Source of the DNA: a virus
DNA length: 64,000 bases
Direction: 5' to 3' (one strand)
Virus record (IMG/VR): IMGVR_UViG_3300046002_008717
Coordinates: 47,729-111,728 of that record
Shown here: positions 1 to 64,000 of the stretch, in pieces
How positions within the stretch are numbered: the stretch's first letter is position 1
Layout of the letters: each line of letters starts with the position of its first letter
The notes under the pieces: model-generated
Databases searched by the model: none
The model's input: the letters and a program-made list of their open reading frames with translations, nothing else
Told to the model about the DNA's origin: nothing
Position numbers and translations under genes: made by a program

Positions 1-720
1 TATAGTTTCCCTACTATTTTTAAATAGCGTTATTTTGCCATCATTATTTGCTATATTATCAACAACTACGATTTTATCCGAATCTTTAGAAAAATATTCA
101 TAATAAAATGTTTCTAAACAAAGACCCTTTAAATGTGAAGTTCTATCGATCCAATCTCGCTTGGAAATAAATTTAGGTATGGTTGATAGATAAAAATCTA
201 AATTCATATAGAAATATAATGTTTGATAACCGTTGAATGAATTTAGACGTAAATCTTCGAAATAAGCTTTTTTATTTAATTCGACCATTGATTTATCAAA
301 CTCTATTAAAACCTCTATGTCACCATCATTTAAAATAGAATCACCTACAAAAAAATGTATATTATCGTATCCTAATTGTTTCAAATATATAAAATTCTTA
401 TCAAATTGTCTTATTATTGAATATGTTACATCAAATGTATTAATGCCCTTACCTACTAGTTTAAAATTTTTTGTTGTATATGTTTGGTTTGAAAAGATAT
501 TCATTTTTTTGCTATCCAATATTTCTTGGAATGTGATTATATCGTTTTCATTATTATACAGCGAAAATGTACATATTTCTTGTATGCGTTCATCTATAGG
601 TACTAATGATGTATAAATAACATCTTTACCAGTCTTTTTTAATTGCGATATACAATCTAGTACTATATTAACTTTTTCTTCAGTATCTGCCCAAAAATTA
701 ACTACTATACAATTTTTCAT
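1..720 (-). CDS. Putative glycosyltransferase-like protein, partial (runs off the window)
   Basis: ATG at 720 on the minus strand: MKNCIVVNFWADTEEKVNIVLDCISQLKKTGKDVIYTSLVPID... The frame is also open at the window start. Resembles the C-terminal domain of 2291..4276 (GIIITTYPDTIKRKNLTLDCINSFKKLNRKIILVSHYP). Absent from the ORF track, presumably because it has no stop in the window. Confidence 0.6.
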   Translation of the reverse strand, partial: MKNCIVVNFWADTEEKVNIVLDCISQLKKTGKDVIYTSLVPIDERIQEICTFSLYNNENDIITFQEILDSKKMNIFSNQTYTTKNFKLVGKGINTFDVTYSIIRQFDKNFIYLKQLGYDNIHFFVGDSILNDGDIEVLIEFDKSMVELNKKAYFEDLRLNSFNGYQTLYFYMNLDFYLSTIPKFISKRDWIDRTSHLKGLCLETFYYEYFSKDSDKIVVVDNIANNDGKITLFKNSRETI

Positions 721-726
721 TTTTTA

Positions 727-1143
727 TTAATGCTCTAAGTTATTTCTCATCGTTATACACTCATTTATAAATCCATTTCTTTCATAAAAATTAACTCTAT
801 CAGGAAAACATGAAAGTATAACCTTATAGCAACCAAGATCTTTTGCTTTTTTTATTAATGCATCTAGTAATTTGCTACCTATATCGTTTCCTCTATATTT
901 TTCTCTAATAGCGACATCCTCTATTAAACCTGCTATTCCCCCGTTACGTATTAATTTATTTTCTATGTGTAAAATGCCTGTTCCTATTATATCATTTTCA
1001 TGTTCAACCACTAACATATGGTTATTATTGGATAGAAAGCTATTAAGTGTAAAATCGCTTATTTCTGAAATAGACCAAACCTCTTTATATGTTTCTAATA
1101 GCCCATTATCTATATCCTCTTTTTTAAAATCTCTAATTATCAT
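727..1143 (-). CDS. GNAT N-acetyltransferase, glucosamine-6-phosphate N-acetyltransferase (GNA1)-like
   Basis: Motifs IENKLIRNGG.AGLIEDVAIREKYRG..IG, GCYKVILSC and FYERNGF are typical of GNA1-type GNATs. Confidence 0.8.
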   Translation of the reverse strand: MIIRDFKKEDIDNGLLETYKEVWSISEISDFTLNSFLSNNNHMLVVEHENDIIGTGILHIENKLIRNGGIAGLIEDVAIREKYRGNDIGSKLLDALIKKAKDLGCYKVILSCFPDRVNFYERNGFINECITMRNNLEH

Positions 1144-2294
1144 ATGTATAATTTATATCCTTCTATTACTTTATTAGCTACGTATTTTACCTCATCATCA
1201 GATAATTTCATATGCAAAGGTAATGATATTATTTCCTCGCTTATCCCATGTGAATATGGACAAGTTCCATACCCATCGCTATACATTTTATAATGGGTAT
1301 TATCTCTATAATGAACTCCTGGATATATGTTTTGTGTATTTAGATATTCCATGATTTTATTTCTATTTGGAACTACAATCTGATATAAATGTCTAGATGA
1401 AACTATAGTTTCTTTACTAGTCTTTATAGATTTTATTGCAGTATTTTTAAAGAAATCATCATATAGTGAACATATTTTTCGTCTTCTTATATTATCATCT
1501 TCCAGATATTTCAATCCAACTATTCCCATGGAAGCCATTATAGAATTTCCGTGATATTTATAACCAACATCAACTAATTCATATTCCCATTTATAGCTTC
1601 CCTTATCATTGGTTCTTTGATACGTATCCTTGTCTATACCAAGCCAAGATAGTTTTCTTGCTACTGAATCATAGTCATCATTTTTAAAACATATCATACC
1701 AGAATCAGCAGTTGGCAAATTCTTAACTGCTTGAAAGCTAAATATAGTAACGTCAGCATTATCACCTATATGAACAACATCCCCTTTATAATCTAATATT
1801 CTTGTCCCCGCCATATGTGCAGCATCCAGAATCAATTTGATCTTGTATTTTTTACATATATCTACAATTTTAGAATATTGCCCTGCATTTCCACCCATGC
1901 CTACAAATAAAACGGCTTTTGTTTTCTTTGTAATTCTTTTTTCTACTGATTCAGGATCCAAACATAAAAATTCATCCACATCAGCAAATATAGGTTTTAA
2001 ATTCTCGTATAATATTGCATGATTGGTTGATATAAATGTTAATGGGGTTGTAATAATTTCATCACCATCTGACCATTTATTAGCATCTTTCAATATCTTA
2101 ACAGCCAGATGTAATCCGGAAGTATTAGAATTTAAAAAATGCGCATTTGGTAGATTTGTGTATTTTTTCCAAGCTTCCTCAAACTCTATAGTTTTATAAC
2201 CTAATCCAGTCCATCCTTTATCTAAACATTCATTAATCTGTTCAGTAATTTCCTCGTTTCTAAAATAAGGAACAAATAAATTTATATTATTCAT
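1140..2294 (-). CDS. DegT/DnrJ/EryC1/StrS-family PLP-dependent sugar aminotransferase
   Basis: NSNTSGLHLA, GDEIITTPLTF, DAAH, SFQAVKNL (PLP lysine), GYKY, ISLPLH. Confidence 0.93.
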   Translation of the reverse strand: MNNINLFVPYFRNEEITEQINECLDKGWTGLGYKTIEFEEAWKKYTNLPNAHFLNSNTSGLHLAVKILKDANKWSDGDEIITTPLTFISTNHAILYENLKPIFADVDEFLCLDPESVEKRITKKTKAVLFVGMGGNAGQYSKIVDICKKYKIKLILDAAHMAGTRILDYKGDVVHIGDNADVTIFSFQAVKNLPTADSGMICFKNDDYDSVARKLSWLGIDKDTYQRTNDKGSYKWEYELVDVGYKYHGNSIMASMGIVGLKYLEDDNIRRRKICSLYDDFFKNTAIKSIKTSKETIVSSRHLYQIVVPNRNKIMEYLNTQNIYPGVHYRDNTHYKMYSDGYGTCPYSHGISEEIISLPLHMKLSDDEVKYVANKVIEGYKLYI

Positions 2295-4276
2295 ATATTC
2301 TCTTTTAACATCCCATTATTATAATGATGAGATACTGTTTCATTATTTAGTTTATAATTTTCTTTTTTGTATACATTTTCTCCATCATAGAATAATACAT
2401 TGATATCAATTGGTATATTTCTATATTCAATTTTTTTAACATATTCCCTAGTTTCTGATATTTTTATTCTTTCGTTAAATATTTTAATCTCATTCTCTAA
2501 TATGGTAATTTCTAATTCCTTTTCATCTAAATTGTAAGTAAAAAAATAAAAAGCCCATATATTAGTCGAATCATTTACCGGTATAAGCGAAAAATATTCA
2601 GAATTGGACGAAACTCCTAATCCAGAATTTGGAAGAATAGTTCTTTCGTCGTTATTGACGATCCAAAGTAATTCTTCATCCTTTAAAATCCTCATGAAAT
2701 AATCTTCTAAAAAATTCTGACATCCCAATTCAATACATAGGTTATTAAATATATCGCCATCTCTAATATCACTAAATATTTCTAGAAAATAGTTGGTCCT
2801 AAATACCATCGATGTCGTTTCTATGCCTTCACCTAAATCCGTATTCATTTTGGATAAACAACATTTCCAATTATTATCTAATTTATCAAAATACCCATTA
2901 ATTAATTCAATATCAAGATCATTTAAAATCACATCATAGGTTACTGTCATAACTTTAGATATTCCTAATTGTTTAGCTAGCAGCATACCATTATAAAGAT
3001 TTATAAAAGCAGCTAATGATTGATTCGGTTTCTTTGAGTTGTTTATATTAATTTCTGCTCTATACTTTTCAGTATTGCTATAGAATTTATTATAATATGA
3101 ATTTGGAATCATCATATTATTTTTATCGTATATGTAATAATCTACCTCTTTTTGTATTTCCAACGAAACCGGGTAATGAGAAACCAATATAATTTTTCTA
3201 TTTAGTTTTTTAAAACTATTGATGCAATCGAGAGTTAAATTTTTTCTTTTTATCGTATCAGGATACGTAGTTATTATAATCCCCTCTGATTCTTCTATAT
3301 TTTCGTATGAATCATTTATTTTTTCTGGTTTTATGATTCTTAATAAAATTTCAATATCTTTTTCAATATCACCAGTTATGAAACTAATATTTTCATAATT
3401 ATCATATTTACTACAATACACATCCAAATTATACATTAACATAGGTATTTTATACTCAAGAGCTTCCTTTAATGCAATTGGATTCAATTCCTTATTATTT
3501 CGATCCCCTTTAGATGCAAAGAAAAATAAATCGCTTGCCTCTATGAACGAAGGTACATCCTTTCTTTCACCCCATAATATACAATTATCTGGTTTATCAT
3601 CTAATAATGGCTTCCAGTAACTTTTGAAATTATCTGCTTGGTTTCCTAAAAAATGAAATTTTATTTTATATTCTTCCAATCTTCTTGCAATTTCAAACAC
3701 ATAGGATTGATTTTTTCTTTCCGTAAATAAACCTACATTCAATACGTGTTTATATGTGGGATCAAATTCTAAAATTCTTTGATTTTTTTGTTTATCCGGA
3801 TTTTTATAATCTACTGGATATTCTACTATTTCATAAGGGATATCATATATCGAATATCTGAATCCATTAAATGCACTTACGAATATAAATTTATCGGGAA
3901 AAAATCTTTTTGATGTTACAGGAAAACTCGAATCGTGAGTAGTTTCTAATATAGTATAGGATCTATCACTTTTATAAATTAATTTTGTTATATTATCATC
4001 CATGAAAAATTCTGGAAATTCCTCCATACTAATCACATCAGGCTTAAATTCATCAATTATATCTAGTAAGCGATTCTTATTATCACCAAGTGAATGAAAA
4101 TTGGATCCCAGTAATTTTTCTACTTGATTACGTTGTATAACAAAAGCAAAACCAAAAAAATCATATTCTACACATTTTATAATATAGTTATCATTTAATA
4201 ACTTTATTTTATTTAGAGTTACTTGAGGGGCACCTCCTGTACTAAGATGAGGAGTTATTACTAATATTTTTTTCAT
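2291..4276 (-). CDS. Two-domain glycosyltransferase (N-terminal GT-B/GT4-like domain plus a second putative GT domain)
   Basis: HLSTGGAPQ, NVGLFTERKNQ and ELNPIALKEAL (GT4 E-x7-E-like motif). The C-terminal half is paralogous to the 1..720 protein. Confidence 0.8.
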   Translation of the reverse strand: MKKILVITPHLSTGGAPQVTLNKIKLLNDNYIIKCVEYDFFGFAFVIQRNQVEKLLGSNFHSLGDNKNRLLDIIDEFKPDVISMEEFPEFFMDDNITKLIYKSDRSYTILETTHDSSFPVTSKRFFPDKFIFVSAFNGFRYSIYDIPYEIVEYPVDYKNPDKQKNQRILEFDPTYKHVLNVGLFTERKNQSYVFEIARRLEEYKIKFHFLGNQADNFKSYWKPLLDDKPDNCILWGERKDVPSFIEASDLFFFASKGDRNNKELNPIALKEALEYKIPMLMYNLDVYCSKYDNYENISFITGDIEKDIEILLRIIKPEKINDSYENIEESEGIIITTYPDTIKRKNLTLDCINSFKKLNRKIILVSHYPVSLEIQKEVDYYIYDKNNMMIPNSYYNKFYSNTEKYRAEININNSKKPNQSLAAFINLYNGMLLAKQLGISKVMTVTYDVILNDLDIELINGYFDKLDNNWKCCLSKMNTDLGEGIETTSMVFRTNYFLEIFSDIRDGDIFNNLCIELGCQNFLEDYFMRILKDEELLWIVNNDERTILPNSGLGVSSNSEYFSLIPVNDSTNIWAFYFFTYNLDEKELEITILENEIKIFNERIKISETREYVKKIEYRNIPIDINVLFYDGENVYKKENYKLNNETVSHHYNNGMLKENI

Positions 4277-4296
4277 GTATCTATTATAATAAAGTT

Positions 4297-4324
4297 ATTA
4301 TACATTTTAATGGCATATTGTTTC
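4297..4324 (-). promoter_or_regulatory. Putative middle-type promoter GAAAC-N17-TATAAT for the glycosylation operon
   Basis: Minus strand reads GAAAC aatatgccattaaaatg TATAAT, ~20 nt upstream of the ATG at 4276. Same architecture as at 36177 and 18311. Confidence 0.6.
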
Positions 4325-4359
4325 TTATATTGGCAGGTAAAACTAGTTATATTATATTT

Positions 4360-4367
4360 GATATATA
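4360..4367 (+). promoter_or_regulatory. Putative late promoter GATATATA
   Basis: Exact motif 18 nt upstream of ATG 4386; one of 12 copies found upstream of gene starts. Confidence 0.7.
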
Positions 4368-4385
4368 AAAGAAAGTAGTAATTAA

Positions 4386-6899
4386 ATGGCTTTCTATCCT
4401 GAAAATAAAATACCAAAAACTGGAGCTCCTGTTTATAACGGTAACGGCGAACAATATATTATTTCTGATCCTAGATATTCCTATCATGACGGATTACAAA
4501 ATACTGACAAAATAAAGAAATCATCTAGCGATAATATATATGATACCACTGGTGGAGCTAATGCTAGAGCTAAACAAATAGGATGTTCAGGTTACCACGA
4601 AACCCTGATAGACGGTATTAAGTACTATATGCCTTGCGAAAATGTAGATTCTTATGATTTACGTATAGAGCAACTAGATAGTGCCTTAAACTTCACTTAT
4701 ATAGGTAACTATAGGGTATTATCATGGGATAAACCTTTTGAAAACGTATCATTGTATAAGGGATGGATTATTGATGCATCACATAGCAATAGTGCTGAAC
4801 CTGTATTGGACGCAGATGATATTTCAATAGAATTTAGATATAGCATAGATGGAAAAACCTGGTCGTTATGGGTTAATGTAGGAACTGCGCTAATGGGTCT
4901 TACTAATGAATTTTCATTAATAGATGAAATAGTACTAGATCCAAGTAATAAATTTTATCCTGAATTTAGATTCACATCAGTTATAAAGGATGCTAATGGA
5001 TCAAATATTTATGATCAAGGTGATGTAATAGATCCTTCCATAGTTATAGTTGCTTTTAATTTAGATTTAACCTATGCTGCTGCTCAAGAAATTCCTATCA
5101 ATAGACCATCTATCATATGCTCAAATGAGGTTTCAAACAGACCTGTAATTTTCTCCGATTGTAATTTTACATTTAATCCATATGCTGTAAACAAAGCACT
5201 AAACCTATATCAGGATTTAAGTTCTATGGTTAATAAAATATTTGGACTAGATGCAAATTATTATTCTATTCAGCCACAAGGTAGAGGGAAAGATGTAATA
5301 TTAAAGGAATATACACTTTTTGATGTTGTCGAGGAAAAATGCGTCAAGGTAATGCTAAACCAAAACCAATTCCCTGATAATAAAATAAACTTTGATCCAT
5401 TCGGAACAAATTATCAGGAGCCATTTGAAATACAGATGGATAAATTATATTTTGAATCTATTTTTGGAAAGGGATCACAACCAAGAAAGAGAGATATCAT
5501 ATATTTCCCAATGACTAATAGAATATATGAAATAAATGCTACGTATTTATTCAGAGATTTTATGAATGCACCAGTATATTTTAAAATGGAAATCAAAAAA
5601 TATACGCCAAAAAGTAATACATATTTTAAAGATCCTACACTTAAGGAGGAGCTCGATGGAATAATGATCACCACCAGAGACCTTTTTGGAGCTGATGTTA
5701 CGGATGAAGAATTGAAGATAACAAACCCTCAGCAATATGCTACTACTATAAATCAAATGTCTCAAGATCCAATTAGATCCTATGTATATAAAAATCTTGC
5801 TAATATAGGATATGATTTAAATAATAATTGGACTATAGTTTTTAATAATTATTATGACATGTCAACATCATTTAATGATGATATCGATTTTATAGCAGAA
5901 CCACATAAATATAGAACTGCAATAGGATATAAGGTATTGCCGAAATTAGCAGCATCTGAGGAATTAGCATATACTGCTTGGTTTAGTATTAAGGATCTCT
6001 ATGACAATAACCAGATGTTGAAGCGTCCATTCCCAATTATAAATATGGTACTAGAATCATATGACAGTGATTTTCTATATTTCGATACAACACCCAAAAA
6101 ACACAGACTGGAAAAATGGCTGAATTACGATAGTAATCCTGAGGGATATGTATCAATAAGTGGGGATCTAACACATACGGGAGGATATCACGTAATCGAT
6201 ATTATAGATGATTATAAATTTAAAGTCGAAAATCTTAATATCGATTTTGATAATGACCTACCAATACCATGGAAAATGCAAAAAGCACAGTCCAGAAACT
6301 TAATAAGCGGTATCATGGGAGGTACAGGCGGTACAGGAGGAACAGAAGCTAATATTGGTACCGGATTTAGAATTGACATAGTACACTCCGGTATAATAGA
6401 TGAAAACAATAATCCATTTTTGGGTGAGGGTAGTCTTATTATAAAATTGAATGATAAAATAATAAATTCACCATTACAATTTAAGCCTGTATTGGGTGAT
6501 TGGTATGGTTTGGTTGTAAATTTTTCCAATGTATATAAACAAATAGCCATGAATATATGGGGTATGTCATATGATCCAACATCAACTGGCGAACAATCAA
6601 GTAAATTAATAAAAATACATGATGATGCCAGATTAATAAAAGATCCAATTATATTTAATCACACTTCTAGTATAAATAGAGATAATGATAGTCCATTCTA
6701 TGGTGACGATACAAATGGATATAAAATATATACTAGTCCAATTTATTTAACTAATATAAGATTATTTAAGAATATGATAGATATAGATAACCAATCAGCT
6801 GTATTAAATCAGAATATAGTTAGAGATTCGCATCTTTCTCATATAATAGATAATGCTAAACCTCTTCTCTCTATTCCTAAATTTGCAAGAAATAAATAA
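4386..6899 (+). CDS. Neck/head-closure protein (T4 gp14-like domain) with long extensions
   Basis: Central FG...EPFEIQMDKLYFESIFG...PRKRDIIYFPMTNRIYEI...YFKMEIKKY resembles gp14 (P..GDLIYFP...FEI). Located upstream of terminase and sheath. Confidence 0.6.
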   Translation: MAFYPENKIPKTGAPVYNGNGEQYIISDPRYSYHDGLQNTDKIKKSSSDNIYDTTGGANARAKQIGCSGYHETLIDGIKYYMPCENVDSYDLRIEQLDSALNFTYIGNYRVLSWDKPFENVSLYKGWIIDASHSNSAEPVLDADDISIEFRYSIDGKTWSLWVNVGTALMGLTNEFSLIDEIVLDPSNKFYPEFRFTSVIKDANGSNIYDQGDVIDPSIVIVAFNLDLTYAAAQEIPINRPSIICSNEVSNRPVIFSDCNFTFNPYAVNKALNLYQDLSSMVNKIFGLDANYYSIQPQGRGKDVILKEYTLFDVVEEKCVKVMLNQNQFPDNKINFDPFGTNYQEPFEIQMDKLYFESIFGKGSQPRKRDIIYFPMTNRIYEINATYLFRDFMNAPVYFKMEIKKYTPKSNTYFKDPTLKEELDGIMITTRDLFGADVTDEELKITNPQQYATTINQMSQDPIRSYVYKNLANIGYDLNNNWTIVFNNYYDMSTSFNDDIDFIAEPHKYRTAIGYKVLPKLAASEELAYTAWFSIKDLYDNNQMLKRPFPIINMVLESYDSDFLYFDTTPKKHRLEKWLNYDSNPEGYVSISGDLTHTGGYHVIDIIDDYKFKVENLNIDFDNDLPIPWKMQKAQSRNLISGIMGGTGGTGGTEANIGTGFRIDIVHSGIIDENNNPFLGEGSLIIKLNDKIINSPLQFKPVLGDWYGLVVNFSNVYKQIAMNIWGMSYDPTSTGEQSSKLIKIHDDARLIKDPIIFNHTSSINRDNDSPFYGDDTNGYKIYTSPIYLTNIRLFKNMIDIDNQSAVLNQNIVRDSHLSHIIDNAKPLLSIPKFARNK

Positions 6900-6901
6900 A
6901 T

Positions 6902-7678
6902 ATGCCAAGAAGAAAGCCAAAACCAGAAAAAGTAATACAAGAAAGGATAAAAGAGAATCTGGATTCTATTCTAATAGACGAATCGAGGGATAGTATGATA
7001 GATATGAATTTCCAAGATTTGCCTAGGGTAAAAATATCAGACATGATGAATATTACCGATGAGCAAGCTACTGCTGCATCAGTTGCTAAGCAATTATTGG
7101 ATTCTATTGCTAATTTTTATACCGATCTTGCTGATGATGAAAGCTCACATGTAGCATGGAAGAAAAAAGTCGATGCAGTAAATATATCTGCCATGATGTT
7201 TCAATTGAAATCTGCACAACATGCGATTACAAAAATATTAGAAGAAATAGACTATGGTAATACAGATGTAAAATTATTTGCAGTTCTTGCACAATTACAA
7301 GCTCAGATAATGCAGATGCCAAAAGATTATCAATCATATATGGAAAAAATGGAGATTAATTATAAGAAATCCAGAACAGAAATTGACGATAAGAAAGCAG
7401 CAAATGCAAGCATAATTACAGATGGAACACAGGAATACACATCTTCGCATATTACAAGCGATGGTGGAATTAGATCTAGAGGAACCAGAGGTATAATGGA
7501 AGGTCTTAGAGAAATAATGGGAACAGAGGTTATCGATATCAGAGCTGAAGTAGTTGATGCTAATGCATTAGTAAATGCTAAACAAAAAAAAGTGATGGAT
7601 TTATCTAATCCATCTAATAAGAACGCGGATTTTGATGAGAATTCCAGTGATTATATAGTAGATTCTGATCTATTTTAA
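6902..7678 (+). CDS. Hypothetical helical protein, possible small terminase subunit
   Basis: 258-aa ORF immediately upstream of the large terminase (gp16 position). Function inferred from synteny only. Confidence 0.4.
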   Translation: MPRRKPKPEKVIQERIKENLDSILIDESRDSMIDMNFQDLPRVKISDMMNITDEQATAASVAKQLLDSIANFYTDLADDESSHVAWKKKVDAVNISAMMFQLKSAQHAITKILEEIDYGNTDVKLFAVLAQLQAQIMQMPKDYQSYMEKMEINYKKSRTEIDDKKAANASIITDGTQEYTSSHITSDGGIRSRGTRGIMEGLREIMGTEVIDIRAEVVDANALVNAKQKKVMDLSNPSNKNADFDENSSDYIVDSDLF

Positions 7679-7687
7679 GATATAAAT

Positions 7688-9508
7688 ATGGCTAACGTTG
7701 CACTAAATAATACAATAGAAACAACATCCTGGACAACAGCAAAAATAAACGAACTGCTAAGGAAGGTTGATGAAGACGGTATAGATTTTAAGGATATTGA
7801 TAATCCATTTCATGATAACGATCCTGAATTAAAAAGAGCCAAGGTTCTATGGGAATATACAAATGAGGAAATAATCGAAATAGAGAAATGTGCTAAGGAT
7901 GTTACATACTTTGCAAAATATTGTAAGGTAATGATGGATGAGGGTTTAGATTATATACACCTTAGAGATTATCAAGAATCAGTACTTAGAGAATATCAAT
8001 CCAATAGATTTAATATATTTTTAGCACCCAGACAGGTTGGTAAATCAATAACATCATCAATAATTTTAGTTTGGTATCTTTTATTTAATCACGATAAAAA
8101 TGCAATGATTCTAGCGAATGTTGGGGATACTGCAGAAGAATTAATGGATAAGATAAAATCCATCATAAAAGGACTTCCTTTCTTTTTAAAACCTGGAATG
8201 TTGGTTAATAATGTAATGTCCATGAGATTTGATAATGGATGTAGGGTAATTGCCAAAACTACAACAAAAACATCAGGTATTGGATTTACTATACACTTTC
8301 TTTATATGGATGAGTTTGCTCACATTAACGAGAATTTTATAGAAGCTTTCTTTAGATCCACATATCCAACTGTATCATCATCCAAGGTATCCCGTATCAT
8401 CATAACATCAACTCCCAATGGGATGAATAAATTTTATGATATTTATAAAGCTGCTTTAGATGGGGAAAACTCATTTAATCCTATTAGAGTAGATTGGTGG
8501 CAGGTTCCTGGCAGGGACGAAGCATGGAAACAGGTAGAAATTGGGAATCTTGGTAGTGAAGAATTATTCAATCAGGAATATGGTAATCAATTTCTTAGTT
8601 CCTCGAATCTTTTATTAGGTTCGGAAGAACTTAAAAAAATAAAAGCGAATGAAACCGAATATACATGGCGAGAGATAAGCGATTTACATTATGCTGATGT
8701 TAATTATGAAAAATTAATATGGCATCCCAAATTTGATATTGACACGTGCAATTCTCCTGGAAATAAGTTTGTATTAACCATAGATCTAAGTGAGGGTGCT
8801 AAAGGTGATTATACTGTTATAAATATATTCAAAGTTACTCCACTACCAAAATACATAATAGATAAAATAATAGAATTTGAAGATGAATCGGATTTTTTCG
8901 GTTTACTACAGGTTGGTATATTTAGGGATAATACAATTAAACTCGAAGACATAGCAAAAATCATTTATATATTAGCAGAAAGTGTAATTAGCGTGGATAG
9001 AGTAAAGATAGCTATAGAAATGAATTATAAGGGTGAATTATTATACGATAGACTTAATAATAGGGAAGAATTTTTTGATGAAATGTTTTTGTATACAAAA
9101 CATACAGAAGCAGCAAGAATAATGAAGATCGGAATAAAATACAACGAAAAAAACAAATTGAAGTATTGCGAGTTACTAAGAAGTCTAATAAAAGAAAATC
9201 GGTTATTCATAAACGAAAAAAAATGGACAATACCCGAGTTATTTACATTTGGGATGAATAAGTCAGGTACATATTCAAGTCAAAGTGGACACGATGATGT
9301 TGCCATGACGCTAGTAAATCTACCGGCATTAATGGACGGAAGCGATTTCAACCAAATGGTCAGTGACATTTTTGACGAAATGGAGGATAGTGTATATAAG
9401 GATATGATTATTGCAAAATTGGAAGGGGAATTACCATCAGATGAAGACATGAGAGATTTTTCTACCAAACAAGGACAGAGCTATAAGGATTTCAGTAAAC
9501 TATTATAA
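7688..9508 (+). CDS. Terminase large subunit (T4 gp17-like)
   Basis: LRDYQ, Walker A APRQVGKS, Walker B YMDEFAH, TSTPNG; nuclease motifs IDLSEG.KGDY and HDDVAM. Confidence 0.95.
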   Translation: MANVALNNTIETTSWTTAKINELLRKVDEDGIDFKDIDNPFHDNDPELKRAKVLWEYTNEEIIEIEKCAKDVTYFAKYCKVMMDEGLDYIHLRDYQESVLREYQSNRFNIFLAPRQVGKSITSSIILVWYLLFNHDKNAMILANVGDTAEELMDKIKSIIKGLPFFLKPGMLVNNVMSMRFDNGCRVIAKTTTKTSGIGFTIHFLYMDEFAHINENFIEAFFRSTYPTVSSSKVSRIIITSTPNGMNKFYDIYKAALDGENSFNPIRVDWWQVPGRDEAWKQVEIGNLGSEELFNQEYGNQFLSSSNLLLGSEELKKIKANETEYTWREISDLHYADVNYEKLIWHPKFDIDTCNSPGNKFVLTIDLSEGAKGDYTVINIFKVTPLPKYIIDKIIEFEDESDFFGLLQVGIFRDNTIKLEDIAKIIYILAESVISVDRVKIAIEMNYKGELLYDRLNNREEFFDEMFLYTKHTEAARIMKIGIKYNEKNKLKYCELLRSLIKENRLFINEKKWTIPELFTFGMNKSGTYSSQSGHDDVAMTLVNLPALMDGSDFNQMVSDIFDEMEDSVYKDMIIAKLEGELPSDEDMRDFSTKQGQSYKDFSKLL

Positions 9509-9549
9509 CCATATAAATACGATAGCTACGATATTTCTATTACTTTTTT

Positions 9550-9557
9550 GATATATA
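9550..9557 (+). promoter_or_regulatory. Putative late promoter GATATATA
   Basis: Exact motif in the intergenic region upstream of the sheath ATG at 9587. Confidence 0.7.
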
Positions 9558-9586
9558 GTACAGAAGTAAAAATATATTGAAAAATA

Positions 9587-12500
9587 ATGGCAAATAAGGT
9601 AAAAATAGACTATTCACAATTTAGAGCATCTGGTGTATATACGCTTGAATTCGACGCGTCTCAAAACGTCATACTTACATCCCAAACTATTAGATTAGTA
9701 GTGGGATTCTCTAATAAGGGTCCTTTTAATACTCCAGTTTATATCCCGGACGTAACAACACTAATATCTATTTTTGGAGATGTGGATAGATCTCTTGAAA
9801 ATAATGGATCATTCTTCCAAAGATCGATACTAACCTGTTTAAACGCGGGACCGGTTTTTGCTTTGAATCTTTTAAAAGTAAACGATGATATAACATCAGC
9901 AGATCCTGATACGGTAACGTATAAATCATACTCGCTTGATACTGAAGAAATTAATGGTGTACCAACAAGCAAATTATATTCATCGTATTATAATAAAGAA
10001 AGATTTTGGTTCCCAGATACTAATTACTTTTTAGCAACACTAGGAACAGTAGATCAAGGTAAGTTATTAAATTTAACAAATCTTGGTAAATCTCCTATGA
10101 GTATAATAATTAGAAAATCTTCTGATTCATCTAAACCAATTAAAGGGTATGATATTTTTGCAGTAGATTGGTACGGATCTGATAAAGTTCCTACTTTTAT
10201 GAATCCTTATGATTATATGTCTGATTACTTTATAGATGTAATAGGAGTTTATGGAGACTGGACAAACTATCAGGCATTAGCATTAGATCCTAAATGGAGC
10301 AACTATTTTACCAATAACGGATTTAAAAAATCCATGATGGATTCATTTCTTGCTAGCCCTGACGTTTCTATAGTAACATCAGTTACCGGATGTATAATCC
10401 CTGATTTTGTAGACCTTAATGGAATAAATCAATATATACAAACCTTAATAAATAACAATACGCCTTCTAGTGGATTATTTTGTGCAATTGACGAAAGAGC
10501 ATTTGATGATATATGTGAGAGCACATCGAGAATAGATTTAGTTGGTCACCATTTAATAGACGGAAGAGATGTTAATAACGAATTTGCTATAACAAGAGTA
10601 AATTTCTTAAGTTACGATCAGGCTTTATCTGCAGATTATTTATATGCACAAAATTCTATTGGTATTACAGGGGCTACTGGATTTACCGGACCTGTTGGAG
10701 GTACTGCTTATACTGCAGGAATAAATACAGGAACACTATTTACATTAACAGGAGCAACAAGTGGTGTTATATCCGGATCATTTTTACCATACAGCAGTTC
10801 TGCATATGATATGGGATTACATTATCTAGAAACATCTGGTGTAACTGGATCAGCAGGAGGATTTGAAACAGCAGCACAAAAAACACAATTGAAAACATTC
10901 CTATCCGTATCTTCATCTAGCGATCAGAAATTTATATTGGGTGTTGTTACTGGAGTATCAGGAACAACTGCTACGGGTTTTGCTGAAGCAGATTTAATTA
11001 AATTGAAAGTTACAGGAACAAAAGAAATTGGTGGAGAACTTAGAATATATTTTACACATCCACTAGATACAAGTTTTTACAGAGGACAAGGAATAGTAGT
11101 AAAGCCTACTGATAATTTAGCTTCACTAAGCTCTAGTTTATATGCAGCTTCATACCAATTTGGTAATTCTGATTACATAGACATAGCAAGTATTGCTACT
11201 CCTAGTGGTATAACTGGACCAGGTGCACCATTTGGTGTTGCTAATACGTTAATTGGATACAATGCTTCGAAATTATATCAAGATAATAAATACGCAGAAG
11301 TTGTAAATAGTGATGTAATATGGTTGGATACCGTCGGTACACAACAGCAACATCTAGGTTTCGAATCTACTGTAGATAGAGATTTATTTAGCTTAGTATA
11401 TGCTAGATCATTCAGTAACGAATCGCTTGATAATACAACAATAACAGATATAGCTGCTTTCGGAACAGATTATACTACATATGGTACACAAGCGGGAGCG
11501 GGTACAACCAATATAGTTTCACAGGTTGGATCTATAAATTCATTAGTACCTTGTACATCAGTTGATGAATATACAATATTAATAACTAATGACTCTAATG
11601 GAAATGCTCCTCTATCGGTTGGAGATCTATTAGTTTCTAAGGAAGTTGATATATGTACATCCACTACAGGTGCAACACAAAAAAGATTAACAAAAGTAAA
11701 ATCGGTAGCTAAAACTACAACATCAGGAACATATAAGGTTATTGCAGCAAGACCTATAGAAATAACTAGTAATAGTGAAGTTAGAAAATTTCAATCTATA
11801 GCTCAATTTACTAAATCCTTTAATTTTACATATCTTAACGGATTTAAAACTAAAGCAGCGCATAGACCGAATGGAACAGATGCAAGAGTAACTGAACTTC
11901 TTGAAGTTTTATATACTACCAATATAGCTAAAACCTTGGCATCTAAGGATATTATATCATTCAGATACATCGTTGATACATTCAGTGGTCAAATTTTACC
12001 TAGTTCTAAAAATGAATTAAGTAGACTTGCTAAACTGAGACAACAATCATTGGCTATAATAAATGCACCATCTATAGCACAATTTAGAAATAGCACAGAT
12101 CCTAGATTTACAGATGAGCCTACGAGCACAAACCCGTATCCAAAATTAAATACCTCTTATATCGTATCGGGTGGTAATTTGGCATTGAATCCAACATATA
12201 CATTCAGTTTACCTACTGATGATGAAGGTGCTAGATTTAGTGCATTTTATTCTCCTTATATAGTAGTAAGAGACGGAAATAGAAACGTAAACATTCCGCC
12301 TGCAGCACACGTTTCTAATAATTTTATTAGAAAATTTGCTAACGGTGAACCGTATGCTATTATAGCTGGTCAAAAAAGAGGAATATTAAGTGGTGGCAAT
12401 GTAGTTGGAGTTGAATACGAATATGATGATGATGATAGAGGAAACTTGGAAGTATTTGGTATAAATCCTATAGTAAAAAGAAAAGGTGTTGGTGTTATCA

Positions 12501-12880
12501 TATTTGGTAACCAAACAGCATATCAAGAGGTAAATTCAGCATTTAATCTAGTTCACGTTAGAGATCTATTAATAAGTATAGAAAGTGACGTTCAAGAAAT
12601 ATTGGCTAATTATCTATTTGATTTCAATGAAGATTCTATAAGATTAGAAATAAAAACTTTAGTTGATAATTATTTAGATGGTGTTAGATCAGGTGGAGGT
12701 ATATACTCATACCAAACAATAATGGATGCATCTAATAATACACCAGCTATTATAGATAAGAATATGGGTATAATAGACGTTATAGTAGAACCAACTAGAG
12801 GTATACAAAAATTCATTAATAGAATAACAGTTACTAGAACAGGTGGTATTGCTGCTGGTGGATTTATACAATTTGTATAA
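9587..12880 (+). CDS. Contractile tail sheath protein (gp18-like) with inserted domains
   Basis: N-terminal SGVYTLEFD..VVGFSNKGPFNTP; C-terminal IPPAAHV, AGQKRG, INPIV, IFGNQT, VHVRDLLI, FDFN, NNTPAIID. Confidence 0.93.
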   Translation: MANKVKIDYSQFRASGVYTLEFDASQNVILTSQTIRLVVGFSNKGPFNTPVYIPDVTTLISIFGDVDRSLENNGSFFQRSILTCLNAGPVFALNLLKVNDDITSADPDTVTYKSYSLDTEEINGVPTSKLYSSYYNKERFWFPDTNYFLATLGTVDQGKLLNLTNLGKSPMSIIIRKSSDSSKPIKGYDIFAVDWYGSDKVPTFMNPYDYMSDYFIDVIGVYGDWTNYQALALDPKWSNYFTNNGFKKSMMDSFLASPDVSIVTSVTGCIIPDFVDLNGINQYIQTLINNNTPSSGLFCAIDERAFDDICESTSRIDLVGHHLIDGRDVNNEFAITRVNFLSYDQALSADYLYAQNSIGITGATGFTGPVGGTAYTAGINTGTLFTLTGATSGVISGSFLPYSSSAYDMGLHYLETSGVTGSAGGFETAAQKTQLKTFLSVSSSSDQKFILGVVTGVSGTTATGFAEADLIKLKVTGTKEIGGELRIYFTHPLDTSFYRGQGIVVKPTDNLASLSSSLYAASYQFGNSDYIDIASIATPSGITGPGAPFGVANTLIGYNASKLYQDNKYAEVVNSDVIWLDTVGTQQQHLGFESTVDRDLFSLVYARSFSNESLDNTTITDIAAFGTDYTTYGTQAGAGTTNIVSQVGSINSLVPCTSVDEYTILITNDSNGNAPLSVGDLLVSKEVDICTSTTGATQKRLTKVKSVAKTTTSGTYKVIAARPIEITSNSEVRKFQSIAQFTKSFNFTYLNGFKTKAAHRPNGTDARVTELLEVLYTTNIAKTLASKDIISFRYIVDTFSGQILPSSKNELSRLAKLRQQSLAIINAPSIAQFRNSTDPRFTDEPTSTNPYPKLNTSYIVSGGNLALNPTYTFSLPTDDEGARFSAFYSPYIVVRDGNRNVNIPPAAHVSNNFIRKFANGEPYAIIAGQKRGILSGGNVVGVEYEYDDDDRGNLEVFGINPIVKRKGVGVIIFGNQTAYQEVNSAFNLVHVRDLLISIESDVQEILANYLFDFNEDSIRLEIKTLVDNYLDGVRSGGGIYSYQTIMDASNNTPAIIDKNMGIIDVIVEPTRGIQKFINRITVTRTGGIAAGGFIQFV

Positions 12881-12905
12881 TAAAATATAAAGATAATAAT
12901 TAATT

Positions 12906-13460
12906 ATGGCAGGATTATCACACTATAACAATGGAATATCGGCAATCAATAAACAGGAGCCTGTTTATTTGAATCAATTCGAAGTAAGTATAATACCTCC
13001 TGGAGTTATAGCGGGAGGTAAAATATTACTGGAGCATGTCACAAAAGTTAGTGGACTTTCTCTAGATAAAAATCCAGGAATAATACAACAGAAATTTAAA
13101 TTCGCTAAAAGGAATTATGCTGGTGGTAAACCTGAGAATACCTTTATGGATTTGAGTTTAAGTTTTAATGTCAATTTGGACGAATCTAATTCAATGTATG
13201 TTTTCAAAACATTAAGACAATGGTCGGATTTAATATACAATCCGCTAACTGGAGCAATGGGATTAAAAAATGATTACGTCGGAACTATAGTCATATCGAT
13301 ATTTAATAAGCAGGGTGATGTATATAGAAGAATTACATGTAAAGATGCATTTCCAATTAAACCTATAACTCCGATGAATCTAAATTATACATCTACAGAT
13401 CTATATAAAATAGATGATATGGTTTGGGCAGTTGATGTTTGGGAGGATCTATTCATATAA
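12906..13460 (+). CDS. Tail tube protein, paralog 1 (gp19-like)
   Basis: Directly after the sheath; EPVYLNQFEV, RNYAGG, RQWSDLIYNPLTG, DAFP motifs of gp19-type tubes. Confidence 0.85.
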   Translation: MAGLSHYNNGISAINKQEPVYLNQFEVSIIPPGVIAGGKILLEHVTKVSGLSLDKNPGIIQQKFKFAKRNYAGGKPENTFMDLSLSFNVNLDESNSMYVFKTLRQWSDLIYNPLTGAMGLKNDYVGTIVISIFNKQGDVYRRITCKDAFPIKPITPMNLNYTSTDLYKIDDMVWAVDVWEDLFI

Positions 13461-13475
13461 AATAATAATAAATAA

Positions 13476-14051
13476 ATGTCAGGATTATCACATTTTAACA
13501 ATTCAAAAGCGGGAATACTTAATAGAGAACCAGTTTTTCTTAACCAATTCTCTCTTATTATAAATCCTCCAGCAGGAATACTGGATGCAGGAAAACAATT
13601 TAATGGAGAAAGTATACTTGCACAGCAAGTAAAATCCATAACAGGATTGGCTGTAGATATCACACCAGCACAAACAGTGGAGCAACATTATAAATTTGCT
13701 ACCAGAAGATATGCAGGCGGTGAGCCATCTACTAGTGATATGGCGTTATCTATGGAATTTGAAGTCAATTTGAATGATAAGAATTCTATGGAAGTATATA
13801 AAATATTAAGACAGTGGTCAGATTTAATCTACAACCCTCTAACTGGAGCTATGGGATTGAAAACAGATTACGTTGGATCTATGCTTATTACTGTATTTAA
13901 CAAAAGAGGTGATATATTTAGAAAAATTAGAATACCATCATGTTTCTTAAGTGAAGCTATAAACCCAATGGATCTTGATTATGAAACTCCAGCTATTTAT
14001 ACAATAACTGCTTCATGGATATGCGATACGTGGGAAGATTTATTCATATAA
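13476..14051 (+). CDS. Tail tube protein, paralog 2 (gp19-like)
   Basis: Clear paralog of 12906..13460, sharing RQWSDLIYNPLTGAMGLK.DYVG and C-terminal WEDLFI. Confidence 0.85.
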   Translation: MSGLSHFNNSKAGILNREPVFLNQFSLIINPPAGILDAGKQFNGESILAQQVKSITGLAVDITPAQTVEQHYKFATRRYAGGEPSTSDMALSMEFEVNLNDKNSMEVYKILRQWSDLIYNPLTGAMGLKTDYVGSMLITVFNKRGDIFRKIRIPSCFLSEAINPMDLDYETPAIYTITASWICDTWEDLFI

Positions 14052-14072
14052 ACGTTAAAGTTTTCAAAATCC

Positions 14073-14101
14073 GAAACCTTATGTCAATTACAAGCTAAGA
14101 T
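14073..14101 (+). promoter_or_regulatory. Putative middle-type promoter GAAAC-N18-TAAGAT
   Basis: Similar to the GAAAC/TAnnnT motifs elsewhere. It points into a stretch with no substantial ORF that ends in a terminator. Confidence 0.45.
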
Positions 14102-14107
14102 AATTAT

Positions 14108-14256
14108 CTAATGGGACCCGGCGATAAATACTATTACTATATAGTAATCTAAGAGGGTTTAATTTATATTCACTAGTTGAACCCTAAACTTATTATCTAA
14201 CCCCAGTTTTTGAATAAAAGTAATAATTAATAAAGACCTAATTTGGTCTTTTTTTT
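14108..14256 (+). ncRNA. Candidate structured small RNA (~150 nt)
   Basis: Nested complementary segments TGGG/CCCA, GATAAATA/TATTATC, ATTACTAT/ATAGTAAT and AGGGTTTAA/TTGAACCCT between a promoter-like motif and an intrinsic terminator. Only a 13-codon ORF is present. Confidence 0.4.
14232..14256 (+). terminator. Intrinsic terminator
   Basis: AAAGACC-TAATTT-GGTCTTT followed by a T run. Confidence 0.7.
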
Positions 14257-14302
14257 ATGTATGGTTATATATGTAATATAATAATAAAAATTAATATAAA
14301 TT

Positions 14303-15331
14303 ATGCAATTAGACATATCACCAGAAGAAATATTGAAAAATAAAGAAATGCAAGGTGGTCTTATTTATGATGAAGAAATTATAAGTGAAACACCAAAGTC
14401 TGATCTAATAGAAACTACACAAGATATAAAGGAAAGTATAGTTTTGGATCCAGAAATAATTTCTGTACCAAAAGTTGAATCTTCTCTTCCTCCTTCATTT
14501 GAATTGGGATGGAAAAATATACCGTTACATATATTACCATCTCGCGGTATTTTTTATCCAGAAGGAACTAGAATGGCAATATATCCAGCAGAAGTTAATG
14601 AGATACGACATTATTCTACAATAGATGAAGAAGATAGACTAGGTGTCGAAGAAAAACTTGGCTATATATTAGAGAGGTGTCTTAAAATAGATTTTCCTAA
14701 TGCTGGTATAGTTTCATATAAACATCTAAAACAAGAGGATAGATTTTTTGTAATAATGGCAATACGTGATTTATCGTTCGTTGTAGGTGAAAATGTAATA
14801 TTACTTACACCCAATAAAAAATGTAAAGATACAGACGAGTGTCCATTTTCTAATGGTATAGAACTTAGAACCGGTGCTCTAGATTTTTATGAGCTTGATA
14901 AGAAAGTATTAAAATATTATAATCCAAAAACTAGAAGTTTTGTATTTAATGTTAAAAAAATTAATAAAAGTATAGAAATGTTTATACCTAGTGTAGGAAT
15001 AAATCAAGCGATTACTAATTTTATGGTATATGCAAATAATAATTCTATAGAAGTGGATGAGGGTTTTATAAAAATTGCTCCTTTCCTATTTGACGATTGG
15101 CAGAAAGTAACCAATACTAGTATACTTTTAGCATTCAGAGAATCTGATAATTGGACTAAAGAAGAATATAGTTTATATTTCGAATTATCAGAAATTATAA
15201 AAATCGGTACAAAACTAGGCATTAAACAAAGATGCCCAGTTTGTGATGAGGAGGTCACTGCCGATATTGCCTTTCCCTTTGGGCTCAGATCTCTTTTCGT
15301 TATTTCAGATATCTTTGGACAATTACTTTGA
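14303..15331 (+). CDS. Baseplate hub/tail assembly chaperone (T4 gp26-like)
   Basis: LPSRGIFYP motif, DRFFVIMAIRDLS, C-terminal CPVC...FPFGLRSLF. Located between the tube genes and the tape-measure-like gene. Confidence 0.65.
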   Translation: MQLDISPEEILKNKEMQGGLIYDEEIISETPKSDLIETTQDIKESIVLDPEIISVPKVESSLPPSFELGWKNIPLHILPSRGIFYPEGTRMAIYPAEVNEIRHYSTIDEEDRLGVEEKLGYILERCLKIDFPNAGIVSYKHLKQEDRFFVIMAIRDLSFVVGENVILLTPNKKCKDTDECPFSNGIELRTGALDFYELDKKVLKYYNPKTRSFVFNVKKINKSIEMFIPSVGINQAITNFMVYANNNSIEVDEGFIKIAPFLFDDWQKVTNTSILLAFRESDNWTKEEYSLYFELSEIIKIGTKLGIKQRCPVCDEEVTADIAFPFGLRSLFVISDIFGQLL

Positions 15332-15503
15332 TATTAAATTCAGATTACGGGCGGAACATAAAGTTGATATGATATGGATAGAAAATATACCATATTACGA
15401 ATATCAAATATTTCTTGACGGCTTAAATAAAAAAATAGAAAAAGATAATATGGAAGCCCAATCCAGTGATGGTGTAAAAGAGCTGTTTAACTTTAAAAAA
15501 TAA
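15315..15503 (+). CDS. Small gp51-like baseplate hub assembly protein (start uncertain; possibly reached by +1 frameshift)
   Basis: (S)LDNYFDIKFRLRAEHK.DMIWIENIPYYEYQIFLD resembles gp51-type SLENYY..NF.L...HKY....IEN..P.E. Overlaps the end of the upstream gene; nearest plausible start is TTG at 15315. Confidence 0.55.
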   Translation: MDNYFDIKFRLRAEHKVDMIWIENIPYYEYQIFLDGLNKKIEKDNMEAQSSDGVKELFNFKK

Positions 15504-15511
15504 GATATATA
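15504..15511 (+). promoter_or_regulatory. Putative late promoter GATATATA
   Basis: Exact motif 7 nt upstream of ATG 15519. Confidence 0.6.
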
Positions 15512-15518
15512 TTGTTAT

Positions 15519-17036
15519 ATGGCAGCAAGTGATCCCAAATTAATAGCACAATTACTAGATCTTAGTAGAAGTGTTAGCAGTCTTACATTGGAAGTTAAAA
15601 AAAATACCAATGTAAATTCCTCATTGACAGAAATAAATGAGGACATAAAAGAATCCAATGATATAGGAAAGGTTGCGGACGCTTTAAAAAATATAAATAT
15701 AAAAGACCTAAAATCTGAATTTGGTTCTTTATCCAAAAGTTTAAAGGATCTTGATTTTAATAATATAGCCAAAGAATTAAAAAATATAAATACTAAATCT
15801 GATGTTCTTAAAGATCTTGATATAAAAAAAATATCAGAGGGATTAAATGGATTAAAAAAATTAGATTTTAAAAACATAGCTAAAGATATAGGTAAAGACT
15901 TCGGTAAGGACCTTATTAAAAATGTTGATCTATCTAAAGGAATAGGCGGAATTAAGGATGTAGTTTCTGGATCTATCGGAGGTATAGGTAAAAAATTATT
16001 AGGTGCATTTGAGAACGGTGGGGATGTAAAGAAAAGTGGCAATTATTTGGTCGGAGAAAAAGGTCCGGAAATAGTTGATCTAAAAAAAGGTGCTAATGTT
16101 ATATCAAATAGTAATTTATCAGGGCTTAGCAAAAAAATTAAAGATACCCCAACAGCATCAGAAATAGAGGAAAAAAAGAAAAACCTAATTAAAGAGGATC
16201 CTGAATATTTAAGAGATCCTAAATATTTAGCTGATGAAATTGAATATTACATAGATAGCTACGATAGGAAGAAAAACCAGAAGGCATTTAGTAAAAATGA
16301 CTTTGCGAATTTATTAGCTCCTATTGCTAAGAAAAAAGAGGATGAAAAAATAGCAGGCCCTACGAATAAAAATGTTTTAAAGCCTAAACTAGAAGAGACA
16401 AAAATAGAAAACAATATAGTTACTAAAAAACCAAATCTTCTTTCTAAAATACAGGGAACATTAAATAGCGATGATATATTCAATAATATAACTCCTAATA
16501 AAATAATTGGGGGAGCAGCTAAACTTATAAACAAGAATAATAACCCATTAGTTAAAAACGGTCTTAATATTGCAACTAATCTATTATCTAATAAATCATC
16601 ATTAAAATTTAATGATATTGCTAAGGGTGTAATGAATAATCCAGAAATCAATGCTATTACTAGCAAGATATCTAAGATCGGTGATTTTGGAATAGGTGGG
16701 GGTATTAAAAAAAATCTTACTAAATTATCAATTCCATTAGCATCTAAAAATAATCAGGAAGCCATTCAACCCGATTCTGGTACATCCTCTAATAACAATG
16801 AACAAAAAATACAGGTACCAAATCAAATAAAAAACGAACCTAATTATCAGGAAGTTGCTAAAACTGAAAACGCAGTTAGTACGAAGACAGCAGAGAATGT
16901 ACAATCTGAGGGCTTATCTAAAATTGATGCTGATAATATGATAAGATTATTATCTGAGATGGTTAATTTATTAAAAGGTCCTCTTAGTGTATCTCCGATG
17001 GACTCCCCATTTAGACCAAATTCAAGAAAAGTATAA
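15519..17036 (+). CDS. Tape-measure/baseplate-hub-like tail protein
   Basis: Helical Lys-rich N-terminus plus GAFENGGDV...YLVGEKGPE motif common in tape-measure-type proteins. Follows the chaperone-like pair. Confidence 0.5.
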   Translation: MAASDPKLIAQLLDLSRSVSSLTLEVKKNTNVNSSLTEINEDIKESNDIGKVADALKNINIKDLKSEFGSLSKSLKDLDFNNIAKELKNINTKSDVLKDLDIKKISEGLNGLKKLDFKNIAKDIGKDFGKDLIKNVDLSKGIGGIKDVVSGSIGGIGKKLLGAFENGGDVKKSGNYLVGEKGPEIVDLKKGANVISNSNLSGLSKKIKDTPTASEIEEKKKNLIKEDPEYLRDPKYLADEIEYYIDSYDRKKNQKAFSKNDFANLLAPIAKKKEDEKIAGPTNKNVLKPKLEETKIENNIVTKKPNLLSKIQGTLNSDDIFNNITPNKIIGGAAKLINKNNNPLVKNGLNIATNLLSNKSSLKFNDIAKGVMNNPEINAITSKISKIGDFGIGGGIKKNLTKLSIPLASKNNQEAIQPDSGTSSNNNEQKIQVPNQIKNEPNYQEVAKTENAVSTKTAENVQSEGLSKIDADNMIRLLSEMVNLLKGPLSVSPMDSPFRPNSRKV

Positions 17037-17077
17037 TAAATAATCTGCATTTTATTTTTTTTACCGTATTTATAAAA

Positions 17078-17085
17078 TATATTTG
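17078..17085 (+). promoter_or_regulatory. Putative host-type (Bacteroidota TAnnTTTG) promoter element
   Basis: TATATTTG preceded by a T run and CCGTATT, 15 nt before ATG 17101. Near-identical context at 29650; motif also at 49854. Confidence 0.6.
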
Positions 17086-17100
17086 CGATAAAAATAAAAC

Positions 17101-17697
17101 ATGGATAAAAAAATCGGGAAAGATAGTATAACTAGTAATGGCCTGCATTTTCATAAAGGATTAAATTTTATGGATGATATATTCATGTCTCATAAGATGT
17201 GGGTAGTTAAAAAATCAAAATACGAGGGGGAATATATCGAAGCTTATTCTGATGATGTAGATTCTCCATTTTTATATCCAGATTATGGATCAAAAGATGA
17301 ATTATATTTAGAGATGGCATCAGTGTGGTCAAAAAATTCTCATTGTTCCAGAATGAAAGTTGGATGTCTTATAATCAATAACAAATCTATAATTTCCGAT
17401 GGTTATAATGGATCACCAGAGGGATTTCCTAACGTGTGCGAGAGCGATGATAATATAACCCTCCCGTACGTATTACACGCGGAAGCAAATGCAATTACCA
17501 AATTAGCAAAAGGTACGCAAAGCTCGATTGGATCAACTTTATATGTAACATTATCGCCATGTTATGAATGTTCCAAATTAATTATACAGTCGGGGATTAA
17601 AAAAATTGTATTTTCTGAGGTATATAGAAACCCTGAATCAATTTTTTTCTTAATAGAAGCAGGAATAGAGGTTTTAAAAATAGATAGAAATAAATAA
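17101..17697 (+). CDS. dCMP deaminase
   Basis: KVGCLI, DGYNG, HAEANAI and SPCYEC zinc motifs. Confidence 0.93.
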   Translation: MDKKIGKDSITSNGLHFHKGLNFMDDIFMSHKMWVVKKSKYEGEYIEAYSDDVDSPFLYPDYGSKDELYLEMASVWSKNSHCSRMKVGCLIINNKSIISDGYNGSPEGFPNVCESDDNITLPYVLHAEANAITKLAKGTQSSIGSTLYVTLSPCYECSKLIIQSGIKKIVFSEVYRNPESIFFLIEAGIEVLKIDRNK

Positions 17698-17698
17698 T

Positions 17699-18310
17699 AT
17701 GAAAAAAGAAACAAGCATTCAGAAGTTGGCTGAGAATTTTATAAATAACAAATCAGAGAAAACATTTAAATATCTATTTGAAAGATTGAGACCCGGCTTA
17801 TTAAATCATTGTTATCTAATACTGAAAGAAAATGATCTAGCCGAAGATGCTTTTTTAAGCGCCATGGCTAAAGTATATTTTAAAATAGATCAATACCAAC
17901 AGGACAAGGGTAATTTTTCAACATGGTGTTATAATATAGGCAAAAATGAGTCATTGCTTATCATAAAGGAGAGAAAAAAATACTATTCGCATAATGATAC
18001 GGAAATGGAATTTATTTCTGCAAAAAATGAAATAGGCGATATAGGTGGTTATTATGTGATGGAGGATGATAGTACAAATTCATTCTTTAATGATGAAAAT
18101 AAATTCGAAATGATATATGAAGCAGTATTGGAGGAAATAAGGGATCTACCCGATCTATATAGAGATATCATGATAGACAGGGAATTGCATAAAATGAAAT
18201 ATAAGGACATAGCAGAAAAGTATGATATGAAAAAAAGATCAGTAGCAACCAGAATTAGAAGAGCTAGAAATAAAATAACTAAGAAAATAGAAGAAAACCC
18301 AAAAATGTAG
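17699..18310 (+). CDS. Phage ECF-like RNA polymerase sigma factor
   Basis: Region 2 (AEDAF...YFKIDQY...GNFSTWCYNI.KN) and region 4 HTH (LPDLYRDI...MKYKDIAEKYDM..RSVATRIRRAR). Confidence 0.88.
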   Translation: MKKETSIQKLAENFINNKSEKTFKYLFERLRPGLLNHCYLILKENDLAEDAFLSAMAKVYFKIDQYQQDKGNFSTWCYNIGKNESLLIIKERKKYYSHNDTEMEFISAKNEIGDIGGYYVMEDDSTNSFFNDENKFEMIYEAVLEEIRDLPDLYRDIMIDRELHKMKYKDIAEKYDMKKRSVATRIRRARNKITKKIEENPKM

Positions 18311-18338
18311 GAAACCTTACATTTTTATTATCTATAAA
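18311..18338 (+). promoter_or_regulatory. Putative middle-type promoter GAAAC-N17-TATAAA
   Basis: GAAAC cttacatttttattatc TATAAA upstream of ATG 18357. Confidence 0.55.
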
Positions 18339-18356
18339 TAATAAAATATCAAAACC

Positions 18357-18800
18357 ATGTTTAGAATATTTAAAGTAATAAAAGAAATAATATTATATAG
18401 GGAATATATAAAAACTATAAAATACGAGGCTATGAATTCTCCTCTATGGAGTAGGAGAAATTTAAGAATCGATTATCTTAATCGTATATACACTGTTGTT
18501 AATTTGCCAGCTGCTATATTGATGTCTACCGATTTACCAAAGGATGCTAGACCTTCATTTGTTATAAACGAAATAAAACCAACTAACGAATATTTAAAAT
18601 CCATAAATTTGGAGGAAATCCTTACTATGTGGATAGAACCTATAAAAAATACAAATGAGGAATCTTATCTTGTTGTATATCAATTTTTGTTTAGACAAAT
18701 AAGTTGGTTATGGATTCTTAGATTTATCACACAATTGGTATTAATATTTTTAATAATTTATAATTTTAGTACTATATCTACATTTTTTAATAGTCTGTGA
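18357..18800 (+). CDS. Hypothetical protein with C-terminal transmembrane segment
   Basis: 147-aa ORF with a hydrophobic C-terminus (WLWILRFITQLVLIFLIIYNF). Confidence 0.7.
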   Translation: MFRIFKVIKEIILYREYIKTIKYEAMNSPLWSRRNLRIDYLNRIYTVVNLPAAILMSTDLPKDARPSFVINEIKPTNEYLKSINLEEILTMWIEPIKNTNEESYLVVYQFLFRQISWLWILRFITQLVLIFLIIYNFSTISTFFNSL

Positions 18801-19615
18801 ATGAAATATTAGAAACAAAAAGAATTGAAATAAATAAAAAATTTGAATTCTTTAATGATCCCAAATTTATTTTTGAAGAAGATAAACATGTCTATACATA
18901 TGATGGTGTAAAATTTGATTCAGTTACAACATTTATTAAGATATTCAAAAAACCATTCGATTTAGATTTTTGGTCTAAGAAAAAAGCATATGAAAGAAAT
19001 GTTGACGTTTCTGTTGTACTTGATGAATGGGAAGAAAAAGGTAACGTAGCAAATATATTAGGTACAGCAGTACATGCTTTTATAGAAGATTTTCTAAGTG
19101 GTAGAAACCCTGATATTCCTATTGAGGATGGAAAATCACAGTATGCTTTTAGAGTTAATAATTTTTTAAAATTCTACGAAAGAAAATTAAAGCAATTAGT
19201 ACCTCTTAAATCTGAGCTTAAAGTATTTTCCAGAAAATGGAGATTGGCAGGGACAATAGATCAGCCATTTCTATTTTGGGATAACGAAAGACAAAAAATC
19301 CTATTTTTAATAGGGGATTGGAAAACTAATGGTGTATTTAAGAGCGATCTTCATAAGAAGGGAAAATATACAAAGTTGCTTAGACCTTTCTCTAATTTAT
19401 GGGAGAATCATCTAAATGAATATTCTATACAAATAAGTTTATATAGACTTATATTGGAAGAAGAATTGGGTATAGCAACCGATGGTGGTTTTTTATGCCA
19501 CATTGGACCTGATACTGAGGTAAAGATGTATCCAGTATTGGATTTAAGAGAACCACTAAAAGCATATCTGGATCAAAATAGATGTGATAATTTCGATATT
19601 TATGATTTAAATTAA
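18797..19615 (+). CDS. PD-(D/E)XK exonuclease (phage exonuclease/Cas4-like fold)
   Basis: SVTT, GTAVH, LAGTID, IGDWKTN and YSIQISLY motifs. Confidence 0.85.
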   Translation: MNEILETKRIEINKKFEFFNDPKFIFEEDKHVYTYDGVKFDSVTTFIKIFKKPFDLDFWSKKKAYERNVDVSVVLDEWEEKGNVANILGTAVHAFIEDFLSGRNPDIPIEDGKSQYAFRVNNFLKFYERKLKQLVPLKSELKVFSRKWRLAGTIDQPFLFWDNERQKILFLIGDWKTNGVFKSDLHKKGKYTKLLRPFSNLWENHLNEYSIQISLYRLILEEELGIATDGGFLCHIGPDTEVKMYPVLDLREPLKAYLDQNRCDNFDIYDLN

Positions 19616-19663
19616 GAAACCTTTTTAAAAATTACACTTAAATATATAAAATAATAAAATATT

Positions 19664-20200
19664 ATGTCACAAAAAGATAAAAAAGAAAAAACACAAAAAG
19701 TAATAGCTATGGATGTTAATGGACCAGAACCAGCAAACTTCGATATAAATGATACAGATAATCCTGGATTTAGCGTTGATAATAATCTGATTAACGAATT
19801 AAGGGAAAAAATAATAGTTAAGAAAAAAGAACTTGCCGATAATGTATATGCTGTAACGTGTTCTAATGAATTATTTTCTGCATATAAAGATTTTGTAAAG
19901 TTTGAGGCTGAATGGTCTTCTACTGAGGCTATTGGTATTATTGAATTGGATAAGCAAATAAATAAGATATTAGGTGAAGGTATTAAGGATGGCGTAGTTT
20001 ATCTTAGTGGACTTCATTTGGAAGCTAGTCATTATTTTATATCTAAAATGAAAGGTAAGGGATTAGACGAAGCTAAGAAATTTATTGCATTATATAAGCC
20101 TTTTGATCAGGCATTATCAGATGTTAAAAAAGAAGCAGGTATAGTAAAAGACTTAGAATCACAGTATAATGCAGCAATGCAAGGTGTTACTTTGGGATAA
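19664..20200 (+). CDS. Hypothetical protein
   Basis: 178-aa ORF preceded by a weak GAAAC motif (19616) and followed by a terminator. Confidence 0.75.
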   Translation: MSQKDKKEKTQKVIAMDVNGPEPANFDINDTDNPGFSVDNNLINELREKIIVKKKELADNVYAVTCSNELFSAYKDFVKFEAEWSSTEAIGIIELDKQINKILGEGIKDGVVYLSGLHLEASHYFISKMKGKGLDEAKKFIALYKPFDQALSDVKKEAGIVKDLESQYNAAMQGVTLG

Positions 20201-20222
20201 TTATAAAAACTATAAAAATTAT

Positions 20223-20254
20223 AAAAAAGCTAGTATATCACTAGCTTTTTTTTT
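20223..20254 (+). terminator. Intrinsic terminator
   Basis: AAAAAAGCTAGT-ATATC-ACTAGCTTTTTT plus T run. Confidence 0.8.
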
Positions 20255-20269
20255 ATACATATATTTTTA

Positions 20270-20277
20270 GATATATA
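20270..20277 (+). promoter_or_regulatory. Putative late promoter GATATATA
   Basis: Exact motif 17 nt upstream of ATG 20295. Confidence 0.7.
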
Positions 20278-20294
20278 ATATAAAAATATATGAT

Positions 20295-20591
20295 ATGGAA
20301 AAATTTGAAGAGTTTATAGCAAAAAATGGGAGATATATCGTAATTCTTTTATTACTGTTAATTTATGTTAAATCGTGCAATTCTGATAATAATAGTGAAT
20401 TCAATAGAAAATCTCTAAAAGAGATAAATAATAGAATAGATAGGTTACCTACATACAAAGATCTCCAAATAGAAGGATTAAAAAATGAAAAGAGAATGAT
20501 ACAATCTACTAATAGAAGAATTTTGGATGTTAATAGACAGACCGAGATTGATTTGGAGATAACTAAATTAAGATCTGATTCATCTAAATAA
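20295..20591 (+). CDS. Small membrane-anchored or lipoprotein-like coiled-coil protein (possible spanin)
   Basis: IVILLLLLIYVKSC hydrophobic stretch ending in Cys, then a helical tail. Confidence 0.45.
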   Translation: MEKFEEFIAKNGRYIVILLLLLIYVKSCNSDNNSEFNRKSLKEINNRIDRLPTYKDLQIEGLKNEKRMIQSTNRRILDVNRQTEIDLEITKLRSDSSK

Positions 20592-20594
20592 TAT

Positions 20595-21191
20595 ATGGGA
20601 AAAAATAAATTAGTAAAAGGATCGATAATAGGGATATTTATATTTCTTTATTTAATGGTGTCGACCATTTCTATGATAAATTCATTTGATTTTTTCCATT
20701 TATCTCAGGGAGATACAATGGCTTGGGTATTAGCAGTATCTTTTGAATTGGGGTCAGCGTGTTCTTTGGCTTCTTTGATAATATTGAATAGAATAAACAA
20801 AACCATAGTATGGATGTTATTTATTACATTGACATCGTTTCAAATAATGAATAACGTATATCACACATATATCAATCTTAATGATTTTAAGGGATGGATA
20901 GAACTATTTGGACTTGAGGATGAAGAGATAATATATCAGAAAAGAATATTATCAATAATAAGCGGTGCAATATTACCTTTAATTTCTCTTGGGTTTATAA
21001 AATCATTGGTTGATTATATAAACCCTGATGATGTAAAGATGGATGATTCTATATTATTAGAAACTGTATTGTCTGATGATAATGTAGAAAATATTAAAGT
21101 AGAGGAGATTAAAAGTGATGATATAAATACAGAAAGCAGTATTAATAATAACCAATATATTTCACACGTAGACCCAACTAAATTAAAATAA
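20595..21191 (+). CDS. Multi-pass membrane protein (possible lysis component)
   Basis: About four hydrophobic segments and an acidic C-terminal tail. Confidence 0.6.
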   Translation: MGKNKLVKGSIIGIFIFLYLMVSTISMINSFDFFHLSQGDTMAWVLAVSFELGSACSLASLIILNRINKTIVWMLFITLTSFQIMNNVYHTYINLNDFKGWIELFGLEDEEIIYQKRILSIISGAILPLISLGFIKSLVDYINPDDVKMDDSILLETVLSDDNVENIKVEEIKSDDINTESSINNNQYISHVDPTKLK

Positions 21192-21200
21192 ATAATAAAA

Positions 21201-21875
21201 GTGTCAAACTCAGAAGATCAAAATATTAATAATTTCGGTGGTGGTGATTCTTCTAGTGCTGGAGGATCCATATTATCAGGTGGTGGAGCAGATTTCACAA
21301 CTGAACCAGGAGCAAGCGGTGGATTTAAGACCGAATATAAAAACATAGCGCCCAACGAAACATTGGGCATGGATGTAGTAAATGCAACATTTAAAAGGTT
21401 TAATGATCCTAGTAAACTTAGATTTATTAAAAGCTCATTTGAGGTAATCAAGGGACACGAAACATTGGATCTCATAGATCTTAGTACATTTTTTCATCCC
21501 CTTCAGAGTTTCTCTGATATCGAAAAACAGACTATGGTAATAGGATCTATGACTTCTGTTAATATGAGTCCATCATCATTCGGAAATACTAAGGGAGAAG
21601 TTTCTCTAATAATAGCTAGAGCCTATTATCTTCCCGAATCTGAACTTGATGAGCGTGTTCTATTTTGGGATTATTTGGGGTCTCAACGAAATATAATGGG
21701 AAAATTCATGGTATTAACTGGAGCAGTTAAGGATGGATACGTATGGAAAGGATGGGACGTTGATCCATTTTTAACATATAACCATGCAGAACCAGCAAAT
21801 AATGGGCTAGGAGGACTTATATTTAGCAATCCAACCCCGCATAATGTAAAATTAGTAGTAATAATAGCAAATTAA
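21201..21875 (+). CDS. Putative virion protein, paralog A
   Basis: GTG start. C-terminal ~140 aa aligns by eye with 21877..22371 (VS.II..A...W.Y.G..N.MG..M.L.G...GWD...GG.IF.N...KL...IA). Confidence 0.65.
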   Translation: MSNSEDQNINNFGGGDSSSAGGSILSGGGADFTTEPGASGGFKTEYKNIAPNETLGMDVVNATFKRFNDPSKLRFIKSSFEVIKGHETLDLIDLSTFFHPLQSFSDIEKQTMVIGSMTSVNMSPSSFGNTKGEVSLIIARAYYLPESELDERVLFWDYLGSQRNIMGKFMVLTGAVKDGYVWKGWDVDPFLTYNHAEPANNGLGGLIFSNPTPHNVKLVVIIAN

Positions 21876-21876
21876 T

Positions 21877-22371
21877 ATGGCAACAAGACCTATAGAATGC
21901 CCATACACCACACCGGAGGGACTTAAGTTTAATAATGGTAATTTAGTGCTAGATAACGGTAGCATGAATCTAGAGAGTTTTCTATATATGAAGGATCTGG
22001 ATTTAGATATTAGTACTTTTGCTAGAAATAAGGTAACATTAAAGCCACAAACATGTTTTATGTTAACAGAAAATAATATAGGAGATGATATGGGATACGT
22101 ATCATTTATTATAGTAAAGGCTATATTTCCAGCAGGTATAGTAGAATCTAAAAAATATCTGGAATGGACATATAATGGTAATACCAATACGATGGGAGAA
22201 CTAATGATTTTATCCGGGGATCGAATATCAGCAAGTGATTCGACATACGAGGGATGGGATCTTTCCAAACCTGGTGGATATACCGACGGGTCTGTAGGAG
22301 CTGGTGGTATAATCTTTTGTAATACTAGCGTAGATCTTTCTATTAAATTAGAAATGTTAATAGCTAGATAA
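21877..22371 (+). CDS. Putative virion protein, paralog B
   Basis: Paralog of 21201..21875 within the same late operon. Confidence 0.65.
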   Translation: MATRPIECPYTTPEGLKFNNGNLVLDNGSMNLESFLYMKDLDLDISTFARNKVTLKPQTCFMLTENNIGDDMGYVSFIIVKAIFPAGIVESKKYLEWTYNGNTNTMGELMILSGDRISASDSTYEGWDLSKPGGYTDGSVGAGGIIFCNTSVDLSIKLEMLIAR

Positions 22372-22401
22372 TAATATAGTAAAATTTCATATCTCTATGT
22401 A

Positions 22402-22409
22402 GATATATA
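22402..22409 (+). promoter_or_regulatory. Putative late promoter GATATATA
   Basis: Exact motif 22 nt upstream of ATG 22432. Confidence 0.7.
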
Positions 22410-22431
22410 ATCAGTAAAAAAAATGTAAACC

Positions 22432-25176
22432 ATGGATTTCATAAATCAAGTTAAAAAAGTAAAAGCAATGACAAAATCACCTGAAGTTAAAGCTTTGTGC
22501 GAAAGTTTCCTTAATGGGGAATCAATTTCTAAGGATGAAATAGCATCTACCATAAATGAGGCTATATTATCTGAAGGTATGGAAAATACCGATACCAACG
22601 TACAAGGTATAGATTTAATCAGGAAAGAAGAAAATGAAATTTCTAAAAAATCAGCAGCAGCTCTAATGGAATCTTGGTCTGGAATTGGTAGAGTTTCTTC
22701 AAATAATGCAGGTTCTTATATAGGAAAAAAAGAGCCAGTTAATGAAGATAATGCATTACTTGAAAGTATTTCTAATTTAGCATCTGATGATTCTGTTGCT
22801 AATTCATTTATACAATCACAGGGAGTAAAAAATCTAGGGATTAGAGATGCTATATCTCAAATAAAAGAATCGTCAATATACACATATCCAAAAGCTAAAA
22901 TAGTTTGTGAGCAATATGAAAATTTATTAGATGTTAGAAATATAGGAGAATTTGCATTGATCCACAATTTTATAAATGAGCTTGATGGGTTTATATGGGA
23001 TTCTACTGTATCTGCTATATCTGAAAAATTAAAAGCTACCTCAGATAAACTTAGCAGAGAGATACAAGTTGCATATGTTTTGGAAAGTATTAAAACCAGT
23101 GGTAATTCTTCATTCTATTCAGATTTATCATTAACTTTGAATGAATGGATGGTTTCTGAAAATAAATCTAATGGTCTTTTAGTTAAATCTATTTCTAAAT
23201 TTTCATTTAATCCTGTAGTTAGAAATCTAATAAACTTTTTAAATATCAATGAAAGCACTGATAATAGAAAACTGAATTTACCTGTTAATACTCAAGGTGA
23301 ATCTGGAGTATCTAGCGTGTATTCTCCTGTATTGTTCGAAAATGGGAAAACTTTTTTCTCTATAGGACAAAGTATATTTGAAGCAGATAAAAATGAATTG
23401 AGAAAAATACCTAATGGAGAAATTTCTGAGGTTCCTAGTGATTATATAAAAGTTCTAAAATCTGTTAATAAATCAAATGTTAAAATTAACGAAAATGGAA
23501 TAAGTATACAATTCGGTAAAAAAACTGTTAGATTAACAGAGGAAAATGAAAATGTATCAGTATATCTAGGTAATACTAAATTGAAATTTGGTGATAGCGC
23601 TACATTAGCAAAAATAATAGGACTCGAAGCATCAACATATTTAGGTGTCGATGAATCTATTATAGTTAACGATACTGTTGTATTATATGAAAATTATTCT
23701 AATATAGTTGAATTGGATTTTGCCAAAACTATAACATCAAATATCTATGAAGGTGTTTCTATTAATCTTTTAAAATGGGATAATAAAATATATCTTAATA
23801 GAATAAACGGAACTATGAATGAAAATTCATTCTATAAAGTAAATGGAACACAAGCAGTTTCTATGGTTAAAAAATATATGGGATATGATATCTCTGAAGG
23901 TTTAACAGAATTCTTGGAAGGCGAAAATAAAATAAAATCTATCATGATAAATGATAGAAATAAAATTTTAGAAAATATAACTAAAATAGAAGGCGAAATT
24001 TCAAAAATCCAAAAATTAGTAGAATCTAATGTAATATACAGAAATTCCAAAGAAATATCTGCTGCTAGTATAATGCTAGAAAAAGAATTAGGGATATTGA
24101 AATCTAAATGGAATGATGTAAATAAAGAAATAGTAAAAGTTGAAAAAGATATAGTTGGTATTGATATATCAAATCTTTTCGAAGACGAAAAATTTTCTTT
24201 AGGTTCTTCTATAAAAATTAAAGAATCAGGTGAAACTGGTAAAATAATGTCTATTGATGCTACATCTGGTAGATATACAGTTTTATTAGATAATGGTAAA
24301 ACTTCTAATTTTTTTGTTAATGAAATTAGTGATATAAAAGAAGCTGCTAAAGAGGAGGAGGAAGAAGAAACTAAACCTGCTGAAGATTCAGAAAAAGCTG
24401 CAGATAGTGCCGAAGGTGAAGCTGAAGGCGATGAAGTTAAAGAATCTAATAATCTAAATAAATCGGAATTACCAATATCTGATCAAAAGAAACTATTAAA
24501 AAGTTTTGCTGATTTACATGGATTTGCTAAAGCACCAGGATCGGAAAAATCAGAGATTAAGATAGAATTAGATTCTTTGCATGGTTACAATATAAGTATG
24601 AATGAATCTAAAGAAGTAGTTGTACCAACTTTAGCAAAAGCTCCTGGAAATAGTAATTTAAATAAAGGAAAAGACGAAAGTCCAAAAACTTTGGCAAAAG
24701 CTCCTGGAGATGATAAGAAAGTAAAAGGAAAAACAGTAGGTACTGCATCTTTATCGGAAGCACCTGATGATAGTAACAAAGATGTTAAATTTGATGCCAA
24801 CGATGAGAAAGATACTAAATATCCAATAGGCTATAATATAAAAGAAGGAGCAGTTGCTGATGATACAGTGGAACAAATAATCGATGACGTAACTCCTGAA
24901 GACATAATAGAAATAGCGGAAGATCTAGCTAAAGATCTTGGTGAAACTGAAGAAACAGAAGAAACCGAGGAAACTGAAGAAACTGAAGAAACTGAAGAAA
25001 CTGAAAAGGTAGAGGAAACTGAAGAAACTGAAAAGGTAGAAGAAACCGAAGAAACTGAAAAGGTAGAGGAAACTGAAGAAACAGAAGAAACTGAAGAAAC
25101 TGAAAAGGTAGAGGAAACTGAAGAAACTGAAAAAGTTGAGGAATCAGAAGAAACAGAAGAAGTAAAAAAAAAATAA
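22432..25176 (+). CDS. Large putative prohead core/internal head protein with acidic repeat tail
   Basis: 914 aa with many I/L/V-x-E-S sites (INE, LLES, VLES, INES, MNES), KAPG repeats and EET/EKV repeats. Ends in an A10 run; may be extended by frameshift to 25325. Confidence 0.6.
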   Translation: MDFINQVKKVKAMTKSPEVKALCESFLNGESISKDEIASTINEAILSEGMENTDTNVQGIDLIRKEENEISKKSAAALMESWSGIGRVSSNNAGSYIGKKEPVNEDNALLESISNLASDDSVANSFIQSQGVKNLGIRDAISQIKESSIYTYPKAKIVCEQYENLLDVRNIGEFALIHNFINELDGFIWDSTVSAISEKLKATSDKLSREIQVAYVLESIKTSGNSSFYSDLSLTLNEWMVSENKSNGLLVKSISKFSFNPVVRNLINFLNINESTDNRKLNLPVNTQGESGVSSVYSPVLFENGKTFFSIGQSIFEADKNELRKIPNGEISEVPSDYIKVLKSVNKSNVKINENGISIQFGKKTVRLTEENENVSVYLGNTKLKFGDSATLAKIIGLEASTYLGVDESIIVNDTVVLYENYSNIVELDFAKTITSNIYEGVSINLLKWDNKIYLNRINGTMNENSFYKVNGTQAVSMVKKYMGYDISEGLTEFLEGENKIKSIMINDRNKILENITKIEGEISKIQKLVESNVIYRNSKEISAASIMLEKELGILKSKWNDVNKEIVKVEKDIVGIDISNLFEDEKFSLGSSIKIKESGETGKIMSIDATSGRYTVLLDNGKTSNFFVNEISDIKEAAKEEEEEETKPAEDSEKAADSAEGEAEGDEVKESNNLNKSELPISDQKKLLKSFADLHGFAKAPGSEKSEIKIELDSLHGYNISMNESKEVVVPTLAKAPGNSNLNKGKDESPKTLAKAPGDDKKVKGKTVGTASLSEAPDDSNKDVKFDANDEKDTKYPIGYNIKEGAVADDTVEQIIDDVTPEDIIEIAEDLAKDLGETEETEETEETEETEETEETEKVEETEETEKVEETEETEKVEETEETEETEETEKVEETEETEKVEESEETEEVKKK
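24943..25164 (+). repeat. Coding tandem repeat of 9/18-bp units (EET, EETEKV)
   Basis: GAAGAAACT and GAAAAGGTAGAG units repeated over ~220 bp. Confidence 0.9.
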
Positions 25177-25323
25177 GCACTAACTTTTATTTTACTGATA
25201 GAAGTGCAAAACATTCTGATATAGGTAAAGATTTTTCTAATCCAGGTAATGGAAATTTCCAAAAAGCACCGTCTGGTAAGAAAGAAAATGACATCGAGGA
25301 TGGTATAGATAAACCTAAAAATT

Positions 25324-25360
25324 AAAAAAATGTAGTACTTTTTAGTACTACATTTTTTTT
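25324..25360 (+). terminator. Intrinsic terminator
   Basis: AAAAAAATGTAGTACT-TTTT-AGTACTACATTTTTTTT. Confidence 0.85.
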
Positions 25361-25364
25361 ATAT

Positions 25365-25392
25365 GAAATCTTTTAGTATTTTTAACTAAGAT
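25365..25392 (+). promoter_or_regulatory. Putative middle-type promoter GAAAT-N17-TAAGAT upstream of the gp55-like sigma
   Basis: GAAAT cttttagtatttttaac TAAGAT directly after a terminator and 17 nt before ATG 25410. Confidence 0.5.
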
Positions 25393-25409
25393 TGATAAAG
25401 ATAAATACT

Positions 25410-25769
25410 ATGGCAAAAGAATATGTAAAAAATAGCGAATTATTAATTGCTATAATAGAATCAAAAGAAAAAGGAGTATTAACTTCCGATACTATAGAAA
25501 TGTTTGATCTTATAATAAATGGGATTTCTAAAAAAATGTCATATAAGGATCCTAACGACAAAGAAGATTGTATGGCATTTGCTATGGAGGATCTTTGTAA
25601 ATATTGGAATAGATTCAATCCTGAAAAATCTAATAATCCATTTTCATATTATACTCAAATAGCTAAAAATGGTTTTGCTAAGGGGTGGAAAAAAATTCAT
25701 CCTCCAAAAAATCCTAAAACTATCCCATTCAGTTATATAACGGGTGATGATAATTCATATAATATCTAA
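25410..25769 (+). CDS. Late-transcription sigma factor (T4 gp55-like)
   Basis: YVKNSELL...FNPEKSNNPFSYYTQIAKN signature of gp55. ATG 25410 preferred over the track's TTG start at 25392. Confidence 0.85.
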   Translation: MAKEYVKNSELLIAIIESKEKGVLTSDTIEMFDLIINGISKKMSYKDPNDKEDCMAFAMEDLCKYWNRFNPEKSNNPFSYYTQIAKNGFAKGWKKIHPPKNPKTIPFSYITGDDNSYNI

Positions 25770-25777
25770 ATTTTAGT

Positions 25778-26263
25778 ATGAGCAATATAAAAAAAATAAA
25801 GCCTAACGGATTATACAAAAACGGATTATTCGAACCAAGAAATCCCGATAAGTATGTAGGTGATATACATAATATAATATATAGATCCTCCTGGGAATAT
25901 AGATTTTGTAAATATTGCGATAATACCGAATCTATAATTAAGTGGAGTTCTGAACCTATAGGAATAGACTATTATAATCCGCTTGATAAAAAAGAGCATG
26001 TGTATCATGTTGATTTCTATATGAAGGTAGTTAAGGAAGATAATACTGAGCAAGATTGGATAATAGAAATTAAACCAGAAAACCAAACAAAAAAACCCGT
26101 ATATGTCGGATCTATAACAGAACCAAAGTTAAAATCATATAATAGAAATATGGGAATTTGGATAACGAATCAATCTAAATTTAAGGCAGCAAAAATATGG
26201 GCCGAAAAAAGGGATTTTCGTTTTGGAGTAATAGATGAAAACTTTCTATTTAATAGCATATAA
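25778..26263 (+). CDS. Head completion nuclease (T4 gp4-like, TnsA-type)
   Basis: NPDKYVGD..IIYRSSWE, KWSSEP, YHVDF, IEIKP, NQSKFKAA. Confidence 0.9.
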   Translation: MSNIKKIKPNGLYKNGLFEPRNPDKYVGDIHNIIYRSSWEYRFCKYCDNTESIIKWSSEPIGIDYYNPLDKKEHVYHVDFYMKVVKEDNTEQDWIIEIKPENQTKKPVYVGSITEPKLKSYNRNMGIWITNQSKFKAAKIWAEKRDFRFGVIDENFLFNSI

Positions 26264-26285
26264 AGAGATCTACTTGCACTAGACC

Positions 26286-26293
26286 GATATATA
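26286..26293 (+). promoter_or_regulatory. Putative late promoter GATATATA (overlapping TATAAATA)
   Basis: Upstream of the first portal ATG at 26315. Confidence 0.7.
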
Positions 26294-26314
26294 AATAAAT
26301 AAATAAATAAATAA

Positions 26315-27958
26315 ATGGCAGGTTTCATAGATAATAATACTCCGCAGGCATCACCGGTCGTACAAAAGATAAGGGATTCTGTTAAAAAACTTAGCAAATT
26401 TGGAATGAAATACGATGACATGGTTATTCGTAATTCCCAAGCTGTTGGTGTAACCGAAGCAGCGTTCCTAAATAAATCCAAAACAGATGCTGAAGACGAG
26501 AGTATGATTTATACTCTTGCGAAACAGGATATAACATCTAGACAATTTATATCTTATTTTGATAAAGATTATAAAGCAAAGAGAGATTATCTTCGGACAT
26601 TTTCATTGAATCCTGAAATCGAATGGGTATTGGATACTATTTGTGATGAGTCCATATCTTATGATCCTTCTAATTTTTTTGCATATCCTTCATTTATTGA
26701 CTTAAGTAATCTTAATGAGAAAATCAAAGATGATCTATATGAAGTATATAAACAAGTATATGACGTATGGGGATTTAGTGATGATATAACAGCATGGCAA
26801 TATTTTAGACAATTCGTTGTTGAAGGATTTCTTGCGTTTGAGATTGTATACGATAATGATGGAATCAATATCATAGGATTTAAAGAACTTGATGCAATAA
26901 CATTAATTCCTAGTGTAGAAAAACAATTAGACGGATCATATTTAAGTGTATGGATACAATATCCTCAAGATATCAAAAGAAAAAGGATATTATACGAACC
27001 CCAAATTATTTATATGTCCTATGCTAAGGGCAATTCTATATCTAGAGTAAGTTACATGGAAAGATTAATCAGACCATATAATATACTTAGAATAATAGAA
27101 TATACCAGAGTTATTTGGGCAGTTATGAATGCATCTTTTAAATTGAAGATGACTATTCCAATCGGTACAAAATCACAGCAAAAAGGGATGCAAACTCTGG
27201 GTGAGTTAATGAGCATATACAAGGAAGACATACAGCTAAATGACGAAAGCGGAGAGCTTACAGTAGACGGAAGACCAAAAATGCAATTTTATAAAAATTA
27301 TCTTATGCCTTCTGGTGTAAATGGAACACCTACAGTGGAGCCAATAAATACTGAAGGACCTAATTTAAATGATATGCAACCTTTATCATATTTCTTTGAT
27401 AAGTATATACTAGAATCTAAAGTACCCCCGTCCAGGTTTCATAATCCAGATGGTGGTAGTACATCTTCATATTCTAATGGTGCAGAAGGATTAGATAAGG
27501 AAGAAATAAGATTTGCTAAATTCATTTCGAGATTAAGATCTTCATTTCAGGATATTCTTTTAAAACCACTTTGGATACAAATGGTTAAAAAACACGAAGC
27601 CCTTGCTAACGATTTTGCATTCAAAAGTCAGCTAGGATTGGATTATTGGTCTGATAATCCGTTCAAACTAAATCAGGAAATAGCTAAAATGACCTCTAAT
27701 AAGGATGGTATAATTGCTATGGGCGGATTAATGGGTGATGATGAAACCCCATTTTTTTCTAATGGTTTCCTAATAGAATCATATTTGGGATTATCTAAAA
27801 ATGATATCGATGCTAATAAGGAAGCAATAGCTAGAAAGAAAAAAAATAAAAAAACAGCGGGAGCACCTGCATCTGAAGAAGCATCACCAGAAGGTGAAGC
27901 TCCAGAAACAACTCCAGAAACGGAAGGTGCACCTCCAGCTGAACCAGTAACACTTTAA
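26315..27958 (+). CDS. Portal protein, paralog 1 (T4 gp20-like)
   Basis: PEIEWVLDTICDE, FRQFVVEG, SYMERLIRPYNILRIIE, KVPPSRF and EEIRFAKFISRLR match gp20 motifs. Confidence 0.9.
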   Translation: MAGFIDNNTPQASPVVQKIRDSVKKLSKFGMKYDDMVIRNSQAVGVTEAAFLNKSKTDAEDESMIYTLAKQDITSRQFISYFDKDYKAKRDYLRTFSLNPEIEWVLDTICDESISYDPSNFFAYPSFIDLSNLNEKIKDDLYEVYKQVYDVWGFSDDITAWQYFRQFVVEGFLAFEIVYDNDGINIIGFKELDAITLIPSVEKQLDGSYLSVWIQYPQDIKRKRILYEPQIIYMSYAKGNSISRVSYMERLIRPYNILRIIEYTRVIWAVMNASFKLKMTIPIGTKSQQKGMQTLGELMSIYKEDIQLNDESGELTVDGRPKMQFYKNYLMPSGVNGTPTVEPINTEGPNLNDMQPLSYFFDKYILESKVPPSRFHNPDGGSTSSYSNGAEGLDKEEIRFAKFISRLRSSFQDILLKPLWIQMVKKHEALANDFAFKSQLGLDYWSDNPFKLNQEIAKMTSNKDGIIAMGGLMGDDETPFFSNGFLIESYLGLSKNDIDANKEAIARKKKNKKTAGAPASEEASPEGEAPETTPETEGAPPAEPVTL

Positions 27959-27962
27959 TAAT

Positions 27963-29585
27963 ATGGCAGGATTTTTAGATTTCTTAAAACCAAATCAATC
28001 AGCACTAGGTAATATAATAAAAAACTTAGGAGCTGTTGCTAAATTTGGTATGCACTATGATGATATGGTTGTGAAAAATTCACAAGCAATCGGTAAAACA
28101 GAAGCTATGTTTGCTAATCAGGATTCTAGCGGACTTACTTCAAATGATGCTTTTTATTGGACTGCATCATATCAAGATACTAAAGTTAAAAAATATATTG
28201 CTTATTTCGATAGAGAGTACATAGAGAAAAGAAACTATCTTAGAAAATTTTCAATAAACGGAGAAATCGAATTTATCTTGGACGTATTAACAGACGAGGC
28301 TATAGTTTATGACGATAGAAATTATTTTGCATATCCATCTTTTGCAAATTTAGATGTAAAAGACAATATAAAAGAAAAATTGACTTCGCATTATAATAGA
28401 TTATATTCGGTTTTCCAATTTCAAAATACTATACTTGCTTGGCAATATTTTAAACAATTTTTGGTTGATGGATTTCTTGCTTTTGAAATAATATATGATA
28501 ATAAGGGTAAGGAAATAATAGGATTTAAAGAATTGGATCCTTCCTCATTGCAACCAGTCGTAGAAAAGATAAAGGAAAATGAATATAAACAGTTTTGGAT
28601 CCAATATCCAGGTAATCCTCAAATGACCAGGAAAATAACAAATGAACAGATTATTTACATATCATATGCTAAAGGAAATACTATATCAAGAGTTAGTTAT
28701 GTTGAGAGATTAGTTAGGTCGTATAATATATTAAGGATAATGGAGAATTCACGAATTATTTGGAATGTTATGAATTCCTGTTATCGTATGAAATTTATAA
28801 TCCCAATTGGTACGCAATCACAGCAAAAAGCAATGCAAAATCTGGGGCAATTAATGGCTAATTATAAGGAGGATATAACTATAAATGATGCATCTGGTGA
28901 ATTAACTGTTAATGGTAGACCTAAGGTTCAGTTTTATAAAAATTATTTATTTCCTGAAAATAATGGGGTTTCCCCTGAGATATCGTCATTAACCCCATCA
29001 GGCCCAGATTTTAATGTCATGGAAAATGTACTATATTTCTTTAATAAATTAAAGATGGATTCTAAAATACCATATGCTAGATTTGCTTCCAAAAATGGTA
29101 CACCCGCAAATTATCAGATAGCAATAGATCAATTAGAAAGAGACGAAATAAGGTTTGGTAAATTTCTTAGAAGAATTAGATCAATATTCCAAGAATTATT
29201 AATTAAGCCTCTTTATATACAGATGTGTTTAGATCACCCAGAATTAGCAAAGGATAGAGCATTTAAAGCAAATTTGGGCCTTAAGTTTTGTAGCGATAGC
29301 GAATTCGAGGAAATGGTCGAGATGACAAATTTTACAAAACGTAGTGAATTCATTAAAGGACTCGGAGAACTTAAAAATACCGGAACGGTCGCTGAGGGCG
29401 AAGAACCTGATTCATACTTTGATAATGAATTTTTAATACAAAGATTTTTGGGTATGAACTTGGATCAGTTGAAAAGTAACGAAAGATATAAAAAGGAAGA
29501 AGCTGCTGCAGGAAAGAAAAAAGAAGAACCAGAGGAGGAACCAGAAAAGGGAACAGGAAAGGAAACTCCAAAGGTAACATTATAA
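27963..29585 (+). CDS. Portal protein, paralog 2 (T4 gp20-like)
   Basis: GEIEFILDVLTDEA, FKQFLVDG, SYVERLVRSYNILRIME, KIPYARF, RDEIRFGKFLRRIR. Intact and full length. Confidence 0.9.
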   Translation: MAGFLDFLKPNQSALGNIIKNLGAVAKFGMHYDDMVVKNSQAIGKTEAMFANQDSSGLTSNDAFYWTASYQDTKVKKYIAYFDREYIEKRNYLRKFSINGEIEFILDVLTDEAIVYDDRNYFAYPSFANLDVKDNIKEKLTSHYNRLYSVFQFQNTILAWQYFKQFLVDGFLAFEIIYDNKGKEIIGFKELDPSSLQPVVEKIKENEYKQFWIQYPGNPQMTRKITNEQIIYISYAKGNTISRVSYVERLVRSYNILRIMENSRIIWNVMNSCYRMKFIIPIGTQSQQKAMQNLGQLMANYKEDITINDASGELTVNGRPKVQFYKNYLFPENNGVSPEISSLTPSGPDFNVMENVLYFFNKLKMDSKIPYARFASKNGTPANYQIAIDQLERDEIRFGKFLRRIRSIFQELLIKPLYIQMCLDHPELAKDRAFKANLGLKFCSDSEFEEMVEMTNFTKRSEFIKGLGELKNTGTVAEGEEPDSYFDNEFLIQRFLGMNLDQLKSNERYKKEEAAAGKKKEEPEEEPEKGTGKETPKVTL

Positions 29586-29625
29586 AAATAAAAGGGAAAT
29601 ATTTAACATATTTCCCTTTTATTTT
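29585..29625 (+). terminator. Intrinsic terminator
   Basis: 18-bp arms AAAATAAAAGGGAAATAT / ATATTTCCCTTTTATTTT with loop TTAAC. Confidence 0.8.
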
Positions 29626-29649
29626 ATTTTTAATCCCGTATTATAGATT

Positions 29650-29657
29650 TATATTTG
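29650..29657 (+). promoter_or_regulatory. Putative host-type (TAnnTTTG) promoter element
   Basis: TATATTTG with upstream CCGTATT, as at 17078; heads the ligase/clamp-loader operon. Confidence 0.6.
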
Positions 29658-29676
29658 TAATAAATTTATATAATAT

Positions 29677-31014
29677 ATGATAAAAGAATTAAGACTGCTA
29701 AGAGAGATGGAATCTCTTGTTGGAAATGGATCGCAAAAGGCAAAGCAAAAAATAATAAGCGATAATATAACGGAATCTCTTTCCTATCTATTGAATATTT
29801 GCTTTAATCCATTCATTACAACAAAACTCAATAAGATTAAGTTTAACGATGAAATATCAGAAGTTAATCATAACCAGTGGGCAATTTTTGTAGATCTCTT
29901 AGAAGAACTAAAATGTGCACCAGCAGCTAACGATACGCTACGTATCAGAGCTAATAATCTAATATCAACAAGAATATCTGATGATCCATTGGAGGATATA
30001 GAACTTCGTACGATATTGATGAAGGTTATAACAAAAAGCATGAATATTGGTATAGGTGCTAAATTGATAAACAAAGCTCTTGGCAATGAATTGATACCGG
30101 ATCCTTCTGTTATGCTAGCCACCGATAATAGGGAAACCATAGAAAAATGGTCAAGAATATACTGTGAAGAAAAATATGATGGCGTCAGGGTAATAGCATT
30201 ATTAAAAAATGGAGAATTTACGTATTTTACTAGAGCTTTTAACGAGTTAGATGCATCTAGACTTTCCCGTATTACTTTTGCATTAAAAACAGCAATAATA
30301 AATAGCGGAAAAAGTATAATTGGCGATTGGTTTTTTGATGGCGAACTTACCGATTTGAATAGAAAATCAGTAAGTGGGAAAGTTACGCAGATATTAAGAG
30401 GTACTGCAGATAAGGATATAGATGAAAATATGCTTTTTAATGTTTTTGATTTCGAGGAAGCTGTTACATTGTCAATAGGAACAGGTGTAATCGAATATGT
30501 TGATAGAAGAGCAACATTAGAGAAAATACTTTCTTTCCTTCCGGAAGAAAGCCACGTAGTACTCGGGAAAATGTGGGAATTGGAATCAGCTGATGGTATA
30601 GCAGAAATATATCAAAGAATAGTAAACGAAGGTGGCGAGGGAGTTATATGTAAAGATAATAGTGTTTATGAATGTAAGCGTTCTAAATCTTGGGTAAAGA
30701 TAAAAGAAATAAGCGAATGTGATCTTGAAGTTATAGGTTGGTATCCAGGAGAGGGAAAAAGAACTGGGTTTATTGGTGGATTTATATGTACTGATGCATC
30801 AAAAACTGTTAATGTTAAAGTTGGCTCCGGATTTACAGACGAAGATCTTAAATCCCTTAGCATATCTCCCGATGATAATATAGGAAAGATTATAGCTGTA
30901 TTATATAATGTCGTGATAGAGGATAAACATAAAAATAGATCTTTATTTTTACCCAGATATGTAGTTACTAGATTCGATAAGGATAGTCCGGATGATCTAT
31001 CAAATAAATATTAA
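29677..31014 (+). CDS. ATP-dependent DNA ligase
   Basis: Motif I EEKYDGVR, FFDGEL, FDF, EGVICK, KRSKSWVKIK, VGSGF, LFLPRY..RFDK. Confidence 0.95.
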   Translation: MIKELRLLREMESLVGNGSQKAKQKIISDNITESLSYLLNICFNPFITTKLNKIKFNDEISEVNHNQWAIFVDLLEELKCAPAANDTLRIRANNLISTRISDDPLEDIELRTILMKVITKSMNIGIGAKLINKALGNELIPDPSVMLATDNRETIEKWSRIYCEEKYDGVRVIALLKNGEFTYFTRAFNELDASRLSRITFALKTAIINSGKSIIGDWFFDGELTDLNRKSVSGKVTQILRGTADKDIDENMLFNVFDFEEAVTLSIGTGVIEYVDRRATLEKILSFLPEESHVVLGKMWELESADGIAEIYQRIVNEGGEGVICKDNSVYECKRSKSWVKIKEISECDLEVIGWYPGEGKRTGFIGGFICTDASKTVNVKVGSGFTDEDLKSLSISPDDNIGKIIAVLYNVVIEDKHKNRSLFLPRYVVTRFDKDSPDDLSNKY

Positions 31015-31032
31015 TAATAAAATAAATAAAAT

Positions 31033-31332
31033 ATGGGAATGTCTACGCGAATATCATGTTATATTTCTGATAAGGATGCAACTTATCAGAAATATAAGGA
31101 AGTATTGCTGGTATGTAATGCAGCAAAAGTCGATTTACCGAAGGAAGTAGCTGATTATTTTGGGTATAAGTATCCCGAACTTTGTGCTCTTGAGGAAAAA
31201 TTGGAATTAGATTTGGAGGAGGGTGTTCATTATTATGAAGCGGAGGGTCATGAGATGGAAGAAGGTTTTGATGTTATACTGGCTAATCTTCCTGTAGGTG
31301 CATATAAATTACGATTTACTAATTCCTATTAA
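31033..31332 (+). CDS. Hypothetical protein
   Basis: 99-aa ORF within the operon, with an A-rich leader. Confidence 0.7.
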   Translation: MGMSTRISCYISDKDATYQKYKEVLLVCNAAKVDLPKEVADYFGYKYPELCALEEKLELDLEEGVHYYEAEGHEMEEGFDVILANLPVGAYKLRFTNSY

Positions 31333-31346
31333 TTTTTAAATAATAT

Positions 31347-32291
31347 ATGATACAAGAATTATTGACTGAAAAGCTTAGGCCTAAAATGCTTAAACATATG
31401 ATCCTTCCTGATAGGATCTCTAAAATATTTGAAAATGGATTAGGACAAAATGTTCTTTTAAGCGGATCTCCTGGTTGTGGAAAAACCACGTTAGCTAAAA
31501 TACTAGCTTCTCCTTTTCCTCATTTATTTATAAACGTATCTGATGAGAGCTCTGTTGAAGTAATTAGAACTAAAATAACTGATTTCTGTTCAACCATATC
31601 TGTTATGGATGGATTATCATCCAAAAAAATAGTAATTCTCGATGAGTTTGATGGTGCATCTGATCAATTTTATAAAGCTTTAAGAGGGACTATAGAAAAA
31701 TTTGCAGCTAATAGCAGATTTATAGCAACGTGTAATTATATAAATAAAGTTCCTGAAGCTATACAAAGCAGATTTGAGGTAATTGATTTCAATCCAGTTA
31801 GTACAGAAGAAGACAATTTATTGAAAGCAGAGTGGGATAAAAGAGTAAAATTAATATTAGGTAAGATTAATATAGGCATAGATGATTCTGCTCTTGCTGA
31901 GTTTCAAAAAAATTATTATCCCGATTTTAGAGCTGCATTGAATAAGATTCAGTCTTGGATGATAGAGGGAGTTACTAATATCGATTCGGATAAAGTTAAA
32001 GAATTCGGATGGTCATATGAGGATATTTATAATCTCATTATCACCGAAAAGGATCCTATTAAAAATTATCAGAATATAGTAGGAATGTACCAGGGTAAAG
32101 TTGATGACGTTATGTCAGCACTAGGTGAGGAGTTTATAAATTGGCTAATCAACAATAAACCGGAATTAAAAAATATAATACCGGGAGTAATTGTATTAGT
32201 AGCTGATCACCAAGCTCAAAGAACACAAGTAATTGATCCAATGGTTTCATTATTATCATTGGTATTCCAAATCCAAAAATTAATAAACTGA
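31347..32291 (+). CDS. Sliding clamp loader, large subunit (gp44/RFC-like AAA+)
   Basis: EKLRP, GSPGCGKTT, ILDEFD, TCNY, IQSRF, YPDFR. Confidence 0.93.
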   Translation: MIQELLTEKLRPKMLKHMILPDRISKIFENGLGQNVLLSGSPGCGKTTLAKILASPFPHLFINVSDESSVEVIRTKITDFCSTISVMDGLSSKKIVILDEFDGASDQFYKALRGTIEKFAANSRFIATCNYINKVPEAIQSRFEVIDFNPVSTEEDNLLKAEWDKRVKLILGKINIGIDDSALAEFQKNYYPDFRAALNKIQSWMIEGVTNIDSDKVKEFGWSYEDIYNLIITEKDPIKNYQNIVGMYQGKVDDVMSALGEEFINWLINNKPELKNIIPGVIVLVADHQAQRTQVIDPMVSLLSLVFQIQKLIN

Positions 32292-32845
32292 TGAAACACC
32301 CTCAAAAATACAAAAGAATAATATTAGTAGGAAAAGCAGCATCTGGAAAAGATTATGCTAGAGTTGAATTGCAGGAAAGGGGATTTACCTACTGCAAATC
32401 ACATACTACTAGACCGCGTAGACATGATGAAATTAACGGGGAGGATTATCATTTTATAAGCTTAGATGCAGCTATACATCATTATATAATGAAAGATTTA
32501 TTTTATGAATATGTTATCTTTAATGGTTGGGTATATGGTACATCTCTGGAAGAATTTGATAAATCTAATCTTTTTATAATGACACCTTCAGGAATATCCA
32601 AAATGAAAGAAGAAGACAGAAATGAATCTTTTATAGTTTATTTTAATATTGATTGGGAAGTAAGAAAAAATAGATTACTTTTAAGAAATGATGTTGACGG
32701 TGTTACCAGACGTTTGGATGCGGACGAACTAGATTTTAAAGATTTTGATGATTACGATTATATGGTTACCGACGCAATGTATGATCCTACATGGCTTTTT
32801 CACGAAATTAAAAATTATTTAATAGAAAAACATTATGTTAATTAG
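32291..32845 (+). CDS. Guanylate kinase-like nucleotide kinase
   Basis: GKAASGKD, SHTTRPRR.DE.NG.DYHF, YGTS. Confidence 0.85.
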   Translation: MKHPQKYKRIILVGKAASGKDYARVELQERGFTYCKSHTTRPRRHDEINGEDYHFISLDAAIHHYIMKDLFYEYVIFNGWVYGTSLEEFDKSNLFIMTPSGISKMKEEDRNESFIVYFNIDWEVRKNRLLLRNDVDGVTRRLDADELDFKDFDDYDYMVTDAMYDPTWLFHEIKNYLIEKHYVN

Positions 32846-32978
32846 ATTAATTAGATTGATAGCAGGAATTTTATTTATAGCAACTGCACTATTTACATTG
32901 CCCATACTCTTGGTAATTTGGGTTATTACCGATATAAATTACACCGAAGAAATAATGGAATGGATCATATCAGGATAG
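32835..32978 (+). CDS. Small membrane protein (47 aa, not in the ORF track)
   Basis: MLIRLIRLIAGILFIATALFTLPILLVIWVITDINYTEEIMEWIISG*. Overlaps the end of the kinase gene and the start of the next gene. Confidence 0.6.
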   Translation: MLIRLIRLIAGILFIATALFTLPILLVIWVITDINYTEEIMEWIISG

Positions 32979-33151
32979 ACGAGATAAGCTATTTAGAATT
33001 AGGTGATCTGTTATACAGAAAAATCCCATGTCCTGGATGTCAGGGAGGTGGATGTCCAACCTGTATGGGTCAGGGGTATTGGGGGGAAGAAAAAAATACA
33101 TTAATTTGGGAAGAATTAAGTATTACTATATATAAAAAAGATAAAATATAA
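32960..33151 (+). CDS. Small protein with DnaJ-like CxxCxGxG zinc motif
   Basis: CPGCQGGGCPTCMGQG; ATG at 32960 preferred. Confidence 0.55.
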   Translation: MDHIRIDEISYLELGDLLYRKIPCPGCQGGGCPTCMGQGYWGEEKNTLIWEELSITIYKKDKI

Positions 33152-33159
33152 TAACTCGT

Positions 33160-33537
33160 ATGGATACATTAACTAGAGAAGATAGAATTAATATAATAAA
33201 TATAATTATAAATAAAATAGCTACTACTGGTAGAAATTTTTTTAGTTATAAGGGTGCGATTTCGAAAATTACATATAGGAACGGAAGACTTTATATGTTT
33301 AATGAATATACAAAAAAGGACATGTCATTGTCCACTAAATATGGCTATCCCCCTCGTGGATTTTCAGGAGGGGGTACGCTTTGGGCATTAACTAAGGATT
33401 TTAAGGATTTTATTCTAAGCGGAGAAAAATCAAATCATAACCATGGATACGGAGGATTATATTGTACGTATTGGGGTTATGAAGAAAAAGATATGCTAGA
33501 AATACAAAAATTGGCAAAAGAACTTGGGTATTTATAA
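33160..33537 (+). CDS. Hypothetical phage protein
   Basis: 125-aa ORF (GFSGGGTL, YWGY). Confidence 0.7.
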   Translation: MDTLTREDRINIINIIINKIATTGRNFFSYKGAISKITYRNGRLYMFNEYTKKDMSLSTKYGYPPRGFSGGGTLWALTKDFKDFILSGEKSNHNHGYGGLYCTYWGYEEKDMLEIQKLAKELGYL

Positions 33538-33552
33538 TATAAAATAAACATT

Positions 33553-34713
33553 ATGATAAATGTAATAGTTGATGGGAATTATATTTTCCATAAGACATTT
33601 GGCGTTTTTGCTGGATATGATAAAAATATAGATCCAGGTAAAATACTAAAAAATAAATCGGATCAATCTTCTTTTATTAGAAAAGTATCTACCGATTTAT
33701 GTGCTGCTCTAAAATTAATACCATATGATGGAAAATTAGTATTTGTAACTGATAGTAGAAGCTGGAGAAAGGATATAGAAATAGAAAACGGTGGTTACAA
33801 ATCGGGAAGAATCAAAGACGAAACCGTAGATTGGACTATTTTCTTTGAGCTATTAACTGCATTTGGTGATCAATTGGAAAAAATGGGATTTATATTCTCT
33901 AAAGTAGAAGGAGCTGAAGGTGATGATTTATTACTCTATTGGTCAGATTATTTTAAGGCAAGAGGGGAGAATTCTTTAATATTAACTGGTGATCATGATA
34001 TGTACCAGCTAGCAAGGATGAGCGACGATTCGTGGATTGTTGTATGGAATAATAATTCAAAAAAGAATATTATTGCTGTTCCCATGGGATGGAAAGATGA
34101 GTGGTTAGAAAAATCAGAAATAGTTGAAACTATTGATATATTTAATATGGGATCATCTATTTTATCTGATAGGTCTCAATTTAGAGAATTTCTAAAAAAT
34201 ATCAAAATCGACGAGATTGATGACAGAGCTTTTATATTTAATAAAATACTAATAGGTGACGATGGCGATACCGTTCCTAGCGTATGGGAATATAAAACGA
34301 ATATTGGGCTAGAAAATGAAAAACTTATTAGATTTACCCCAAAAAAAGCGGAAACCGTTTATAATGCATTTTTATTATCTGAATGGAAAAATTTAGAATT
34401 TGCAGAACTTATGGATGATAAAGAATTTCTAAATTGGGCTGCTGGATTAATATTAAGAATTAGTAAGGATGTTGCCAATAGTAATAATATAGTAAAAGTA
34501 AAAGTAAATATAGTCAGAAATTTCATTTTAATGTGGCTTGACCAGTATGTAATCCCTAATTTTGTTGCTGATTCCATAGTGAATGAAATAAATAGAGCTG
34601 ATGCGCTAGAGGTAAAACCCGTAATAATCGATAGAATGAAGTTATTAAAAGGAACTGATTGGGTAACTGAAGATTACCAGCCTCGACAATTTAACCCATT
34701 TACATTTTTATAA
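33553..34713 (+). CDS. 5'-3' exonuclease/RNase H (T4 rnh/FEN-like)
   Basis: VDGNY, DSRSWRK, YKSGR, EGAEGDD, GDHDMYQ, GDDGDTVP acidic motifs. Confidence 0.88.
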   Translation: MINVIVDGNYIFHKTFGVFAGYDKNIDPGKILKNKSDQSSFIRKVSTDLCAALKLIPYDGKLVFVTDSRSWRKDIEIENGGYKSGRIKDETVDWTIFFELLTAFGDQLEKMGFIFSKVEGAEGDDLLLYWSDYFKARGENSLILTGDHDMYQLARMSDDSWIVVWNNNSKKNIIAVPMGWKDEWLEKSEIVETIDIFNMGSSILSDRSQFREFLKNIKIDEIDDRAFIFNKILIGDDGDTVPSVWEYKTNIGLENEKLIRFTPKKAETVYNAFLLSEWKNLEFAELMDDKEFLNWAAGLILRISKDVANSNNIVKVKVNIVRNFILMWLDQYVIPNFVADSIVNEINRADALEVKPVIIDRMKLLKGTDWVTEDYQPRQFNPFTFL

Positions 34714-34715
34714 AT

Positions 34716-35141
34716 ATGGAATTATTTGATATAGTTAAAAATATATTTTCTAAGAATAATTCCAAATGGGATTCTATAGGAAAAATTGATAAATCTAGAA
34801 ATTTCTTCATGATTAATAGGATAATGAGTATTCAATATCCATTGCAGGCAAATCAATTTAATAAACTTAAAATAACACCGGTGTATGTTGTAGATTGGTG
34901 GAGAAATACCCTGGCTAGCAGATATTCAAAAACGCCTAATTGGATATACACACTAACTAAGAAAAAAGAAGCTGCAGCCAATAAGAAAACAAAGGTGGTA
35001 GATCTTTCCGCTACCGAAAAATTTATTAGAGAAAAATTTAAAATATCATCCAGGGATCTAATGCAGATTAAAAAATTCTATCCTGAAAAATATAATGCAT
35101 GGGTATTAGATATATCTGATCAAATAGGATTAAAAGAATAG
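34716..35141 (+). CDS. Probable clamp loader small subunit (gp62-like)
   Basis: MELFD..K.I, FMINRIMS...AN.FN pattern resembles gp62; near the gp44-like gene. Confidence 0.5.
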   Translation: MELFDIVKNIFSKNNSKWDSIGKIDKSRNFFMINRIMSIQYPLQANQFNKLKITPVYVVDWWRNTLASRYSKTPNWIYTLTKKKEAAANKKTKVVDLSATEKFIREKFKISSRDLMQIKKFYPEKYNAWVLDISDQIGLKE

Positions 35142-35148
35142 TACTAAT

Positions 35149-35156
35149 GATATATA
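35149..35156 (+). promoter_or_regulatory. Putative late promoter GATATATA
   Basis: Exact motif 15 nt upstream of ATG 35172. Confidence 0.65.
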
Positions 35157-35171
35157 TGGAAAATAGAAAAA

Positions 35172-35681
35172 ATGACAGATCTAATAATAAAAAAAGTAAT
35201 AGATACTTTATCATGGGATACTATTTATGAGGTCAATAAATGCTTCAAACACGGAATAGGCGAGGGTACAAGCGCTATCCCTGGATTAAAAAAGAAAGTA
35301 TTCTCTGATAAGCTAACAAAGAATGATATTAGGAATGAATTAAGATCTATCCTTAAGTACGTAATTTCTAATAATGTTCCTGAATTTGTATATGGCAACT
35401 GGATGATATTTTGGAATGATGATATCAGGGATATTTATAATGAGGAAGATATGGAGAGTCTGGATATACCAATTTCTGGATTATCAGGTGGTCCTTCAAT
35501 AGAAGTTATATATACTCCGCAGAGAATATATATGGGAAATATAAAAATAATTGGTGGTAAATTACCAGAAAGCGATGATAACATAGAACTTAATAGAATG
35601 CTAAAAAATGCGGAAGATAACGAACAGTACGAATTGGCATCTAAGATAAGAGACGTTATTAAATTGCAGGATACAAAATAA
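35172..35681 (+). CDS. Protein with C-terminal UVR (UvrB/C) motif
   Basis: LKNAEDNEQYELASKIRDVI. Confidence 0.65.
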   Translation: MTDLIIKKVIDTLSWDTIYEVNKCFKHGIGEGTSAIPGLKKKVFSDKLTKNDIRNELRSILKYVISNNVPEFVYGNWMIFWNDDIRDIYNEEDMESLDIPISGLSGGPSIEVIYTPQRIYMGNIKIIGGKLPESDDNIELNRMLKNAEDNEQYELASKIRDVIKLQDTK

Positions 35682-35690
35682 TAATATAAA

Positions 35691-36170
35691 ATGAAGCATA
35701 TAAAAAACATAAATGAATATTTTGATATTGGAGTATTTGGTGATACCTATGGATATGGTGGAGCTAATGGTGTGCTAAGAGTGAAATATAAACCATATGA
35801 TGATTTATCTGTTACAGTTGGTCCTGATCCTTCTATAGAAAAAACTACAAAAGGCGCTGAATATAAATTGGGTGATGTCGTTAAAGGACAACCTATAGAT
35901 TCTAAGAAAAAAGTTACCGGTGTTATAGTTAGAGCTTTTAAAAATCCTGACAATCAACAATTTCGATATTTTATACAAATTTATACAAAAGGTGAAAGAA
36001 CAAAGGCTGTGATAGAAATAAAATCTAATGATATAGAATTTGCTGATGGAGGTAATCACGGTAATGTTGATATGTCATCCAAAGAAAAAGGCGCAGATAT
36101 ACCTGCAGGCGTATTTAATTCTAAAACCGTATATACATCATCACAATTGGGATTAGAAGCTACCGCATAA
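35691..36170 (+). CDS. Hypothetical protein, possibly virion-packaged
   Basis: N-terminus MKHIKNINEY; SH3/KOW-like YKLGDVVKG segment. Confidence 0.65.
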   Translation: MKHIKNINEYFDIGVFGDTYGYGGANGVLRVKYKPYDDLSVTVGPDPSIEKTTKGAEYKLGDVVKGQPIDSKKKVTGVIVRAFKNPDNQQFRYFIQIYTKGERTKAVIEIKSNDIEFADGGNHGNVDMSSKEKGADIPAGVFNSKTVYTSSQLGLEATA

Positions 36171-36176
36171 TAAAAA

Positions 36177-36204
36177 GAAACAATTGCAATAAATTCTGTA
36201 TAAT
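36177..36204 (+). promoter_or_regulatory. Putative middle-type promoter GAAAC-N17-TATAAT
   Basis: GAAAC aattgcaataaattctg TATAAT upstream of ATG 36217. Confidence 0.6.
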
Positions 36205-36216
36205 AATAAAATTATA

Positions 36217-37119
36217 ATGTTATTAGGACAAAATAGATCAAATATTTCTTATTTAGGATTACCAAAAAAGATGTCATCATGTGGGAATAAAATATCCTCA
36301 TATAATGACCTTTTTTCTGCTCTTTTGTCTGCATGTATAATAAATTCCGAAATATTATCTAAAATAGTATGTCTAGATGTTTCCGAGTTCGTATTCCTTC
36401 CCAGTTTTTTTGATAGCGTAATGGAGGAGGAAGATATAGAATTGTCCGATAAAATAGATAAGATAAATACGATTATAAATAAGCATTCCATGAGAATATT
36501 TATTTATGTAGGGAAAGATTATTTTTTAGGAACCCAAATCGAGGATGTAAAAATAAAAACTATAGCATTATTAGATTCTCTTTCTATCTTACTTGATTCA
36601 CTCGGAATTGATTATCCATCATTAATAGTTAGAATTGGTTCAGCTTATGGTAATAGGAAAAAAACGATGAAAACTTTTTGTTCTCGACTTCCGCTGCTAA
36701 ATAAAAATACGGTTAAAAAGCTTACCGTTACTAATGATGATAAACCAAGTCTTTTTTCTATAACAGATTTATTATCAGGAATATATTATGAATGCAGCAT
36801 ACCTTTATGTTTCCGATTATTGCCACATCATTTTAATAACGGAGGACTTACTATAAGGGAAGCATTATTTTTAGCATGCTCGACCTGGGATATTAAGGAT
36901 AAGCCAATTTTCTTTCATTCAGAATCTTTTGAAATAGATGAATATGGAATATCATTAAGCCCTGTTAATGCTGATTTATTAACTAGAAGAATACCTACGT
37001 TTGGGCTAGATTGCGATGTTATAATAGATTCACAGTTAAAAGAAATAGCATATATGCATTATATAAAAAACCATAGAGGATTTTTACCGATGGTTATAAA
37101 TAAAAAAATAAAAAAATAA
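36217..37119 (+). CDS. UV-damage endonuclease (UvsE/UVDE)-like protein, apparently degenerate active site
   Basis: VRIGSAYGNRK, LTVTNDDKPSLFS, PHHFN.GGL...EAL.LA.STW, HSES follow the UvsE layout, with catalytic positions substituted. Confidence 0.7.
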   Translation: MLLGQNRSNISYLGLPKKMSSCGNKISSYNDLFSALLSACIINSEILSKIVCLDVSEFVFLPSFFDSVMEEEDIELSDKIDKINTIINKHSMRIFIYVGKDYFLGTQIEDVKIKTIALLDSLSILLDSLGIDYPSLIVRIGSAYGNRKKTMKTFCSRLPLLNKNTVKKLTVTNDDKPSLFSITDLLSGIYYECSIPLCFRLLPHHFNNGGLTIREALFLACSTWDIKDKPIFFHSESFEIDEYGISLSPVNADLLTRRIPTFGLDCDVIIDSQLKEIAYMHYIKNHRGFLPMVINKKIKK

Positions 37120-37135
37120 TTTAATAACTATACTT

Positions 37136-37837
37136 ATGTTTAAATTGGATGCAATCAAAAAAGTTTTATATCTTGATATAGAAACTGCATGTATAGAGAG
37201 GGATTTGGATAAATTATGGATATCTAATCCAAGATTGGCGCAATTATGGGAAAAAAGAGCTGATCACTATAGAGCGATAGATCCCAAATTAGATATATGT
37301 ACCAGCAGTGAAATATTTCTAAAAAAAGCAGCATTGGAGGCAGAATTTTCTAGGATAGTATGCATATCATTTGGATCGTTTGATGATGACGGAAAAAAAG
37401 TATTTAAATCATTCTTTGGAGATAATGAAACTGATATACTCAATGTAGCAAACAAGGTTATAAATAACGCTATGGCAAAAAATTGGAAGTTATGCGGACA
37501 TAATATAAAGGGATTTGATATACCATGTTTAGGCAAGAGAATGCTATATAATGGTATAAATCCATCAAATAATATCCAAATGATAGATAAAAAGCCATGG
37601 GAGGTTCCATTTATAGATACGTGCGAATTATTATCATTTGGCAGTTGGTCTCAAAATAGAAACATAACATTAGATCTATTAACATGTTCATTAGGTATAC
37701 AATCGCCAAAAGAAAATATGGAGGGTTCTCAGGTTAATCTAGTATATTGGGATGATCACGCTTATCGTGAAATAGCAGATTATTGTGAAAATGATGTAAA
37801 TGCAGTTATGTGTATAATGGAAAAACTCTGTTTCTAG
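37136..37837 (+). CDS. 3'-5' exonuclease (DnaQ/PolB-exo-like)
   Basis: LDIET, GHNIKGFDIP, IDT, YCENDV. Confidence 0.88.
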   Translation: MFKLDAIKKVLYLDIETACIERDLDKLWISNPRLAQLWEKRADHYRAIDPKLDICTSSEIFLKKAALEAEFSRIVCISFGSFDDDGKKVFKSFFGDNETDILNVANKVINNAMAKNWKLCGHNIKGFDIPCLGKRMLYNGINPSNNIQMIDKKPWEVPFIDTCELLSFGSWSQNRNITLDLLTCSLGIQSPKENMEGSQVNLVYWDDHAYREIADYCENDVNAVMCIMEKLCF

Positions 37838-37857
37838 AAAAAAAAACAAAAATACAT

Positions 37858-37894
37858 AAAAGCTTTCTTCGATATATAGAAGAAAGCTTTTTTT
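37858..37894 (+). promoter_or_regulatory. 13-bp perfect hairpin/terminator whose loop is the late motif GATATATA
   Basis: AAAAGCTTTCTTC-GATATATA-GAAGAAAGCTTTT, then TTT and ATG 37895. Confidence 0.75.
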
Positions 37895-38701
37895 ATGCGC
37901 AATATATTAGGATTTGCTATATTTTCCGATGAATATCTAAACGAAAAACAAATCAATAGTTTTTATCACGATGAACTTTGTCCTATTTTTTGGAAAGCCA
38001 AAAAAAATTCGGATGGGAATACTACATGGGTATTTGATCAAAGAATAAGAAAAAAATTAATAAGAGTAGCCAATGATTTCTTTTCCAATTTTAGTGAGAT
38101 CATAGGAAATAGAAAAATAAAGGATATTCAACTTACTGGCTCGCTTTCCAATTTTAACTATACTGATTTTTCTGATCTTGATATACACGTTATGATTGAT
38201 CTTAGTGGAATAGATGATGATAATAAGAAAGTTCTGGTATCTGCAATAAACGGAATAAGATTTATATGGAACAAGAGACATGATATATCGATAAGAGGAT
38301 ATGATGCAGAATTATATCTGCAGGATATAAAAGAAGAACATGTTGCATCTGGTTTATTTTCTTTGATGAATAACGAATGGATAAAAAAACCTATATTCAA
38401 TCCGCCGGAGATAGATGATAGAGATATAGATCTTAAATATAACTTATTATCAAAGGATATAGAAATATTACATGATCGATTAAATATATCGGGATTAACT
38501 GCAGCTAATGCTAAAATGCTTTATGCCCGATGTATTAAACTAAAATCTAAAATTCATAAGATGAGAAAGGAAGGTCTATCCGAGGGCGGTGAAATGTCTA
38601 TAGGAAACCTCGTATTTAAAAAGCTTAGAAATGAGGGATATATAGAGAAACTAATAGATATTATATCTAAATCCTACGATAAAATTTATACAGAAAAATG
38701 A
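37895..38701 (+). CDS. Pol beta-superfamily nucleotidyltransferase
   Basis: LTGSLSNFNYTDFSDLDIH (GS..DxD motif) and a downstream acidic residue in DAELY. Confidence 0.8.
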   Translation: MRNILGFAIFSDEYLNEKQINSFYHDELCPIFWKAKKNSDGNTTWVFDQRIRKKLIRVANDFFSNFSEIIGNRKIKDIQLTGSLSNFNYTDFSDLDIHVMIDLSGIDDDNKKVLVSAINGIRFIWNKRHDISIRGYDAELYLQDIKEEHVASGLFSLMNNEWIKKPIFNPPEIDDRDIDLKYNLLSKDIEILHDRLNISGLTAANAKMLYARCIKLKSKIHKMRKEGLSEGGEMSIGNLVFKKLRNEGYIEKLIDIISKSYDKIYTEK

Positions 38702-41187
38702 TTATATTATTACCGATTAAAGGGAAATACAATAGGAATGATAAATTCCCATTTATTACTATCCCGATGGATATGCCAAATGCGGAAGAAAAAACATTTG
38801 ATGATTTTCAATGGTGGGCATATTCTAAAGATTTTGCTAAATGGAGAGCACAGAATCCAAGATCTTGGGTAGCAGATTCTGAGAATAATGATATTAAATA
38901 TGCTGATTATTCATTTATACCGGAAAATTCCGTATATAATATTTCATCTAATTACGCAGCAATAGATAAAGATGCTTTAATGTCATATAATAATTTTGGA
39001 AAGGATCTATCCGTTTATGAATATGACGATTCAGAGAAAAGTGAGGATGATAAGAAATTCTTAAAATTCCATTTTGCGTATAATAAATTAATAAGCGATG
39101 GGAAATTAGATAAAAGTATAGCTGTATCATCTATATCAACTAAATCGGACAAAGCTTTATTTTTATTAATGAAGGATGATAAAGGAGAAAATTCTTTGCC
39201 CACTTTAAAAGCATATAGAATAAAACAATTTGGTGCATCCTCTGATAAGATAAAATTAGTAAATGTTACAGAAATGCTACCTGGTGGATCCATGAATAAA
39301 TACGATACTACCGCTAAATTACTGAAAAAGATTTCTGACGATGCTATTAAAATAGCTACCGGAATAGGGGTTGTTGGTATAGGATGGGGATTACTTAAGT
39401 TTAGTGCTAGAACGATCAGAGGTTTATTTTTATTGCGTTCGATTAGAGGTTTACCTACTACGACTGTTACAAATACGCCCGGACTTATGTCCAGATTGGC
39501 AACCAAATCTATGCCAACAGTAAAAACTATATTTGGACAAATCCCTGACATGGTTAAATTTAAAAATACCAGAAATGCAATAAAGTATGGTTATGGGTTT
39601 GGTAAAATGGCTGCAGACGCAGGTGGTGGAGCAGCATCTATTGCAAAATGGACAGCAAAAGGATTTTTGAGTGGGGCAAAAGCTACAGGTCTTAGAGGAG
39701 GTGCAAGGCTTATACCGTTTGTGGGTGAAATATTAATGGGCGCTGAAGTTATAGGTTCAATATTTAATTGGCAGTCTGATAATCAAGCTCCGACATTTAG
39801 AGAAGTTGATAATATAGGACATGAAGAATTTAATCCAAAAGCTCTAAAAGTCGGAGATAGTATAACTATCTGTTGGGCTCAACCAGCAGGAACTGGCGTA
39901 GGAATAGCTACATCTTTTGTATATAGTAATGACACTAGAACAACTGCAGAATTAGTTAAAATCGGGGATAATGGAAGCGAAACTATATTCATATTAACAC
40001 AAGTAAATTCCAAAGAATATCAGGAAGCTTTATCTAAACATGCACTTACACTAATATCAATAAATAATACGGAAGTTATCAATAAGCAATCCGGTGGATT
40101 TATGAATATAAGTAATGCCGTACGACGAGTGGTTGATAACGAAGATATTGATTTTAAGATATCCTATGTTGATAGTATTTCAAAATTAGCAATGCCATAT
40201 GTATATATGGGATCTTGTGATTGGTCCTTGCTATTAGACTATTATAATGATGCATCTGATCAATATATAACAACTGATGAAAATGCACCTGATAATTATG
40301 ATTTTTATTATAAGAATGAGAATGACAATTATATAAACGTATCCGGTAGATTGGTTACTAATGATGAATTAAAGAATAAAAGCGATAGCGATATTAATGA
40401 TTTATTCTTTCCAAAAGAGAAAGATAAAAATGAATCTATAATAACTGATTTTTCTTCTTTTAGCGTTATTAATGAGGGTGGGGATGAAGGTTCTTCTCCA
40501 GTTACGCTAACCCATAAAGAATTATCAGGACCAGCTAAAATTGCTATTTATAGATTAACTAAAAGTGAATATGCAGATCCTTCCAAGAATGAATATCAAC
40601 CTACCAAATTTAAAAATTTTATGATAGATCCAGCTGATTATAATGCTAGTGATAACGAATCTATAATGGTTGAAATTAATTATACAGGAGAAGTAATAAA
40701 TGATCCTAAAAGGGGGATTTATAAATTTTCTAAAGATAACAAGGATAAAGAAGATGAAACCGATAAACACACTTCTCCCGATGACGATAGCGAAGATAAT
40801 AATGGTGAAAATGATAAGGAGGATACCCTTGATAACGGTACAATAACCGATGATTACTATGTTAGTGCTAAACCTGAAGATATAAAAATAATAAAGCGTA
40901 AAGGAGCCACAGTGATAATAGATAAAAATAAGGATGATGGCTTTGATCTAGCTGGTAAATTTTTATCAGAAAAAGAAAAAGAAATATTAGGTATAGATTC
41001 TTGGGATTCTATAACATTAGCTAAAGGATATCTTGATAATAAAGGTAATATGATAGAAATCAAGCTTAAAAATAAATACGGAACTTCAGGTAACAGGGTT
41101 AAAAAATATAAAATAACTGATGGTGAAGCATTTGATATTGCCAAAAAATTTGTGGATACGGTTGAATCTAGAATAAAATATGAATAA
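38698..41187 (+). CDS. Large hypothetical protein, possibly virion-internal/ejected
   Basis: 829 aa with Gly/Ala-rich hydrophobic helices (GIGVVGIGWGLL, ARLIPFVGEILMG) and an internal NES...FSSFSVINEG motif. Confidence 0.6.
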   Translation: MIILLPIKGKYNRNDKFPFITIPMDMPNAEEKTFDDFQWWAYSKDFAKWRAQNPRSWVADSENNDIKYADYSFIPENSVYNISSNYAAIDKDALMSYNNFGKDLSVYEYDDSEKSEDDKKFLKFHFAYNKLISDGKLDKSIAVSSISTKSDKALFLLMKDDKGENSLPTLKAYRIKQFGASSDKIKLVNVTEMLPGGSMNKYDTTAKLLKKISDDAIKIATGIGVVGIGWGLLKFSARTIRGLFLLRSIRGLPTTTVTNTPGLMSRLATKSMPTVKTIFGQIPDMVKFKNTRNAIKYGYGFGKMAADAGGGAASIAKWTAKGFLSGAKATGLRGGARLIPFVGEILMGAEVIGSIFNWQSDNQAPTFREVDNIGHEEFNPKALKVGDSITICWAQPAGTGVGIATSFVYSNDTRTTAELVKIGDNGSETIFILTQVNSKEYQEALSKHALTLISINNTEVINKQSGGFMNISNAVRRVVDNEDIDFKISYVDSISKLAMPYVYMGSCDWSLLLDYYNDASDQYITTDENAPDNYDFYYKNENDNYINVSGRLVTNDELKNKSDSDINDLFFPKEKDKNESIITDFSSFSVINEGGDEGSSPVTLTHKELSGPAKIAIYRLTKSEYADPSKNEYQPTKFKNFMIDPADYNASDNESIMVEINYTGEVINDPKRGIYKFSKDNKDKEDETDKHTSPDDDSEDNNGENDKEDTLDNGTITDDYYVSAKPEDIKIIKRKGATVIIDKNKDDGFDLAGKFLSEKEKEILGIDSWDSITLAKGYLDNKGNMIEIKLKNKYGTSGNRVKKYKITDGEAFDIAKKFVDTVESRIKYE

Positions 41188-41224
41188 ATATAATAAAAGT
41201 CAAAAAAATTCATATATCGTTAGT

Positions 41225-41232
41225 GATATATA
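41225..41232 (+). promoter_or_regulatory. Putative late promoter GATATATA
   Basis: Upstream of the protease/capsid operon. Confidence 0.7.
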
Positions 41233-41246
41233 GATAATATAAAAAT

Positions 41247-43217
41247 ATGTATAAAATGTCAATAAATAAAATGTTAAACGAGAATTTGGTTTTTATTCTA
41301 GATAGACAAACTTCTATCCTGGAATCAACTAAGATTGATTCTGAGCATTATGTACTGGAAGGTACGGCTGCTGTTTTCGGAAAGGAAAACAACAATGCAA
41401 GAATTTACGAAGAAGCAGAATATCTACCTCATCTAAATTATCTTAATGAGAAAATAGCTCAAAGAAGATTAGTTGGTGAATTAGATCACCCTGAGAAATT
41501 TGACGTTTCGCTTAAAAACATTTCACATATAATAGAAGGTCTTAATTACGATAAGGATACAAGAGAATTAAAAATAAAAGTTAGACTTTTAGATACCCCG
41601 ATGGGTTTAATAGCTAAAAATCTTGTTGATGCTGGTGTACCTTTATCTATATCATCTAGAGCTGCTGGATCAGTAGGTAATGATAAAAAGGTAATGATCA
41701 AAAAAATATTTACATATGATCTAGTTGCTGATCCTGGTTTTCAAGATGCCCAACTAGGTAGAGTATATGAAAGCGTTGGATATTCATCGGAAGATTTCTC
41801 TAATATTAAGGATAAAGATGTAACTAATAACTTATTTTGTTTAAATGAGCAATTGGGTCTAAAAAATGAATCTGGTATGAAGATATATAAAGTTGAAAAT
41901 AACGAGGAATTTAATAAACTCGTATCGACATTGGACAAAAATAAACAAACACTCATGGAGAATAATGAATTCGTTACTACTGAAGATCTTAATGGATATT
42001 CAATCTTTCTAAAAAAAGAAATGGATGCTATGAATACCAAGATTTCTGAACTTAAAGAGTCAAAGGAATCATTAACTGAATCAGCTATAGAAGATAGAAA
42101 TACAGAATTAGAAGAAAGAGTTATTAAATTAGAAAAATATTCTGAATATTTAGCTGAAAATCTGGACAATGCTATTAAATACGGAGAATATCTTGCAAAA
42201 AATTTAGATGAAAGTATTAACTATAGTAAATATCTTGCTGAAAATTTAGATACTAATATTACATATACTAAATCTGTTGATGAAAATGTAACTAAAGGAA
42301 TTTCTTATTCTGAATATGTTGCAGAAAGTGTTGATAGAAGTATAGAATATTCCAAATATCTTGCTGAGAAAGTTGATCAGAATATACAATATTCTGAATA
42401 CATAGGTGAAAATTTAGAAAAAGGAATAGCTTATAGCGAATATCTAGGTGAGAATTTAGAAAAAGGAATAGCTTATACCGAGTATCTTGCAGAAAATTTA
42501 AATAATGGAATTAAAAAGACTGAAGCATTAGATGAGACAGTTAATAAAAATATACAATATGCTAATTATTTAGCAGAAAATGTTAACAAAGGTTTGGATT
42601 ATTCCGAATATATTTCAGAGAGATTAACAAAATCTATTTCATATACTGAATATATAAGTGAAAGTATAAATACTAACACTATGAAACCAAGTGAAACATT
42701 AAGAGAAGGCGTAGAACTTTCATCTGAAGCAGGATTAAACGAATCTGGTTTTGGTGGAGATTATACAGATCTTACAAGTAAAATAGATAATTTGATAGAA
42801 TCAGTTAAAACACAAAAAACTGAATCAGATATAAATGAAGCTTCTAATAAAATGAAGCAAGTAGCCAATACACAAGAGGCTAAAGAAGAAGAAGTTCTTA
42901 ACGAAAAGGAAAACACTAATAAAACTGGACTTAAGTTTATAGACGAAATTCCTGAAGATTATGCTAAAGTATGGGAATCACTTACAGATGGTCACAAGCA
43001 ATCAATTATTGCTCAAAGCCACACCTGGAATTTAGATACACCATACCAGATCAGAAACTTCTGGTCAACACGTCAACTTGGAACAGCTCCAATAGGGGTT
43101 CAAAAATTAGACGAGAATGAAAACACGGAAATATCCAATACACCAACATTAGGTTATAGCAACGATTATATGGCTGCTATCGCTTCAGCATTGGATAAAA
43201 AATTCCAAATAAGATAA
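41247..43217 (+). CDS. Prohead protease (gp21-like) fused to a scaffold/core domain
   Basis: NNNARIY, GELDHP, ISHII, LDTPMG, ISSRAAG, TYDLVADPGF. Followed by a coiled-coil region with 14-aa repeats. Confidence 0.92.
   Translation: MYKMSINKMLNENLVFILDRQTSILESTKIDSEHYVLEGTAAVFGKENNNARIYEEAEYLPHLNYLNEKIAQRRLVGELDHPEKFDVSLKNISHIIEGLNYDKDTRELKIKVRLLDTPMGLIAKNLVDAGVPLSISSRAAGSVGNDKKVMIKKIFTYDLVADPGFQDAQLGRVYESVGYSSEDFSNIKDKDVTNNLFCLNEQLGLKNESGMKIYKVENNEEFNKLVSTLDKNKQTLMENNEFVTTEDLNGYSIFLKKEMDAMNTKISELKESKESLTESAIEDRNTELEERVIKLEKYSEYLAENLDNAIKYGEYLAKNLDESINYSKYLAENLDTNITYTKSVDENVTKGISYSEYVAESVDRSIEYSKYLAEKVDQNIQYSEYIGENLEKGIAYSEYLGENLEKGIAYTEYLAENLNNGIKKTEALDETVNKNIQYANYLAENVNKGLDYSEYISERLTKSISYTEYISESINTNTMKPSETLREGVELSSEAGLNESGFGGDYTDLTSKIDNLIESVKTQKTESDINEASNKMKQVANTQEAKEEEVLNEKENTNKTGLKFIDEIPEDYAKVWESLTDGHKQSIIAQSHTWNLDTPYQIRNFWSTRQLGTAPIGVQKLDENENTEISNTPTLGYSNDYMAAIASALDKKFQIR
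42138..42675 (+). repeat. ~13 coding tandem repeats of 14 aa (42 bp), consensus YSEYLAENLDKGIx
   Basis: YSEYLAENLDNAIK, YGEYLAKNLDESIN, YSKYLAENLDTNIT ... YTEYISESINT. Confidence 0.85.
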
Positions 43218-43233
43218 AAAAATTAATTAAATC

Positions 43234-44907
43234 ATGAAATTGATTAACGAACAAGAAATCTACGATACCTGGTCACCGCTTATTGAAAGCAAAGCTGGTA
43301 TTACAGACGAAAATAAAAAAGTATGGTTGACTAAATATTGTCATTACCATTCATTAAACGAATCTGCCGGAGCTTATAATTCATTAGGAGTTGTAAACGG
43401 TATGGGTAACGTTGCTGCACCGGTATATCCTACTGGTAATGCTAATACTGCATTTTACAATACAGGAAATCAAGGTTCAGGAGATAAATTCCCTTCATTA
43501 TTGCCTTTAGCTATACAAGTAGCTGCTAAGACAATCGGGTTTGATATCGTACCTGTTATACCTATGTCAGGACCAACAGGTATCTTATCTTACTTAGATT
43601 ATGTATACGCTGGTGGTAAAATTGGAGCTGCTTCTGCATCTACTGCTGCTGATCAGTTAGCTTCTGCACCTTCTATGATTAAATTCCCAGTTGAGGTAGC
43701 AGGAATTACAGGTGGTACTGGCGCTAGCGCTACTACTTTTACTGTTGGTACTACTTACACTGTTAATACTACTTTAGAATTAACATTCATCGGATTATCA
43801 AGAATAGATGGATTCCCTATATTTAAAGTAACTGCAATAGCACAAGGTAGCAATATCTCTACTTATTTCAACGGTACTTCTTATCAGGTTGGAACTAGCG
43901 GATTCTATACAGTGGGAACAGCAGGTTCTGCACAATTAGTTAAAGCTTTGCAAGATCATATTCAAGGATATGTTGGAGCTGGTTCTACTAATAGTGATGC
44001 TTGGCAAGGTCCTTATGTAGATGGTACTAAAACGTACAACCCTATGTTAAGAGGAACTGGTGAGTCTACTTACTATAACTCAATGGGTCTTTCAACTTTC
44101 ACTAAATTCGTTGAAGCTGAAACTTTCCAAGTAGCTGCTGCAGTTACAACTGAGCAAATTCAGGATCTTAACAAACAATTCGGTATCGACGTTATCTCAA
44201 TGATCGAAAACGCATTGGTTAATGAAGTTTCTCAGGCTATTAACAAACACATACTTTCAAGAGCATTTGCTCTAGGATGGTCAAATCACTTACAATTTAG
44301 CTTAGTTGAAAGTCAAAACCTTAACCTTAACTTAGTGTTAAGTGGTGCTGCTGGTACAACTTTAGCGTATGTGAAAAAAGACGACACTGCATCAACTATG
44401 GTAATCCCTGCTGGTCCAGTATCAGGAGGATATGAAAACTTATCAACTCTACAAAGAAGATTGTTTTCAAGAATACTTGCAGGTGCTAATGTAGTTGCAA
44501 ATAGAGGTAGAAGAGGACCTGCTAACTTCATCGTTACTAACGCTGCTTTAGCTAGTGCACTTCAAGATATTTCTCAGTTCACTTTTGCTCCATTCTCTAA
44601 TACTTTAACTCAAAATAATGGTACTTTATACCCTGTAGGTTCACTTGCTGGTATGACCGTTTATGTAGATCAGAACATGAACTACAACGATACCAGAATC
44701 TTGATCGGTAGAAAAGGTGGTGACGATGAGCCAGGTATTAAATTCATGCCTTACATGATGGCAGAAAGCATTCAGACAATCTCTGAAGGTACTATGTCAC
44801 CTAAAATCGCGGTAAAATCTAGATATGCTTTAGTTGAAGCTGGATTCTTACCAGAAACTATGTACTTAACATTATTTGTACAAGTACCAGTTGGTGGTTT
44901 GGCATAA
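43234..44907 (+). CDS. Major capsid protein (T4 gp23-like)
   Basis: DIVPVIPMSGPTG, TTEQIQDL, LVNEVSQAINKHI, RRGPANFIV, VGSLAG..VYVD, FMPY, PKIAVKSRYAL. SLNES likely maturation cleavage site. Confidence 0.95.
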   Translation: MKLINEQEIYDTWSPLIESKAGITDENKKVWLTKYCHYHSLNESAGAYNSLGVVNGMGNVAAPVYPTGNANTAFYNTGNQGSGDKFPSLLPLAIQVAAKTIGFDIVPVIPMSGPTGILSYLDYVYAGGKIGAASASTAADQLASAPSMIKFPVEVAGITGGTGASATTFTVGTTYTVNTTLELTFIGLSRIDGFPIFKVTAIAQGSNISTYFNGTSYQVGTSGFYTVGTAGSAQLVKALQDHIQGYVGAGSTNSDAWQGPYVDGTKTYNPMLRGTGESTYYNSMGLSTFTKFVEAETFQVAAAVTTEQIQDLNKQFGIDVISMIENALVNEVSQAINKHILSRAFALGWSNHLQFSLVESQNLNLNLVLSGAAGTTLAYVKKDDTASTMVIPAGPVSGGYENLSTLQRRLFSRILAGANVVANRGRRGPANFIVTNAALASALQDISQFTFAPFSNTLTQNNGTLYPVGSLAGMTVYVDQNMNYNDTRILIGRKGGDDEPGIKFMPYMMAESIQTISEGTMSPKIAVKSRYALVEAGFLPETMYLTLFVQVPVGGLA

Positions 44908-44925
44908 TACTTTAAATAGTTATTT

Positions 44926-44957
44926 AAAAGTCCTAAGTTTACTTAGGACTTTTTTTT
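44926..44957 (+). terminator. Intrinsic terminator after the major capsid gene
   Basis: AAAAGTCCTAAGT-TT-ACTTAGGACTTTTTTTT. Confidence 0.85.
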
Positions 44958-44985
44958 GTTAGATATAAATAAGTTATAACATGTT

Positions 44986-44993
44986 GATATATA
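44986..44993 (+). promoter_or_regulatory. Putative late promoter GATATATA
   Basis: Upstream of ATG 45016; a GATATAAATA variant also occurs at 44962. Confidence 0.7.
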
Positions 44994-45015
44994 CATAGAA
45001 AAATATAACAATCAT

Positions 45016-46155
45016 ATGATAAATATGCCTTCCTTCTCTGAGTTTCTTGAATACGATTCACTTATAGAGAGTATCGATATTAAATTGGTAGAAGAATTAA
45101 AAGAAATTGATATTACTAACCTTGAATATAATATAAACGAAGGTCGAATTGGTAATATATTAAAAAATAAATTATCTAAATTCCTATTAGGATCTTTTTC
45201 TGGTATAGGTATGTTAGATCAGGCGGTAAGCATAATATTATCTTTAGAAATAGATCTGGTAAAGAAAGAATATGCACTTGAAGATACTATAGCCAATATA
45301 GAAAAAGAGATAAAAGAAACTAGTGATAATGATAGAAAACTTGCATTGCAAAATGAAAAAGTTGCAAAGATAAGAGAATTTGAAGCATTCAACAAAGCAC
45401 AGGAACTTAAAATTAAGAAATCCAAAAATGTTGCTAAAAAATTAGTGGATGATAATCATAGAAGAAGAGAATATTTGGAGGGATGCTACGCTGAAAACGC
45501 GCTTGCACTTGCTGAGGTTGAATATGATTTAGCAAAAGCCCACTCTGAAGATCAGAGTAAACTTAGTAAATATGCAGATAAGGTAAAAACCGCTAGTGCT
45601 GAAGTTGATGCATTAGCAAAGGAAATGGAGGAAGAAGTTGATAGTGCAAATAAACGAAAATCCAATCTGGATGATTTTTCAATCAACCCAGAACCTGAGA
45701 AGAAATTATTAACCAAAAAAAGAGGTGGTGATATAATTAAAAGGAAAAATGAATTAGAAAAAGAAATATCCGATACTAAAGCTGATATGGAAAGAAAGCT
45801 TAATGCATTAGAAGCTAAACTTAAAAGATCAGATAAACCACTTAGTCCTAGATATTTAGAAAATAATAAATTGGATATAATAGAAATGGCTGCAACTCTT
45901 GATTATAAAAGAAATCTTTTAGCAACTCTTTCAAGTTTGGGTAAATCCGTTGTTGGGATAGATAAGAATCTAGATAACAAAGATGCTGTATCTAATGCTT
46001 TATCTAAAGTAAATGCAAATGCAAACACTGCAAAATCTGCATCTGGACCTCTTTCTAAAGAACTTAAAAATAAGCTTTCATTAGTTGGTATTAATAAATC
46101 TGGTAAATTAACTCTTGATACGATTGAACAAATCAGAAAAAAATTAAATTTATAA
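45016..46155 (+). CDS. Coiled-coil putative internal head protein
   Basis: N-terminus PSFSEFLE..LIES, INEG; helical. Appears paralogous to 46155..47051. Confidence 0.6.
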   Translation: MINMPSFSEFLEYDSLIESIDIKLVEELKEIDITNLEYNINEGRIGNILKNKLSKFLLGSFSGIGMLDQAVSIILSLEIDLVKKEYALEDTIANIEKEIKETSDNDRKLALQNEKVAKIREFEAFNKAQELKIKKSKNVAKKLVDDNHRRREYLEGCYAENALALAEVEYDLAKAHSEDQSKLSKYADKVKTASAEVDALAKEMEEEVDSANKRKSNLDDFSINPEPEKKLLTKKRGGDIIKRKNELEKEISDTKADMERKLNALEAKLKRSDKPLSPRYLENNKLDIIEMAATLDYKRNLLATLSSLGKSVVGIDKNLDNKDAVSNALSKVNANANTAKSASGPLSKELKNKLSLVGINKSGKLTLDTIEQIRKKLNL

Positions 46156-47051
46156 TGACTTTAAAATTTAAGGAATGGTCAGTATTGAACGAATCTGGCA
46201 TGGAAGATAAAATTAAAGATTGGTTTAGTAGCAATTTTGGTGGGGCTAATAGTAAATTAAATAATCTATTAGGTGAATATAAATCTGCTGAACTTGAATA
46301 TCTGGATGAATGGGAGAAAATACATGATGCCATAGATAAACTTTCATTAGAAAGATCACAGATCAAAAGCGATCCTGCGGAATTGAAAAAAACCGATAAA
46401 TTTATACAGAGAAATAATGAATCTCTTGCTGCTGGTGAAAAAGCACATTCTAGAAAGATTGATTATATAATGAATAAGGTTAAGAAAGTTATAGACGAGG
46501 ACGAAAGACTTAAAAAGTATTGGGAATTAAATAAATCTAAACTTGATTCAGAAATAGCAGAGGATATGTATAATAGATCTAAGGATCTAGCAAGTAGCAC
46601 ATTATCTGGTGAATTATATAATAAATATAAAGCAGCTGTATTAAAAGCAAAAGATAGGGATACCGAATTCAAAAAAGAATATGGTGATCTTTTAAGCGGT
46701 TCTGATTTTAGATCGGAAAGCTCAGGTACTAATAGAAGTAAAGTAATTGGATCTGCTGGTGAAGTCAGTGGTTATGCTAAAATGAATCTTGGTGATTTTT
46801 CTAGAAGCGTTAAAAACATGGATCCTAAACAAATAAAAGATCTAGTTGCTAAATTAGTACAGAATAGAAATGAATTATATACGCAAATGGAAGTAGAGAG
46901 AGAAGCTCTTAATGATCTTATTTCTAAAAAAGAAGGTGATGGCGCAACTAAGGAAAGCGCTGCTAATAAGGTTACTGAAATCCGTGCTAAATATATGGAT
47001 AAAATTAAGGAATTACGTTCAAAAATAACAATAGCAAGAAGAAATGATTAG
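46155..47051 (+). CDS. Coiled-coil putative internal head protein
   Basis: N-terminus LKFKEWSVLNES; helical. Confidence 0.6.
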   Translation: MTLKFKEWSVLNESGMEDKIKDWFSSNFGGANSKLNNLLGEYKSAELEYLDEWEKIHDAIDKLSLERSQIKSDPAELKKTDKFIQRNNESLAAGEKAHSRKIDYIMNKVKKVIDEDERLKKYWELNKSKLDSEIAEDMYNRSKDLASSTLSGELYNKYKAAVLKAKDRDTEFKKEYGDLLSGSDFRSESSGTNRSKVIGSAGEVSGYAKMNLGDFSRSVKNMDPKQIKDLVAKLVQNRNELYTQMEVEREALNDLISKKEGDGATKESAANKVTEIRAKYMDKIKELRSKITIARRND

Positions 47052-47304
47052 TTATAAAGATTATAGTAAATTAACGGAGGCATCAGATAATACTAAGTTA
47101 CAAGAGATTAAACTTAATATTGCTAAAAAATTTGATGATATAACAGAAGCTAAAAAATTAAAAAAACCAGGGGATAGAAATTCCGAAATTCTAAGTGTAG
47201 ATAAGCAAGCTGCTATATATTTGGAAATTTCTGGATTGATGAAAATGCTTTCCGGAGAGATGAGAAAGCCAACAGTGACTAAGCCGTCTACAGATACATA
47301 CTAA
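47044..47304 (+). CDS. Small putative internal head protein
   Basis: MISYKDYSKLTEA. Confidence 0.6.
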   Translation: MISYKDYSKLTEASDNTKLQEIKLNIAKKFDDITEAKKLKKPGDRNSEILSVDKQAAIYLEISGLMKMLSGEMRKPTVTKPSTDTY

Positions 47305-47317
47305 AAAATAAAAAGAC

Positions 47318-49792
47318 ATGAATAAGAATCCACAAATAAACAATCCAGTAGCTAAAAATTTATTAGATAGCTACAATTACGGTAAACTTTTTGAAAACGA
47401 ATTAGTCGATGCACTATTAAATAAAATAACTGCTAATGCTTTGGAGGTTTTCAAAATACTTATATTTGATATAGCACCAAAAAGGGATAGGAATCCAGAA
47501 GCTACCAGAGCCAAATTATCACTTATGGCTAATGCTAAAAATGTAAAAGAATTATCTTCTATATTAACTAATGATACTATGGATGTTGATGTGGTAAATT
47601 CTAAATATTCGGAAGCAAAAAGATTATATCAGCTTTCACTTGAGAAGTTTGCAGAAGCTTTAGAAAGAGGAGTAGAGATAAGTAAAGAAAAAGAAGAAGG
47701 CATACTCGCATACGCTAAGAATGCGGCACAAAAATTACAAAACTCATTTGACAATAGGGCTAAAGAATATCAAGCTGAATTGGATAGTAAAACACAGAAC
47801 AGCTCAGAAGAATCTTTCTATTTCAGTGACGATATCCTTAATGAAAATGGATTATTTACCGGATATAAAGGTAGAGTCGATTCATTGAGAAAAATGCTAG
47901 TAAATTTAATAAGCTCAGCTGAAGGTAAGGATGGTAAAAATGGGTATGGTAGAGATTGGAAGAGAACTTTTCTTGATCTTGATGAGAAAAGAAAAGCATT
48001 AGATAACGGAAGAGGCGGATTTGGTGAAAAGGACAAAAGATCACTAGATGAACTTGAAAAACAAGTAGATAAATTTAGACTTGATTTTTTAACTGCATCC
48101 AATAAATCTATAGATAATGATTTATTGAAAATTCAAAATGATGAGGAGATCAAAGGATCATATTCGGATGTTACTGATTTAACAACAGAGGCACTCGAAC
48201 TTAAAACTAGGGCTGATGCACAAAGAAATATTGCAATAGGCGAGATAGGTGATGACCATAAGACGAAGGAAGGTGATTTTATTAAAACCTTATTTCCGCT
48301 TAAAAGAGGTGATACCGATGCTGATGATAAAATAAAAGAAAGCGGATTAATAGCAGCTATACAAACAGCTATTGCTAATGGTATTAAATCAGCAGGTACT
48401 TTGTTGAGATCTAAAGGAGGTCCTAATGGTAAATATGGTCCTGCTACTACATCTATAATAGCCACTATACAAAAATCTGTAGGTAATAAGAATACTAATG
48501 GTAGTTTAGATCAAGCACTATTGGATGATATTATATCATCTGACTGGGTTTCTGAAAAAGATAAAGCAGCCATACAAAAATCTTTGGATATAATAAGAGG
48601 TAAAATGCACGAAAGTAATACTGGTGTTATGAAATTTGGTGATTTTCTTAATATAACTATAAACGAATCTAAGATAATAATAAACAATTCAGATTTCGAA
48701 AAGGAACTAGCAAACCAATATAAAGATATAACAGGTAATGATATGACACGTGCAGCTTCTAATAAAATAGGGGACAATGAGGGTGACGATATTACAGGAT
48801 CTGCAGGGAAAGAAGTAGATAAACTTGCTTCTTCTCTTAGAAAAAATTATAATTTAAAAGTTGAGGGTAGTGACTTTATCAGAAATGATGGATCATTAAA
48901 ACCTGCATATGATACTAAATTCATAAAAGCATGGAATTCAGCTTTAGCTGCTACCGCAGAAAACCCAAAAGATTATTCATATTTCTTTTTTAATAACGGT
49001 TTATATAATATCAATCTTGCTAGCACATCATTAAAGTTTCCTTGTAACTGGGAAAGATTTGAAAAACTGGATGAAAGTGATGATCCATTAGTATTTTTTA
49101 ATAACTATCTTAAAGGGTGGGCAACTTTTGGTATGATCAGACCAGCTGAAAGATATAACGGAATAAATTCCATATTGGGAATGAAGGATAAATTAAAATT
49201 GCCTGGAGTATACAATAAGATGGATTTAACTATAGTTAATAAGGTAACACCGTTTATAAAATTTGATGATTTAAAAGGTGGTATTAAAGAAGCATTCAGA
49301 ATACTTACCGATGATGATGATTGGGGAGGAAATGAATTTGTAGCATTTAATAATTTATTGGTTTCTGTTGCTAATGCTATATCATTTGATGGTGAAAAAT
49401 TTATAAGCTGTTTAAAATGGCTAAATGACGATGAGCTTAAATACAAAACAGAAAAAATAGCTAGTGATTCCATAATTACTAGTACATCCTCCGATACTGG
49501 TAAGGTCGTACTCGGTTTTGCTGGTAGCAAAATAATAAATAATACAGTAGCTTCGTACGAGAATATAGAAATAAAAAGAGGTTTAAAATCTCATAAGGAT
49601 GTTAGCAGTTTGGATCCATTTCTTAATTACGGAGGTAATAGGGGACAAAGAAAAGCATTATGTAAAAATTGTGAATATATTGGGTCCGAGATATATCCAG
49701 GAATCAAAGTACATTTACAAAGAATGAACATGGTGAAATTTTCAGATTTCCCTAATGACAGTAAAGGGTTTAAGTGTAAGGAGATTAAATAA
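47318..49792 (+). CDS. Large protein with a peptidoglycan-binding-like segment, possibly virion-internal
   Basis: PLKRGD...IQ.AI...NGKYGPATTSIIATIQ...NG resembles PG_binding_1; internal MKFGDFLNITINES motif. Confidence 0.55.
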   Translation: MNKNPQINNPVAKNLLDSYNYGKLFENELVDALLNKITANALEVFKILIFDIAPKRDRNPEATRAKLSLMANAKNVKELSSILTNDTMDVDVVNSKYSEAKRLYQLSLEKFAEALERGVEISKEKEEGILAYAKNAAQKLQNSFDNRAKEYQAELDSKTQNSSEESFYFSDDILNENGLFTGYKGRVDSLRKMLVNLISSAEGKDGKNGYGRDWKRTFLDLDEKRKALDNGRGGFGEKDKRSLDELEKQVDKFRLDFLTASNKSIDNDLLKIQNDEEIKGSYSDVTDLTTEALELKTRADAQRNIAIGEIGDDHKTKEGDFIKTLFPLKRGDTDADDKIKESGLIAAIQTAIANGIKSAGTLLRSKGGPNGKYGPATTSIIATIQKSVGNKNTNGSLDQALLDDIISSDWVSEKDKAAIQKSLDIIRGKMHESNTGVMKFGDFLNITINESKIIINNSDFEKELANQYKDITGNDMTRAASNKIGDNEGDDITGSAGKEVDKLASSLRKNYNLKVEGSDFIRNDGSLKPAYDTKFIKAWNSALAATAENPKDYSYFFFNNGLYNINLASTSLKFPCNWERFEKLDESDDPLVFFNNYLKGWATFGMIRPAERYNGINSILGMKDKLKLPGVYNKMDLTIVNKVTPFIKFDDLKGGIKEAFRILTDDDDWGGNEFVAFNNLLVSVANAISFDGEKFISCLKWLNDDELKYKTEKIASDSIITSTSSDTGKVVLGFAGSKIINNTVASYENIEIKRGLKSHKDVSSLDPFLNYGGNRGQRKALCKNCEYIGSEIYPGIKVHLQRMNMVKFSDFPNDSKGFKCKEIK

Positions 49793-49807
49793 ATATTAAT
49801 ATAGTTT

Positions 49808-49836
49808 AAAAAAGAGGACATCGTCCTCTTTTTTTT
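49808..49836 (+). terminator. Intrinsic terminator
   Basis: AAAAAAGAGGAC-ATC-GTCCTCTTTTTTTT. Confidence 0.85.
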
Positions 49837-49853
49837 GTGTATGGTGAAATAAA

Positions 49854-49861
49854 TATATTTG
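49854..49861 (+). promoter_or_regulatory. Putative host-type (TAnnTTTG) promoter element
   Basis: TATATTTG between a terminator and ATG 49873/49879. Confidence 0.55.
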
Positions 49862-49872
49862 TTAATACTATA

Positions 49873-50457
49873 ATGTATATGATTTATGTATTCGAAGGAC
49901 CAAGAAATTCGGGGAAAACTTATCTTTCCCAAAAAATATCGGAAAATATAGACGATTTGTCTAGATTTCAATTCGATTTTGTTAATTATTTCGATCTATT
50001 GAGATTAACAAGTAAGGATAATACCGAGGCCCATTCTTTTGCTATGGGTAAAGAACTCATGATTATGCAGATTGCCAGAGATTTGAACGGTAAAAATTGT
50101 ATAGGTAACTTTATACACGATAGAGGGATTCTAACTGTTCTTGCTTGGGGTTTATCTGAAAATAGAATAACCAAAGCGGAAGTAATTAGGCAAATTGAAT
50201 TTATAATAAAGAATGATTTATTATCAGACATTCATATTATTTATATTTGTGGAGATAATCCGGATACGCAGGATAGGAACAAGGATCAATGGGATTATGC
50301 TGACAATAACGATTTAGAAAAAAATGCATTCGAGTTTGTTATATCTAAATTTAATGAGATTAAACCTAATTGTATACAAAAATTCTATAATAACTTTAAA
50401 CCAGATTCTCTTGAAAAATTGGAAAATATTATAAGAGAACATATAAAAACAAATTAA
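49873..50457 (+). CDS. P-loop dNMP/thymidylate kinase-like protein
   Basis: FEGPRNSGKT Walker A and HDRG motif. Start probably 49873 or 49879 rather than the GTG at 49837. Confidence 0.75.
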   Translation: MYMIYVFEGPRNSGKTYLSQKISENIDDLSRFQFDFVNYFDLLRLTSKDNTEAHSFAMGKELMIMQIARDLNGKNCIGNFIHDRGILTVLAWGLSENRITKAEVIRQIEFIIKNDLLSDIHIIYICGDNPDTQDRNKDQWDYADNNDLEKNAFEFVISKFNEIKPNCIQKFYNNFKPDSLEKLENIIREHIKTN

Positions 50458-50460
50458 AAC

Positions 50461-51864
50461 ATGTGCGGAATTTTATTAACAACGGCAGTAAATAATAAGG
50501 ATGTCTTTGATTCTATTAAACATAGGGGTATAGAATCATCATCGGAAACATTCGGTAGTGTAACATTATGCCATCATAGATTACCCATACAAACTTCTGA
50601 TGGTGATGATTGGAGTCAACCCATAGAGATATCCGACGGTATTTATTTGATGTTTAATGGTGAGATATTTAATTATGATACTGAATTATTTTCATCTGAT
50701 ACAGAATATCTATGTAATCTGTTTTCTGGATATAGCAAAAATAGTTTAGAATTTTTTAGTGCTATGTATATCCCACATATTATAGGATGGGACGGGTTTT
50801 GGGCAATTGTAATATACGATACGAAAACTCAGGATGTTTTAGCATTTACCGATCCTCTTGGAAAGAAATGTTTATATAAAAATGAGCTAGGCGAGATATG
50901 TTCAGAGATAAAAGGTTTATATACACCAAAATCTATTATGGACGAAAAATATATTAGTGTAATTAGAAAATGGGGATATAATAAGGATAACAGAACACCA
51001 TATGAAAATATAAAAAGATTATTACCTAATAACATATATTCGTATAATATGGCATCGCCTATGTTTGATCATATATATTATGAATATTACGTAGTTTGGA
51101 ATTCGCCTATACCTGAATTAGTTAATGCTGATTACGAAACCCATATGAATTGGCTTTGGGATAAGATGGTAGAAAGCGTAGAAAATAGATTGGTTTCTAA
51201 AAATTACCCAATTTCAATTTTAGTATCAGGAGGACTCGATTCATCTATAATAGCTGCTATACTTAAGGGTAATAATTCAGACGTAACTTGGTTTAGTATA
51301 GAGAACGGAGAGACCCCATTTATTAATGATTTAAGCGCTTATTTAGACACACCCGTAAAATTTCTAAGCTATTCTATGGATAGTAGTAAAAATGCTCTTA
51401 TATATGCTAAATGGAATGAAAGCCCGATTGATTTGGGATCTGTCATACCGCAATACCATTTATTTGAAGCTATTCGTAAACATAGTGATTTTAGAATAGT
51501 TATTAGCGGAGATGGAGCAGATGAATTATTTGGTGGGTATTCGAGGATACATGAATACGATTCACAAAAATCAGATATATTTGAAGAATTAACATTTTAT
51601 CATTTACCTAGACTTGATAAGATGTCAATGGCTCATACCTTGGAATTAAGATCACCTTTTCTTAATTTGGATATAGTTAGATTTGCTATGCATCTTCCTA
51701 TAGAATGGAGAACCGATAAAAAGATATTGAAAGATACATTCGAGTCTATATTACCCGCTTCTATTTTGGACAGGAAAAAAGAAGCTTTAAAGAATCCGGA
51801 GATAAAGGATGATAAATTAGCATACAGACAAAAAGCAATAGAACTCTTTTTATCCAGAGCATAA
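50461..51864 (+). CDS. Asparagine synthase (AsnB)-like glutamine amidotransferase
   Basis: MCGI Ntn N-terminus, HRG, HHRL, FNGEIFN, SDTE, SGGLDSS, SGDGADELFGGY, ELRSPFL. Confidence 0.9.
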   Translation: MCGILLTTAVNNKDVFDSIKHRGIESSSETFGSVTLCHHRLPIQTSDGDDWSQPIEISDGIYLMFNGEIFNYDTELFSSDTEYLCNLFSGYSKNSLEFFSAMYIPHIIGWDGFWAIVIYDTKTQDVLAFTDPLGKKCLYKNELGEICSEIKGLYTPKSIMDEKYISVIRKWGYNKDNRTPYENIKRLLPNNIYSYNMASPMFDHIYYEYYVVWNSPIPELVNADYETHMNWLWDKMVESVENRLVSKNYPISILVSGGLDSSIIAAILKGNNSDVTWFSIENGETPFINDLSAYLDTPVKFLSYSMDSSKNALIYAKWNESPIDLGSVIPQYHLFEAIRKHSDFRIVISGDGADELFGGYSRIHEYDSQKSDIFEELTFYHLPRLDKMSMAHTLELRSPFLNLDIVRFAMHLPIEWRTDKKILKDTFESILPASILDRKKEALKNPEIKDDKLAYRQKAIELFLSRA

Positions 51865-51881
51865 TATTTCTATTTTAGTTA

Positions 51882-51889
51882 GATATATA
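51882..51889 (+). promoter_or_regulatory. Putative late promoter GATATATA
   Basis: Upstream of ATG 51909. Confidence 0.7.
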
Positions 51890-51908
51890 GCTTAAATAAA
51901 CTATAGAA

Positions 51909-52526
51909 ATGACAAAATTGGATACATTCGAAACTTTTTCATACAATAGAGAAGCGATCGATGAGGATTTTAATGTACTTGACCTATTAGGAAAAGCATT
52001 TTCTACATTGGGCGAAGGTGTAATAAAAACTATAAAGCAAAAATTCCTAGCATACATATTAGAAAAATTTGGCATAAAAGAGGAATCAATTATGTCAACT
52101 ATGTTACAGCAAGCATTTGACTCTATACCACTTGCAGATTGGCCATCCATAATATCAGGAGATGATATTAATCTTGAATATTTTGCTCCTGTATTAGCAG
52201 CATCTATACAAGGAACGATAGAAAGAAAAGGATTTGATGGAATTGCAACATCGATAGGTATAGAACCTAGAGGATTAATATATACAACACTTGTTAATTC
52301 ATTAGTTGGCGAATTGGGCAAAAAGAAAATAGAAAAAGCTATAATGGTTGCATTTAGTGATATATCTAAAGGTGCAAAAATAATGGATAAATTACCACCA
52401 GAGGACAAAGATGCAGTAAGTAGTGCGGTAAAGGATCAAATATCAAAAACATCGGGAGCAAACGTTAAATCAGATCAACCTGATATGATTTCTAATTTTT
52501 TGAGCGGATTTACTAAAAGTTCTTAA
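51909..52526 (+). CDS. Hypothetical protein, possibly virion-packaged
   Basis: MTKLDTFETF...IDE N-terminus; late promoter. Confidence 0.65.
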   Translation: MTKLDTFETFSYNREAIDEDFNVLDLLGKAFSTLGEGVIKTIKQKFLAYILEKFGIKEESIMSTMLQQAFDSIPLADWPSIISGDDINLEYFAPVLAASIQGTIERKGFDGIATSIGIEPRGLIYTTLVNSLVGELGKKKIEKAIMVAFSDISKGAKIMDKLPPEDKDAVSSAVKDQISKTSGANVKSDQPDMISNFLSGFTKSS

Positions 52527-52548
52527 TAAATAAAATAAATAGATTACT

Positions 52549-52860
52549 ATGAATCAACACGATGTAGCAAAAAGAGAATTATTAGATTATAGTGAATTTT
52601 TAAAAAAAGTTCACGATGATACATATAAACCATTTTCAGCAGAAAATCAAACAGACCAATCAGAAAAAACTGGTTTATCGAAAATAAAAAGAGAACAAGC
52701 ATACGACTTTGTTGGATACGCAGATTCTGTATTTGCTGGTAAATCAAAAATCGATACACCTGCATTAGTAGTACCCGGAGACAGTGGTACTGTATTCGAT
52801 ATGGATACTAATGAAAGCAAAGTAGAATTGGAGTTCATAAAGAAATTAGAAGAATTCTAA
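52549..52860 (+). CDS. Small hypothetical protein, possibly virion-packaged
   Basis: LLDYSEFLK near the N-terminus and NES...IKKLEEF at the C-terminus. Confidence 0.65.
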   Translation: MNQHDVAKRELLDYSEFLKKVHDDTYKPFSAENQTDQSEKTGLSKIKREQAYDFVGYADSVFAGKSKIDTPALVVPGDSGTVFDMDTNESKVELEFIKKLEEF

Positions 52861-52877
52861 AAAAATATAATATACAT

Positions 52878-52907
52878 AAAAAAAGAGAGCATATGCTCTC
52901 TTTTTTT
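52878..52907. terminator. Bidirectional terminator (30-bp perfect palindrome)
   Basis: AAAAAAAGAGAGCATATGCTCTCTTTTTTT between convergent genes. Confidence 0.85.
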
Positions 52908-53625
52908 ATGTTACTGATTCTATAAATTTTTCTTTTGCTAATTTATAAATTTCTGAATGCTCATCAAAATTTTCATAAATTTCTATTACGTGTAAATCAG
53001 GGGATATATTTTCTTCTTTAAAATTTTCTAGTAATTCGTGATATATGAATTCGTAGCATAAAGAGAATCTTTGATTTTTTGAATTGATTTTTTTGAGTAT
53101 ACATATACTCTTATCACCATTCGTTGTTTTTAGCGTCATTGATCCCTGCCAATAATACGATATGATTCCATCTGTTATCATATTTCTGATAATTAGTATA
53201 CCCGAATTACTTTTAATCGTATTCTCGTTACTTTTTGGTGGGGGTATTCTAAATATCTTTATTTTTTCTTCTTCCGTTTTAAGTATTTCCAAAAAGATCT
53301 CTGAATATCTATAAAGTGTTTCTAATGATGATTCAATAGTATCAATTACTGTTGATTTATCGTTATTACTTAACATATTAAAATTGAAATTTTTAATATA
53401 TTTTTTATCCTTAATTGTTAAACCTGGCTCATCAATATTTAATGATTTGTGTTTCTTGAAATAATTTAGGGATCTTATTATTTTTGATACAGATTTTAAT
53501 ATCGAATAGCAATTTTCGGGTTTTAAATTTTTACTTATATGCTTTAGATAATTTAGAAGTATATATTCTTTATGTTCTTGATCGAATGGTTCTTCTATAA
53601 ACCATGTATGATTTATCTTTTTCAT
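52906..53625 (-). CDS. Hypothetical protein
   Basis: 239-aa minus-strand ORF (WFIEEPFDQEHKEYILLNYL), preceded by the GGTATATATATACC palindrome at 53643-53656. Confidence 0.75.
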   Translation of the reverse strand: MKKINHTWFIEEPFDQEHKEYILLNYLKHISKNLKPENCYSILKSVSKIIRSLNYFKKHKSLNIDEPGLTIKDKKYIKNFNFNMLSNNDKSTVIDTIESSLETLYRYSEIFLEILKTEEEKIKIFRIPPPKSNENTIKSNSGILIIRNMITDGIISYYWQGSMTLKTTNGDKSICILKKINSKNQRFSLCYEFIYHELLENFKEENISPDLHVIEIYENFDEHSEIYKLAKEKFIESVT

Positions 53626-53676
53626 TTTGTATTTTTAATAATGGTATATATATACCTACAATCAAAAAATTAAAGT

Positions 53677-53684
53677 GATATATA
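53677..53684 (+). promoter_or_regulatory. Putative late promoter GATATATA
   Basis: Upstream of ATG 53704. Confidence 0.7.
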
Positions 53685-53703
53685 ATAAAAATAAACTTAG
53701 ATA

Positions 53704-54135
53704 ATGAATAAGATATATGACTATTTAGCATTTAATGATTCAAAGAATCCTTCAAATACTGGAGATTATACTTTTGGTATGGAAGTAAAATATGTTGATA
53801 TAGATATACATAATAAACCTGAAGAATATACAGATATAAATGATGCTAAAGCTTTTATACAATATACTGTAAATTTCATAATAAAAAAAGCTGGAATAGA
53901 TTCTATAGATTTTGTGATTAATTCAATCGAATTTGAATTTGAAGTTGACGATTCACCAAATGCTCCCAAAGAATTTGATATGGACTTAGTTCCAGGAAAA
54001 ACTATAGATTTTGGACAGATCCAAATAGAAAAGGGTGATTCGTGTATACCTACATATCCTACCAAATTGGAAATAGATATGAATAAATCTACAGAGCCTA
54101 GCAATTTTGATGTCATTGTGCATTTTAATAAATAA
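53704..54135 (+). CDS. Hypothetical beta-rich protein
   Basis: 143-aa ORF, N-terminus MNKIYDYLAFNDS. Confidence 0.7.
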   Translation: MNKIYDYLAFNDSKNPSNTGDYTFGMEVKYVDIDIHNKPEEYTDINDAKAFIQYTVNFIIKKAGIDSIDFVINSIEFEFEVDDSPNAPKEFDMDLVPGKTIDFGQIQIEKGDSCIPTYPTKLEIDMNKSTEPSNFDVIVHFNK

Positions 54136-54148
54136 AAATTAAATAAAA

Positions 54149-55102
54149 ATGAAGATTTTAAAGTTTCCAAATTTTATAATGAACGAAAGTGCACCTCTAA
54201 TATATGATGAAATTACGGGAGTTAAAAAAGTAATGGGCGATTTATATGAAATTACTGCGGAGGATTTTATAGATTCTGAGGGAACACCACCATTCGGTGT
54301 AATATTAGTAACTAAGGATATACAGAAAAGTATATGTCTAAGTTTCTTTGATTTTAAGGGTAAGCAAAAAACTGAGTTATGGATACCAAAGGAGGCTATA
54401 GATATAGAGAAAAAACAAAACGATTATATCATTACAATAGATCCTGATAAAGAATGGTTTTCTAAAGATGCTAATATGAACTTAGTTGATGATTTTATAG
54501 AGGATCTATATGATTGCAAGATGCGTGATAAGTTATATGATTCATCTGCAATAAATACAGTAAAAGAGGACGTTATTAGCATAATGGATATACTTGATAT
54601 AGAATGCAATATAAGGGATATAAAAAAGATATCAGATAATAATGAATACGAGGTAACTTTAGATAATGATATTTTCATAGAGATAAAAAAAAGAAATTCT
54701 AATGATCTTATTGGAGAATTTAAATTTTATGTTACTGAATCATCTTCCCATCCGTCATTTGAAATAAAAAGTATGTCTGATAAGATACTATTATCTTTTT
54801 ATCTTGATGATGCCTATACAACTGAGGAGGAATCGGATATAAGCAATATAAATAAAGATCCCAAATTAAATTATCTTCTAAAAAAATCATTAAATCTTTC
54901 TACCAATACGGACAAGGAAAGACTTTATGATTACTTCTGTGATTATATCAAATCTAACAATTGGGTACATAATAATGAAATTGATGCTAAAACAGAGGCT
55001 TTATATAAGGAAAGATCTAAAAAACTGAAAGAATTGAAAAAAATCATATCCAGTTTTGTATCTAGCGAAAAAATAGAAAAAGTATATCCTAGTAATATTT
55101 AA
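54149..55102 (+). CDS. Hypothetical protein, possibly virion-packaged
   Basis: N-terminus MKILKFPNFIMNES. Confidence 0.7.
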   Translation: MKILKFPNFIMNESAPLIYDEITGVKKVMGDLYEITAEDFIDSEGTPPFGVILVTKDIQKSICLSFFDFKGKQKTELWIPKEAIDIEKKQNDYIITIDPDKEWFSKDANMNLVDDFIEDLYDCKMRDKLYDSSAINTVKEDVISIMDILDIECNIRDIKKISDNNEYEVTLDNDIFIEIKKRNSNDLIGEFKFYVTESSSHPSFEIKSMSDKILLSFYLDDAYTTEEESDISNINKDPKLNYLLKKSLNLSTNTDKERLYDYFCDYIKSNNWVHNNEIDAKTEALYKERSKKLKELKKIISSFVSSEKIEKVYPSNI

Positions 55103-55187
55103 ATATTTAATGAAACAAAACACCTATTGTTATTCTATAAAAGAGTAACGAGATGGTGTTTTTACTTTCTTATATATTATTAATCTA

Positions 55188-55829
55188 ATGTGGAAAATAA
55201 AAAACATATTCTCTTTTAATCCATTAAAAACCAAAAATAAAGCTATGAATCCTGATACTGCAATGTCTCCAGAAGAAAAAATAGAACTAGAAACTAAATA
55301 TAAAGCTATGGAATTCCAATGGATCAAGGGTGATGATCAGGGAATGACTGAAACTTTTTATGAATTGATAATTAATGATGAAGATGTTTTTTTATCCTTT
55401 AATAGCGGTAAAAGAATGAATTCTGATTTATTAACTGAATATATGATATATTATCCGCTACCTATAAATATAGAAAGTGTAGACCAGATTCAATATTCTA
55501 GACCTACTAATGTTACTTCTGTTGTAATTTCAGAGAAACCGAATCCAGTAGAATCCCCGATATATAAATTACTGAAAAAACAAAAAAAGAACCAAGTTGA
55601 TGTTTCCATCAAATTAAAATTGAATTTACCATCTAAGGATCTTTATAATATATTAGCATCTTCATTTGATGATGCAGAAAAAGAAATAATAGATTTCGTT
55701 TTATCCGATATTGATATTGATGATATCAAAGCTGCACTAGCCGAATCGATCAAGAAATCATATTATATTAATGATAAGACTGAAGCAAAAGCTCCTGTTG
55801 TTAAAAAAGAAAAAATTAAAGATGTATAA
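55188..55829 (+). CDS. Hypothetical protein
   Basis: 213-aa ORF; a GAAAC...TATAAA motif (19-nt spacer) lies upstream at 55112. Confidence 0.7.
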   Translation: MWKIKNIFSFNPLKTKNKAMNPDTAMSPEEKIELETKYKAMEFQWIKGDDQGMTETFYELIINDEDVFLSFNSGKRMNSDLLTEYMIYYPLPINIESVDQIQYSRPTNVTSVVISEKPNPVESPIYKLLKKQKKNQVDVSIKLKLNLPSKDLYNILASSFDDAEKEIIDFVLSDIDIDDIKAALAESIKKSYYINDKTEAKAPVVKKEKIKDV

Positions 55830-56400
55830 AGATAAAATTGTAACAGAAACCCCTAAATTTAATTTAATAGAAAGGGAAAATAAAATGGGAATAGTTTCTA
55901 CTGTTGAAACAGTAATGTTATTGCCTTTTATTAGCGATGATAAAGGTTTGCCATTAATGATTGGGGTTTTAAGAGAAAGAAATTTTTTTAGAGAAGGCGG
56001 ATATGCACAAAGTTTAATAACAGGAACTTGCGAGGATAATGATGATTATTTAAAAACCGCTAAGAGAGAATTAAAAGAGGAATCTGGTTATGATGTAGAT
56101 GACAACGATAAGTGGTATTTCTTAGGTACTGTAACTGGTAATAAATTCGTAGATAAGGAATATTCATGTTTCGGTATAGATGTTACCGGTATAGAGCCAA
56201 GTAAACCTATTACTGATGGTTCTGAGCAAGAAGAAGCATCAAAATTTCATTTTATTGCTGCTAATGATGTAGTTAAAGCTAAGGATGTATTTATACCTGC
56301 ACTATTCCTTAAATTGTTTAAATTTGTAGTCGGCATGGATTTATACAATAGAGACGATTCAACCTTTGGCAAAGAAAAAGGATTTACTGGAGAAATTTAA
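55822..56400 (+). CDS. Nudix hydrolase
   Basis: Nudix-box-like GTCEDNDDYLKTAKRELKEESGY. Start ATG 55822 overlaps the upstream stop region. Confidence 0.85.
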   Translation: MYKDKIVTETPKFNLIERENKMGIVSTVETVMLLPFISDDKGLPLMIGVLRERNFFREGGYAQSLITGTCEDNDDYLKTAKRELKEESGYDVDDNDKWYFLGTVTGNKFVDKEYSCFGIDVTGIEPSKPITDGSEQEEASKFHFIAANDVVKAKDVFIPALFLKLFKFVVGMDLYNRDDSTFGKEKGFTGEI

Positions 56401-56412
56401 TTTTTAATAGAT

Positions 56413-56688
56413 ATGAGCAATAGAAAAGAAAGAAGATTGATGCTTAAGCAATTAGGTATTTTAAATCTTAATAAAAAAAAACCAAGCGATGTTGGTGCTA
56501 ATATAGAAAAGGGTAAAAATTTGCATCGTCAATATTTACAGAATGTAAAGAATGAGGATAATAGAAAAAATTCAGTAGAAAATACAGACAATGCTTCATT
56601 TTTTAGCGAAAATATTGATGATAAATATTCATCTTTTCAATCATTGTTAATGAAAAAAAATTGGGACGAACCCGAATCCAATACCTAG
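56413..56688 (+). CDS. Small basic hypothetical protein
   Basis: MSNRKERR N-terminus. Confidence 0.65.
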   Translation: MSNRKERRLMLKQLGILNLNKKKPSDVGANIEKGKNLHRQYLQNVKNEDNRKNSVENTDNASFFSENIDDKYSSFQSLLMKKNWDEPESNT

Positions 56689-56689
56689 A

Positions 56690-57019
56690 ATGGAGAAAGT
56701 AATTAAAGTAATTTTTTATTTATCTAAATATTCGCCGAAAGAATCTAAAAAAAGATCTCCGGTCGGATCAGATTTTTATATAGTTGATATAACTAAGTTA
56801 ATAAAGGATCTAGGATATGAATTAGATAATTTAACTAATGAATCTGAGTTCATTATTAACTATACTATTCGAAAGAAAATTACGCAAGGAATATATAGTA
56901 CAAAGAGTGATGGTATACTCGTGTGCTATAAAAGTTTAAATGATGATTTTGTTGAAAATCTTGAAGATTTTCTTGACGAATCAGAAACTACAATAGAGTA
57001 TACTATTCATAATCTATAA
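56690..57019 (+). CDS. Hypothetical protein
   Basis: 109-aa ORF coupled to the upstream gene. Confidence 0.65.
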   Translation: MEKVIKVIFYLSKYSPKESKKRSPVGSDFYIVDITKLIKDLGYELDNLTNESEFIINYTIRKKITQGIYSTKSDGILVCYKSLNDDFVENLEDFLDESETTIEYTIHNL

Positions 57020-57040
57020 AAAAAAGATTTTGAGTAATAT

Positions 57041-58867
57041 ATGTCAACACTACCCCTAAATCCACAAGGCGGGTCTAATATAAGAGGAACTATAGAAAGA
57101 AGGTATCAGGGAGTAATGTCTGATTCAGTAGAACGCAATAGTAATCTAGGATCAGCAAATCCATATAAGGGTCCTACTGCTCGTACTCTTTTTTACGAAG
57201 CTGGAAAAAGAACACCTGGTAAATATGGACAATTCTTATTCTATTCTTTAGGTAATAATGATAATAATTTTATAGATTCTTATTATAAATCAGAGAACTC
57301 CGCATATAATAGATCTATATCCTCACTAAAATCAAAAAATCCATCTGCTGGATTTTTGATAAGAGATACTGCTGATTCGGAAGCAGTTGATAAATCAAAT
57401 CAAGGAACTATAACTGGTGGGCTTAGTGGAAATTATGATAAGAACATAATAGGAGGAATAAGTGCTCCGTATTATTGGAAAGATTTTCTATATGCTAGAT
57501 ATTACGGTACTATACCTAATAACTATATGGTGACTCTTCGAAGATTTCCTACTCCTGTATTAGATAATTTAAGTGTGCCTGATGCTATAAAGAATAGTTC
57601 GGTTATGCAAAAGGAAGGTGCAGGAAGACCAGTAGCTCAGGCTATTACGTGGTTCGGAGGAAATACAGGTAATAAACTAAATGATTTGATATCATTTACT
57701 ACTGGATTATCATTTGAACAAAGAACACAAGAACAAACATTGACGCAAAATGCCTTTTCTAAAGGATTTTTTGAAGATCTTCCATATCAATGGATGAGCA
57801 AACTGGCAGAACTTGGTACGGGTTATGATCTTGGTGGTAGCTTTGCAACAATAGTAAATGGTATGGCCATAGCTTTTGATGATAAGAATACAACTATAGA
57901 AAATGTAAAATATCAAGGCCTTAGAGAATTAGCTAAAGATCCTACTAGAGGTGGGGTAATGAGCGAATATATATGGGTTCCTGTTGATACTATAAGTAAA
58001 ACGAATATAAGAACTGCTGGATTACCTTTTGAGTGGGGTCCATTATCCATAGTATGCGAATATGATCTAACATCAGTAGGGGAAGTTAATACTAAAGCAG
58101 CTATGCTAGATCTATTAGCAAGTTTATTATCGATCGGAACTAATTATGGTAATTTTCTGACACCAGATTTTAGATATAATTCGAATTATCCAGCTCTTGG
58201 ATTTCCCGGTGGAGATGCAGGATTGGAAGAATTTTATAGGGATCCTATAAGTTTTATGAAAACATACGGAGCTGAATTGACAGATATTGGTAAGAATGCG
58301 GTTGCCAGCGGTAACGGTGAAGGTGATAAAAATACGATAGGTGGTGTACTTAATATAGAAAAACCTGAAATGTATAAAGTATCGGATACTACCAAAATAG
58401 ATTATTCTAACGTTGAAAAAGGCGTGGGTGGTGTATTAAAAATGATGGCTACTACATCATTTCTAGAAAAATATCAAGCTCCTGCTAGCTTTTTAACAGG
58501 TGCACCGATAGGAGAATGGCATTTAACTATCGGTAATCCATGTAATCCCATAGCAATGATTGGTAATTTAATATGTAAAGGCGTAAAAATTGAATTTAAT
58601 GATATATTGGGACCGGATGATTTCCCAACTATGCTAAAGGCAACCTACACGCTGGAGCACGGAAGAGATAGAGAAAGAGGTGAAATAGAAAGTATCTTCA
58701 ATAGAGGTGACGGTAGATTATATCAATCAGCACAGCCTACATCAACATCACAACAATCTTATAGTGCACATATGGATACAGAAGGCCATAATGTACCAAC
58801 AACTGCAGCTGCAGGTTTAAGTAATACCGTATATAGCGAGGACGTAAATAATATGATAAAAAGATAA
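57041..58867 (+). CDS. Baseplate/tail-tube initiator-like protein (gp48/gp54-type)
   Basis: C-terminal WHLTIGNP.NPIAMIGNLIC..V.IEF...LGPDDFPT.LKATYTL tube-fold-like segment. Directly upstream of the gp53-like gene. Confidence 0.5.
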   Translation: MSTLPLNPQGGSNIRGTIERRYQGVMSDSVERNSNLGSANPYKGPTARTLFYEAGKRTPGKYGQFLFYSLGNNDNNFIDSYYKSENSAYNRSISSLKSKNPSAGFLIRDTADSEAVDKSNQGTITGGLSGNYDKNIIGGISAPYYWKDFLYARYYGTIPNNYMVTLRRFPTPVLDNLSVPDAIKNSSVMQKEGAGRPVAQAITWFGGNTGNKLNDLISFTTGLSFEQRTQEQTLTQNAFSKGFFEDLPYQWMSKLAELGTGYDLGGSFATIVNGMAIAFDDKNTTIENVKYQGLRELAKDPTRGGVMSEYIWVPVDTISKTNIRTAGLPFEWGPLSIVCEYDLTSVGEVNTKAAMLDLLASLLSIGTNYGNFLTPDFRYNSNYPALGFPGGDAGLEEFYRDPISFMKTYGAELTDIGKNAVASGNGEGDKNTIGGVLNIEKPEMYKVSDTTKIDYSNVEKGVGGVLKMMATTSFLEKYQAPASFLTGAPIGEWHLTIGNPCNPIAMIGNLICKGVKIEFNDILGPDDFPTMLKATYTLEHGRDRERGEIESIFNRGDGRLYQSAQPTSTSQQSYSAHMDTEGHNVPTTAAAGLSNTVYSEDVNNMIKR

Positions 58868-59451
58868 TGGGAGTTTTAATAATAGATACTATAAGCAAAA
58901 ATAAAAGTGTATTTAATCCTGATCCTGGATTAAGTTCTGCAAAATATGGTATATGGGATCTTACTAAATCTTCTGTATATTATTCATCTACACCTATATT
59001 TGATGATGTTTTTATAGTTACCGAATACTATCAAATGCGTCCTGATTTAATTGCTGCTATAAAATATGGGGATCATTCTAAAGTTGGATCTTTATTGAAA
59101 TATAATAATATTAGTAATCCTTTTGCTTTAATGGAAGGTACAGTATTAGCTATGCCCTCTTATAAATCAATAGAGGATCCATTTACGCAAAGAAAAAATA
59201 AAAACCAATCTAATCCAATCTCTAATACAAATAGTAACCCAAATGAAGTATTTAAGAAGACCCAGGAGCAGAAACAATTCAAAGTTAGTGACGGTAGAAA
59301 AAAATTCTTGGATTCTAAGATTAAGAATCATCCAGTTATGATATTATCTCCAAATATAACACAACCTAATGAAACTACCATACTTAAGAAAGATGGTTTT
59401 CTAATATTTGCACCCGATGCAGGTGGAGGAGGATTCAATAAACCAATTTAA
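58867..59451 (+). CDS. Baseplate wedge protein, gp53/LysM-like
   Basis: RPDLIA..KYGD.....LLKYNNISNPF.L.EG..L..P. Confidence 0.75.
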   Translation: MGVLIIDTISKNKSVFNPDPGLSSAKYGIWDLTKSSVYYSSTPIFDDVFIVTEYYQMRPDLIAAIKYGDHSKVGSLLKYNNISNPFALMEGTVLAMPSYKSIEDPFTQRKNKNQSNPISNTNSNPNEVFKKTQEQKQFKVSDGRKKFLDSKIKNHPVMILSPNITQPNETTILKKDGFLIFAPDAGGGGFNKPI

Positions 59452-59457
59452 TAAAAT

Positions 59458-61005
59458 ATGAATTCAGATACTACTAAAATTGCTTCTATAGCTCTTAATA
59501 ATATTAAGCTGGATGAAATGTTTCAGATTGATACATCAGGTGGATCTGATAGCCAAACAGCTAAAGAATGGATGGGTTCAACTGCTGAAAAAGCAACCGG
59601 TACAAATAGCCCATTTGTAACAATAAATGGCTATAATATAACCACATATATGTCAAATTTTAATTTGGAGCTTAGTGGTATTTTGCCTGTTGTTAGGTTT
59701 TCTTTTAATGCTGGTAATCCTGTTTTTATATCTAATAATTATCCTAAAGATGGTGATATAGTTTCTGTTTATATGAGATCCCCGGGGGATTATTATAAAC
59801 CATTTAGAATGGATTTTAAAATACTAAATGTATATAGTGATGTATCTAGTAAATATTCACCAGAGGGGGAAGATTCAATCGGTAAATATTTTAAATTTTC
59901 AATTGTCGCCGAATGCTTTATTCCTGGTTTATATTCTCCTAGAATAAAATCATTTCCAAAATTAACATCGATGGATGTTTTATTAGAGGTTTCCCAAAAT
60001 CTGAATCTTGGTTTTTCTACTAACGACAAATCAACTAATGATATCATGACATGGATATGTCCAAATTATTCATATTATGATTTTATACATGAAGTTGTAG
60101 CAAGATCATATAAAGATGATGAAAGTAGTTTTTTTGATGTATGGATAGATTCGTATTATAATTTAAATTTTATTAATATGGGATCACAATTTTCATACGA
60201 GGGAATAATAAAAGATAAGGTAGTTTATATACCAGGATATACTAACAGAGGACTAAATGTTGATATGAATATACCAGGAGCATCAACACCAGCTAGCGTA
60301 TCTGCAAATATTCTATTAACAAATAAAGGAGTACCTGGTGAAAGCCCATTTTTGATAAACGGATATACGCTAACATCCAGAGCAGGATCAAATAGCAATA
60401 GCATGGGTTATATAACAACCATTGGATTTTATGATGATGTTGCTGAAGTTGATCAGCCATATAGTAAATATATACAATATGACATAGAATCAATAACATC
60501 TGATAACGTGAAGCCTGGATCTATGCTACAAAAAGGAAGAGTTAGAAGTAATGATTATAAAGAAGAGACCAGGAAAGAATGGCTTGGTGTATTAAATCGG
60601 GATTCTAATGGTAATGGGGTTCATGAAAATTTTCTTCATGCCAAATATCAAAATCTAATAAACCAGAATGATACCACTAAGATGACATTGGAGGTTGAAT
60701 TAGAAAATTATTTTCCTGGAATAATAAGAGGTCAAATCGTACCAGTAGAAATATATGTTTTTGAGGGAGGAAATCGACAACAAAATGTTGGGAAAATACC
60801 AAATAAGGAACCAAATACAGGATTAAGCCCAACACTGGATTTATTTTTATCTGGTAATTATATTGTTATCGGGATTACTGTATACTGGGATCCATCTAGA
60901 GGTATAAAACAAAAACTAATATTATCTAAAAGAACGTGGGATGCTAATATATCTGGTGCTACACCAAGAGCATTTCCTATTTCTATAATTAATAGAAAGT
61001 ACTAA
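59458..61005 (+). CDS. Baseplate hub protein (gp27/VgrG-like)
   Basis: Position in the baseplate cluster; C-terminal GIIRGQIVPV...LSGNYIVIGI typical of hub proteins. Confidence 0.55.
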   Translation: MNSDTTKIASIALNNIKLDEMFQIDTSGGSDSQTAKEWMGSTAEKATGTNSPFVTINGYNITTYMSNFNLELSGILPVVRFSFNAGNPVFISNNYPKDGDIVSVYMRSPGDYYKPFRMDFKILNVYSDVSSKYSPEGEDSIGKYFKFSIVAECFIPGLYSPRIKSFPKLTSMDVLLEVSQNLNLGFSTNDKSTNDIMTWICPNYSYYDFIHEVVARSYKDDESSFFDVWIDSYYNLNFINMGSQFSYEGIIKDKVVYIPGYTNRGLNVDMNIPGASTPASVSANILLTNKGVPGESPFLINGYTLTSRAGSNSNSMGYITTIGFYDDVAEVDQPYSKYIQYDIESITSDNVKPGSMLQKGRVRSNDYKEETRKEWLGVLNRDSNGNGVHENFLHAKYQNLINQNDTTKMTLEVELENYFPGIIRGQIVPVEIYVFEGGNRQQNVGKIPNKEPNTGLSPTLDLFLSGNYIVIGITVYWDPSRGIKQKLILSKRTWDANISGATPRAFPISIINRKY

Positions 61006-61030
61006 GAATAATATAAAAATAATAAATTGT

Positions 61031-63355
61031 ATGTCATTAGGAGCAACAGATAAACAAAGAAGCTTATTTCTAAAAGGATTTAATCTTTCGAAACAAGGAA
61101 ATTATGAAGATCCAACATATTTGGGATTTAAAATAGTAGTGGATTTTGGTAGTTTACCTATCAATGCTGATGATGGATTACCTCCAAGCCCACTATTTAA
61201 AAAAGGCAGTTATTTTACCGATAAGAATACACTATTTGGTACAAACCCATTTGGACAGGAACAGTATTCACAAAAAAGCTCTGGTAATGATGGTGACGTA
61301 GCATATTATTCAGCTATTAGTTACTTAGAACAAAGAGAATTTGATTTTATAAATGGCGGAAAAAGGGCTGATGCTCTTAAACAATTTGGTATTACGTTTA
61401 GTGATTTGCTTACTAATTCTCCATGGTTTATACAATCAATAACAGGTCTTGATGAAATGATGAAAGTTCCTAGACCTGGATATCAATCACAGGGAGAAAA
61501 TGCATATACTGCTTTTAATCCCCAAAGAACAGCTGGAAAAGTATTAGAATTTACGACTCTTGAATCATTAAATTTAAGAATGACTGCACTTGCAGATCTA
61601 TATAATACTGCAACGTTTGATTATGATAATATGAGAGAATTACTTCCAAGAAATCTTAGAAAATTTACTATGTACATTTTTGTTTCTGAAATTAGAAATT
61701 TTTTCAAAACATCAAGATTAATAGGATCATCAACAGCATTAACTGCAATTGATGATTTATCTAGTTTATTAGGTTCTGGTAATAATCCAGGTAGTAATCT
61801 CGGAGTAATCGGAGAACAAAATACCGAATTTGGTAAGTCTAATTTCAGTCCATCCAGTGTGTTTAATTCTTTTGTTGGTAATGTTATAAATAAATCGGGA
61901 ATAGATAGTGATCTTTCATTTTTAAAAAATCAACAGGATACATCAGGTATAAAGCCTATGCTTGTATTCGAGTGTAGAAATTGCGAATTTGATTTTACTG
62001 AAAGTACACCATTAAAAGTATCGATAAGCAACGGGAGTTCTACAGCTGATCCGGAAGGACAAAAATTTAAAATTCACGTCGGTAAAGTTAGAATGAGAAA
62101 TCAGTATCCAAATATAAGAACTGATGGTAAACCATTGATAATCGGTGATGGATGGGATTCTGCTAGAACGTCGGTACAAAAGAATCCTATTAATAGCGAT
62201 GATATAATTTCATTGGGCGGTGAATTACTTACTAACTTTATAAGTAACTCTGTAAATGATCTAATAAATGAAGGTGTAGCTAGCTTTATCAAACCTAATG
62301 TAGCAGGAATTGATAAATTACTTATGGGTAATGTGTATAGTTTTAATCCAAGCGAACTAATGACTAATCTTTCGTATAATAGTGCTCAGAATTTCTTAAA
62401 TGGCCTTTCTGGTGTAGAAGCAGGATTTAAAAATACTACTTTGCCAAATCCGCAATCTATGGGATTAGGAGGGCCTGCTGAAAGGGTATATCCAGCACCT
62501 AAGGGTGATGTATATCCAACTAATCCTGGTAAAGATTTAGGATTGCCTGAAAGAGTATACAAAGCACCGATTGGTGATGTATATCCAACAAATCCAGGTA
62601 AAGATCTAGGTATACCTGAACGAATTTATAGTAAACCAGCAGGTGATGTATATCCAACTAATCCTGGACCTGATTTGGGAGTACCTGATAGAATATACCC
62701 AGCACCATCGGGTGATGTATATCCAACTAATCCTGGACCTGATTTAGGTGTTCCTAGTAGAGTATATCCAGTACCAGCAGGTGATGTATATCCAACCAAT
62801 CCTGGACCTGATTTGGGAGTACCTGATAGAATATACCCAGCACCATCGGGTGATGTATATCCAACTAATCCTGGACCTGATTTGGGAGTGCCTGATAGAA
62901 TATACTCAGTTCCAAGCGGTGATGTATATCCGACTAATCCTGGACCTGATTTAGGAGCACCCGAACGTATTTATAGAGGAATTAATGATAAAGCTTATGA
63001 TGATAAAACTATACAAAGAGGATCAATAGATTCAGAAAGCGTTTATACAAACGGTGATTTTAATCCATATCCAGTAAATATTGATAATAATTCTATGTAT
63101 ACTAAAGTTTCTAAAATATCTTCTGATGGTGAATTAAGGGATCCAAGTAATACATTCACTCAAAAACCTGAACCTGTATATAAGCCAGTAGAAAATACTA
63201 TAGATAATAGAGCAAGGAATATGGGAAGGATATATCCTACTACGATTGGTGATTTTATAGCTAAACCTCCAATAGATTTAGGAAACTTAAAACCTGATAC
63301 TAAGTATAATATAAGTACTGATGGATTTAATTCAGATAAAAATGATTTTGTATAA
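61031..63355 (+). CDS. Putative baseplate/tail-tube-junction protein with 23-aa Pro-rich repeats
   Basis: DPTYLGF, PWFIQSITGL, LESLNLR, LPRNLRKF.MYIFV.E.R; between the hub and spike genes. Confidence 0.55.
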   Translation: MSLGATDKQRSLFLKGFNLSKQGNYEDPTYLGFKIVVDFGSLPINADDGLPPSPLFKKGSYFTDKNTLFGTNPFGQEQYSQKSSGNDGDVAYYSAISYLEQREFDFINGGKRADALKQFGITFSDLLTNSPWFIQSITGLDEMMKVPRPGYQSQGENAYTAFNPQRTAGKVLEFTTLESLNLRMTALADLYNTATFDYDNMRELLPRNLRKFTMYIFVSEIRNFFKTSRLIGSSTALTAIDDLSSLLGSGNNPGSNLGVIGEQNTEFGKSNFSPSSVFNSFVGNVINKSGIDSDLSFLKNQQDTSGIKPMLVFECRNCEFDFTESTPLKVSISNGSSTADPEGQKFKIHVGKVRMRNQYPNIRTDGKPLIIGDGWDSARTSVQKNPINSDDIISLGGELLTNFISNSVNDLINEGVASFIKPNVAGIDKLLMGNVYSFNPSELMTNLSYNSAQNFLNGLSGVEAGFKNTTLPNPQSMGLGGPAERVYPAPKGDVYPTNPGKDLGLPERVYKAPIGDVYPTNPGKDLGIPERIYSKPAGDVYPTNPGPDLGVPDRIYPAPSGDVYPTNPGPDLGVPSRVYPVPAGDVYPTNPGPDLGVPDRIYPAPSGDVYPTNPGPDLGVPDRIYSVPSGDVYPTNPGPDLGAPERIYRGINDKAYDDKTIQRGSIDSESVYTNGDFNPYPVNIDNNSMYTKVSKISSDGELRDPSNTFTQKPEPVYKPVENTIDNRARNMGRIYPTTIGDFIAKPPIDLGNLKPDTKYNISTDGFNSDKNDFV
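62504..62975 (+). repeat. Seven 69-bp coding tandem repeats (GDVYPTNPGxDLGxPxRxYxxPx)
   Basis: GGTGATGTATATCC at 62504, 62573, 62642, 62711, 62780, 62849 and 62918. Confidence 0.95.
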
Positions 63356-63357
63356 TT

Positions 63358-64000
63358 ATGCCAAGTGAAAAAACATATTTAGGAAGGATAGTAGATATAA
63401 AAGATCCTCTTTATCAAGGTAGAGCTAAAATAAGTGTATTCGGTATATTTGATGATATACCAATTGAGGATCTACCATGGGCTGAACAGAATGCTGGACT
63501 TGCATTTGGTGCTAATCACGGGGGTGGAAATATATCTATTCCAAGATTAGATGCTGTTGTATCTGTTCATTTCGAGATAGAGAATTATTACAAAATTACA
63601 TTTGATTATCTTAAGGAAATATCGAATGATCTATTGGAAGAATTGAAATCCGAAAATTCCTATGAGGGTACGCAATCTCTGATATATGATGGGGAAGCTT
63701 TACCCGGATTATTAAAGATGCTATATACCAGAAAAAATGGATTAGTATTAAAATTAGGTGATGCTACTATACAATTAGATACACAAAATGGCGGAACCGA
63801 TAAGGAAAAACTTAGAATCGTTTTAAAAATGAACGGGGATGAGATTAGAATGGAAAAAAACGGGGGAAAACAAAAAGTTATAGTAAATTCATCAAACATA
63901 GAACTTGGTGAAGCGGCAATAGAAAAAATAATTAAAGGAAGTACATTCTTAAAATTGTATAATGCGCATACACATCCAACCGGAGTTGGCCCTTCGGGTA
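63358..64000 (+). CDS. Baseplate central spike (gp5/gpV-like OB-fold), partial
   Basis: MPSEKTYLGRIVDIKDPLYQGRAKISVFGIFDDIPIEDLPWAEQ...IPRLDAVVSVHF and C-terminal YNAHTHPTGVGPSG (HxH tip motif). Runs off the window. Confidence 0.8.
   Translation, partial: MPSEKTYLGRIVDIKDPLYQGRAKISVFGIFDDIPIEDLPWAEQNAGLAFGANHGGGNISIPRLDAVVSVHFEIENYYKITFDYLKEISNDLLEELKSENSYEGTQSLIYDGEALPGLLKMLYTRKNGLVLKLGDATIQLDTQNGGTDKEKLRIVLKMNGDEIRMEKNGGKQKVIVNSSNIELGEAAIEKIIKGSTFLKLYNAHTHPTGVGPSG

Follow-up and report, generated by a model that had tools for sequence, protein, structure and literature searches.

The question raised by this locus is how a phage of this kind times the expression of its genes. The window (the whole 64,000 nucleotide stretch analysed) is a fragment of an uncultured giant phage with a Bacteroidota-type host, in which the sequence points to three conserved promoter types and to a putative reader for each of them. 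A relay in which the host sigma factor, a phage ECF-type sigma factor and a gp55-like sigma factor would successively act on the host core RNA polymerase to time the phage genes is judged somewhat better than an even proposition. According to this scheme, the primary sigma factor of a Bacteroidota-type cell would read class i promoters (T-run, CCG, 11-12 nt, TAnnTTTG) before nucleotide-metabolism and replication genes and before the unit encoding a dCMP deaminase and the ECF-type sigma. The latter would then, in what is the weakest link of the chain, read class ii promoters (G(A/G)AAC or GAAAT, 17-18 nt, TAnnA(T/A)) before recombination/repair genes, glycosyltransferase operons, a small non-coding element and the gp55-like gene, and the gp55-like protein would, by analogy with T4, read an 8-bp, -10-only class iii box, GATATATA, placed ~20 nt upstream of the virion, fibre and lysis genes. 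All coordinates given in an earlier, sequence-only reading of the window held on re-check, and the three motif classes, their placement, their partition by gene function and the wiring between them, which that reading had proposed, were supported and are conserved in relatives.

Class i had been defined by the 8-mer TATATTTG at positions 17078, 29650 and 49854. The class was retained but the bare 8-mer was abandoned as its marker, as its count is not above chance (17 versus 13.0) and only 4 of the 28 copies in the contig are intergenic. In relatives, TATATTTG belongs to a longer motif consisting of a T-run, CCG, 11-12 nt and TAnnTTTG, which was located close to 20 gene starts in G005 and to 31 in G001; with the 8-mer alone at chance, it is convincing only when the T-run and CCG, an upstream context defined in relatives, precede it. 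Two of the window sites fit this motif in full, both with a T-run, CCG, 11 nt and TATATTTG: the first (17055..17085, + strand), 15 nt upstream of the dCMP deaminase gene, and the second (29627..29657, + strand), which comes after a terminator and precedes genes for a ligase, a clamp loader and a guanylate kinase. The third (49830..49861, + strand) is partial, with a T-run, 17 nt and TATATTTG without the CCG, and stands 11 nt upstream of a dTMP-kinase-like gene whose ATG is at 49873. Support within the contig is thin (three full sites), which counts against the relay, and the intergenic enrichment of TAnnTTTG in this contig was not significant (p = 0.15). The consensus promoter of Bacteroidetes is TTTG/TAnnTTTG, and Shine-Dalgarno sites are described as missing from this phylum (PMC6847099). 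Here, a Shine-Dalgarno-like tetramer precedes 3% of genes and an A occupies position -3 in 63%, and matches to an E. coli-type sigma-70 promoter occurred at chance level (120 versus 122.9).

The unit behind the first class i site opens with the dCMP deaminase gene (17101..17697, + strand; Pfam dCMP_cyt_deam_1, 2.7e-25; phrog_174, 2.8e-52), directly followed by the gene of a 203-aa ECF-type (group 4) sigma-70 family protein (17699..18310, + strand). Pfam Sigma70_r2 and r4_2 both scored above cut-off and TIGR02937 was matched with 57 bits (cut-off 42.9). SigW was the best named model and B. subtilis SigW the best solved structure, aligning collinearly, and the cut-offs of the equivalog models were all missed by a wide margin. 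Copies of the protein in eight relatives are 62-66% identical, the region 4.2 helix is invariant within the clade, and a TAnnTTTG box occupies the equivalent position before the deaminase-sigma unit in 8/8 relatives examined.

Class ii, GAAAC-N17/18-TAnnA(T/A), is a genuine two-part motif. The strict pattern was observed nine times where 3.3 were expected, a number reached in none of 100 shuffles, and 10/10 intergenic GAAAC copies point toward the next gene. When all 1024 5-mers were ranked as partners of TAnnA[AT] at N17/18, GAAAC came first (8 versus 0.53, p = 3.5e-8), as it did again in G005. The spacing after 63 intergenic GAAAC copies peaked at N17 (10 sites) and N18 (19 sites), with 1-4 sites at each of the spacings 12-16 and 20-22, six at N19 and a secondary rise of nine at N23. 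GAAAC or GAAAT with a TA-rich hexamer occurs at 4324(-), 14073, 18311, 19616, 25365, 36177 and 55112. Three of these candidate promoters are built as GAAAC, N17 and a TATAAA or TATAAT hexamer: one (18311..18338, + strand, TATAAA) starts right at the sigma stop codon, with genes for a 147-aa membrane protein and an exonuclease (phrog_298) behind it, another (4297..4324, - strand, TATAAT) heads a minus-strand glycosyltransferase operon (Glycos_transf_1 in 2291-4276), and the third (36177..36204, + strand, TATAAT) heads a UvdE-like endonuclease and a DnaQ-like exonuclease. The site at 14073..14101 (+ strand; GAAAC, N18, TAAGAT) heads a duplicated non-coding element of ~100 nt, which stops at a terminator (14232-14251). 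A weak candidate upstream of a 178-aa gene, at 19616..19643 (+ strand; GAAAC, N17, TTAAAT), is poor in its second box, which does not fit TAnnA[AT], and a loose one at 55112..55141 (+ strand; GAAAC, N19, TATAAA) precedes a 213-aa gene.

The ECF-type sigma is the suggested reader of the GAAAC class because of the AAC-type -35 box and by exclusion of other readers. AAC characterises the -35 boxes of ECF sigmas, and sigma-W promoters carry TGAAAC at -35 (PMC5758882), a box matched by the putative (T)GAAAC element here; the two-domain architecture (regions 2 and 4) is likewise that of SigW and ECF sigmas. Against the relay, the class ii -10 box, TAnnAT, is primary-sigma-like and differs from the CGT-type boxes that studied ECF sigmas read (PMC5758882; CGTA for SigW), and the sigma gene, unlike those of typical ECF sigmas such as SigW, lacks an autoregulatory (class ii) promoter and a recognisable anti-sigma partner. 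The same features would suit a different reader, namely the host polymerase with its own sigma and an unrecognised phage activator bound at GAAAC, in the manner of T4 MotA/AsiA, or a host ECF sigma, the phage ECF-type sigma then doing something else, such as redirecting host genes; since about half of the genes have no assigned function, an activator could hide among them. This is considered unlikely, as a Bacteroidota primary sigma needs TAnnTTTG, which is missing from the class ii boxes, and both GAAAC and GGAAC are typical of ECF promoters at -35, with SigW, the nearest characterised sigma, reading TGAAAC. Furthermore, the phage sigma and the class ii motif are both kept throughout the clade and both missing from the single distant phage used as outgroup, Chryseobacterium phage MA9V-2, in which a gp55-like gene is present. 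No match to the AsiA or MotA families was obtained in the contig and four complete relatives, in a search run without a positive control. The earlier proposal that an ECF-type sigma, paired with class ii, stands in place of MotA/AsiA is kept as a suggestion.

A further sigma factor of ~300 aa, primary-like, is encoded by 4/5 complete relatives, which again counts against a simple relay. Its gene may lie in the 61% of the present genome that the contig does not cover, and the protein could itself read class ii, leaving another gene set or host genes to the ECF-type sigma. It is RpoD/RpoS-like and lies behind a class i promoter in G001, and TATAAT-like -10 boxes are the usual targets of primary-like sigmas. 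However, G005, which is 99% complete, lacks this sigma yet holds at least 13 class ii sites, GAAAC-N17/18-TAnnA[AT] still being its top two-part motif and also standing before its gp55-like gene. Moreover, no fourth motif class emerged that could be assigned to the ECF-type sigma, and the length of the ~300-aa protein, close to that of Bacteroidota primary sigmas, and its JGI label ('primary sigma factor') make it better suited to class i promoters. This reading is therefore regarded as rather improbable. The label 'three-tier' may nevertheless be incomplete, given this further sigma and a contig covering only 39% of its genome, which may place such a gene outside the view of a window-only reading.

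In the favoured relay, the proposed target of the ECF-type sigma that passes control onward is the gene of the 119-aa gp55-like late sigma (25410..25769, + strand; phrog_234, 1.7e-14). The protein aligned with the T4 gp55 chain 7d7c_F (E = 3.6e-5, residues 4-97 on 9-114 of 185) and has 267 relatives in IMG/VR at 80-90% identity. Its candidate promoter is a class ii variant (25365..25392, + strand; GAAAT, N17, TAAGAT) 17 nt before the gene, just after a terminator hairpin (25324..25359, + strand) that closes the preceding late unit; this hairpin was scored on the minus strand by the terminator scan and can act both ways, because its palindromic stem lies between an A-run and a T-run. GAAAY-N18-TAnnAn was found at the equivalent position in 75/80 related loci (33/38 distinct sequences), the spacer having diverged. 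Several observations weigh against the relay at this step: the element is GAAAT and not GAAAC here and in most relatives, and the motif is absent before the gp55-like gene in five related loci that do carry the ECF-type sigma. In addition, the C-terminal third of T4 gp55, where that protein bears its clamp-binding tail, is missing from the gp55-like protein, and, unlike in T4, no gp45-type clamp or gp45 family match was detected here.

The late motif GATATATA is distinguished by its placement, its raw count in the window being ordinary (15 versus 16.0 in shuffles). The contig has 24 copies, every one of them on the + strand, and 15 lie within 60 nt before gene starts, where 0.32 were expected (p = 8e-23). 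It is the top upstream 8-mer in this contig (G000) and in the complete relatives G005 and G001 (p = 8e-23, 1e-44 and 8e-70, respectively). Across 113 sites, the box lies a median of 20 nt from the start codon and the sequence upstream of it carries no information and no partner element; an A five nt after the box is conserved. With start codons just ~20 nt away, a role in the mRNA leader would be compatible with this box, and one or more of the motifs could in principle be conserved intergenic signals other than promoters (for RNA processing, translation or regulator binding), with transcription organised differently. Such a reading is very improbable in view of the strict strand bias, the sites directly following terminators, the two-part geometry, whose 17-18 nt spacing is usual for promoters of the sigma-70 family, the match to the known Bacteroidota -7 box, the conserved A past GATATATA, the non-coding element headed by a class ii site and the two phage sigma genes at hand as readers.

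The proposed cascade would combine a SPO1-like part with a T4-like part. In SPO1 (PMC13401047), host sigma-A of Bacillus reads the early genes, an early-encoded phage sigma (gp28) turns the core polymerase of the host toward the middle promoters, and late genes require another sigma function of the phage (gp33/gp34). The likeness is that each tier would encode the next sigma. The differences are that the putative middle sigma is ECF-type, that the putative late factor is not gp33/gp34 but a half-sigma of the T4 gp55 type, with a -10-only promoter, and that the host is Bacteroidota-type with a TAnnTTTG primary promoter. The T4 programme runs from early sigma-70 through middle MotA/AsiA to late gp55-gp33-gp45, with late promoters of 8 bp without a -35 box (PMC2988020). 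Shared with T4 are the gp55 homologue, putative late promoters that span 8 bp, stand before virion genes and have no -35 box, a T4-like set of virion and replication genes and a late-sigma gene under a putative pre-late promoter, whereas a whole sigma appears to perform the middle step here and the late box differs from the T4 sequence. In phiEco32, a distant phage sigma homologue, gp36, captures the core polymerase of the host for the genes that follow the early ones (PMC12276001); there one sigma with the helper gp79 serves middle and late genes, in contrast to the two successive phage sigmas and two promoter classes proposed here. The 'Moraphages' and Lak/Mahaphages (PMC12619734; PMC7162821) are similarly large uncultured phages with predicted Bacteroidota hosts, related to Lak phages and with a sigma factor among the core genes; these papers list sigma genes but do not describe promoter classes or a cascade.

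In the window, 13 GATATATA sites lie shortly before gene starts, 12 of them intergenic, the remaining one (38637) lying inside the end of the preceding gene, 54 nt before the gene at 38698. The candidate late promoters, all on the + strand, precede a neck-like gene and the large terminase (4360..4367), the tail sheath gene and two tail tube genes (9550..9557), a 505-aa gene weakly similar to tape measure proteins (15504..15511), two tandem portal genes (26286..26293), and the prohead protease and major capsid protein (41225..41232). Others stand before genes without assigned function, comprising four small genes (20270..20277), a 914-aa gene (22402..22409), two small genes (35149..35156) and four genes spanning 45016-49792 (44986..44993). 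The box at 37871..37878, in the loop of a terminator-like hairpin, precedes the genes at 37895 and 38698, that at 51882..51889 the genes at 51909 and 52549, and that at 53677..53684 the genes at 53704 and 54149. Virion and lysis genes stood behind a late promoter in 14 cases and another promoter in two, and the other annotated genes behind a late promoter in none and another promoter in 19 (Fisher p = 5e-8).

The proposal of the sequence-only reading that three motif classes partition by gene function was borne out when transcription units were compared with gene annotation: 14 virion and lysis genes stand behind late (class iii) boxes and 2 behind others, whereas the remaining annotated genes are divided 0 to 19 (Fisher p 5e-8). 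Late units encode a neck-like protein, large terminase, sheath, two tube proteins, two portal proteins, prohead protease, major capsid protein, three fibre-like proteins and an endolysin-like protein. Units headed by class i (host-type) promoters encode dCMP deaminase, the ECF-type sigma, ligase, clamp loader, guanylate kinase, an exonuclease, a dTMP-kinase-like protein, an asparagine-synthase-like protein and an AAA protease, and class ii units encode exonucleases, UvdE-like and DnaQ-like nucleases, UvsX, DnaB, SbcC, glycosyltransferases, a Nudix protein, the gp55-like protein and a gp4-like head completion protein. Using the three patterns in loosened form, at least one motif was found in 31 of the 39 intergenic regions of at least 25 nt.

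The source contig (IMG/VR; 111,728 bp, G+C 30%, CheckV completeness 39%) carries nearly all of its genes on the + strand, and the window spans its bases 47729-111728. A 9.3-kb stretch queried by megablast against the phages in GenBank gave no match and no near relative, and the best cultured or curated matches of both sigma-like proteins, 25-48% identical, come from Lak megaphages of Prevotella and from 'huge phage' genomes. Relatives were gathered via loci encoding the gp55-like protein and by genome search, yielding 267 IMG/VR loci whose gp55-like protein shows 80-90% identity; the contigs reach 434 kb, and five of them (G001-G005; 270-434 kb) are complete or nearly so. A related-locus search from the ECF-type sigma returned 0 loci, exact peptide words not being in common. 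A Shine-Dalgarno-like tetramer was present at 3% of genes and an A at -3 at 63%, which is consistent with Bacteroidetes translation (PMC6847099). At contig positions 14986-15613, outside the window, a stretch of 628 nt contains no ORF of at least 45 aa in a simple gene call; its composition is coding-like and it may represent a broken or frameshifted gene.

Each sigma gene lies behind the promoter of the preceding tier, as had been claimed from the sequence, and this wiring was also observed in relatives. The dCMP deaminase gene and the ECF-type sigma gene (17699-18310), separated by 1 nt, form a pair headed, at a distance of 15 nt, by a class i promoter at 17055-17085. A TAnnTTTG box was found at the same place in 8/8 relatives, 593-656 nt before the sigma start codon, and 4 of these 8 have the full long class i motif described below. 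Just past the terminator at 25324-25359 stands GAAAT-N17-TAAGAT, 17 nt upstream of the start codon of the gp55-like gene (25410-25769), and GAAAY-N18-TAnnAn precedes this gene in 75 of 80 related loci (33 of 38 distinct sequences), with a diverged spacer; the 5 loci with no class ii motif at this position still have the ECF-type sigma. Tier-by-tier sigma wiring is likewise a feature of the SPO1-type cascade.

As a bare 8-mer, the class i sequence TATATTTG carries no signal alone (17 copies versus 13.0 in the window; 4 of 28 contig copies intergenic), and since the raw counts of neither TATATTTG nor the late box GATATATA are raised, the signal is confined to placement and context. TAnnTTTG was enriched before genes in complete relatives (p 2.6e-4 and 7.5e-8), and a long class i motif was delineated there, consisting of a run of about 7 T, two bases, CCG, 11-12 nt and TAtATTTG; it occurs near gene starts 20 times in G005 and 31 times in G001, many of them at clustered small genes. 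In the studied contig TAnnTTTG is present at 17078, 29650, 49854 and contig position 6896, and the full long motif was fitted at 17078, 29650 and contig 6896. The TATATTTG class put forward by the sequence-only reading was therefore retained for 17078 and 29650 and lost some of its ground at the third site and as a bare word, as the 8-mer is at chance and 49854 has the T-run and spacing without CCG. Primary-sigma promoters of Bacteroidetes have TAnnTTTG as the -7 box, and their -33 box is weak in F. johnsoniae (PMC6847099); the host primary sigma likely reads class i on the strength of this -7 box match. A TTTG -33 box was not found at class i sites, where the T-run and then CCG stand upstream instead; this element, about 11-12 nt upstream of TAnnTTTG in G001, G005 and at window positions 17055-17085 and 29627-29657, is outside the published Bacteroidetes consensus. 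A scan for E. coli-type sigma-70 promoters gave matches at chance level. At some class i sites the T-run lies within the loop of a short hairpin.

In 4 of the 5 complete relatives (G001, G002, G003 and G004) a third, RpoD/RpoS-like sigma of about 300 aa is encoded; in G001 its gene lies on the - strand at C1:311094-311990, behind a class i promoter. G005, which is 99% complete, has no third sigma yet contains class i and class ii promoters, so that neither class depends on this protein. A motif search for a fourth promoter class belonging to the third sigma yielded class i fragments only, and the simplest guess is that this protein acts at class i promoters in addition to the host primary sigma. 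The studied contig may itself carry a third sigma, because it is incomplete and its gp55-like protein is most like that of G001.

The strict class ii pattern (GAAAC-N17/18-TAnnA(T/A)) was found 9 times in the window versus 3.3 expected, a count reached in 0 of 100 shuffles. All 10 intergenic GAAAC copies in the contig point at the next gene, 9 of them with a second box at N17-19. When all 1024 5-mers were scanned as partner of TAnnA(A/T) at N17/18, GAAAC ranked first in the studied contig (8 versus 0.53, p 3.5e-8) and in G005 (13 versus 1.0, p 9e-12), and in G001 GGAAC is in use alongside GAAAC. Among 63 intergenic GAAAC copies collected without requiring a second box, the spacing to TAnnA(A/T) peaked at N17 (10) and N18 (19), with 1-4 sites at each of 12-16 and 20-22, 6 at N19 and 9 at N23. 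The copies at 19616 and 55112, described from the sequence as looser, proved to be so, the former having a poor second box and the latter a spacing of N19. A duplicated non-coding element was observed at window 14052-14200 and contig 23259-23400, with 92% identity over 142 nt; a GAAAC-N18-TAAGAT promoter precedes each copy, a terminator ends the window copy, and a 41-nt piece is found again before uvsX in G001. The element matched no Rfam family and its folding was not significant (z -1.24).

The 203-aa product of 17699-18310 was matched to the Pfam families Sigma70_r2 (33 bits, cut-off 24) and Sigma70_r4_2 (38.6 bits, cut-off 25.7) and passes TIGR02937, the sigma70-ECF superfamily model (57.0 bits versus a cut-off of 42.9). 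It consists of regions 2 and 4 only, with neither region 1.1 nor region 3 and no further domain. None of the equivalog or subfamily models was passed; the best named model is SigW, and residues 15-196 are collinear with residues 13-184 of 187 in the solved SigW structure. More than 300 metagenomic homologues were found, the JGI label is ECF subfamily, and the region 4.2 helix is invariant in eight relatives. The gene at 18357-18800, next after the sigma gene, is located behind the first class ii promoter; its 147-aa product has a hydrophobic segment at the C-terminus, with no family match in Pfam, PHROGs or Atlas and no fold match. Its assignment as a membrane-bound anti-sigma factor is unsupported by either family or fold.

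ECF target promoters combine an AAC-containing -35 box with a group-specific -10 box, often of the CGT type, and the presumed targets identified here have GAAAC or GGAAC at -35 and TAnnAT at -10. We infer that the ECF-type sigma reads class ii promoters, because their -35 is an ECF-type AAC box, the same as the TGAAAC at -35 of SigW promoters (PMC5758882), because the Bacteroidota primary sigma requires the -7 TTTG missing from class ii, and because sigma and motif co-occur throughout the clade. This reading is also favoured by the result for T4 middle-mode proteins, as AsiA and MotA (PF09010, PF09114) gave no match in the studied contig and four complete relatives in a profile search run without a positive control, and by Chryseobacterium phage MA9V-2, which encodes a gp55-like protein and a sigma of 387 aa but lacks an ECF-like one, and in which the GAAAC class was also not seen. 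Arguing against it are a -10 that is TATAAT-like rather than CGT-like, the lack of autoregulation (no GAAAC promoter was found upstream of the sigma gene) and the lack of a recognised anti-sigma partner. In MA9V-2, a cultured Bacteroidota jumbo phage (OR513085.1), the top upstream motif is TCATATGT and intergenic TAnnTTTG is not enriched, a promoter set unlike that of the clade studied here.

The phage sigma cascade as a concept is textbook, and the gain is therefore a new combination in a new host phylum and not a new principle. This combination, in Bacteroidota phages, is of an SPO1-like sigma replacement at the middle step with a T4-like late step; in place of the MotA/AsiA of T4, a whole sigma is proposed for the middle step. 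Sigma cascades are known from SPO1 (PMC13401047) and from phiEco32 gp36 (PMC12276001), and the gp55 system is likewise well established. For Lak-related, 'huge' or 'moraphage' genomes, the papers searched list sigma genes (PMC12619734; PMC7162821) but describe neither promoter classes nor a cascade, and no experimental data on transcription control in Lak-related or other huge Bacteroidota phages were found. It is possible, if somewhat doubtful, that the ECF-type sigma, with an AAC -35 and a TATAAT-like -10, is the middle-gene switch across a widespread clade of Bacteroidota jumbo phages, and that in most members it acts within a network of four sigmas (host primary, phage primary-like, ECF-type and gp55-type). 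If true, this network would be the most elaborate phage sigma relay known, and the pairing of boxes would constitute a new group 4 sigma promoter specificity. In hundreds of uncultured genomes of 270-430 kb, early, middle and late genes can already be defined with the three promoter models, and two candidate orthogonal phage sigma-promoter pairs are provided as parts for Bacteroidota genetics.

The 119-aa gp55-like protein (25410-25769) was matched to phrog_234, late sigma factors, at 1.7e-14, and its residues 4-97 were aligned to residues 9-114 of the 185 in T4 gp55 (7d7c_F; E 3.6e-5). No alignment was obtained beyond T4 residue 114, and the protein here is without the C-terminal third of T4 gp55, in which the clamp-binding tail lies. 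Searches for a gp45-type clamp (PF02916, PF09116) gave no match in the studied contig, G001 and G005, although a clamp loader gene is present; a gp45-type clamp may be present in diverged form. The late box GATATATA is not over-represented in the window (15 copies versus 16.0 in shuffles), but 15 of the 24 contig copies lie within 60 nt before gene starts versus 0.32 expected (p 8e-23), ranking it first of 65,536 8-mers, and all 24 are on the + strand. The same 8-mer ranks first before gene starts in the complete relatives G005 (p 1e-44) and G001 (p 8e-70). Across 113 sites, zero information was found in 45 upstream positions, an A is conserved 5 nt past the box and the start codon follows at a median of 20 nt; the genes behind the box encode sheath, tube, portal, protease, capsid, terminase and fibre proteins. 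This geometry is the same as that of the T4 late promoter, which is 8 bp and -10-only (PMC2988020), and homology to gp55 together with the -10-only geometry suggests that the gp55-like protein is the likely reader of GATATATA.

The loop of a terminator-like hairpin at window 37860-37890 contains GATATATA, and this single element may close the preceding class ii unit and open the next late unit. Copies of GATATATA were also located within ORFs at 41882-41889 and 55559-55566, the latter of which may be an internal late promoter of the tail-like genes at 57041-63999, which are otherwise without a late box of their own. At 26315-29585, two full-length portal genes (547 and 540 aa, both phrog_213) lie in tandem behind a single late promoter, and two tail tube paralogues are arranged in tandem at 12906-14051.

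Follow-up and report, generated by a model that had tools for sequence, protein, structure and literature searches.

The IS1 insA-insB' frameshift takes place at an A6C site and requires no strong downstream structure. In phage T7, gene 10A/10B is said (Condron, Atkins and Gesteland, in 1991) to give a minority -1 extension of about 50 residues on the capsid protein. In lambda gpG/gpGT and other tail assembly chaperones, conserved -1 recoding sets a fixed ratio between the products (PMC5009743). The dnaX gene of Thermus thermophilus (tau/gamma) instead relies on transcriptional slippage: a 9-nt homopolymer yields mixed mRNAs and hence two C-terminal isoforms (PMC5009743). In bacteria more generally, runs of nine A's or nine T's are efficient slippage sites in vivo (Atkins et al. 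2016, PMC5009743). The dnaX gene of E. coli is described as needing an SD-like element upstream and a stem-loop downstream (PMC4344849), and among ribosomal shift sites in that organism A_AAA_AAC and A_AAA_AAA are much weaker than A_AAA_AAG (PMC5009743). Here we describe this known recoding trick in a widespread phage gene family; our literature search found no paper describing the site or the family.

Results

The window (the whole stretch of DNA analyzed, 64,000 nucleotides of a 111.7-kb IMG/VR virus record) comes from an uncultured giant T4-like phage lineage whose host group is probably the Bacteroidota (Bacteroidia). On its + strand, the ORF list and translation give a 914-codon frame (22432..25176) with the 3' end GAA GTA AAA AAA AAA TAA. 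This end contains a run of ten A's (A10; 25164..25173, + strand) with A_AAA_AAA in phase, followed directly by the zero-frame stop TAA (25174..25176, + strand). Read in the -1 frame, the sequence gives K-K-K and then 50 further codons, I-S-T-N-F-Y-F ... F-Q-K-A-P-S-G-K ..., from ATA at 25173 to AAT at 25320-25322, with a stop at 25323-25325 (whole extension 25173..25325, + strand). The extension has no start codon of its own. A terminator-like 16-bp hairpin with flanking A/T runs (25324..25359, listed without a strand) begins at the extension's stop, and relatives have the same layout. An earlier note on this DNA had reported the A10 at the end of the ORF, an open -1 frame of 50 codons holding another repeat copy (FQKAPSG), and a terminator that starts at the second stop and not the first; we re-derived the coordinates and translated the frame, and all of these descriptions proved accurate.

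With standard decoding, the product would end at the TAA after 914 residues. A step back by one base on the run would let part of the product continue in the -1 frame, to a length of about 964 residues; this long form would have an additional x-A-P-x-G-K motif and a charged C-terminus, and the transcript would be terminated directly behind it. Runs of at least nine A's are rarer in the window than in shuffled sequence (5 overlapping matches versus 13.4 expected), and the run at 25164-25173 is the only one within the 111.7-kb record that unites two long open frames. Two other A9 runs were rejected as second sites: the one at G000 position 42872 lies in an intergenic A-rich leader, where it overlaps a stop codon and the next gene starts at its own ATG, and the one at window position 56473 lies inside a 91-residue ORF with both alternative frames closed.

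The earlier note had proposed checking whether relatives keep the A run, the stop and the extension, and they do. Twenty-six unique related sites, on IMG/VR phage contigs of many metagenomes and with 50-62% identity, carry T-A9-[C/G]-TAA-G at the same place, and in the -1 frame they encode a tail of about 52 residues homologous to that of the window. The zero-frame stop is TAA (once TAG) in all window-clade relatives except the P0108/P0116 sub-clade, where it lies 12 codons further on or the tail is in frame. Selection also acts on the zero-frame stop itself: the first tail codon is invariably NTA, whichever of L, V or I it encodes, and the second is invariably AGY (GGT in the case of a TAG stop), although just 28% of Ser codons here are AGY. 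Run length, too, is kept beyond what coding or a ribosomal heptamer calls for. Throughout the sites collected, both Lys codons upstream read AAA, though AAG accounts for 21% of Lys codons; seven different codons precede the run, every one ending in A; and the base 3' of the run is C or G but never T, though 83% of Asn codons are AAT and 46% of Leu codons are TTA. The heptamer in phase is A_AAA_AAG in some members of the window's clade and A_AAA_AAC in others.

These comparisons bear on the alternative that the earlier note had put first, a homopolymer error in sequencing or assembly, according to which the true sequence is A11 and encodes one continuous ORF with no recoding. Runs of ten A's are indeed error-prone on some sequencing platforms, and the tail is in frame in a few relatives. 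However, the window's site has the same length as the 26 related sites and differs from them by a C-to-A substitution, with no indel; dozens of independent assemblies, and two further clades besides, show the same out-of-frame layout; and the zero-frame stop shows selection of its own. We therefore consider an error hardly credible.

We also weighed whether the tail might be a remnant in decay, or be translated separately as a small ORF, next to an A run without function. With the consensus of its relatives the window's tail shares only about 40% identity, which would fit such a reading. Yet the tail is conserved as protein and under purifying selection: its frame has a dN/dS of 0.11, where the other two frames have 1.7 and 1.9, and entropy at the three codon positions of the tail is 0.64/0.43/1.26. 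No start codon was found in any relative: the previous -1-frame stop lies 5-16 codons upstream of the tail, and none of 27 site sequences (the window and one clade-2 site included) has an ATG, GTG or TTG in between. The terminator, moreover, follows the tail and not the first stop, and four contigs with the tail in frame (876 aa) still keep the A9 in the same phase; a slip there would be predicted to give an 830-residue short form. Decay or separate translation thus seems very improbable. The conserved site, the low dN/dS of the tail frame and the missing start codon strongly support the earlier note's central claim, that two C-terminal isoforms arise through a -1 shift or slippage at the A run, and we put the probability that the run is a functional recoding site, of either kind, at about 0.9. 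From sequence, we infer that the short and the long isoform are both made, as well as their ratio and the machine that slips.

More distant clades of the family carry comparable sites. Clade 2 (about 32% identity) reads GCA AAA AAA AAG TAA and has a different conserved -1 tail of 80-83 residues; a gp55-like gene again lies 3' of the extension. Searching with the L040 protein returned no additional clade-2 members, and P0198 as query had no match in viral contigs. We do not claim the clade-2 tail as an ancestral helical end module, its match to the P0140 C-terminus being not significant (E = 1.6). In clade 3, a run of A8-A10 is followed by G in 35 of 36 metagenome loci (C in the remaining one), always with A_AAA_AAG in phase where G follows. 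The zero-frame stop comes 0-2 codons after the run, and the -1 ORF spans about 205-217 codons where the contig allows. This ORF is homologous to in-frame C-termini of other family members (E = 2e-5, 7e-7), and the site sits inside the SH3-like domain. One locus, L071, has A8-G only and still requires a -1 shift.

Across all clades, comprising about 60 unique sites, the run is 9 or 10 A's long in all but two, and a ribosomal heptamer is in the right phase in all but two. The site occurs at three or more non-homologous positions in the family: in the window clade it stands at the very end of the protein, in clade 2 an 80-residue tail follows it, and in clade 3 it falls within the SH3-like domain. 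Gene callers annotate the short form only, so no database entry of the family includes the long isoform. The window had no near DNA match in the phage collection, and tblastn found weak relatives only, in the uncultured huge phage LR756500 and in Prevotella Lak megaphages. The A-run site is absent from both; in LR756500 the gene has a normal end, and in the Lak phages the homologue is much longer.

An AlphaFold2 model and domain searches divide the 914-residue protein into a helical N-terminal region, a beta-rich domain, a coiled-coil hairpin, an SH3/Tudor-like domain and a disordered C-terminal region. The last carries repeated [L/F]-x-x-A-P-[G/D] motifs, in which the residue before A-P is K, E, D, S or A, so the motif is not a strict x-x-E site of the L/I-x-E kind at which a T4-type prohead protease removes an N-terminal capsid-targeting leader. 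An acidic tandem repeat of the E-T-E-E-T-E-K-V type (27-nt period, about 8 copies; 24943..25161, + strand) reaches the slip site, and is absent from the 121 nearest relatives listed. The family is large: one search gave 276 homologues, a second one 333 cluster representatives. Pfam and PHROG profiles gave no family for P0001 or the 17 relatives tested, barring weak SH3-like and ABC_tran_CTD matches; P0116 carries a PG_binding_1 insert. Sequences of solved structures gave no match to the 914-residue protein, and neither Foldseek (PDB, BFVD) nor the ESM Atlas pointed to a named family. Fold matches were confined to uncharacterized phage proteins, including those of Tenacibaculum phages PTm1 and pT24, and a small SH3/Tudor-like domain. 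No similarity to T4-type head-core or internal families (gp22, IPI-III, gp67/68, Alt) appeared in the Pfam, PHROG, solved-structure or fold searches, and the earlier note's identification of a head core protein thus finds no backing in them.

The gene of the 914-residue protein adjoins gp55 and portal genes; the next gene encodes a gp55-like late sigma factor (25410..25769, + strand), and a weak tape-measure-like ORF lies 5.4 kb upstream (15519-17036). A late-promoter-like motif, GATATATA, stands 23 nt 5' of the ATG (22402..22409, + strand) and may act as its promoter; the window holds 15 copies of it, all on the + strand, a total not above that of shuffles (16.0). On the basis of this motif and the structural-gene neighborhood, the 914-residue protein's gene is a late gene and is probably virion-related.

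Next to the run, we found little that could stimulate a ribosomal shift. The stimulatory hairpin proposed in the earlier note (about 25177-25207) does appear in the minimum-free-energy fold, but shuffled sequences fold about as well (z = -0.36), and RNAalifold on 13 sequences predicted no pairs either downstream or upstream of the run. There was no Rfam frameshift element at the site and no consistent SD-like element upstream of it among relatives; the only conserved element of a stimulatory kind is the adjacent stop codon. Since the run is nearly always 9-10 A's long and no RNA structure is conserved, we slightly favor polymerase slippage over a ribosomal -1 shift. RNA polymerase would stutter on the 9-10 A:T hybrid and add one A to part of the mRNA, and we give this an even chance of being the main route.

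Programmed -1 ribosomal frameshifting of the classic type might instead be the main route, with tRNA-Lys (and Asn) re-pairing one base back, the stop slowing the ribosome and the mRNA remaining colinear with the DNA. Several features speak for it: the nearly universal in-phase heptamer, the C or G after the run against codon usage (G in 35 of 36 clade-3 loci), the zero-frame stop kept directly or 1-2 codons past the site, and the A8-G of L071, where a -1 shift is needed all the same. Against it stand the lack of any conserved stimulatory structure or consistent SD-like element and the length of the run, which exceeds the need of the heptamer by three further invariant A's that this route leaves unexplained. 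A_AAA_AAC and A_AAA_AAA, as noted above, are weak shift sites in E. coli, and ribosomes of the Bacteroidia, the probable hosts, are described as not using SD pairing (PMC10798248). A chiefly ribosomal route is thus a real possibility, though one with the odds somewhat against it. The base after the run looks selected, for which polymerase slippage alone would offer no explanation, and this selected C or G, together with A_AAA_AAG in clade 3 and the L071 site, favors a ribosomal share. Slippage on the in-phase A_AAA_AAN, aided by the adjacent stop, would then probably add to the product of polymerase stuttering.

Discussion

With such recoding, the 914-residue protein stands out as one for which the dosage of the C-terminus is important to the phage. 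It is tempting to regard the nine-A run as a portable isoform switch in these T4-like phages, with RNA polymerase slippage tuned across the lineage to set late-gene stoichiometry, but we advance this idea only tentatively. The family also amounts to a natural experiment, in which the base after the run is C, G or A, the run is A8 to A10, tails are in or out of frame, and the site occupies three positions. Such variety could separate polymerase slippage from ribosomal frameshifting in SD-independent hosts of the Bacteroidota type.

Each of the described systems shares some features with this site. As in IS1 insA-insB', an A run followed by C is the proposed shift site in some relatives, and no strong downstream structure would be needed; the IS1 run is shorter, however, and lies in a transposase gene with another biological role. 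Like T7 10A/10B, it would add a C-terminal -1 extension of about 50 residues to a late phage protein, but the T7 shift site is not poly-A and the T7 protein is the major capsid protein. With lambda gpG/gpGT it has in common conserved -1 recoding in a late gene of tailed phages. Those chaperones are small and encoded directly upstream of the tape-measure gene, whereas this protein has 914 residues, a different architecture and gp55 as the next gene; given its size and a tape-measure-like ORF that lies 5.4 kb upstream, we rejected membership in the G/GT group.

Clades 2 and 3 and some members of the window clade share the E. coli dnaX heptamer, A_AAA_AAG, in phase, and there too one gene would have two isoforms; unlike in E. 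coli dnaX, neither an SD-like element nor a stem-loop is conserved here, and the run is A9-10 rather than A6. The likeness to T. thermophilus dnaX lies in a coding-region homopolymer of nine, no need for RNA structure, and two C-terminal isoforms (PMC5009743). That gene is a cellular replication gene, whereas here slippage, which we infer, would occur in a phage late gene and mostly lengthen the protein. The in-frame variant L096 nevertheless shares the polarity of T. thermophilus dnaX, with a slip that would lead to the shorter form.

An A run between two reading frames

The zero-frame ORF of 914 residues (22432-25176, + strand) closes GAA GTA AAA AAA AAA TAA, with an A10 run at 25164-25173 on the same strand; in the -1 frame, K-K-K precedes another 50 codons that reach a second stop at 25323-25325. 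At that stop begins a 16-bp hairpin (25324-25359) bordered by runs of A and T. The earlier note had described the ORF, the run, the open -1 frame and a terminator at the second stop, and the window sequence bears it out as written. The motif GATATATA lies at 22402 (+ strand), 23 nt upstream of the ATG; its 15 copies in the window (4360, 9550, 15504, 20270, 22402 and 26286 among them), a total no greater than chance, are all on the + strand, and it is probably a late promoter used with a gp55-like sigma factor. With the motif 5' of the ATG and the hairpin at the second stop, gene and extension look like a single transcription unit, which we infer to be late. Immediately 5' of the slip site, at 24943-25161, is an acidic tandem repeat of E-T-E-E-T-E-K-V units (27-nt period, about 8 copies) that is not present in the 121 nearest homologues listed.

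The IMG/VR record (111,728 bases, judged about 39% complete; window G+C content 30.5%) holds no second A-run recoding site of this kind. An in-gene A9 at 56473-56481 (AAT AAA AAA AAA CCA), inside a 91-residue ORF (56413-56688), was rejected because both alternative frames close at once and a slip would only truncate. Another A9, 4.9 kb upstream of the window (G000:C1:42872 in the whole record; 4873-4881 in locus L148), overlaps the stop of a 1416-residue ORF; this too was rejected, being an A-rich leader 8 nt before the next gene's ATG.

Conservation of the site

Scanning IMG/VR with the 914-residue protein recovered 43 loci that are 50-62% identical and come from a wide variety of metagenomes; in 34 an A9 run adjoins the gene's stop. 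Thirty-three of these belong to the window's own clade (25 unique site sequences; 26 once a later scan added locus L139), share the site [G/T]TA AAA AAA AA[C/G] TAA G, and keep the A run, the stop and the -1 extension alike. Their tail, about 52 residues (77 in one), starts [L/V]-S-R-N-F-Y-F-A-P-K, continues G-K-L-S-K-A-P-[D/T]-G-K and has an acidic end. The window aligns to these sites gaplessly, with A where relatives have C or G, so its A10 arose by substitution; zero-frame stop and tail stand in the same register in both, and an A11, were it present, would make the window phage the exception among its relatives. A homopolymer or assembly error, the earlier note's main alternative, fails against 33 relatives of shared layout and a window that differs by substitution, and we regard non-functional and error explanations, taken together, as very improbable. 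In one relative, L035 (IMGVR_UViG_3300008113_006113), the gene is broken mid-way: a zero frame of 463 codons gives way to 317 codons in the -1 frame. The break lacks an A run and probably reflects misassembly or a pseudogene.

More distant comparisons indicate that the recoding site predates the window's clade. In clade 2 (L040 and L046, about 32% identity) the gene ends GCA AAA AAA AAG TAA, and the -1 tail of 80-83 residues differs from that of the window's clade and is conserved between the two loci; in L046 a gp55-like gene lies directly 3'. Clade 3 emerged when 1.84 billion cluster representatives were searched with a profile, and its loci were then taken from metagenome contigs; its zero-frame proteins are about 525 residues long. 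An A run lies near the zero-frame stop in 36 loci (A9 in 28, A10 in 6, A8 in 2), with the stop 0-2 codons past the run in 35 of them, and, on contigs long enough to show it, the -1 frame runs open for about 205-217 codons. Judged by eye from flanking residues, the run appears to lie inside the SH3-like domain; the pairwise match with the window's protein (P0001) falls short of significance. The -1 product is homologous to in-frame C-termini elsewhere in the family (P0195, E = 2e-5; P0136, E = 7e-7), so in this clade the long form is the ancestral full-length protein. The clade-3 locus L070 (metagenome contig Ga0214923_10017200) has only A8, with the conserved tail in the +1 frame, where 146 codons are open; either the assembly erred in the homopolymer or this is a natural variant needing loss of one A.

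In four contigs from four metagenomes (L096, L097, L099 and L131) an 876-residue ORF includes the tail in frame, yet the A9 is kept in unchanged phase; here an added A, or a -1 shift, would yield an 830-residue short form. In their near relatives L027 and L034 the A9 is followed by CC, a -1 shift is needed, and the zero-frame stop comes only 12 codons further on. The site is not present in remote relatives, the Prevotella Lak megaphages and huge phage LR756500. The homologue in Prevotella phage Lak-A1 (L094, MK250016.1 52991-59454; 23% identity, E = 3e-17) has an open frame of 1222 codons (over 1500 with TAG readthrough) and no A-run site.

The tail as coding sequence

Codon-position entropies in the tail frame are 0.64, 0.43 and 1.26, and Nei-Gojobori dN/dS over the first 36 tail codons is 0.11, while the other two frames give 1.7 and 1.9. 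Start codons were sought in 27 site sequences (the window, 25 relatives of its clade and one clade-2 site): in every one a stop closes the tail frame 5-16 codons before the run, and no ATG, GTG or TTG falls between that stop and the run. The zero-frame stop is itself under selection: tail codon 1 is CTA, GTA or ATA, its residue varying while the letters TA stay constant, and codon 2 is AGT or AGC, never TCN, although just 28% of Ser codons are AGY. L139 has TAG as its stop and GGT as the matching tail codon.

Polymerase slippage or ribosomal frameshifting as candidate routes

Both mechanisms fit, and in the window either gives the same protein. RNA polymerase slipping on the A run may be the main route, with a probability of about 0.5. 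Of ~60 unique sites, all but two have a run of 9 or 10 A, three A's beyond what the heptamer needs; both upstream Lys codons are invariably AAA, with AAG at 21% of Lys codons, and the codon before them always ends in A across seven identities. We also count for slippage that no RNA structure is conserved among relatives on either side of the run, which leaves the stimulatory hairpin proposed 3' of it unsupported, and that the sites have no consistent SD-like element; Bacteroidia, the probable host group, have ribosomes that ignore SD sequences (PMC10798248). Nine-A or nine-T runs give efficient slippage in vivo in bacteria, and in E. coli ribosomes shift far less readily on A_AAA_AAC and A_AAA_AAA than on A_AAA_AAG (PMC5009743). 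A ribosomal shift as the main route is a tenable if less probable reading: the heptamer is in phase in all but two of ~60 unique sites, the stop codon beside it is conserved, and the base 3' of the run in relatives is C or G (G in 35/36 clade-3 loci), never T, despite a preference for AAT among Asn codons (83%) and for TTA among Leu codons (46%). Locus L071, moreover, needs a -1 shift with only A8-G. The remaining probability falls to both routes equally, or to something else.

Gene context and protein identity

The neighbourhood is of T4-like phage type, with large terminase, tail sheath, two tube paralogues, a weak tape-measure-like ORF, dCMP deaminase, an ECF-type sigma factor and an exonuclease; 3' of the gene lie a gp55-like late sigma factor, a gp4-like head completion protein, two portal paralogues and DNA ligase. 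The portal paralogues are both full-length and T4-type (gp20, PF07230), in tandem at 26315-27958 and 27963-29585 with a 4-nt gap.

An AlphaFold2 model of the 914-residue protein (mean pLDDT 66) has a helical N-terminal third, a beta-rich domain (291-470), a coiled-coil hairpin (499-575), an SH3/Tudor-like domain (593-634) and, from about 650 onwards, a disordered C-terminal region. Foldseek matches in PDB are confined to the small SH3/Tudor-like domain; those in BFVD are uncharacterised myovirus proteins, including ones from Tenacibaculum phages PTm1 and pT24. In the disordered region there are 3-10 copies of [L/F/M]-x-x-A-P-[G/D/E], to which the tail adds more; since the residue before A-P may be K, E, D, S or A, we rejected a strict T4-type x-x-E protease site. 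Structure, domain and motif evidence thus lend no support to the label "head core protein" given previously. Relatives in one sub-clade (P0116-P0118) carry an inserted PG_binding_1 domain (PF01471, E = 3.7e-13) at residues about 125-174, in the N-terminal helical region, a hint of contact between the protein and the cell wall. The 914-residue protein is probably late and virion-associated.

Comparison with known systems

A full-text literature search found no published description of this family's recoding site. The device itself is of a known kind, its closest known cases being Thermus dnaX, E. coli dnaX, T7 10A/10B, lambda G/GT and IS1. The novelty lies in the gene family, in how widely and deeply the site is conserved, in its different positions within one family, and in an in-frame variant that keeps the run.

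Follow-up and report, generated by a model that had tools for sequence, protein, structure and literature searches.

Tandem Portal Genes and Their Operon

The DNA analyzed here, referred to as the window, is a stretch of 64,000 nucleotides from the genome of an uncultured T4-like jumbo phage. Its plus strand carries two intact, adjacent genes coding for full-length portal proteins of the T4 gp20 type. Portal paralog A (26315..27958) encodes a protein of 547 aa and portal paralog B (27963..29585) a protein of 540 aa. The 4-nt spacer between them (27959..27962, plus strand; TAA TAA T ATG) contains no promoter motif. Both proteins matched the PF07230 Portal_T4 profile, for which the curated cut-off is 22.9 bits: portal A with an E-value of 9e-54 and 183 bits (profile positions 6-431 of 433) and portal B with an E-value of 2e-67 and 228 bits (positions 4-433 of 433). 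The PHROG match of both was phrog_213 (portal). At the sequence level, T4 gp20 in the PDB was matched by portal B over residues 94-460 (E 2e-17) and by portal A over residues 245-427 (E 9e-11), with an identity to T4 gp20 of only ~15%. The coordinates, PF07230 and phrog_213 thus agree with the preliminary description, which had reported two full-length gp20-like reading frames of these lengths and this spacing. It had also called the two paralogous yet diverged. Indeed, A and B are 48% identical over 524 aligned aa (E 1e-174), and both translations start with MAGF, end with VTL and contain the quoted motif KFGM.YDDMV..NSQA.G.

The operon ends in an intrinsic-terminator-like hairpin of 18 pairs followed by a T-run (29585..29625, plus strand), and similar hairpins occur 3′ of B in several relatives. 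In the window, no plausible plus-strand terminator was found between the two genes. Across 55 A-B pairs, the gap between the genes measures 1-23 nt, with modes of 4 and 9 nt, and TATAAATA, the T4 late-promoter octamer, was absent from the last 60 nt of A and from the gap in 55/55 pairs. The narrow spacing in all pairs, together with the single downstream terminator, supports a presumed co-transcription of A and B. In the window, TATAAATA is found inside CGATATATAAATA (26285..26297, plus strand), which is located 18 nt 5′ of the ATG of portal A. This motif is kept within the sublineage of the window, and most other relatives have AATCGAAATTAA at the equivalent position. At 30% GC, neither TATAAATA (39 found vs 30.5 expected) nor CGATATATA (3 found vs 1.6 expected) was enriched in the window, and the enrichment of TCGAAATTAA was not significant. 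From its position, the adjoining gene for a gp55-like sigma factor and the conservation of the upstream motif in relatives, but not from enrichment, we infer that CGATATATAAATA is a candidate late promoter of the portal operon. Of the single promoter and single terminator claimed earlier, the terminator corresponds to the hairpin, and the promoter stays a candidate by position whose motif is not enriched.

Late Genes and a Duplicated Tail Tube

The gene for the gp55-like late sigma factor (25392..25769, plus strand; phrog_234, E 1.7e-14) is located two genes 5′ of A. Directly 5′ of A lies a gene for a gp4-like head closure/completion protein (25778..26263, plus strand; phrog_218 head closure, E 2e-43), which has a TnsA-like nuclease fold (PF08722, E 9e-17). 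The large terminase (7688..9508, plus strand; phrog_5989, E 1e-53), the major capsid protein (43234..44907, plus strand; phrog_138 major head protein, E 8.5e-35), sheath, tube and prohead protease are all encoded within the window, which therefore holds a late virion-morphogenesis set. The portal clip docks to the terminase, and the wing and the N-terminal whisker have the capsid protein as their partner. In a complete genome of the clade (G002), no BLAST-detectable paralog of the terminase and no paralog of the major capsid protein were detected. A T4 gp13 query gave no match in three genomes, a result made uninformative by the evolutionary distance.

The tail-tube gene is also present in two copies. 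Paralog 1 (12906..13460, plus strand, 184 aa) matched phrog_32623 and tail-tube PHROGs, and paralog 2 (13476..14051, plus strand, 191 aa) lies in tandem with it and is 51% identical to it. Two tail-tube copies were found only in double-portal genomes, whereas single-portal relatives have one. Portal and tube were co-duplicated on one evolutionary branch (n = 1). As contigs of the sister single-portal lineage do not include the tube region, the tube and portal duplications may have occurred in either order.

Distribution of the Pair

The preliminary description expected the pair in related genomes. Among IMG/VR contigs (107 loci), intact and adjacent genes in the order A then B were found in 55/55 distinct pairs, and the loss of A or B was seen in none of the lineages sampled. 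Two complete genomes with terminal repeats, of 373 and 434 kb, contain exactly two PF07230 genes each (n = 2). In genomes G000, G001, G002 and G007, two full-length portal genes were present rather than one. An assembly chimera of the tandem genes, considered at the outset, is ruled out by the recurrence of the arrangement in these loci, which come from many metagenomes, and in the complete genomes. A search for A-B fusion proteins of at least 946 aa, which was a weak one, found none. In GenBank, phages matching portal A amounted to 1,096 records, and a second match was present in only two of them, both of one 735-kb phage, where it covers a fragment of 101 aa. Members of the clade are abundant in metagenomes; in public databases, every one of their proteins is annotated as hypothetical. 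In the literature, no publication on duplicated or heteromeric portals was found; the lone match to a heterododecamer with a portal was a preprint on the poxvirus core.

Descent and Selection

In the phylogenetic tree, the A copies and the B copies form separate clades (support of 100 for each) that are sisters to one another (support of 96). The stem branches are equal (0.58 for A and 0.57 for B), the subclades are mirrored, and single-copy portal lineages fall outside both clades. The fully supported sister clades are those foreseen for an ancient duplication, and the tree identifies the A/B pair as the product of one ancient tandem duplication, which the sequences place in the ancestor of the clade, a group of uncultured jumbo phages. 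Identity between A and B is 50.3% within genomes and 49.8% between genomes, which rules out gene conversion over the portal gene body.

The same strong purifying selection was observed for both copies. The omega values are 0.02-0.05 in A and in B, and the dN ratio between the copies is 0.96 (r 0.96). The dN/dS comparison suggested earlier thus revealed no relaxed paralog, and the reading of either copy as a pseudogene is ruled out by the omega values. That the locus is an assembly chimera, a recent redundant duplicate or a decaying pseudogene has a practically negligible probability, given more than 100 loci, two complete genomes, 48% identity, deep mirrored clades and this degree of constraint.

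Conserved and Diverged Regions

Domain bounds of T4 gp20 were taken from PMC4493910. The residue register was derived from the HMMER alignment of B to gp20, which was used in place of mafft --add of T4 gp20, as the latter misplaced the clip/channel register. A and B have the N-terminal whisker, wing and clip in common. In stem helix 1, 67% of residues are identical in A and B, as are 48% in the clip and 33-42% in the wing. Fixed A/B differences occupy 37% of columns in the channel-loop/alpha7 region, 19% in the tunnel loop and 1-6% in the wing; they are concentrated in the DNA-contacting loops (inner clip loop, channel loop and tunnel loop) and in the stem helices. The channel-loop differences are equally compatible with two different homomeric channels, and were counted against a ring of mixed subunits. 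The N-terminal whisker of T4 gp20 anchors to the capsid (PMC7136217), and the invariant MAGF N-terminus of A and B corresponds to it. The clip strands of T4 gp20 form an inter-subunit sheet (PMC4493910).

The ancestral state is retained by A at 8 sites and by B at 6, so that the copies are derived at different sites. In the channel, A is ancestral by 7:2, and in the clip and N-terminus, B is ancestral by 4:0. The C-terminal x-[V/F]-T-[L/I] motif is always retained by B and was lost from A in two sublineages. The C-terminal co-variation was concordant throughout and not significant after phylogenetic correction (too few independent pairs, p ≥ 0.125). The loss of the motif from A is a mild asymmetry between the copies. 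It was counted in favor of one paralog not being a virion portal and acting instead as a chaperone or template for assembly, a packaging regulator, or a decoy for portal-recognizing host sensors. We regard such a role as improbable. Over their entire length, the two copies have equal omega and dN, and the divergence is symmetric in both stem length and ancestral sites. Both also conserve the channel, clip, wing and whisker, whereas relaxation of some of them would be expected in a non-structural copy.

Structure Predictions

The AF2 model of the portal A monomer had a pLDDT of 63 and a pTM of 0.54; its wing and crown are predicted with confidence, its clip with low confidence. In a Foldseek search with this model, the top 13 matches were all T4 gp20 at a probability of 1.0, with TM values of only 0.37-0.51. 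Portal B was folded solely as part of a fusion, for which locus L011 supplied a natural in-frame A-TAA-B read-through; paired and unpaired alignments were the input. This low-confidence model (pTM 0.33, pLDDT 51.6) showed no confident docking of the two parts and is uninformative.

A Proposed Portal Ring of Two Subunit Kinds

Two diverged and equally constrained portal proteins suggest a gateway ring made of two kinds of subunits. As judged from the sequences, a single dodecameric portal ring that contains both A and B, in the simplest form six of each in alternation, is the likeliest of the explanations considered and has in our estimate an even chance of being correct. An ancestral T4-type portal gene was duplicated in tandem and both copies were then kept. 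The two genes would be expressed late in infection from a shared mRNA that is translated into both proteins, and these would co-assemble into one dodecameric ring at the sole portal vertex, presumably with six A and six B subunits alternating. Both copies retain what faces the shared single-copy partners, namely the whisker and wing toward the capsid, the clip helix and strands toward the terminase, the neck and the neighboring subunit, and the C-terminal hydrophobic tail motif. Since the fixed differences lie mainly in loops and stem helices, a mixed ring would turn alternating loops toward the DNA and have six-fold instead of twelve-fold symmetry. The more far-reaching version, in which an obligate alternating A6B6 portal, which would be the first heteromeric portal known in any tailed virus, evolved together with the duplicated tail tube, is put forward tentatively, as somewhat doubtful. 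In that case, the symmetry or valve design of the whole DNA conduit would have been altered on one branch.

As expected of a heteromeric ring, we found a duplicated portal subunit, both copies under purifying selection and lineages free of loss. In favor of a mixed ring, we also counted that co-regulated paralogs of homomers tend toward staying heteromeric (PMC6711710). Among duplicated homomers of E. coli, about half remain separate homomers (PMC7480870), which was counted against a mixed ring and in favor of A and B forming two separate homo-dodecamers. These would serve in different particles or at different stages, with interface changes that block mixing; for example, prohead nucleation could fall to one ring type in certain conditions, or there could be two kinds of particles. 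The fixed differences in stem helices and tunnel loop could be such changes of interface specificity, and every portal feature is retained in both copies. However, one operon with a gap of 1-23 nt in all pairs leaves A and B without regulatory separation. The inter-subunit strands of the clip are almost identical in the two proteins, so cross-assembly would be hard to avoid. In addition, there is only one terminase, one capsid protein and one protease, and neither copy was lost in any lineage. We therefore consider separate homo-dodecamers unlikely.

Another possibility is that each virion contains two distinct rings, the second stacked coaxially on the true portal or placed at a second special vertex. 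It would fit with the retention and presumed co-expression of both copies, and jumbo phage heads often contain extra internal structures. However, a stacked inner ring would need neither a clip facing the terminase and neck nor a whisker anchored in the capsid, and both copies conserve these equally. No such arrangement is present in the solved tailed-phage structures among the Foldseek matches, and we see little chance of two rings per virion. Distinct packaging and tail-attachment roles of A and B, likewise proposed at the outset, would be conceivable as well.

Few features of tailed phages and herpesviruses vary as little as the homo-dodecameric portal encoded by a single gene, and current ideas about symmetry mismatch, the coupling of the packaging motor and genome gating are built on it. 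With a two-subunit portal, if true, one could test directly which portal functions depend on twelve identical subunits and which can do with, or profit from, six-fold alternation. Such a portal would add a virus to the cases in which a homomeric ring turned heteromeric after duplication. A and B can be produced in E. coli with no need to culture the phage, which makes the question directly testable.

Comparison with Known Systems

T4 gp20 (PF07230; PDB 3JA7, 6UZC, 9MKB, 9LU6/9LU7) resembles the proteins described here in the end-to-end profile match and the PDB sequence match, in the late morphogenesis setting among genes for a gp4-like protein, terminase, sheath, tube, protease and capsid, in the N-terminal whisker and, probably, in the clip/stem/wing/crown layout. 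In contrast to T4, in which one portal gene gives a homo-dodecamer, two full-length paralogs are fixed clade-wide here. T4 itself has virion paralogs that arose from a duplicated ring or lattice subunit and take distinct positions in the same particle, exemplified by gp23/gp24 (capsid hexon/vertex) and gp19/gp3 (tube and tube terminator). We know of no portal counterpart to these duplications. The members of the T4 pairs take up different rings or positions and have diverged much further (gp19 and gp3 are about 22% identical; PMC12929629), whereas the tube pair of the window is tandem and 51% identical.

Hetero-oligomeric rings derived from duplicated homomers include the eukaryotic CCT, Mcm2-7, proteasome rings and the fungal V-ATPase ring, and haemoglobin is a further hetero-oligomer of this origin. 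The evolution from homomer to heteromer by duplication has been described (PMC6711710, PMC11789046). The portal pair shares with them the duplication of a homomer, purifying selection on both copies, complementary fixed differences and, probably, co-expression. In those systems, none of which is a viral portal, co-assembly has been demonstrated, whereas for the portal pair it is predicted. Within the same portal family, the nearest sequenced relatives are phage LR756500 (462 kb), whose single-copy portal is 43% identical, and the Lak megaphages, with about 35%; MAGF-type N-termini are found in the close ones. Each genome of these related huge phages has a single gene for the portal and a single one for the tail tube, whereas the clade of the window has two of each.

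Organization of the Portal Genes

The window carries two tandem portal genes of the T4 gp20 type on the plus strand, portal A (26315-27958, 547 aa) and portal B (27963-29585, 540 aa), with a spacer of 4 nt. Both products matched phrog_213 and covered the PF07230 profile (T4 gp20 portal) nearly end to end (E = 9e-54 for A and 2e-67 for B), which bears out the preliminary description of two intact ORFs. They share 48% identity over 524 residues. An 18-pair hairpin with a T-run (29585-29625) directly follows portal B. The motif CGATATATAAATA (26285-26297), which includes the T4 late-promoter octamer, lies 18 nt 5′ of portal A. Because late-promoter motifs were not enriched across the window (GC content ~30%), it is regarded as a candidate late promoter of portal A, which we infer from the sequence. 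No such octamer was found between A and B in the 55 distinct pairs described below, and the two portals are probably translated from one mRNA. Neither start codon is preceded by a Shine-Dalgarno-like sequence; both upstream regions are A-rich.

In most relatives (e.g., loci L003, L056, and L091), a conserved non-coding motif, AATCGAAATTAA, was observed ~35-45 nt 5′ of portal A. In the window's own sublineage, TCGATATATAAATA occupies this position (26285-26297). The site is possibly a clade-specific late promoter element. Shortly 5′ of portal A are genes for a gp55-like late sigma factor and a gp4-like head-completion protein (25778-26263); the latter has a TnsA-like endonuclease N-terminal domain (PF08722).

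The source IMG/VR record is 111.7 kb long, with completeness estimated by CheckV at 39%. The window also codes for the large terminase, a 1097-aa sheath, the prohead protease, the major capsid protein, and two tail-tube paralogs, and ARAGORN detected no tRNA genes over its full length of 64 kb. The 656-aa prohead protease homolog (41247-43217) matched the gp21-like PHROG in residues 22-381 only, and the C-terminal extension beyond them is unannotated. The gene for the capsid protein (43234-44907) is directly 3′ of the protease gene.

Distribution of the Pair

GenBank has no close phage relative; the best match was the 462-kb huge phage LR756500 (43% identity), followed by Lak megaphages (~35%). 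Of the 1,096 GenBank phage records with similarity to portal A, 2 had a second portal match. Both records represent one 735-kb phage, and the match was a 101-aa fragment, not a full-length gene. This open frame (LR756501.1, 15166-15351; locus L151) matches the C-terminal end of the portal profile, and a full portal gene lies elsewhere. It is possibly a relic of a separate portal duplication.

Scanning IMG/VR twice yielded 140 loci and, once duplicates were removed, 55 distinct pairs, in which the A stop and B start are 1-23 nt apart. All loci at 62-84% identity carried intact A followed by intact B, except where the contig ended; the pair is conserved throughout the clade. A and B are also the only portal genes in two complete genomes (434.5 and 373.5 kb), each of which has direct terminal repeats. 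Lineages outside the A and B clades had one portal gene per record (80-462 kb). Every public database copy is annotated as a hypothetical protein.

Origin and Selection

In a maximum-likelihood tree of 66 representatives, support was 100 for the A clade, 100 for the B clade, and 96 for their union, and the stems were equal in length (0.58 and 0.57, respectively). Sub-clades of A mirror those of B, and single-copy lineages branch outside. The simplest history is a single ancient tandem duplication followed by co-divergence, as the preliminary description had anticipated. Its view that both copies are maintained also held: by the Nei-Gojobori method, dN/dS was 0.02-0.05 for each portal in the 55 pairs, indicating strong constraint, with a median A/B ratio of dN of 0.96 and a correlation of 0.96. 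A-B identity was 50.3% within and 49.8% between genomes, and equal in every 40-column segment; therefore, no gene conversion took place over the gene body.

Relaxed selection, a pseudogene, and an assembly chimera were ruled out, and we consider an artefact exceedingly improbable. By appearance, both products look like complete, working portals; that one copy has a non-portal role is judged improbable.

Differences between Portals A and B

Domain boundaries of T4 gp20 were taken from PMC4493910, and the register was established with HMMER. Columns identical and conserved in both copies accounted for 67% of stem helix 1, 48% of the clip, and 33-42% of the wing. Fixed differences, 32 in all, were densest in the channel-loop/alpha7 stretch, where they occupied 37% of columns, and in the tunnel loop (19%); others fell in the inner clip loop and in stem helix 1, and the wing had just 1-6%. 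In T4 gp20, DNA is contacted at the inner clip, channel, and tunnel loops, and the tunnel loops also contact adjacent subunits (PMC4493910). Comparison with 12 single-copy outgroups showed the ancestral state retained at 8 sites in A and at 6 sites in B. The split was 7:2 for A in the channel region and 4:0 for B in the clip and N-terminus, a post hoc comparison of small numbers. The MAGF N-terminus is invariant in both.

Both proteins have an acidic, proline-rich, fast-evolving tail before a C-terminal peptide of the P-x-V-T-L type (27920-27955 in A and 29547-29582 in B). Portal B ends in x-[V/F]-T-[L/I] without exception, and portal A mostly so, the motif being lost in two sublineages. Similarity of the last 5-12 residues of A and B was 0.61 in the same genome vs. 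0.43 in different genomes. The peptide co-varies within genomes (55 pairs), with synonymous differences in many pairs; a phylogenetically independent test was concordant throughout but underpowered. The likeness could come from a common docking partner inside the head or from short conversion tracts. Single-copy relatives have other hydrophobic motifs at this end (DLGF, DIDF).

Structure Models and Read-Through

The AF2 model of portal A had a pLDDT of 63, and its best PDB matches were to T4 gp20 only (probability 1.0, TM 0.37-0.51). In 22 of the 55 pairs (e.g., L011:4300-7605 and L017:4390-7611), A and B share a reading frame, and all that lies between them is one to three TAA codons plus a few sense codons. 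Reading through the stops would yield a hypothetical A-B fusion. As a linker-style docking test, one natural read-through (locus L011) was folded by AF2, giving a pTM of 0.33, a value too low to speak for or against docking. No fused protein occurred in a set of 5.8 billion proteins, which is weak evidence.

Partner Genes and Portal Composition

The complete two-portal genome G002 contains ~10 paralog families, with no detectable paralog of the terminase or capsid protein. As apparently working portals, A and B would both have to suit one common capsid protein, terminase, and neck. The tail tube is its sole other tandemly duplicated core virion gene. In the window, the tube paralogs (12906-13460, 184 aa; 13476-14051, 191 aa) share 51% identity. 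Two tube genes were present in 4/4 two-portal genomes tested and one in 5/5 single-portal relatives with a tube region; sister-lineage contigs lack this region and fall outside the count. The shared phyletic pattern is only suggestive, because it reflects a single evolutionary branch.

Our literature searches turned up no account of a portal that is duplicated or heteromeric. Paralogs of homomers mostly go on co-assembling unless regulation diverges (PMC6711710), but about half of the duplicated homomer pairs of E. coli remain separate homomers (PMC7480870). Weighing the two, we give roughly even chances to a mixed ring, most simply one in which six A subunits would alternate with six B subunits. 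Separate homomeric rings of A and of B, a reading favored by the E. coli pairs, appear rather unlikely, and two rings within one virion have a slim chance.

No gp13-like adaptor was found by sequence. An 837-aa protein (4386-6899) is encoded at the gp13-gp14 position of T4 and has a weak gp14-like neck domain (residues 260-413). The neck organization of the clade may differ from that of T4. In T4, the 12-to-6 symmetry step is located between gp13 and gp14 (PMC12929629); a six-fold portal, if true, would shift this step into the portal itself.
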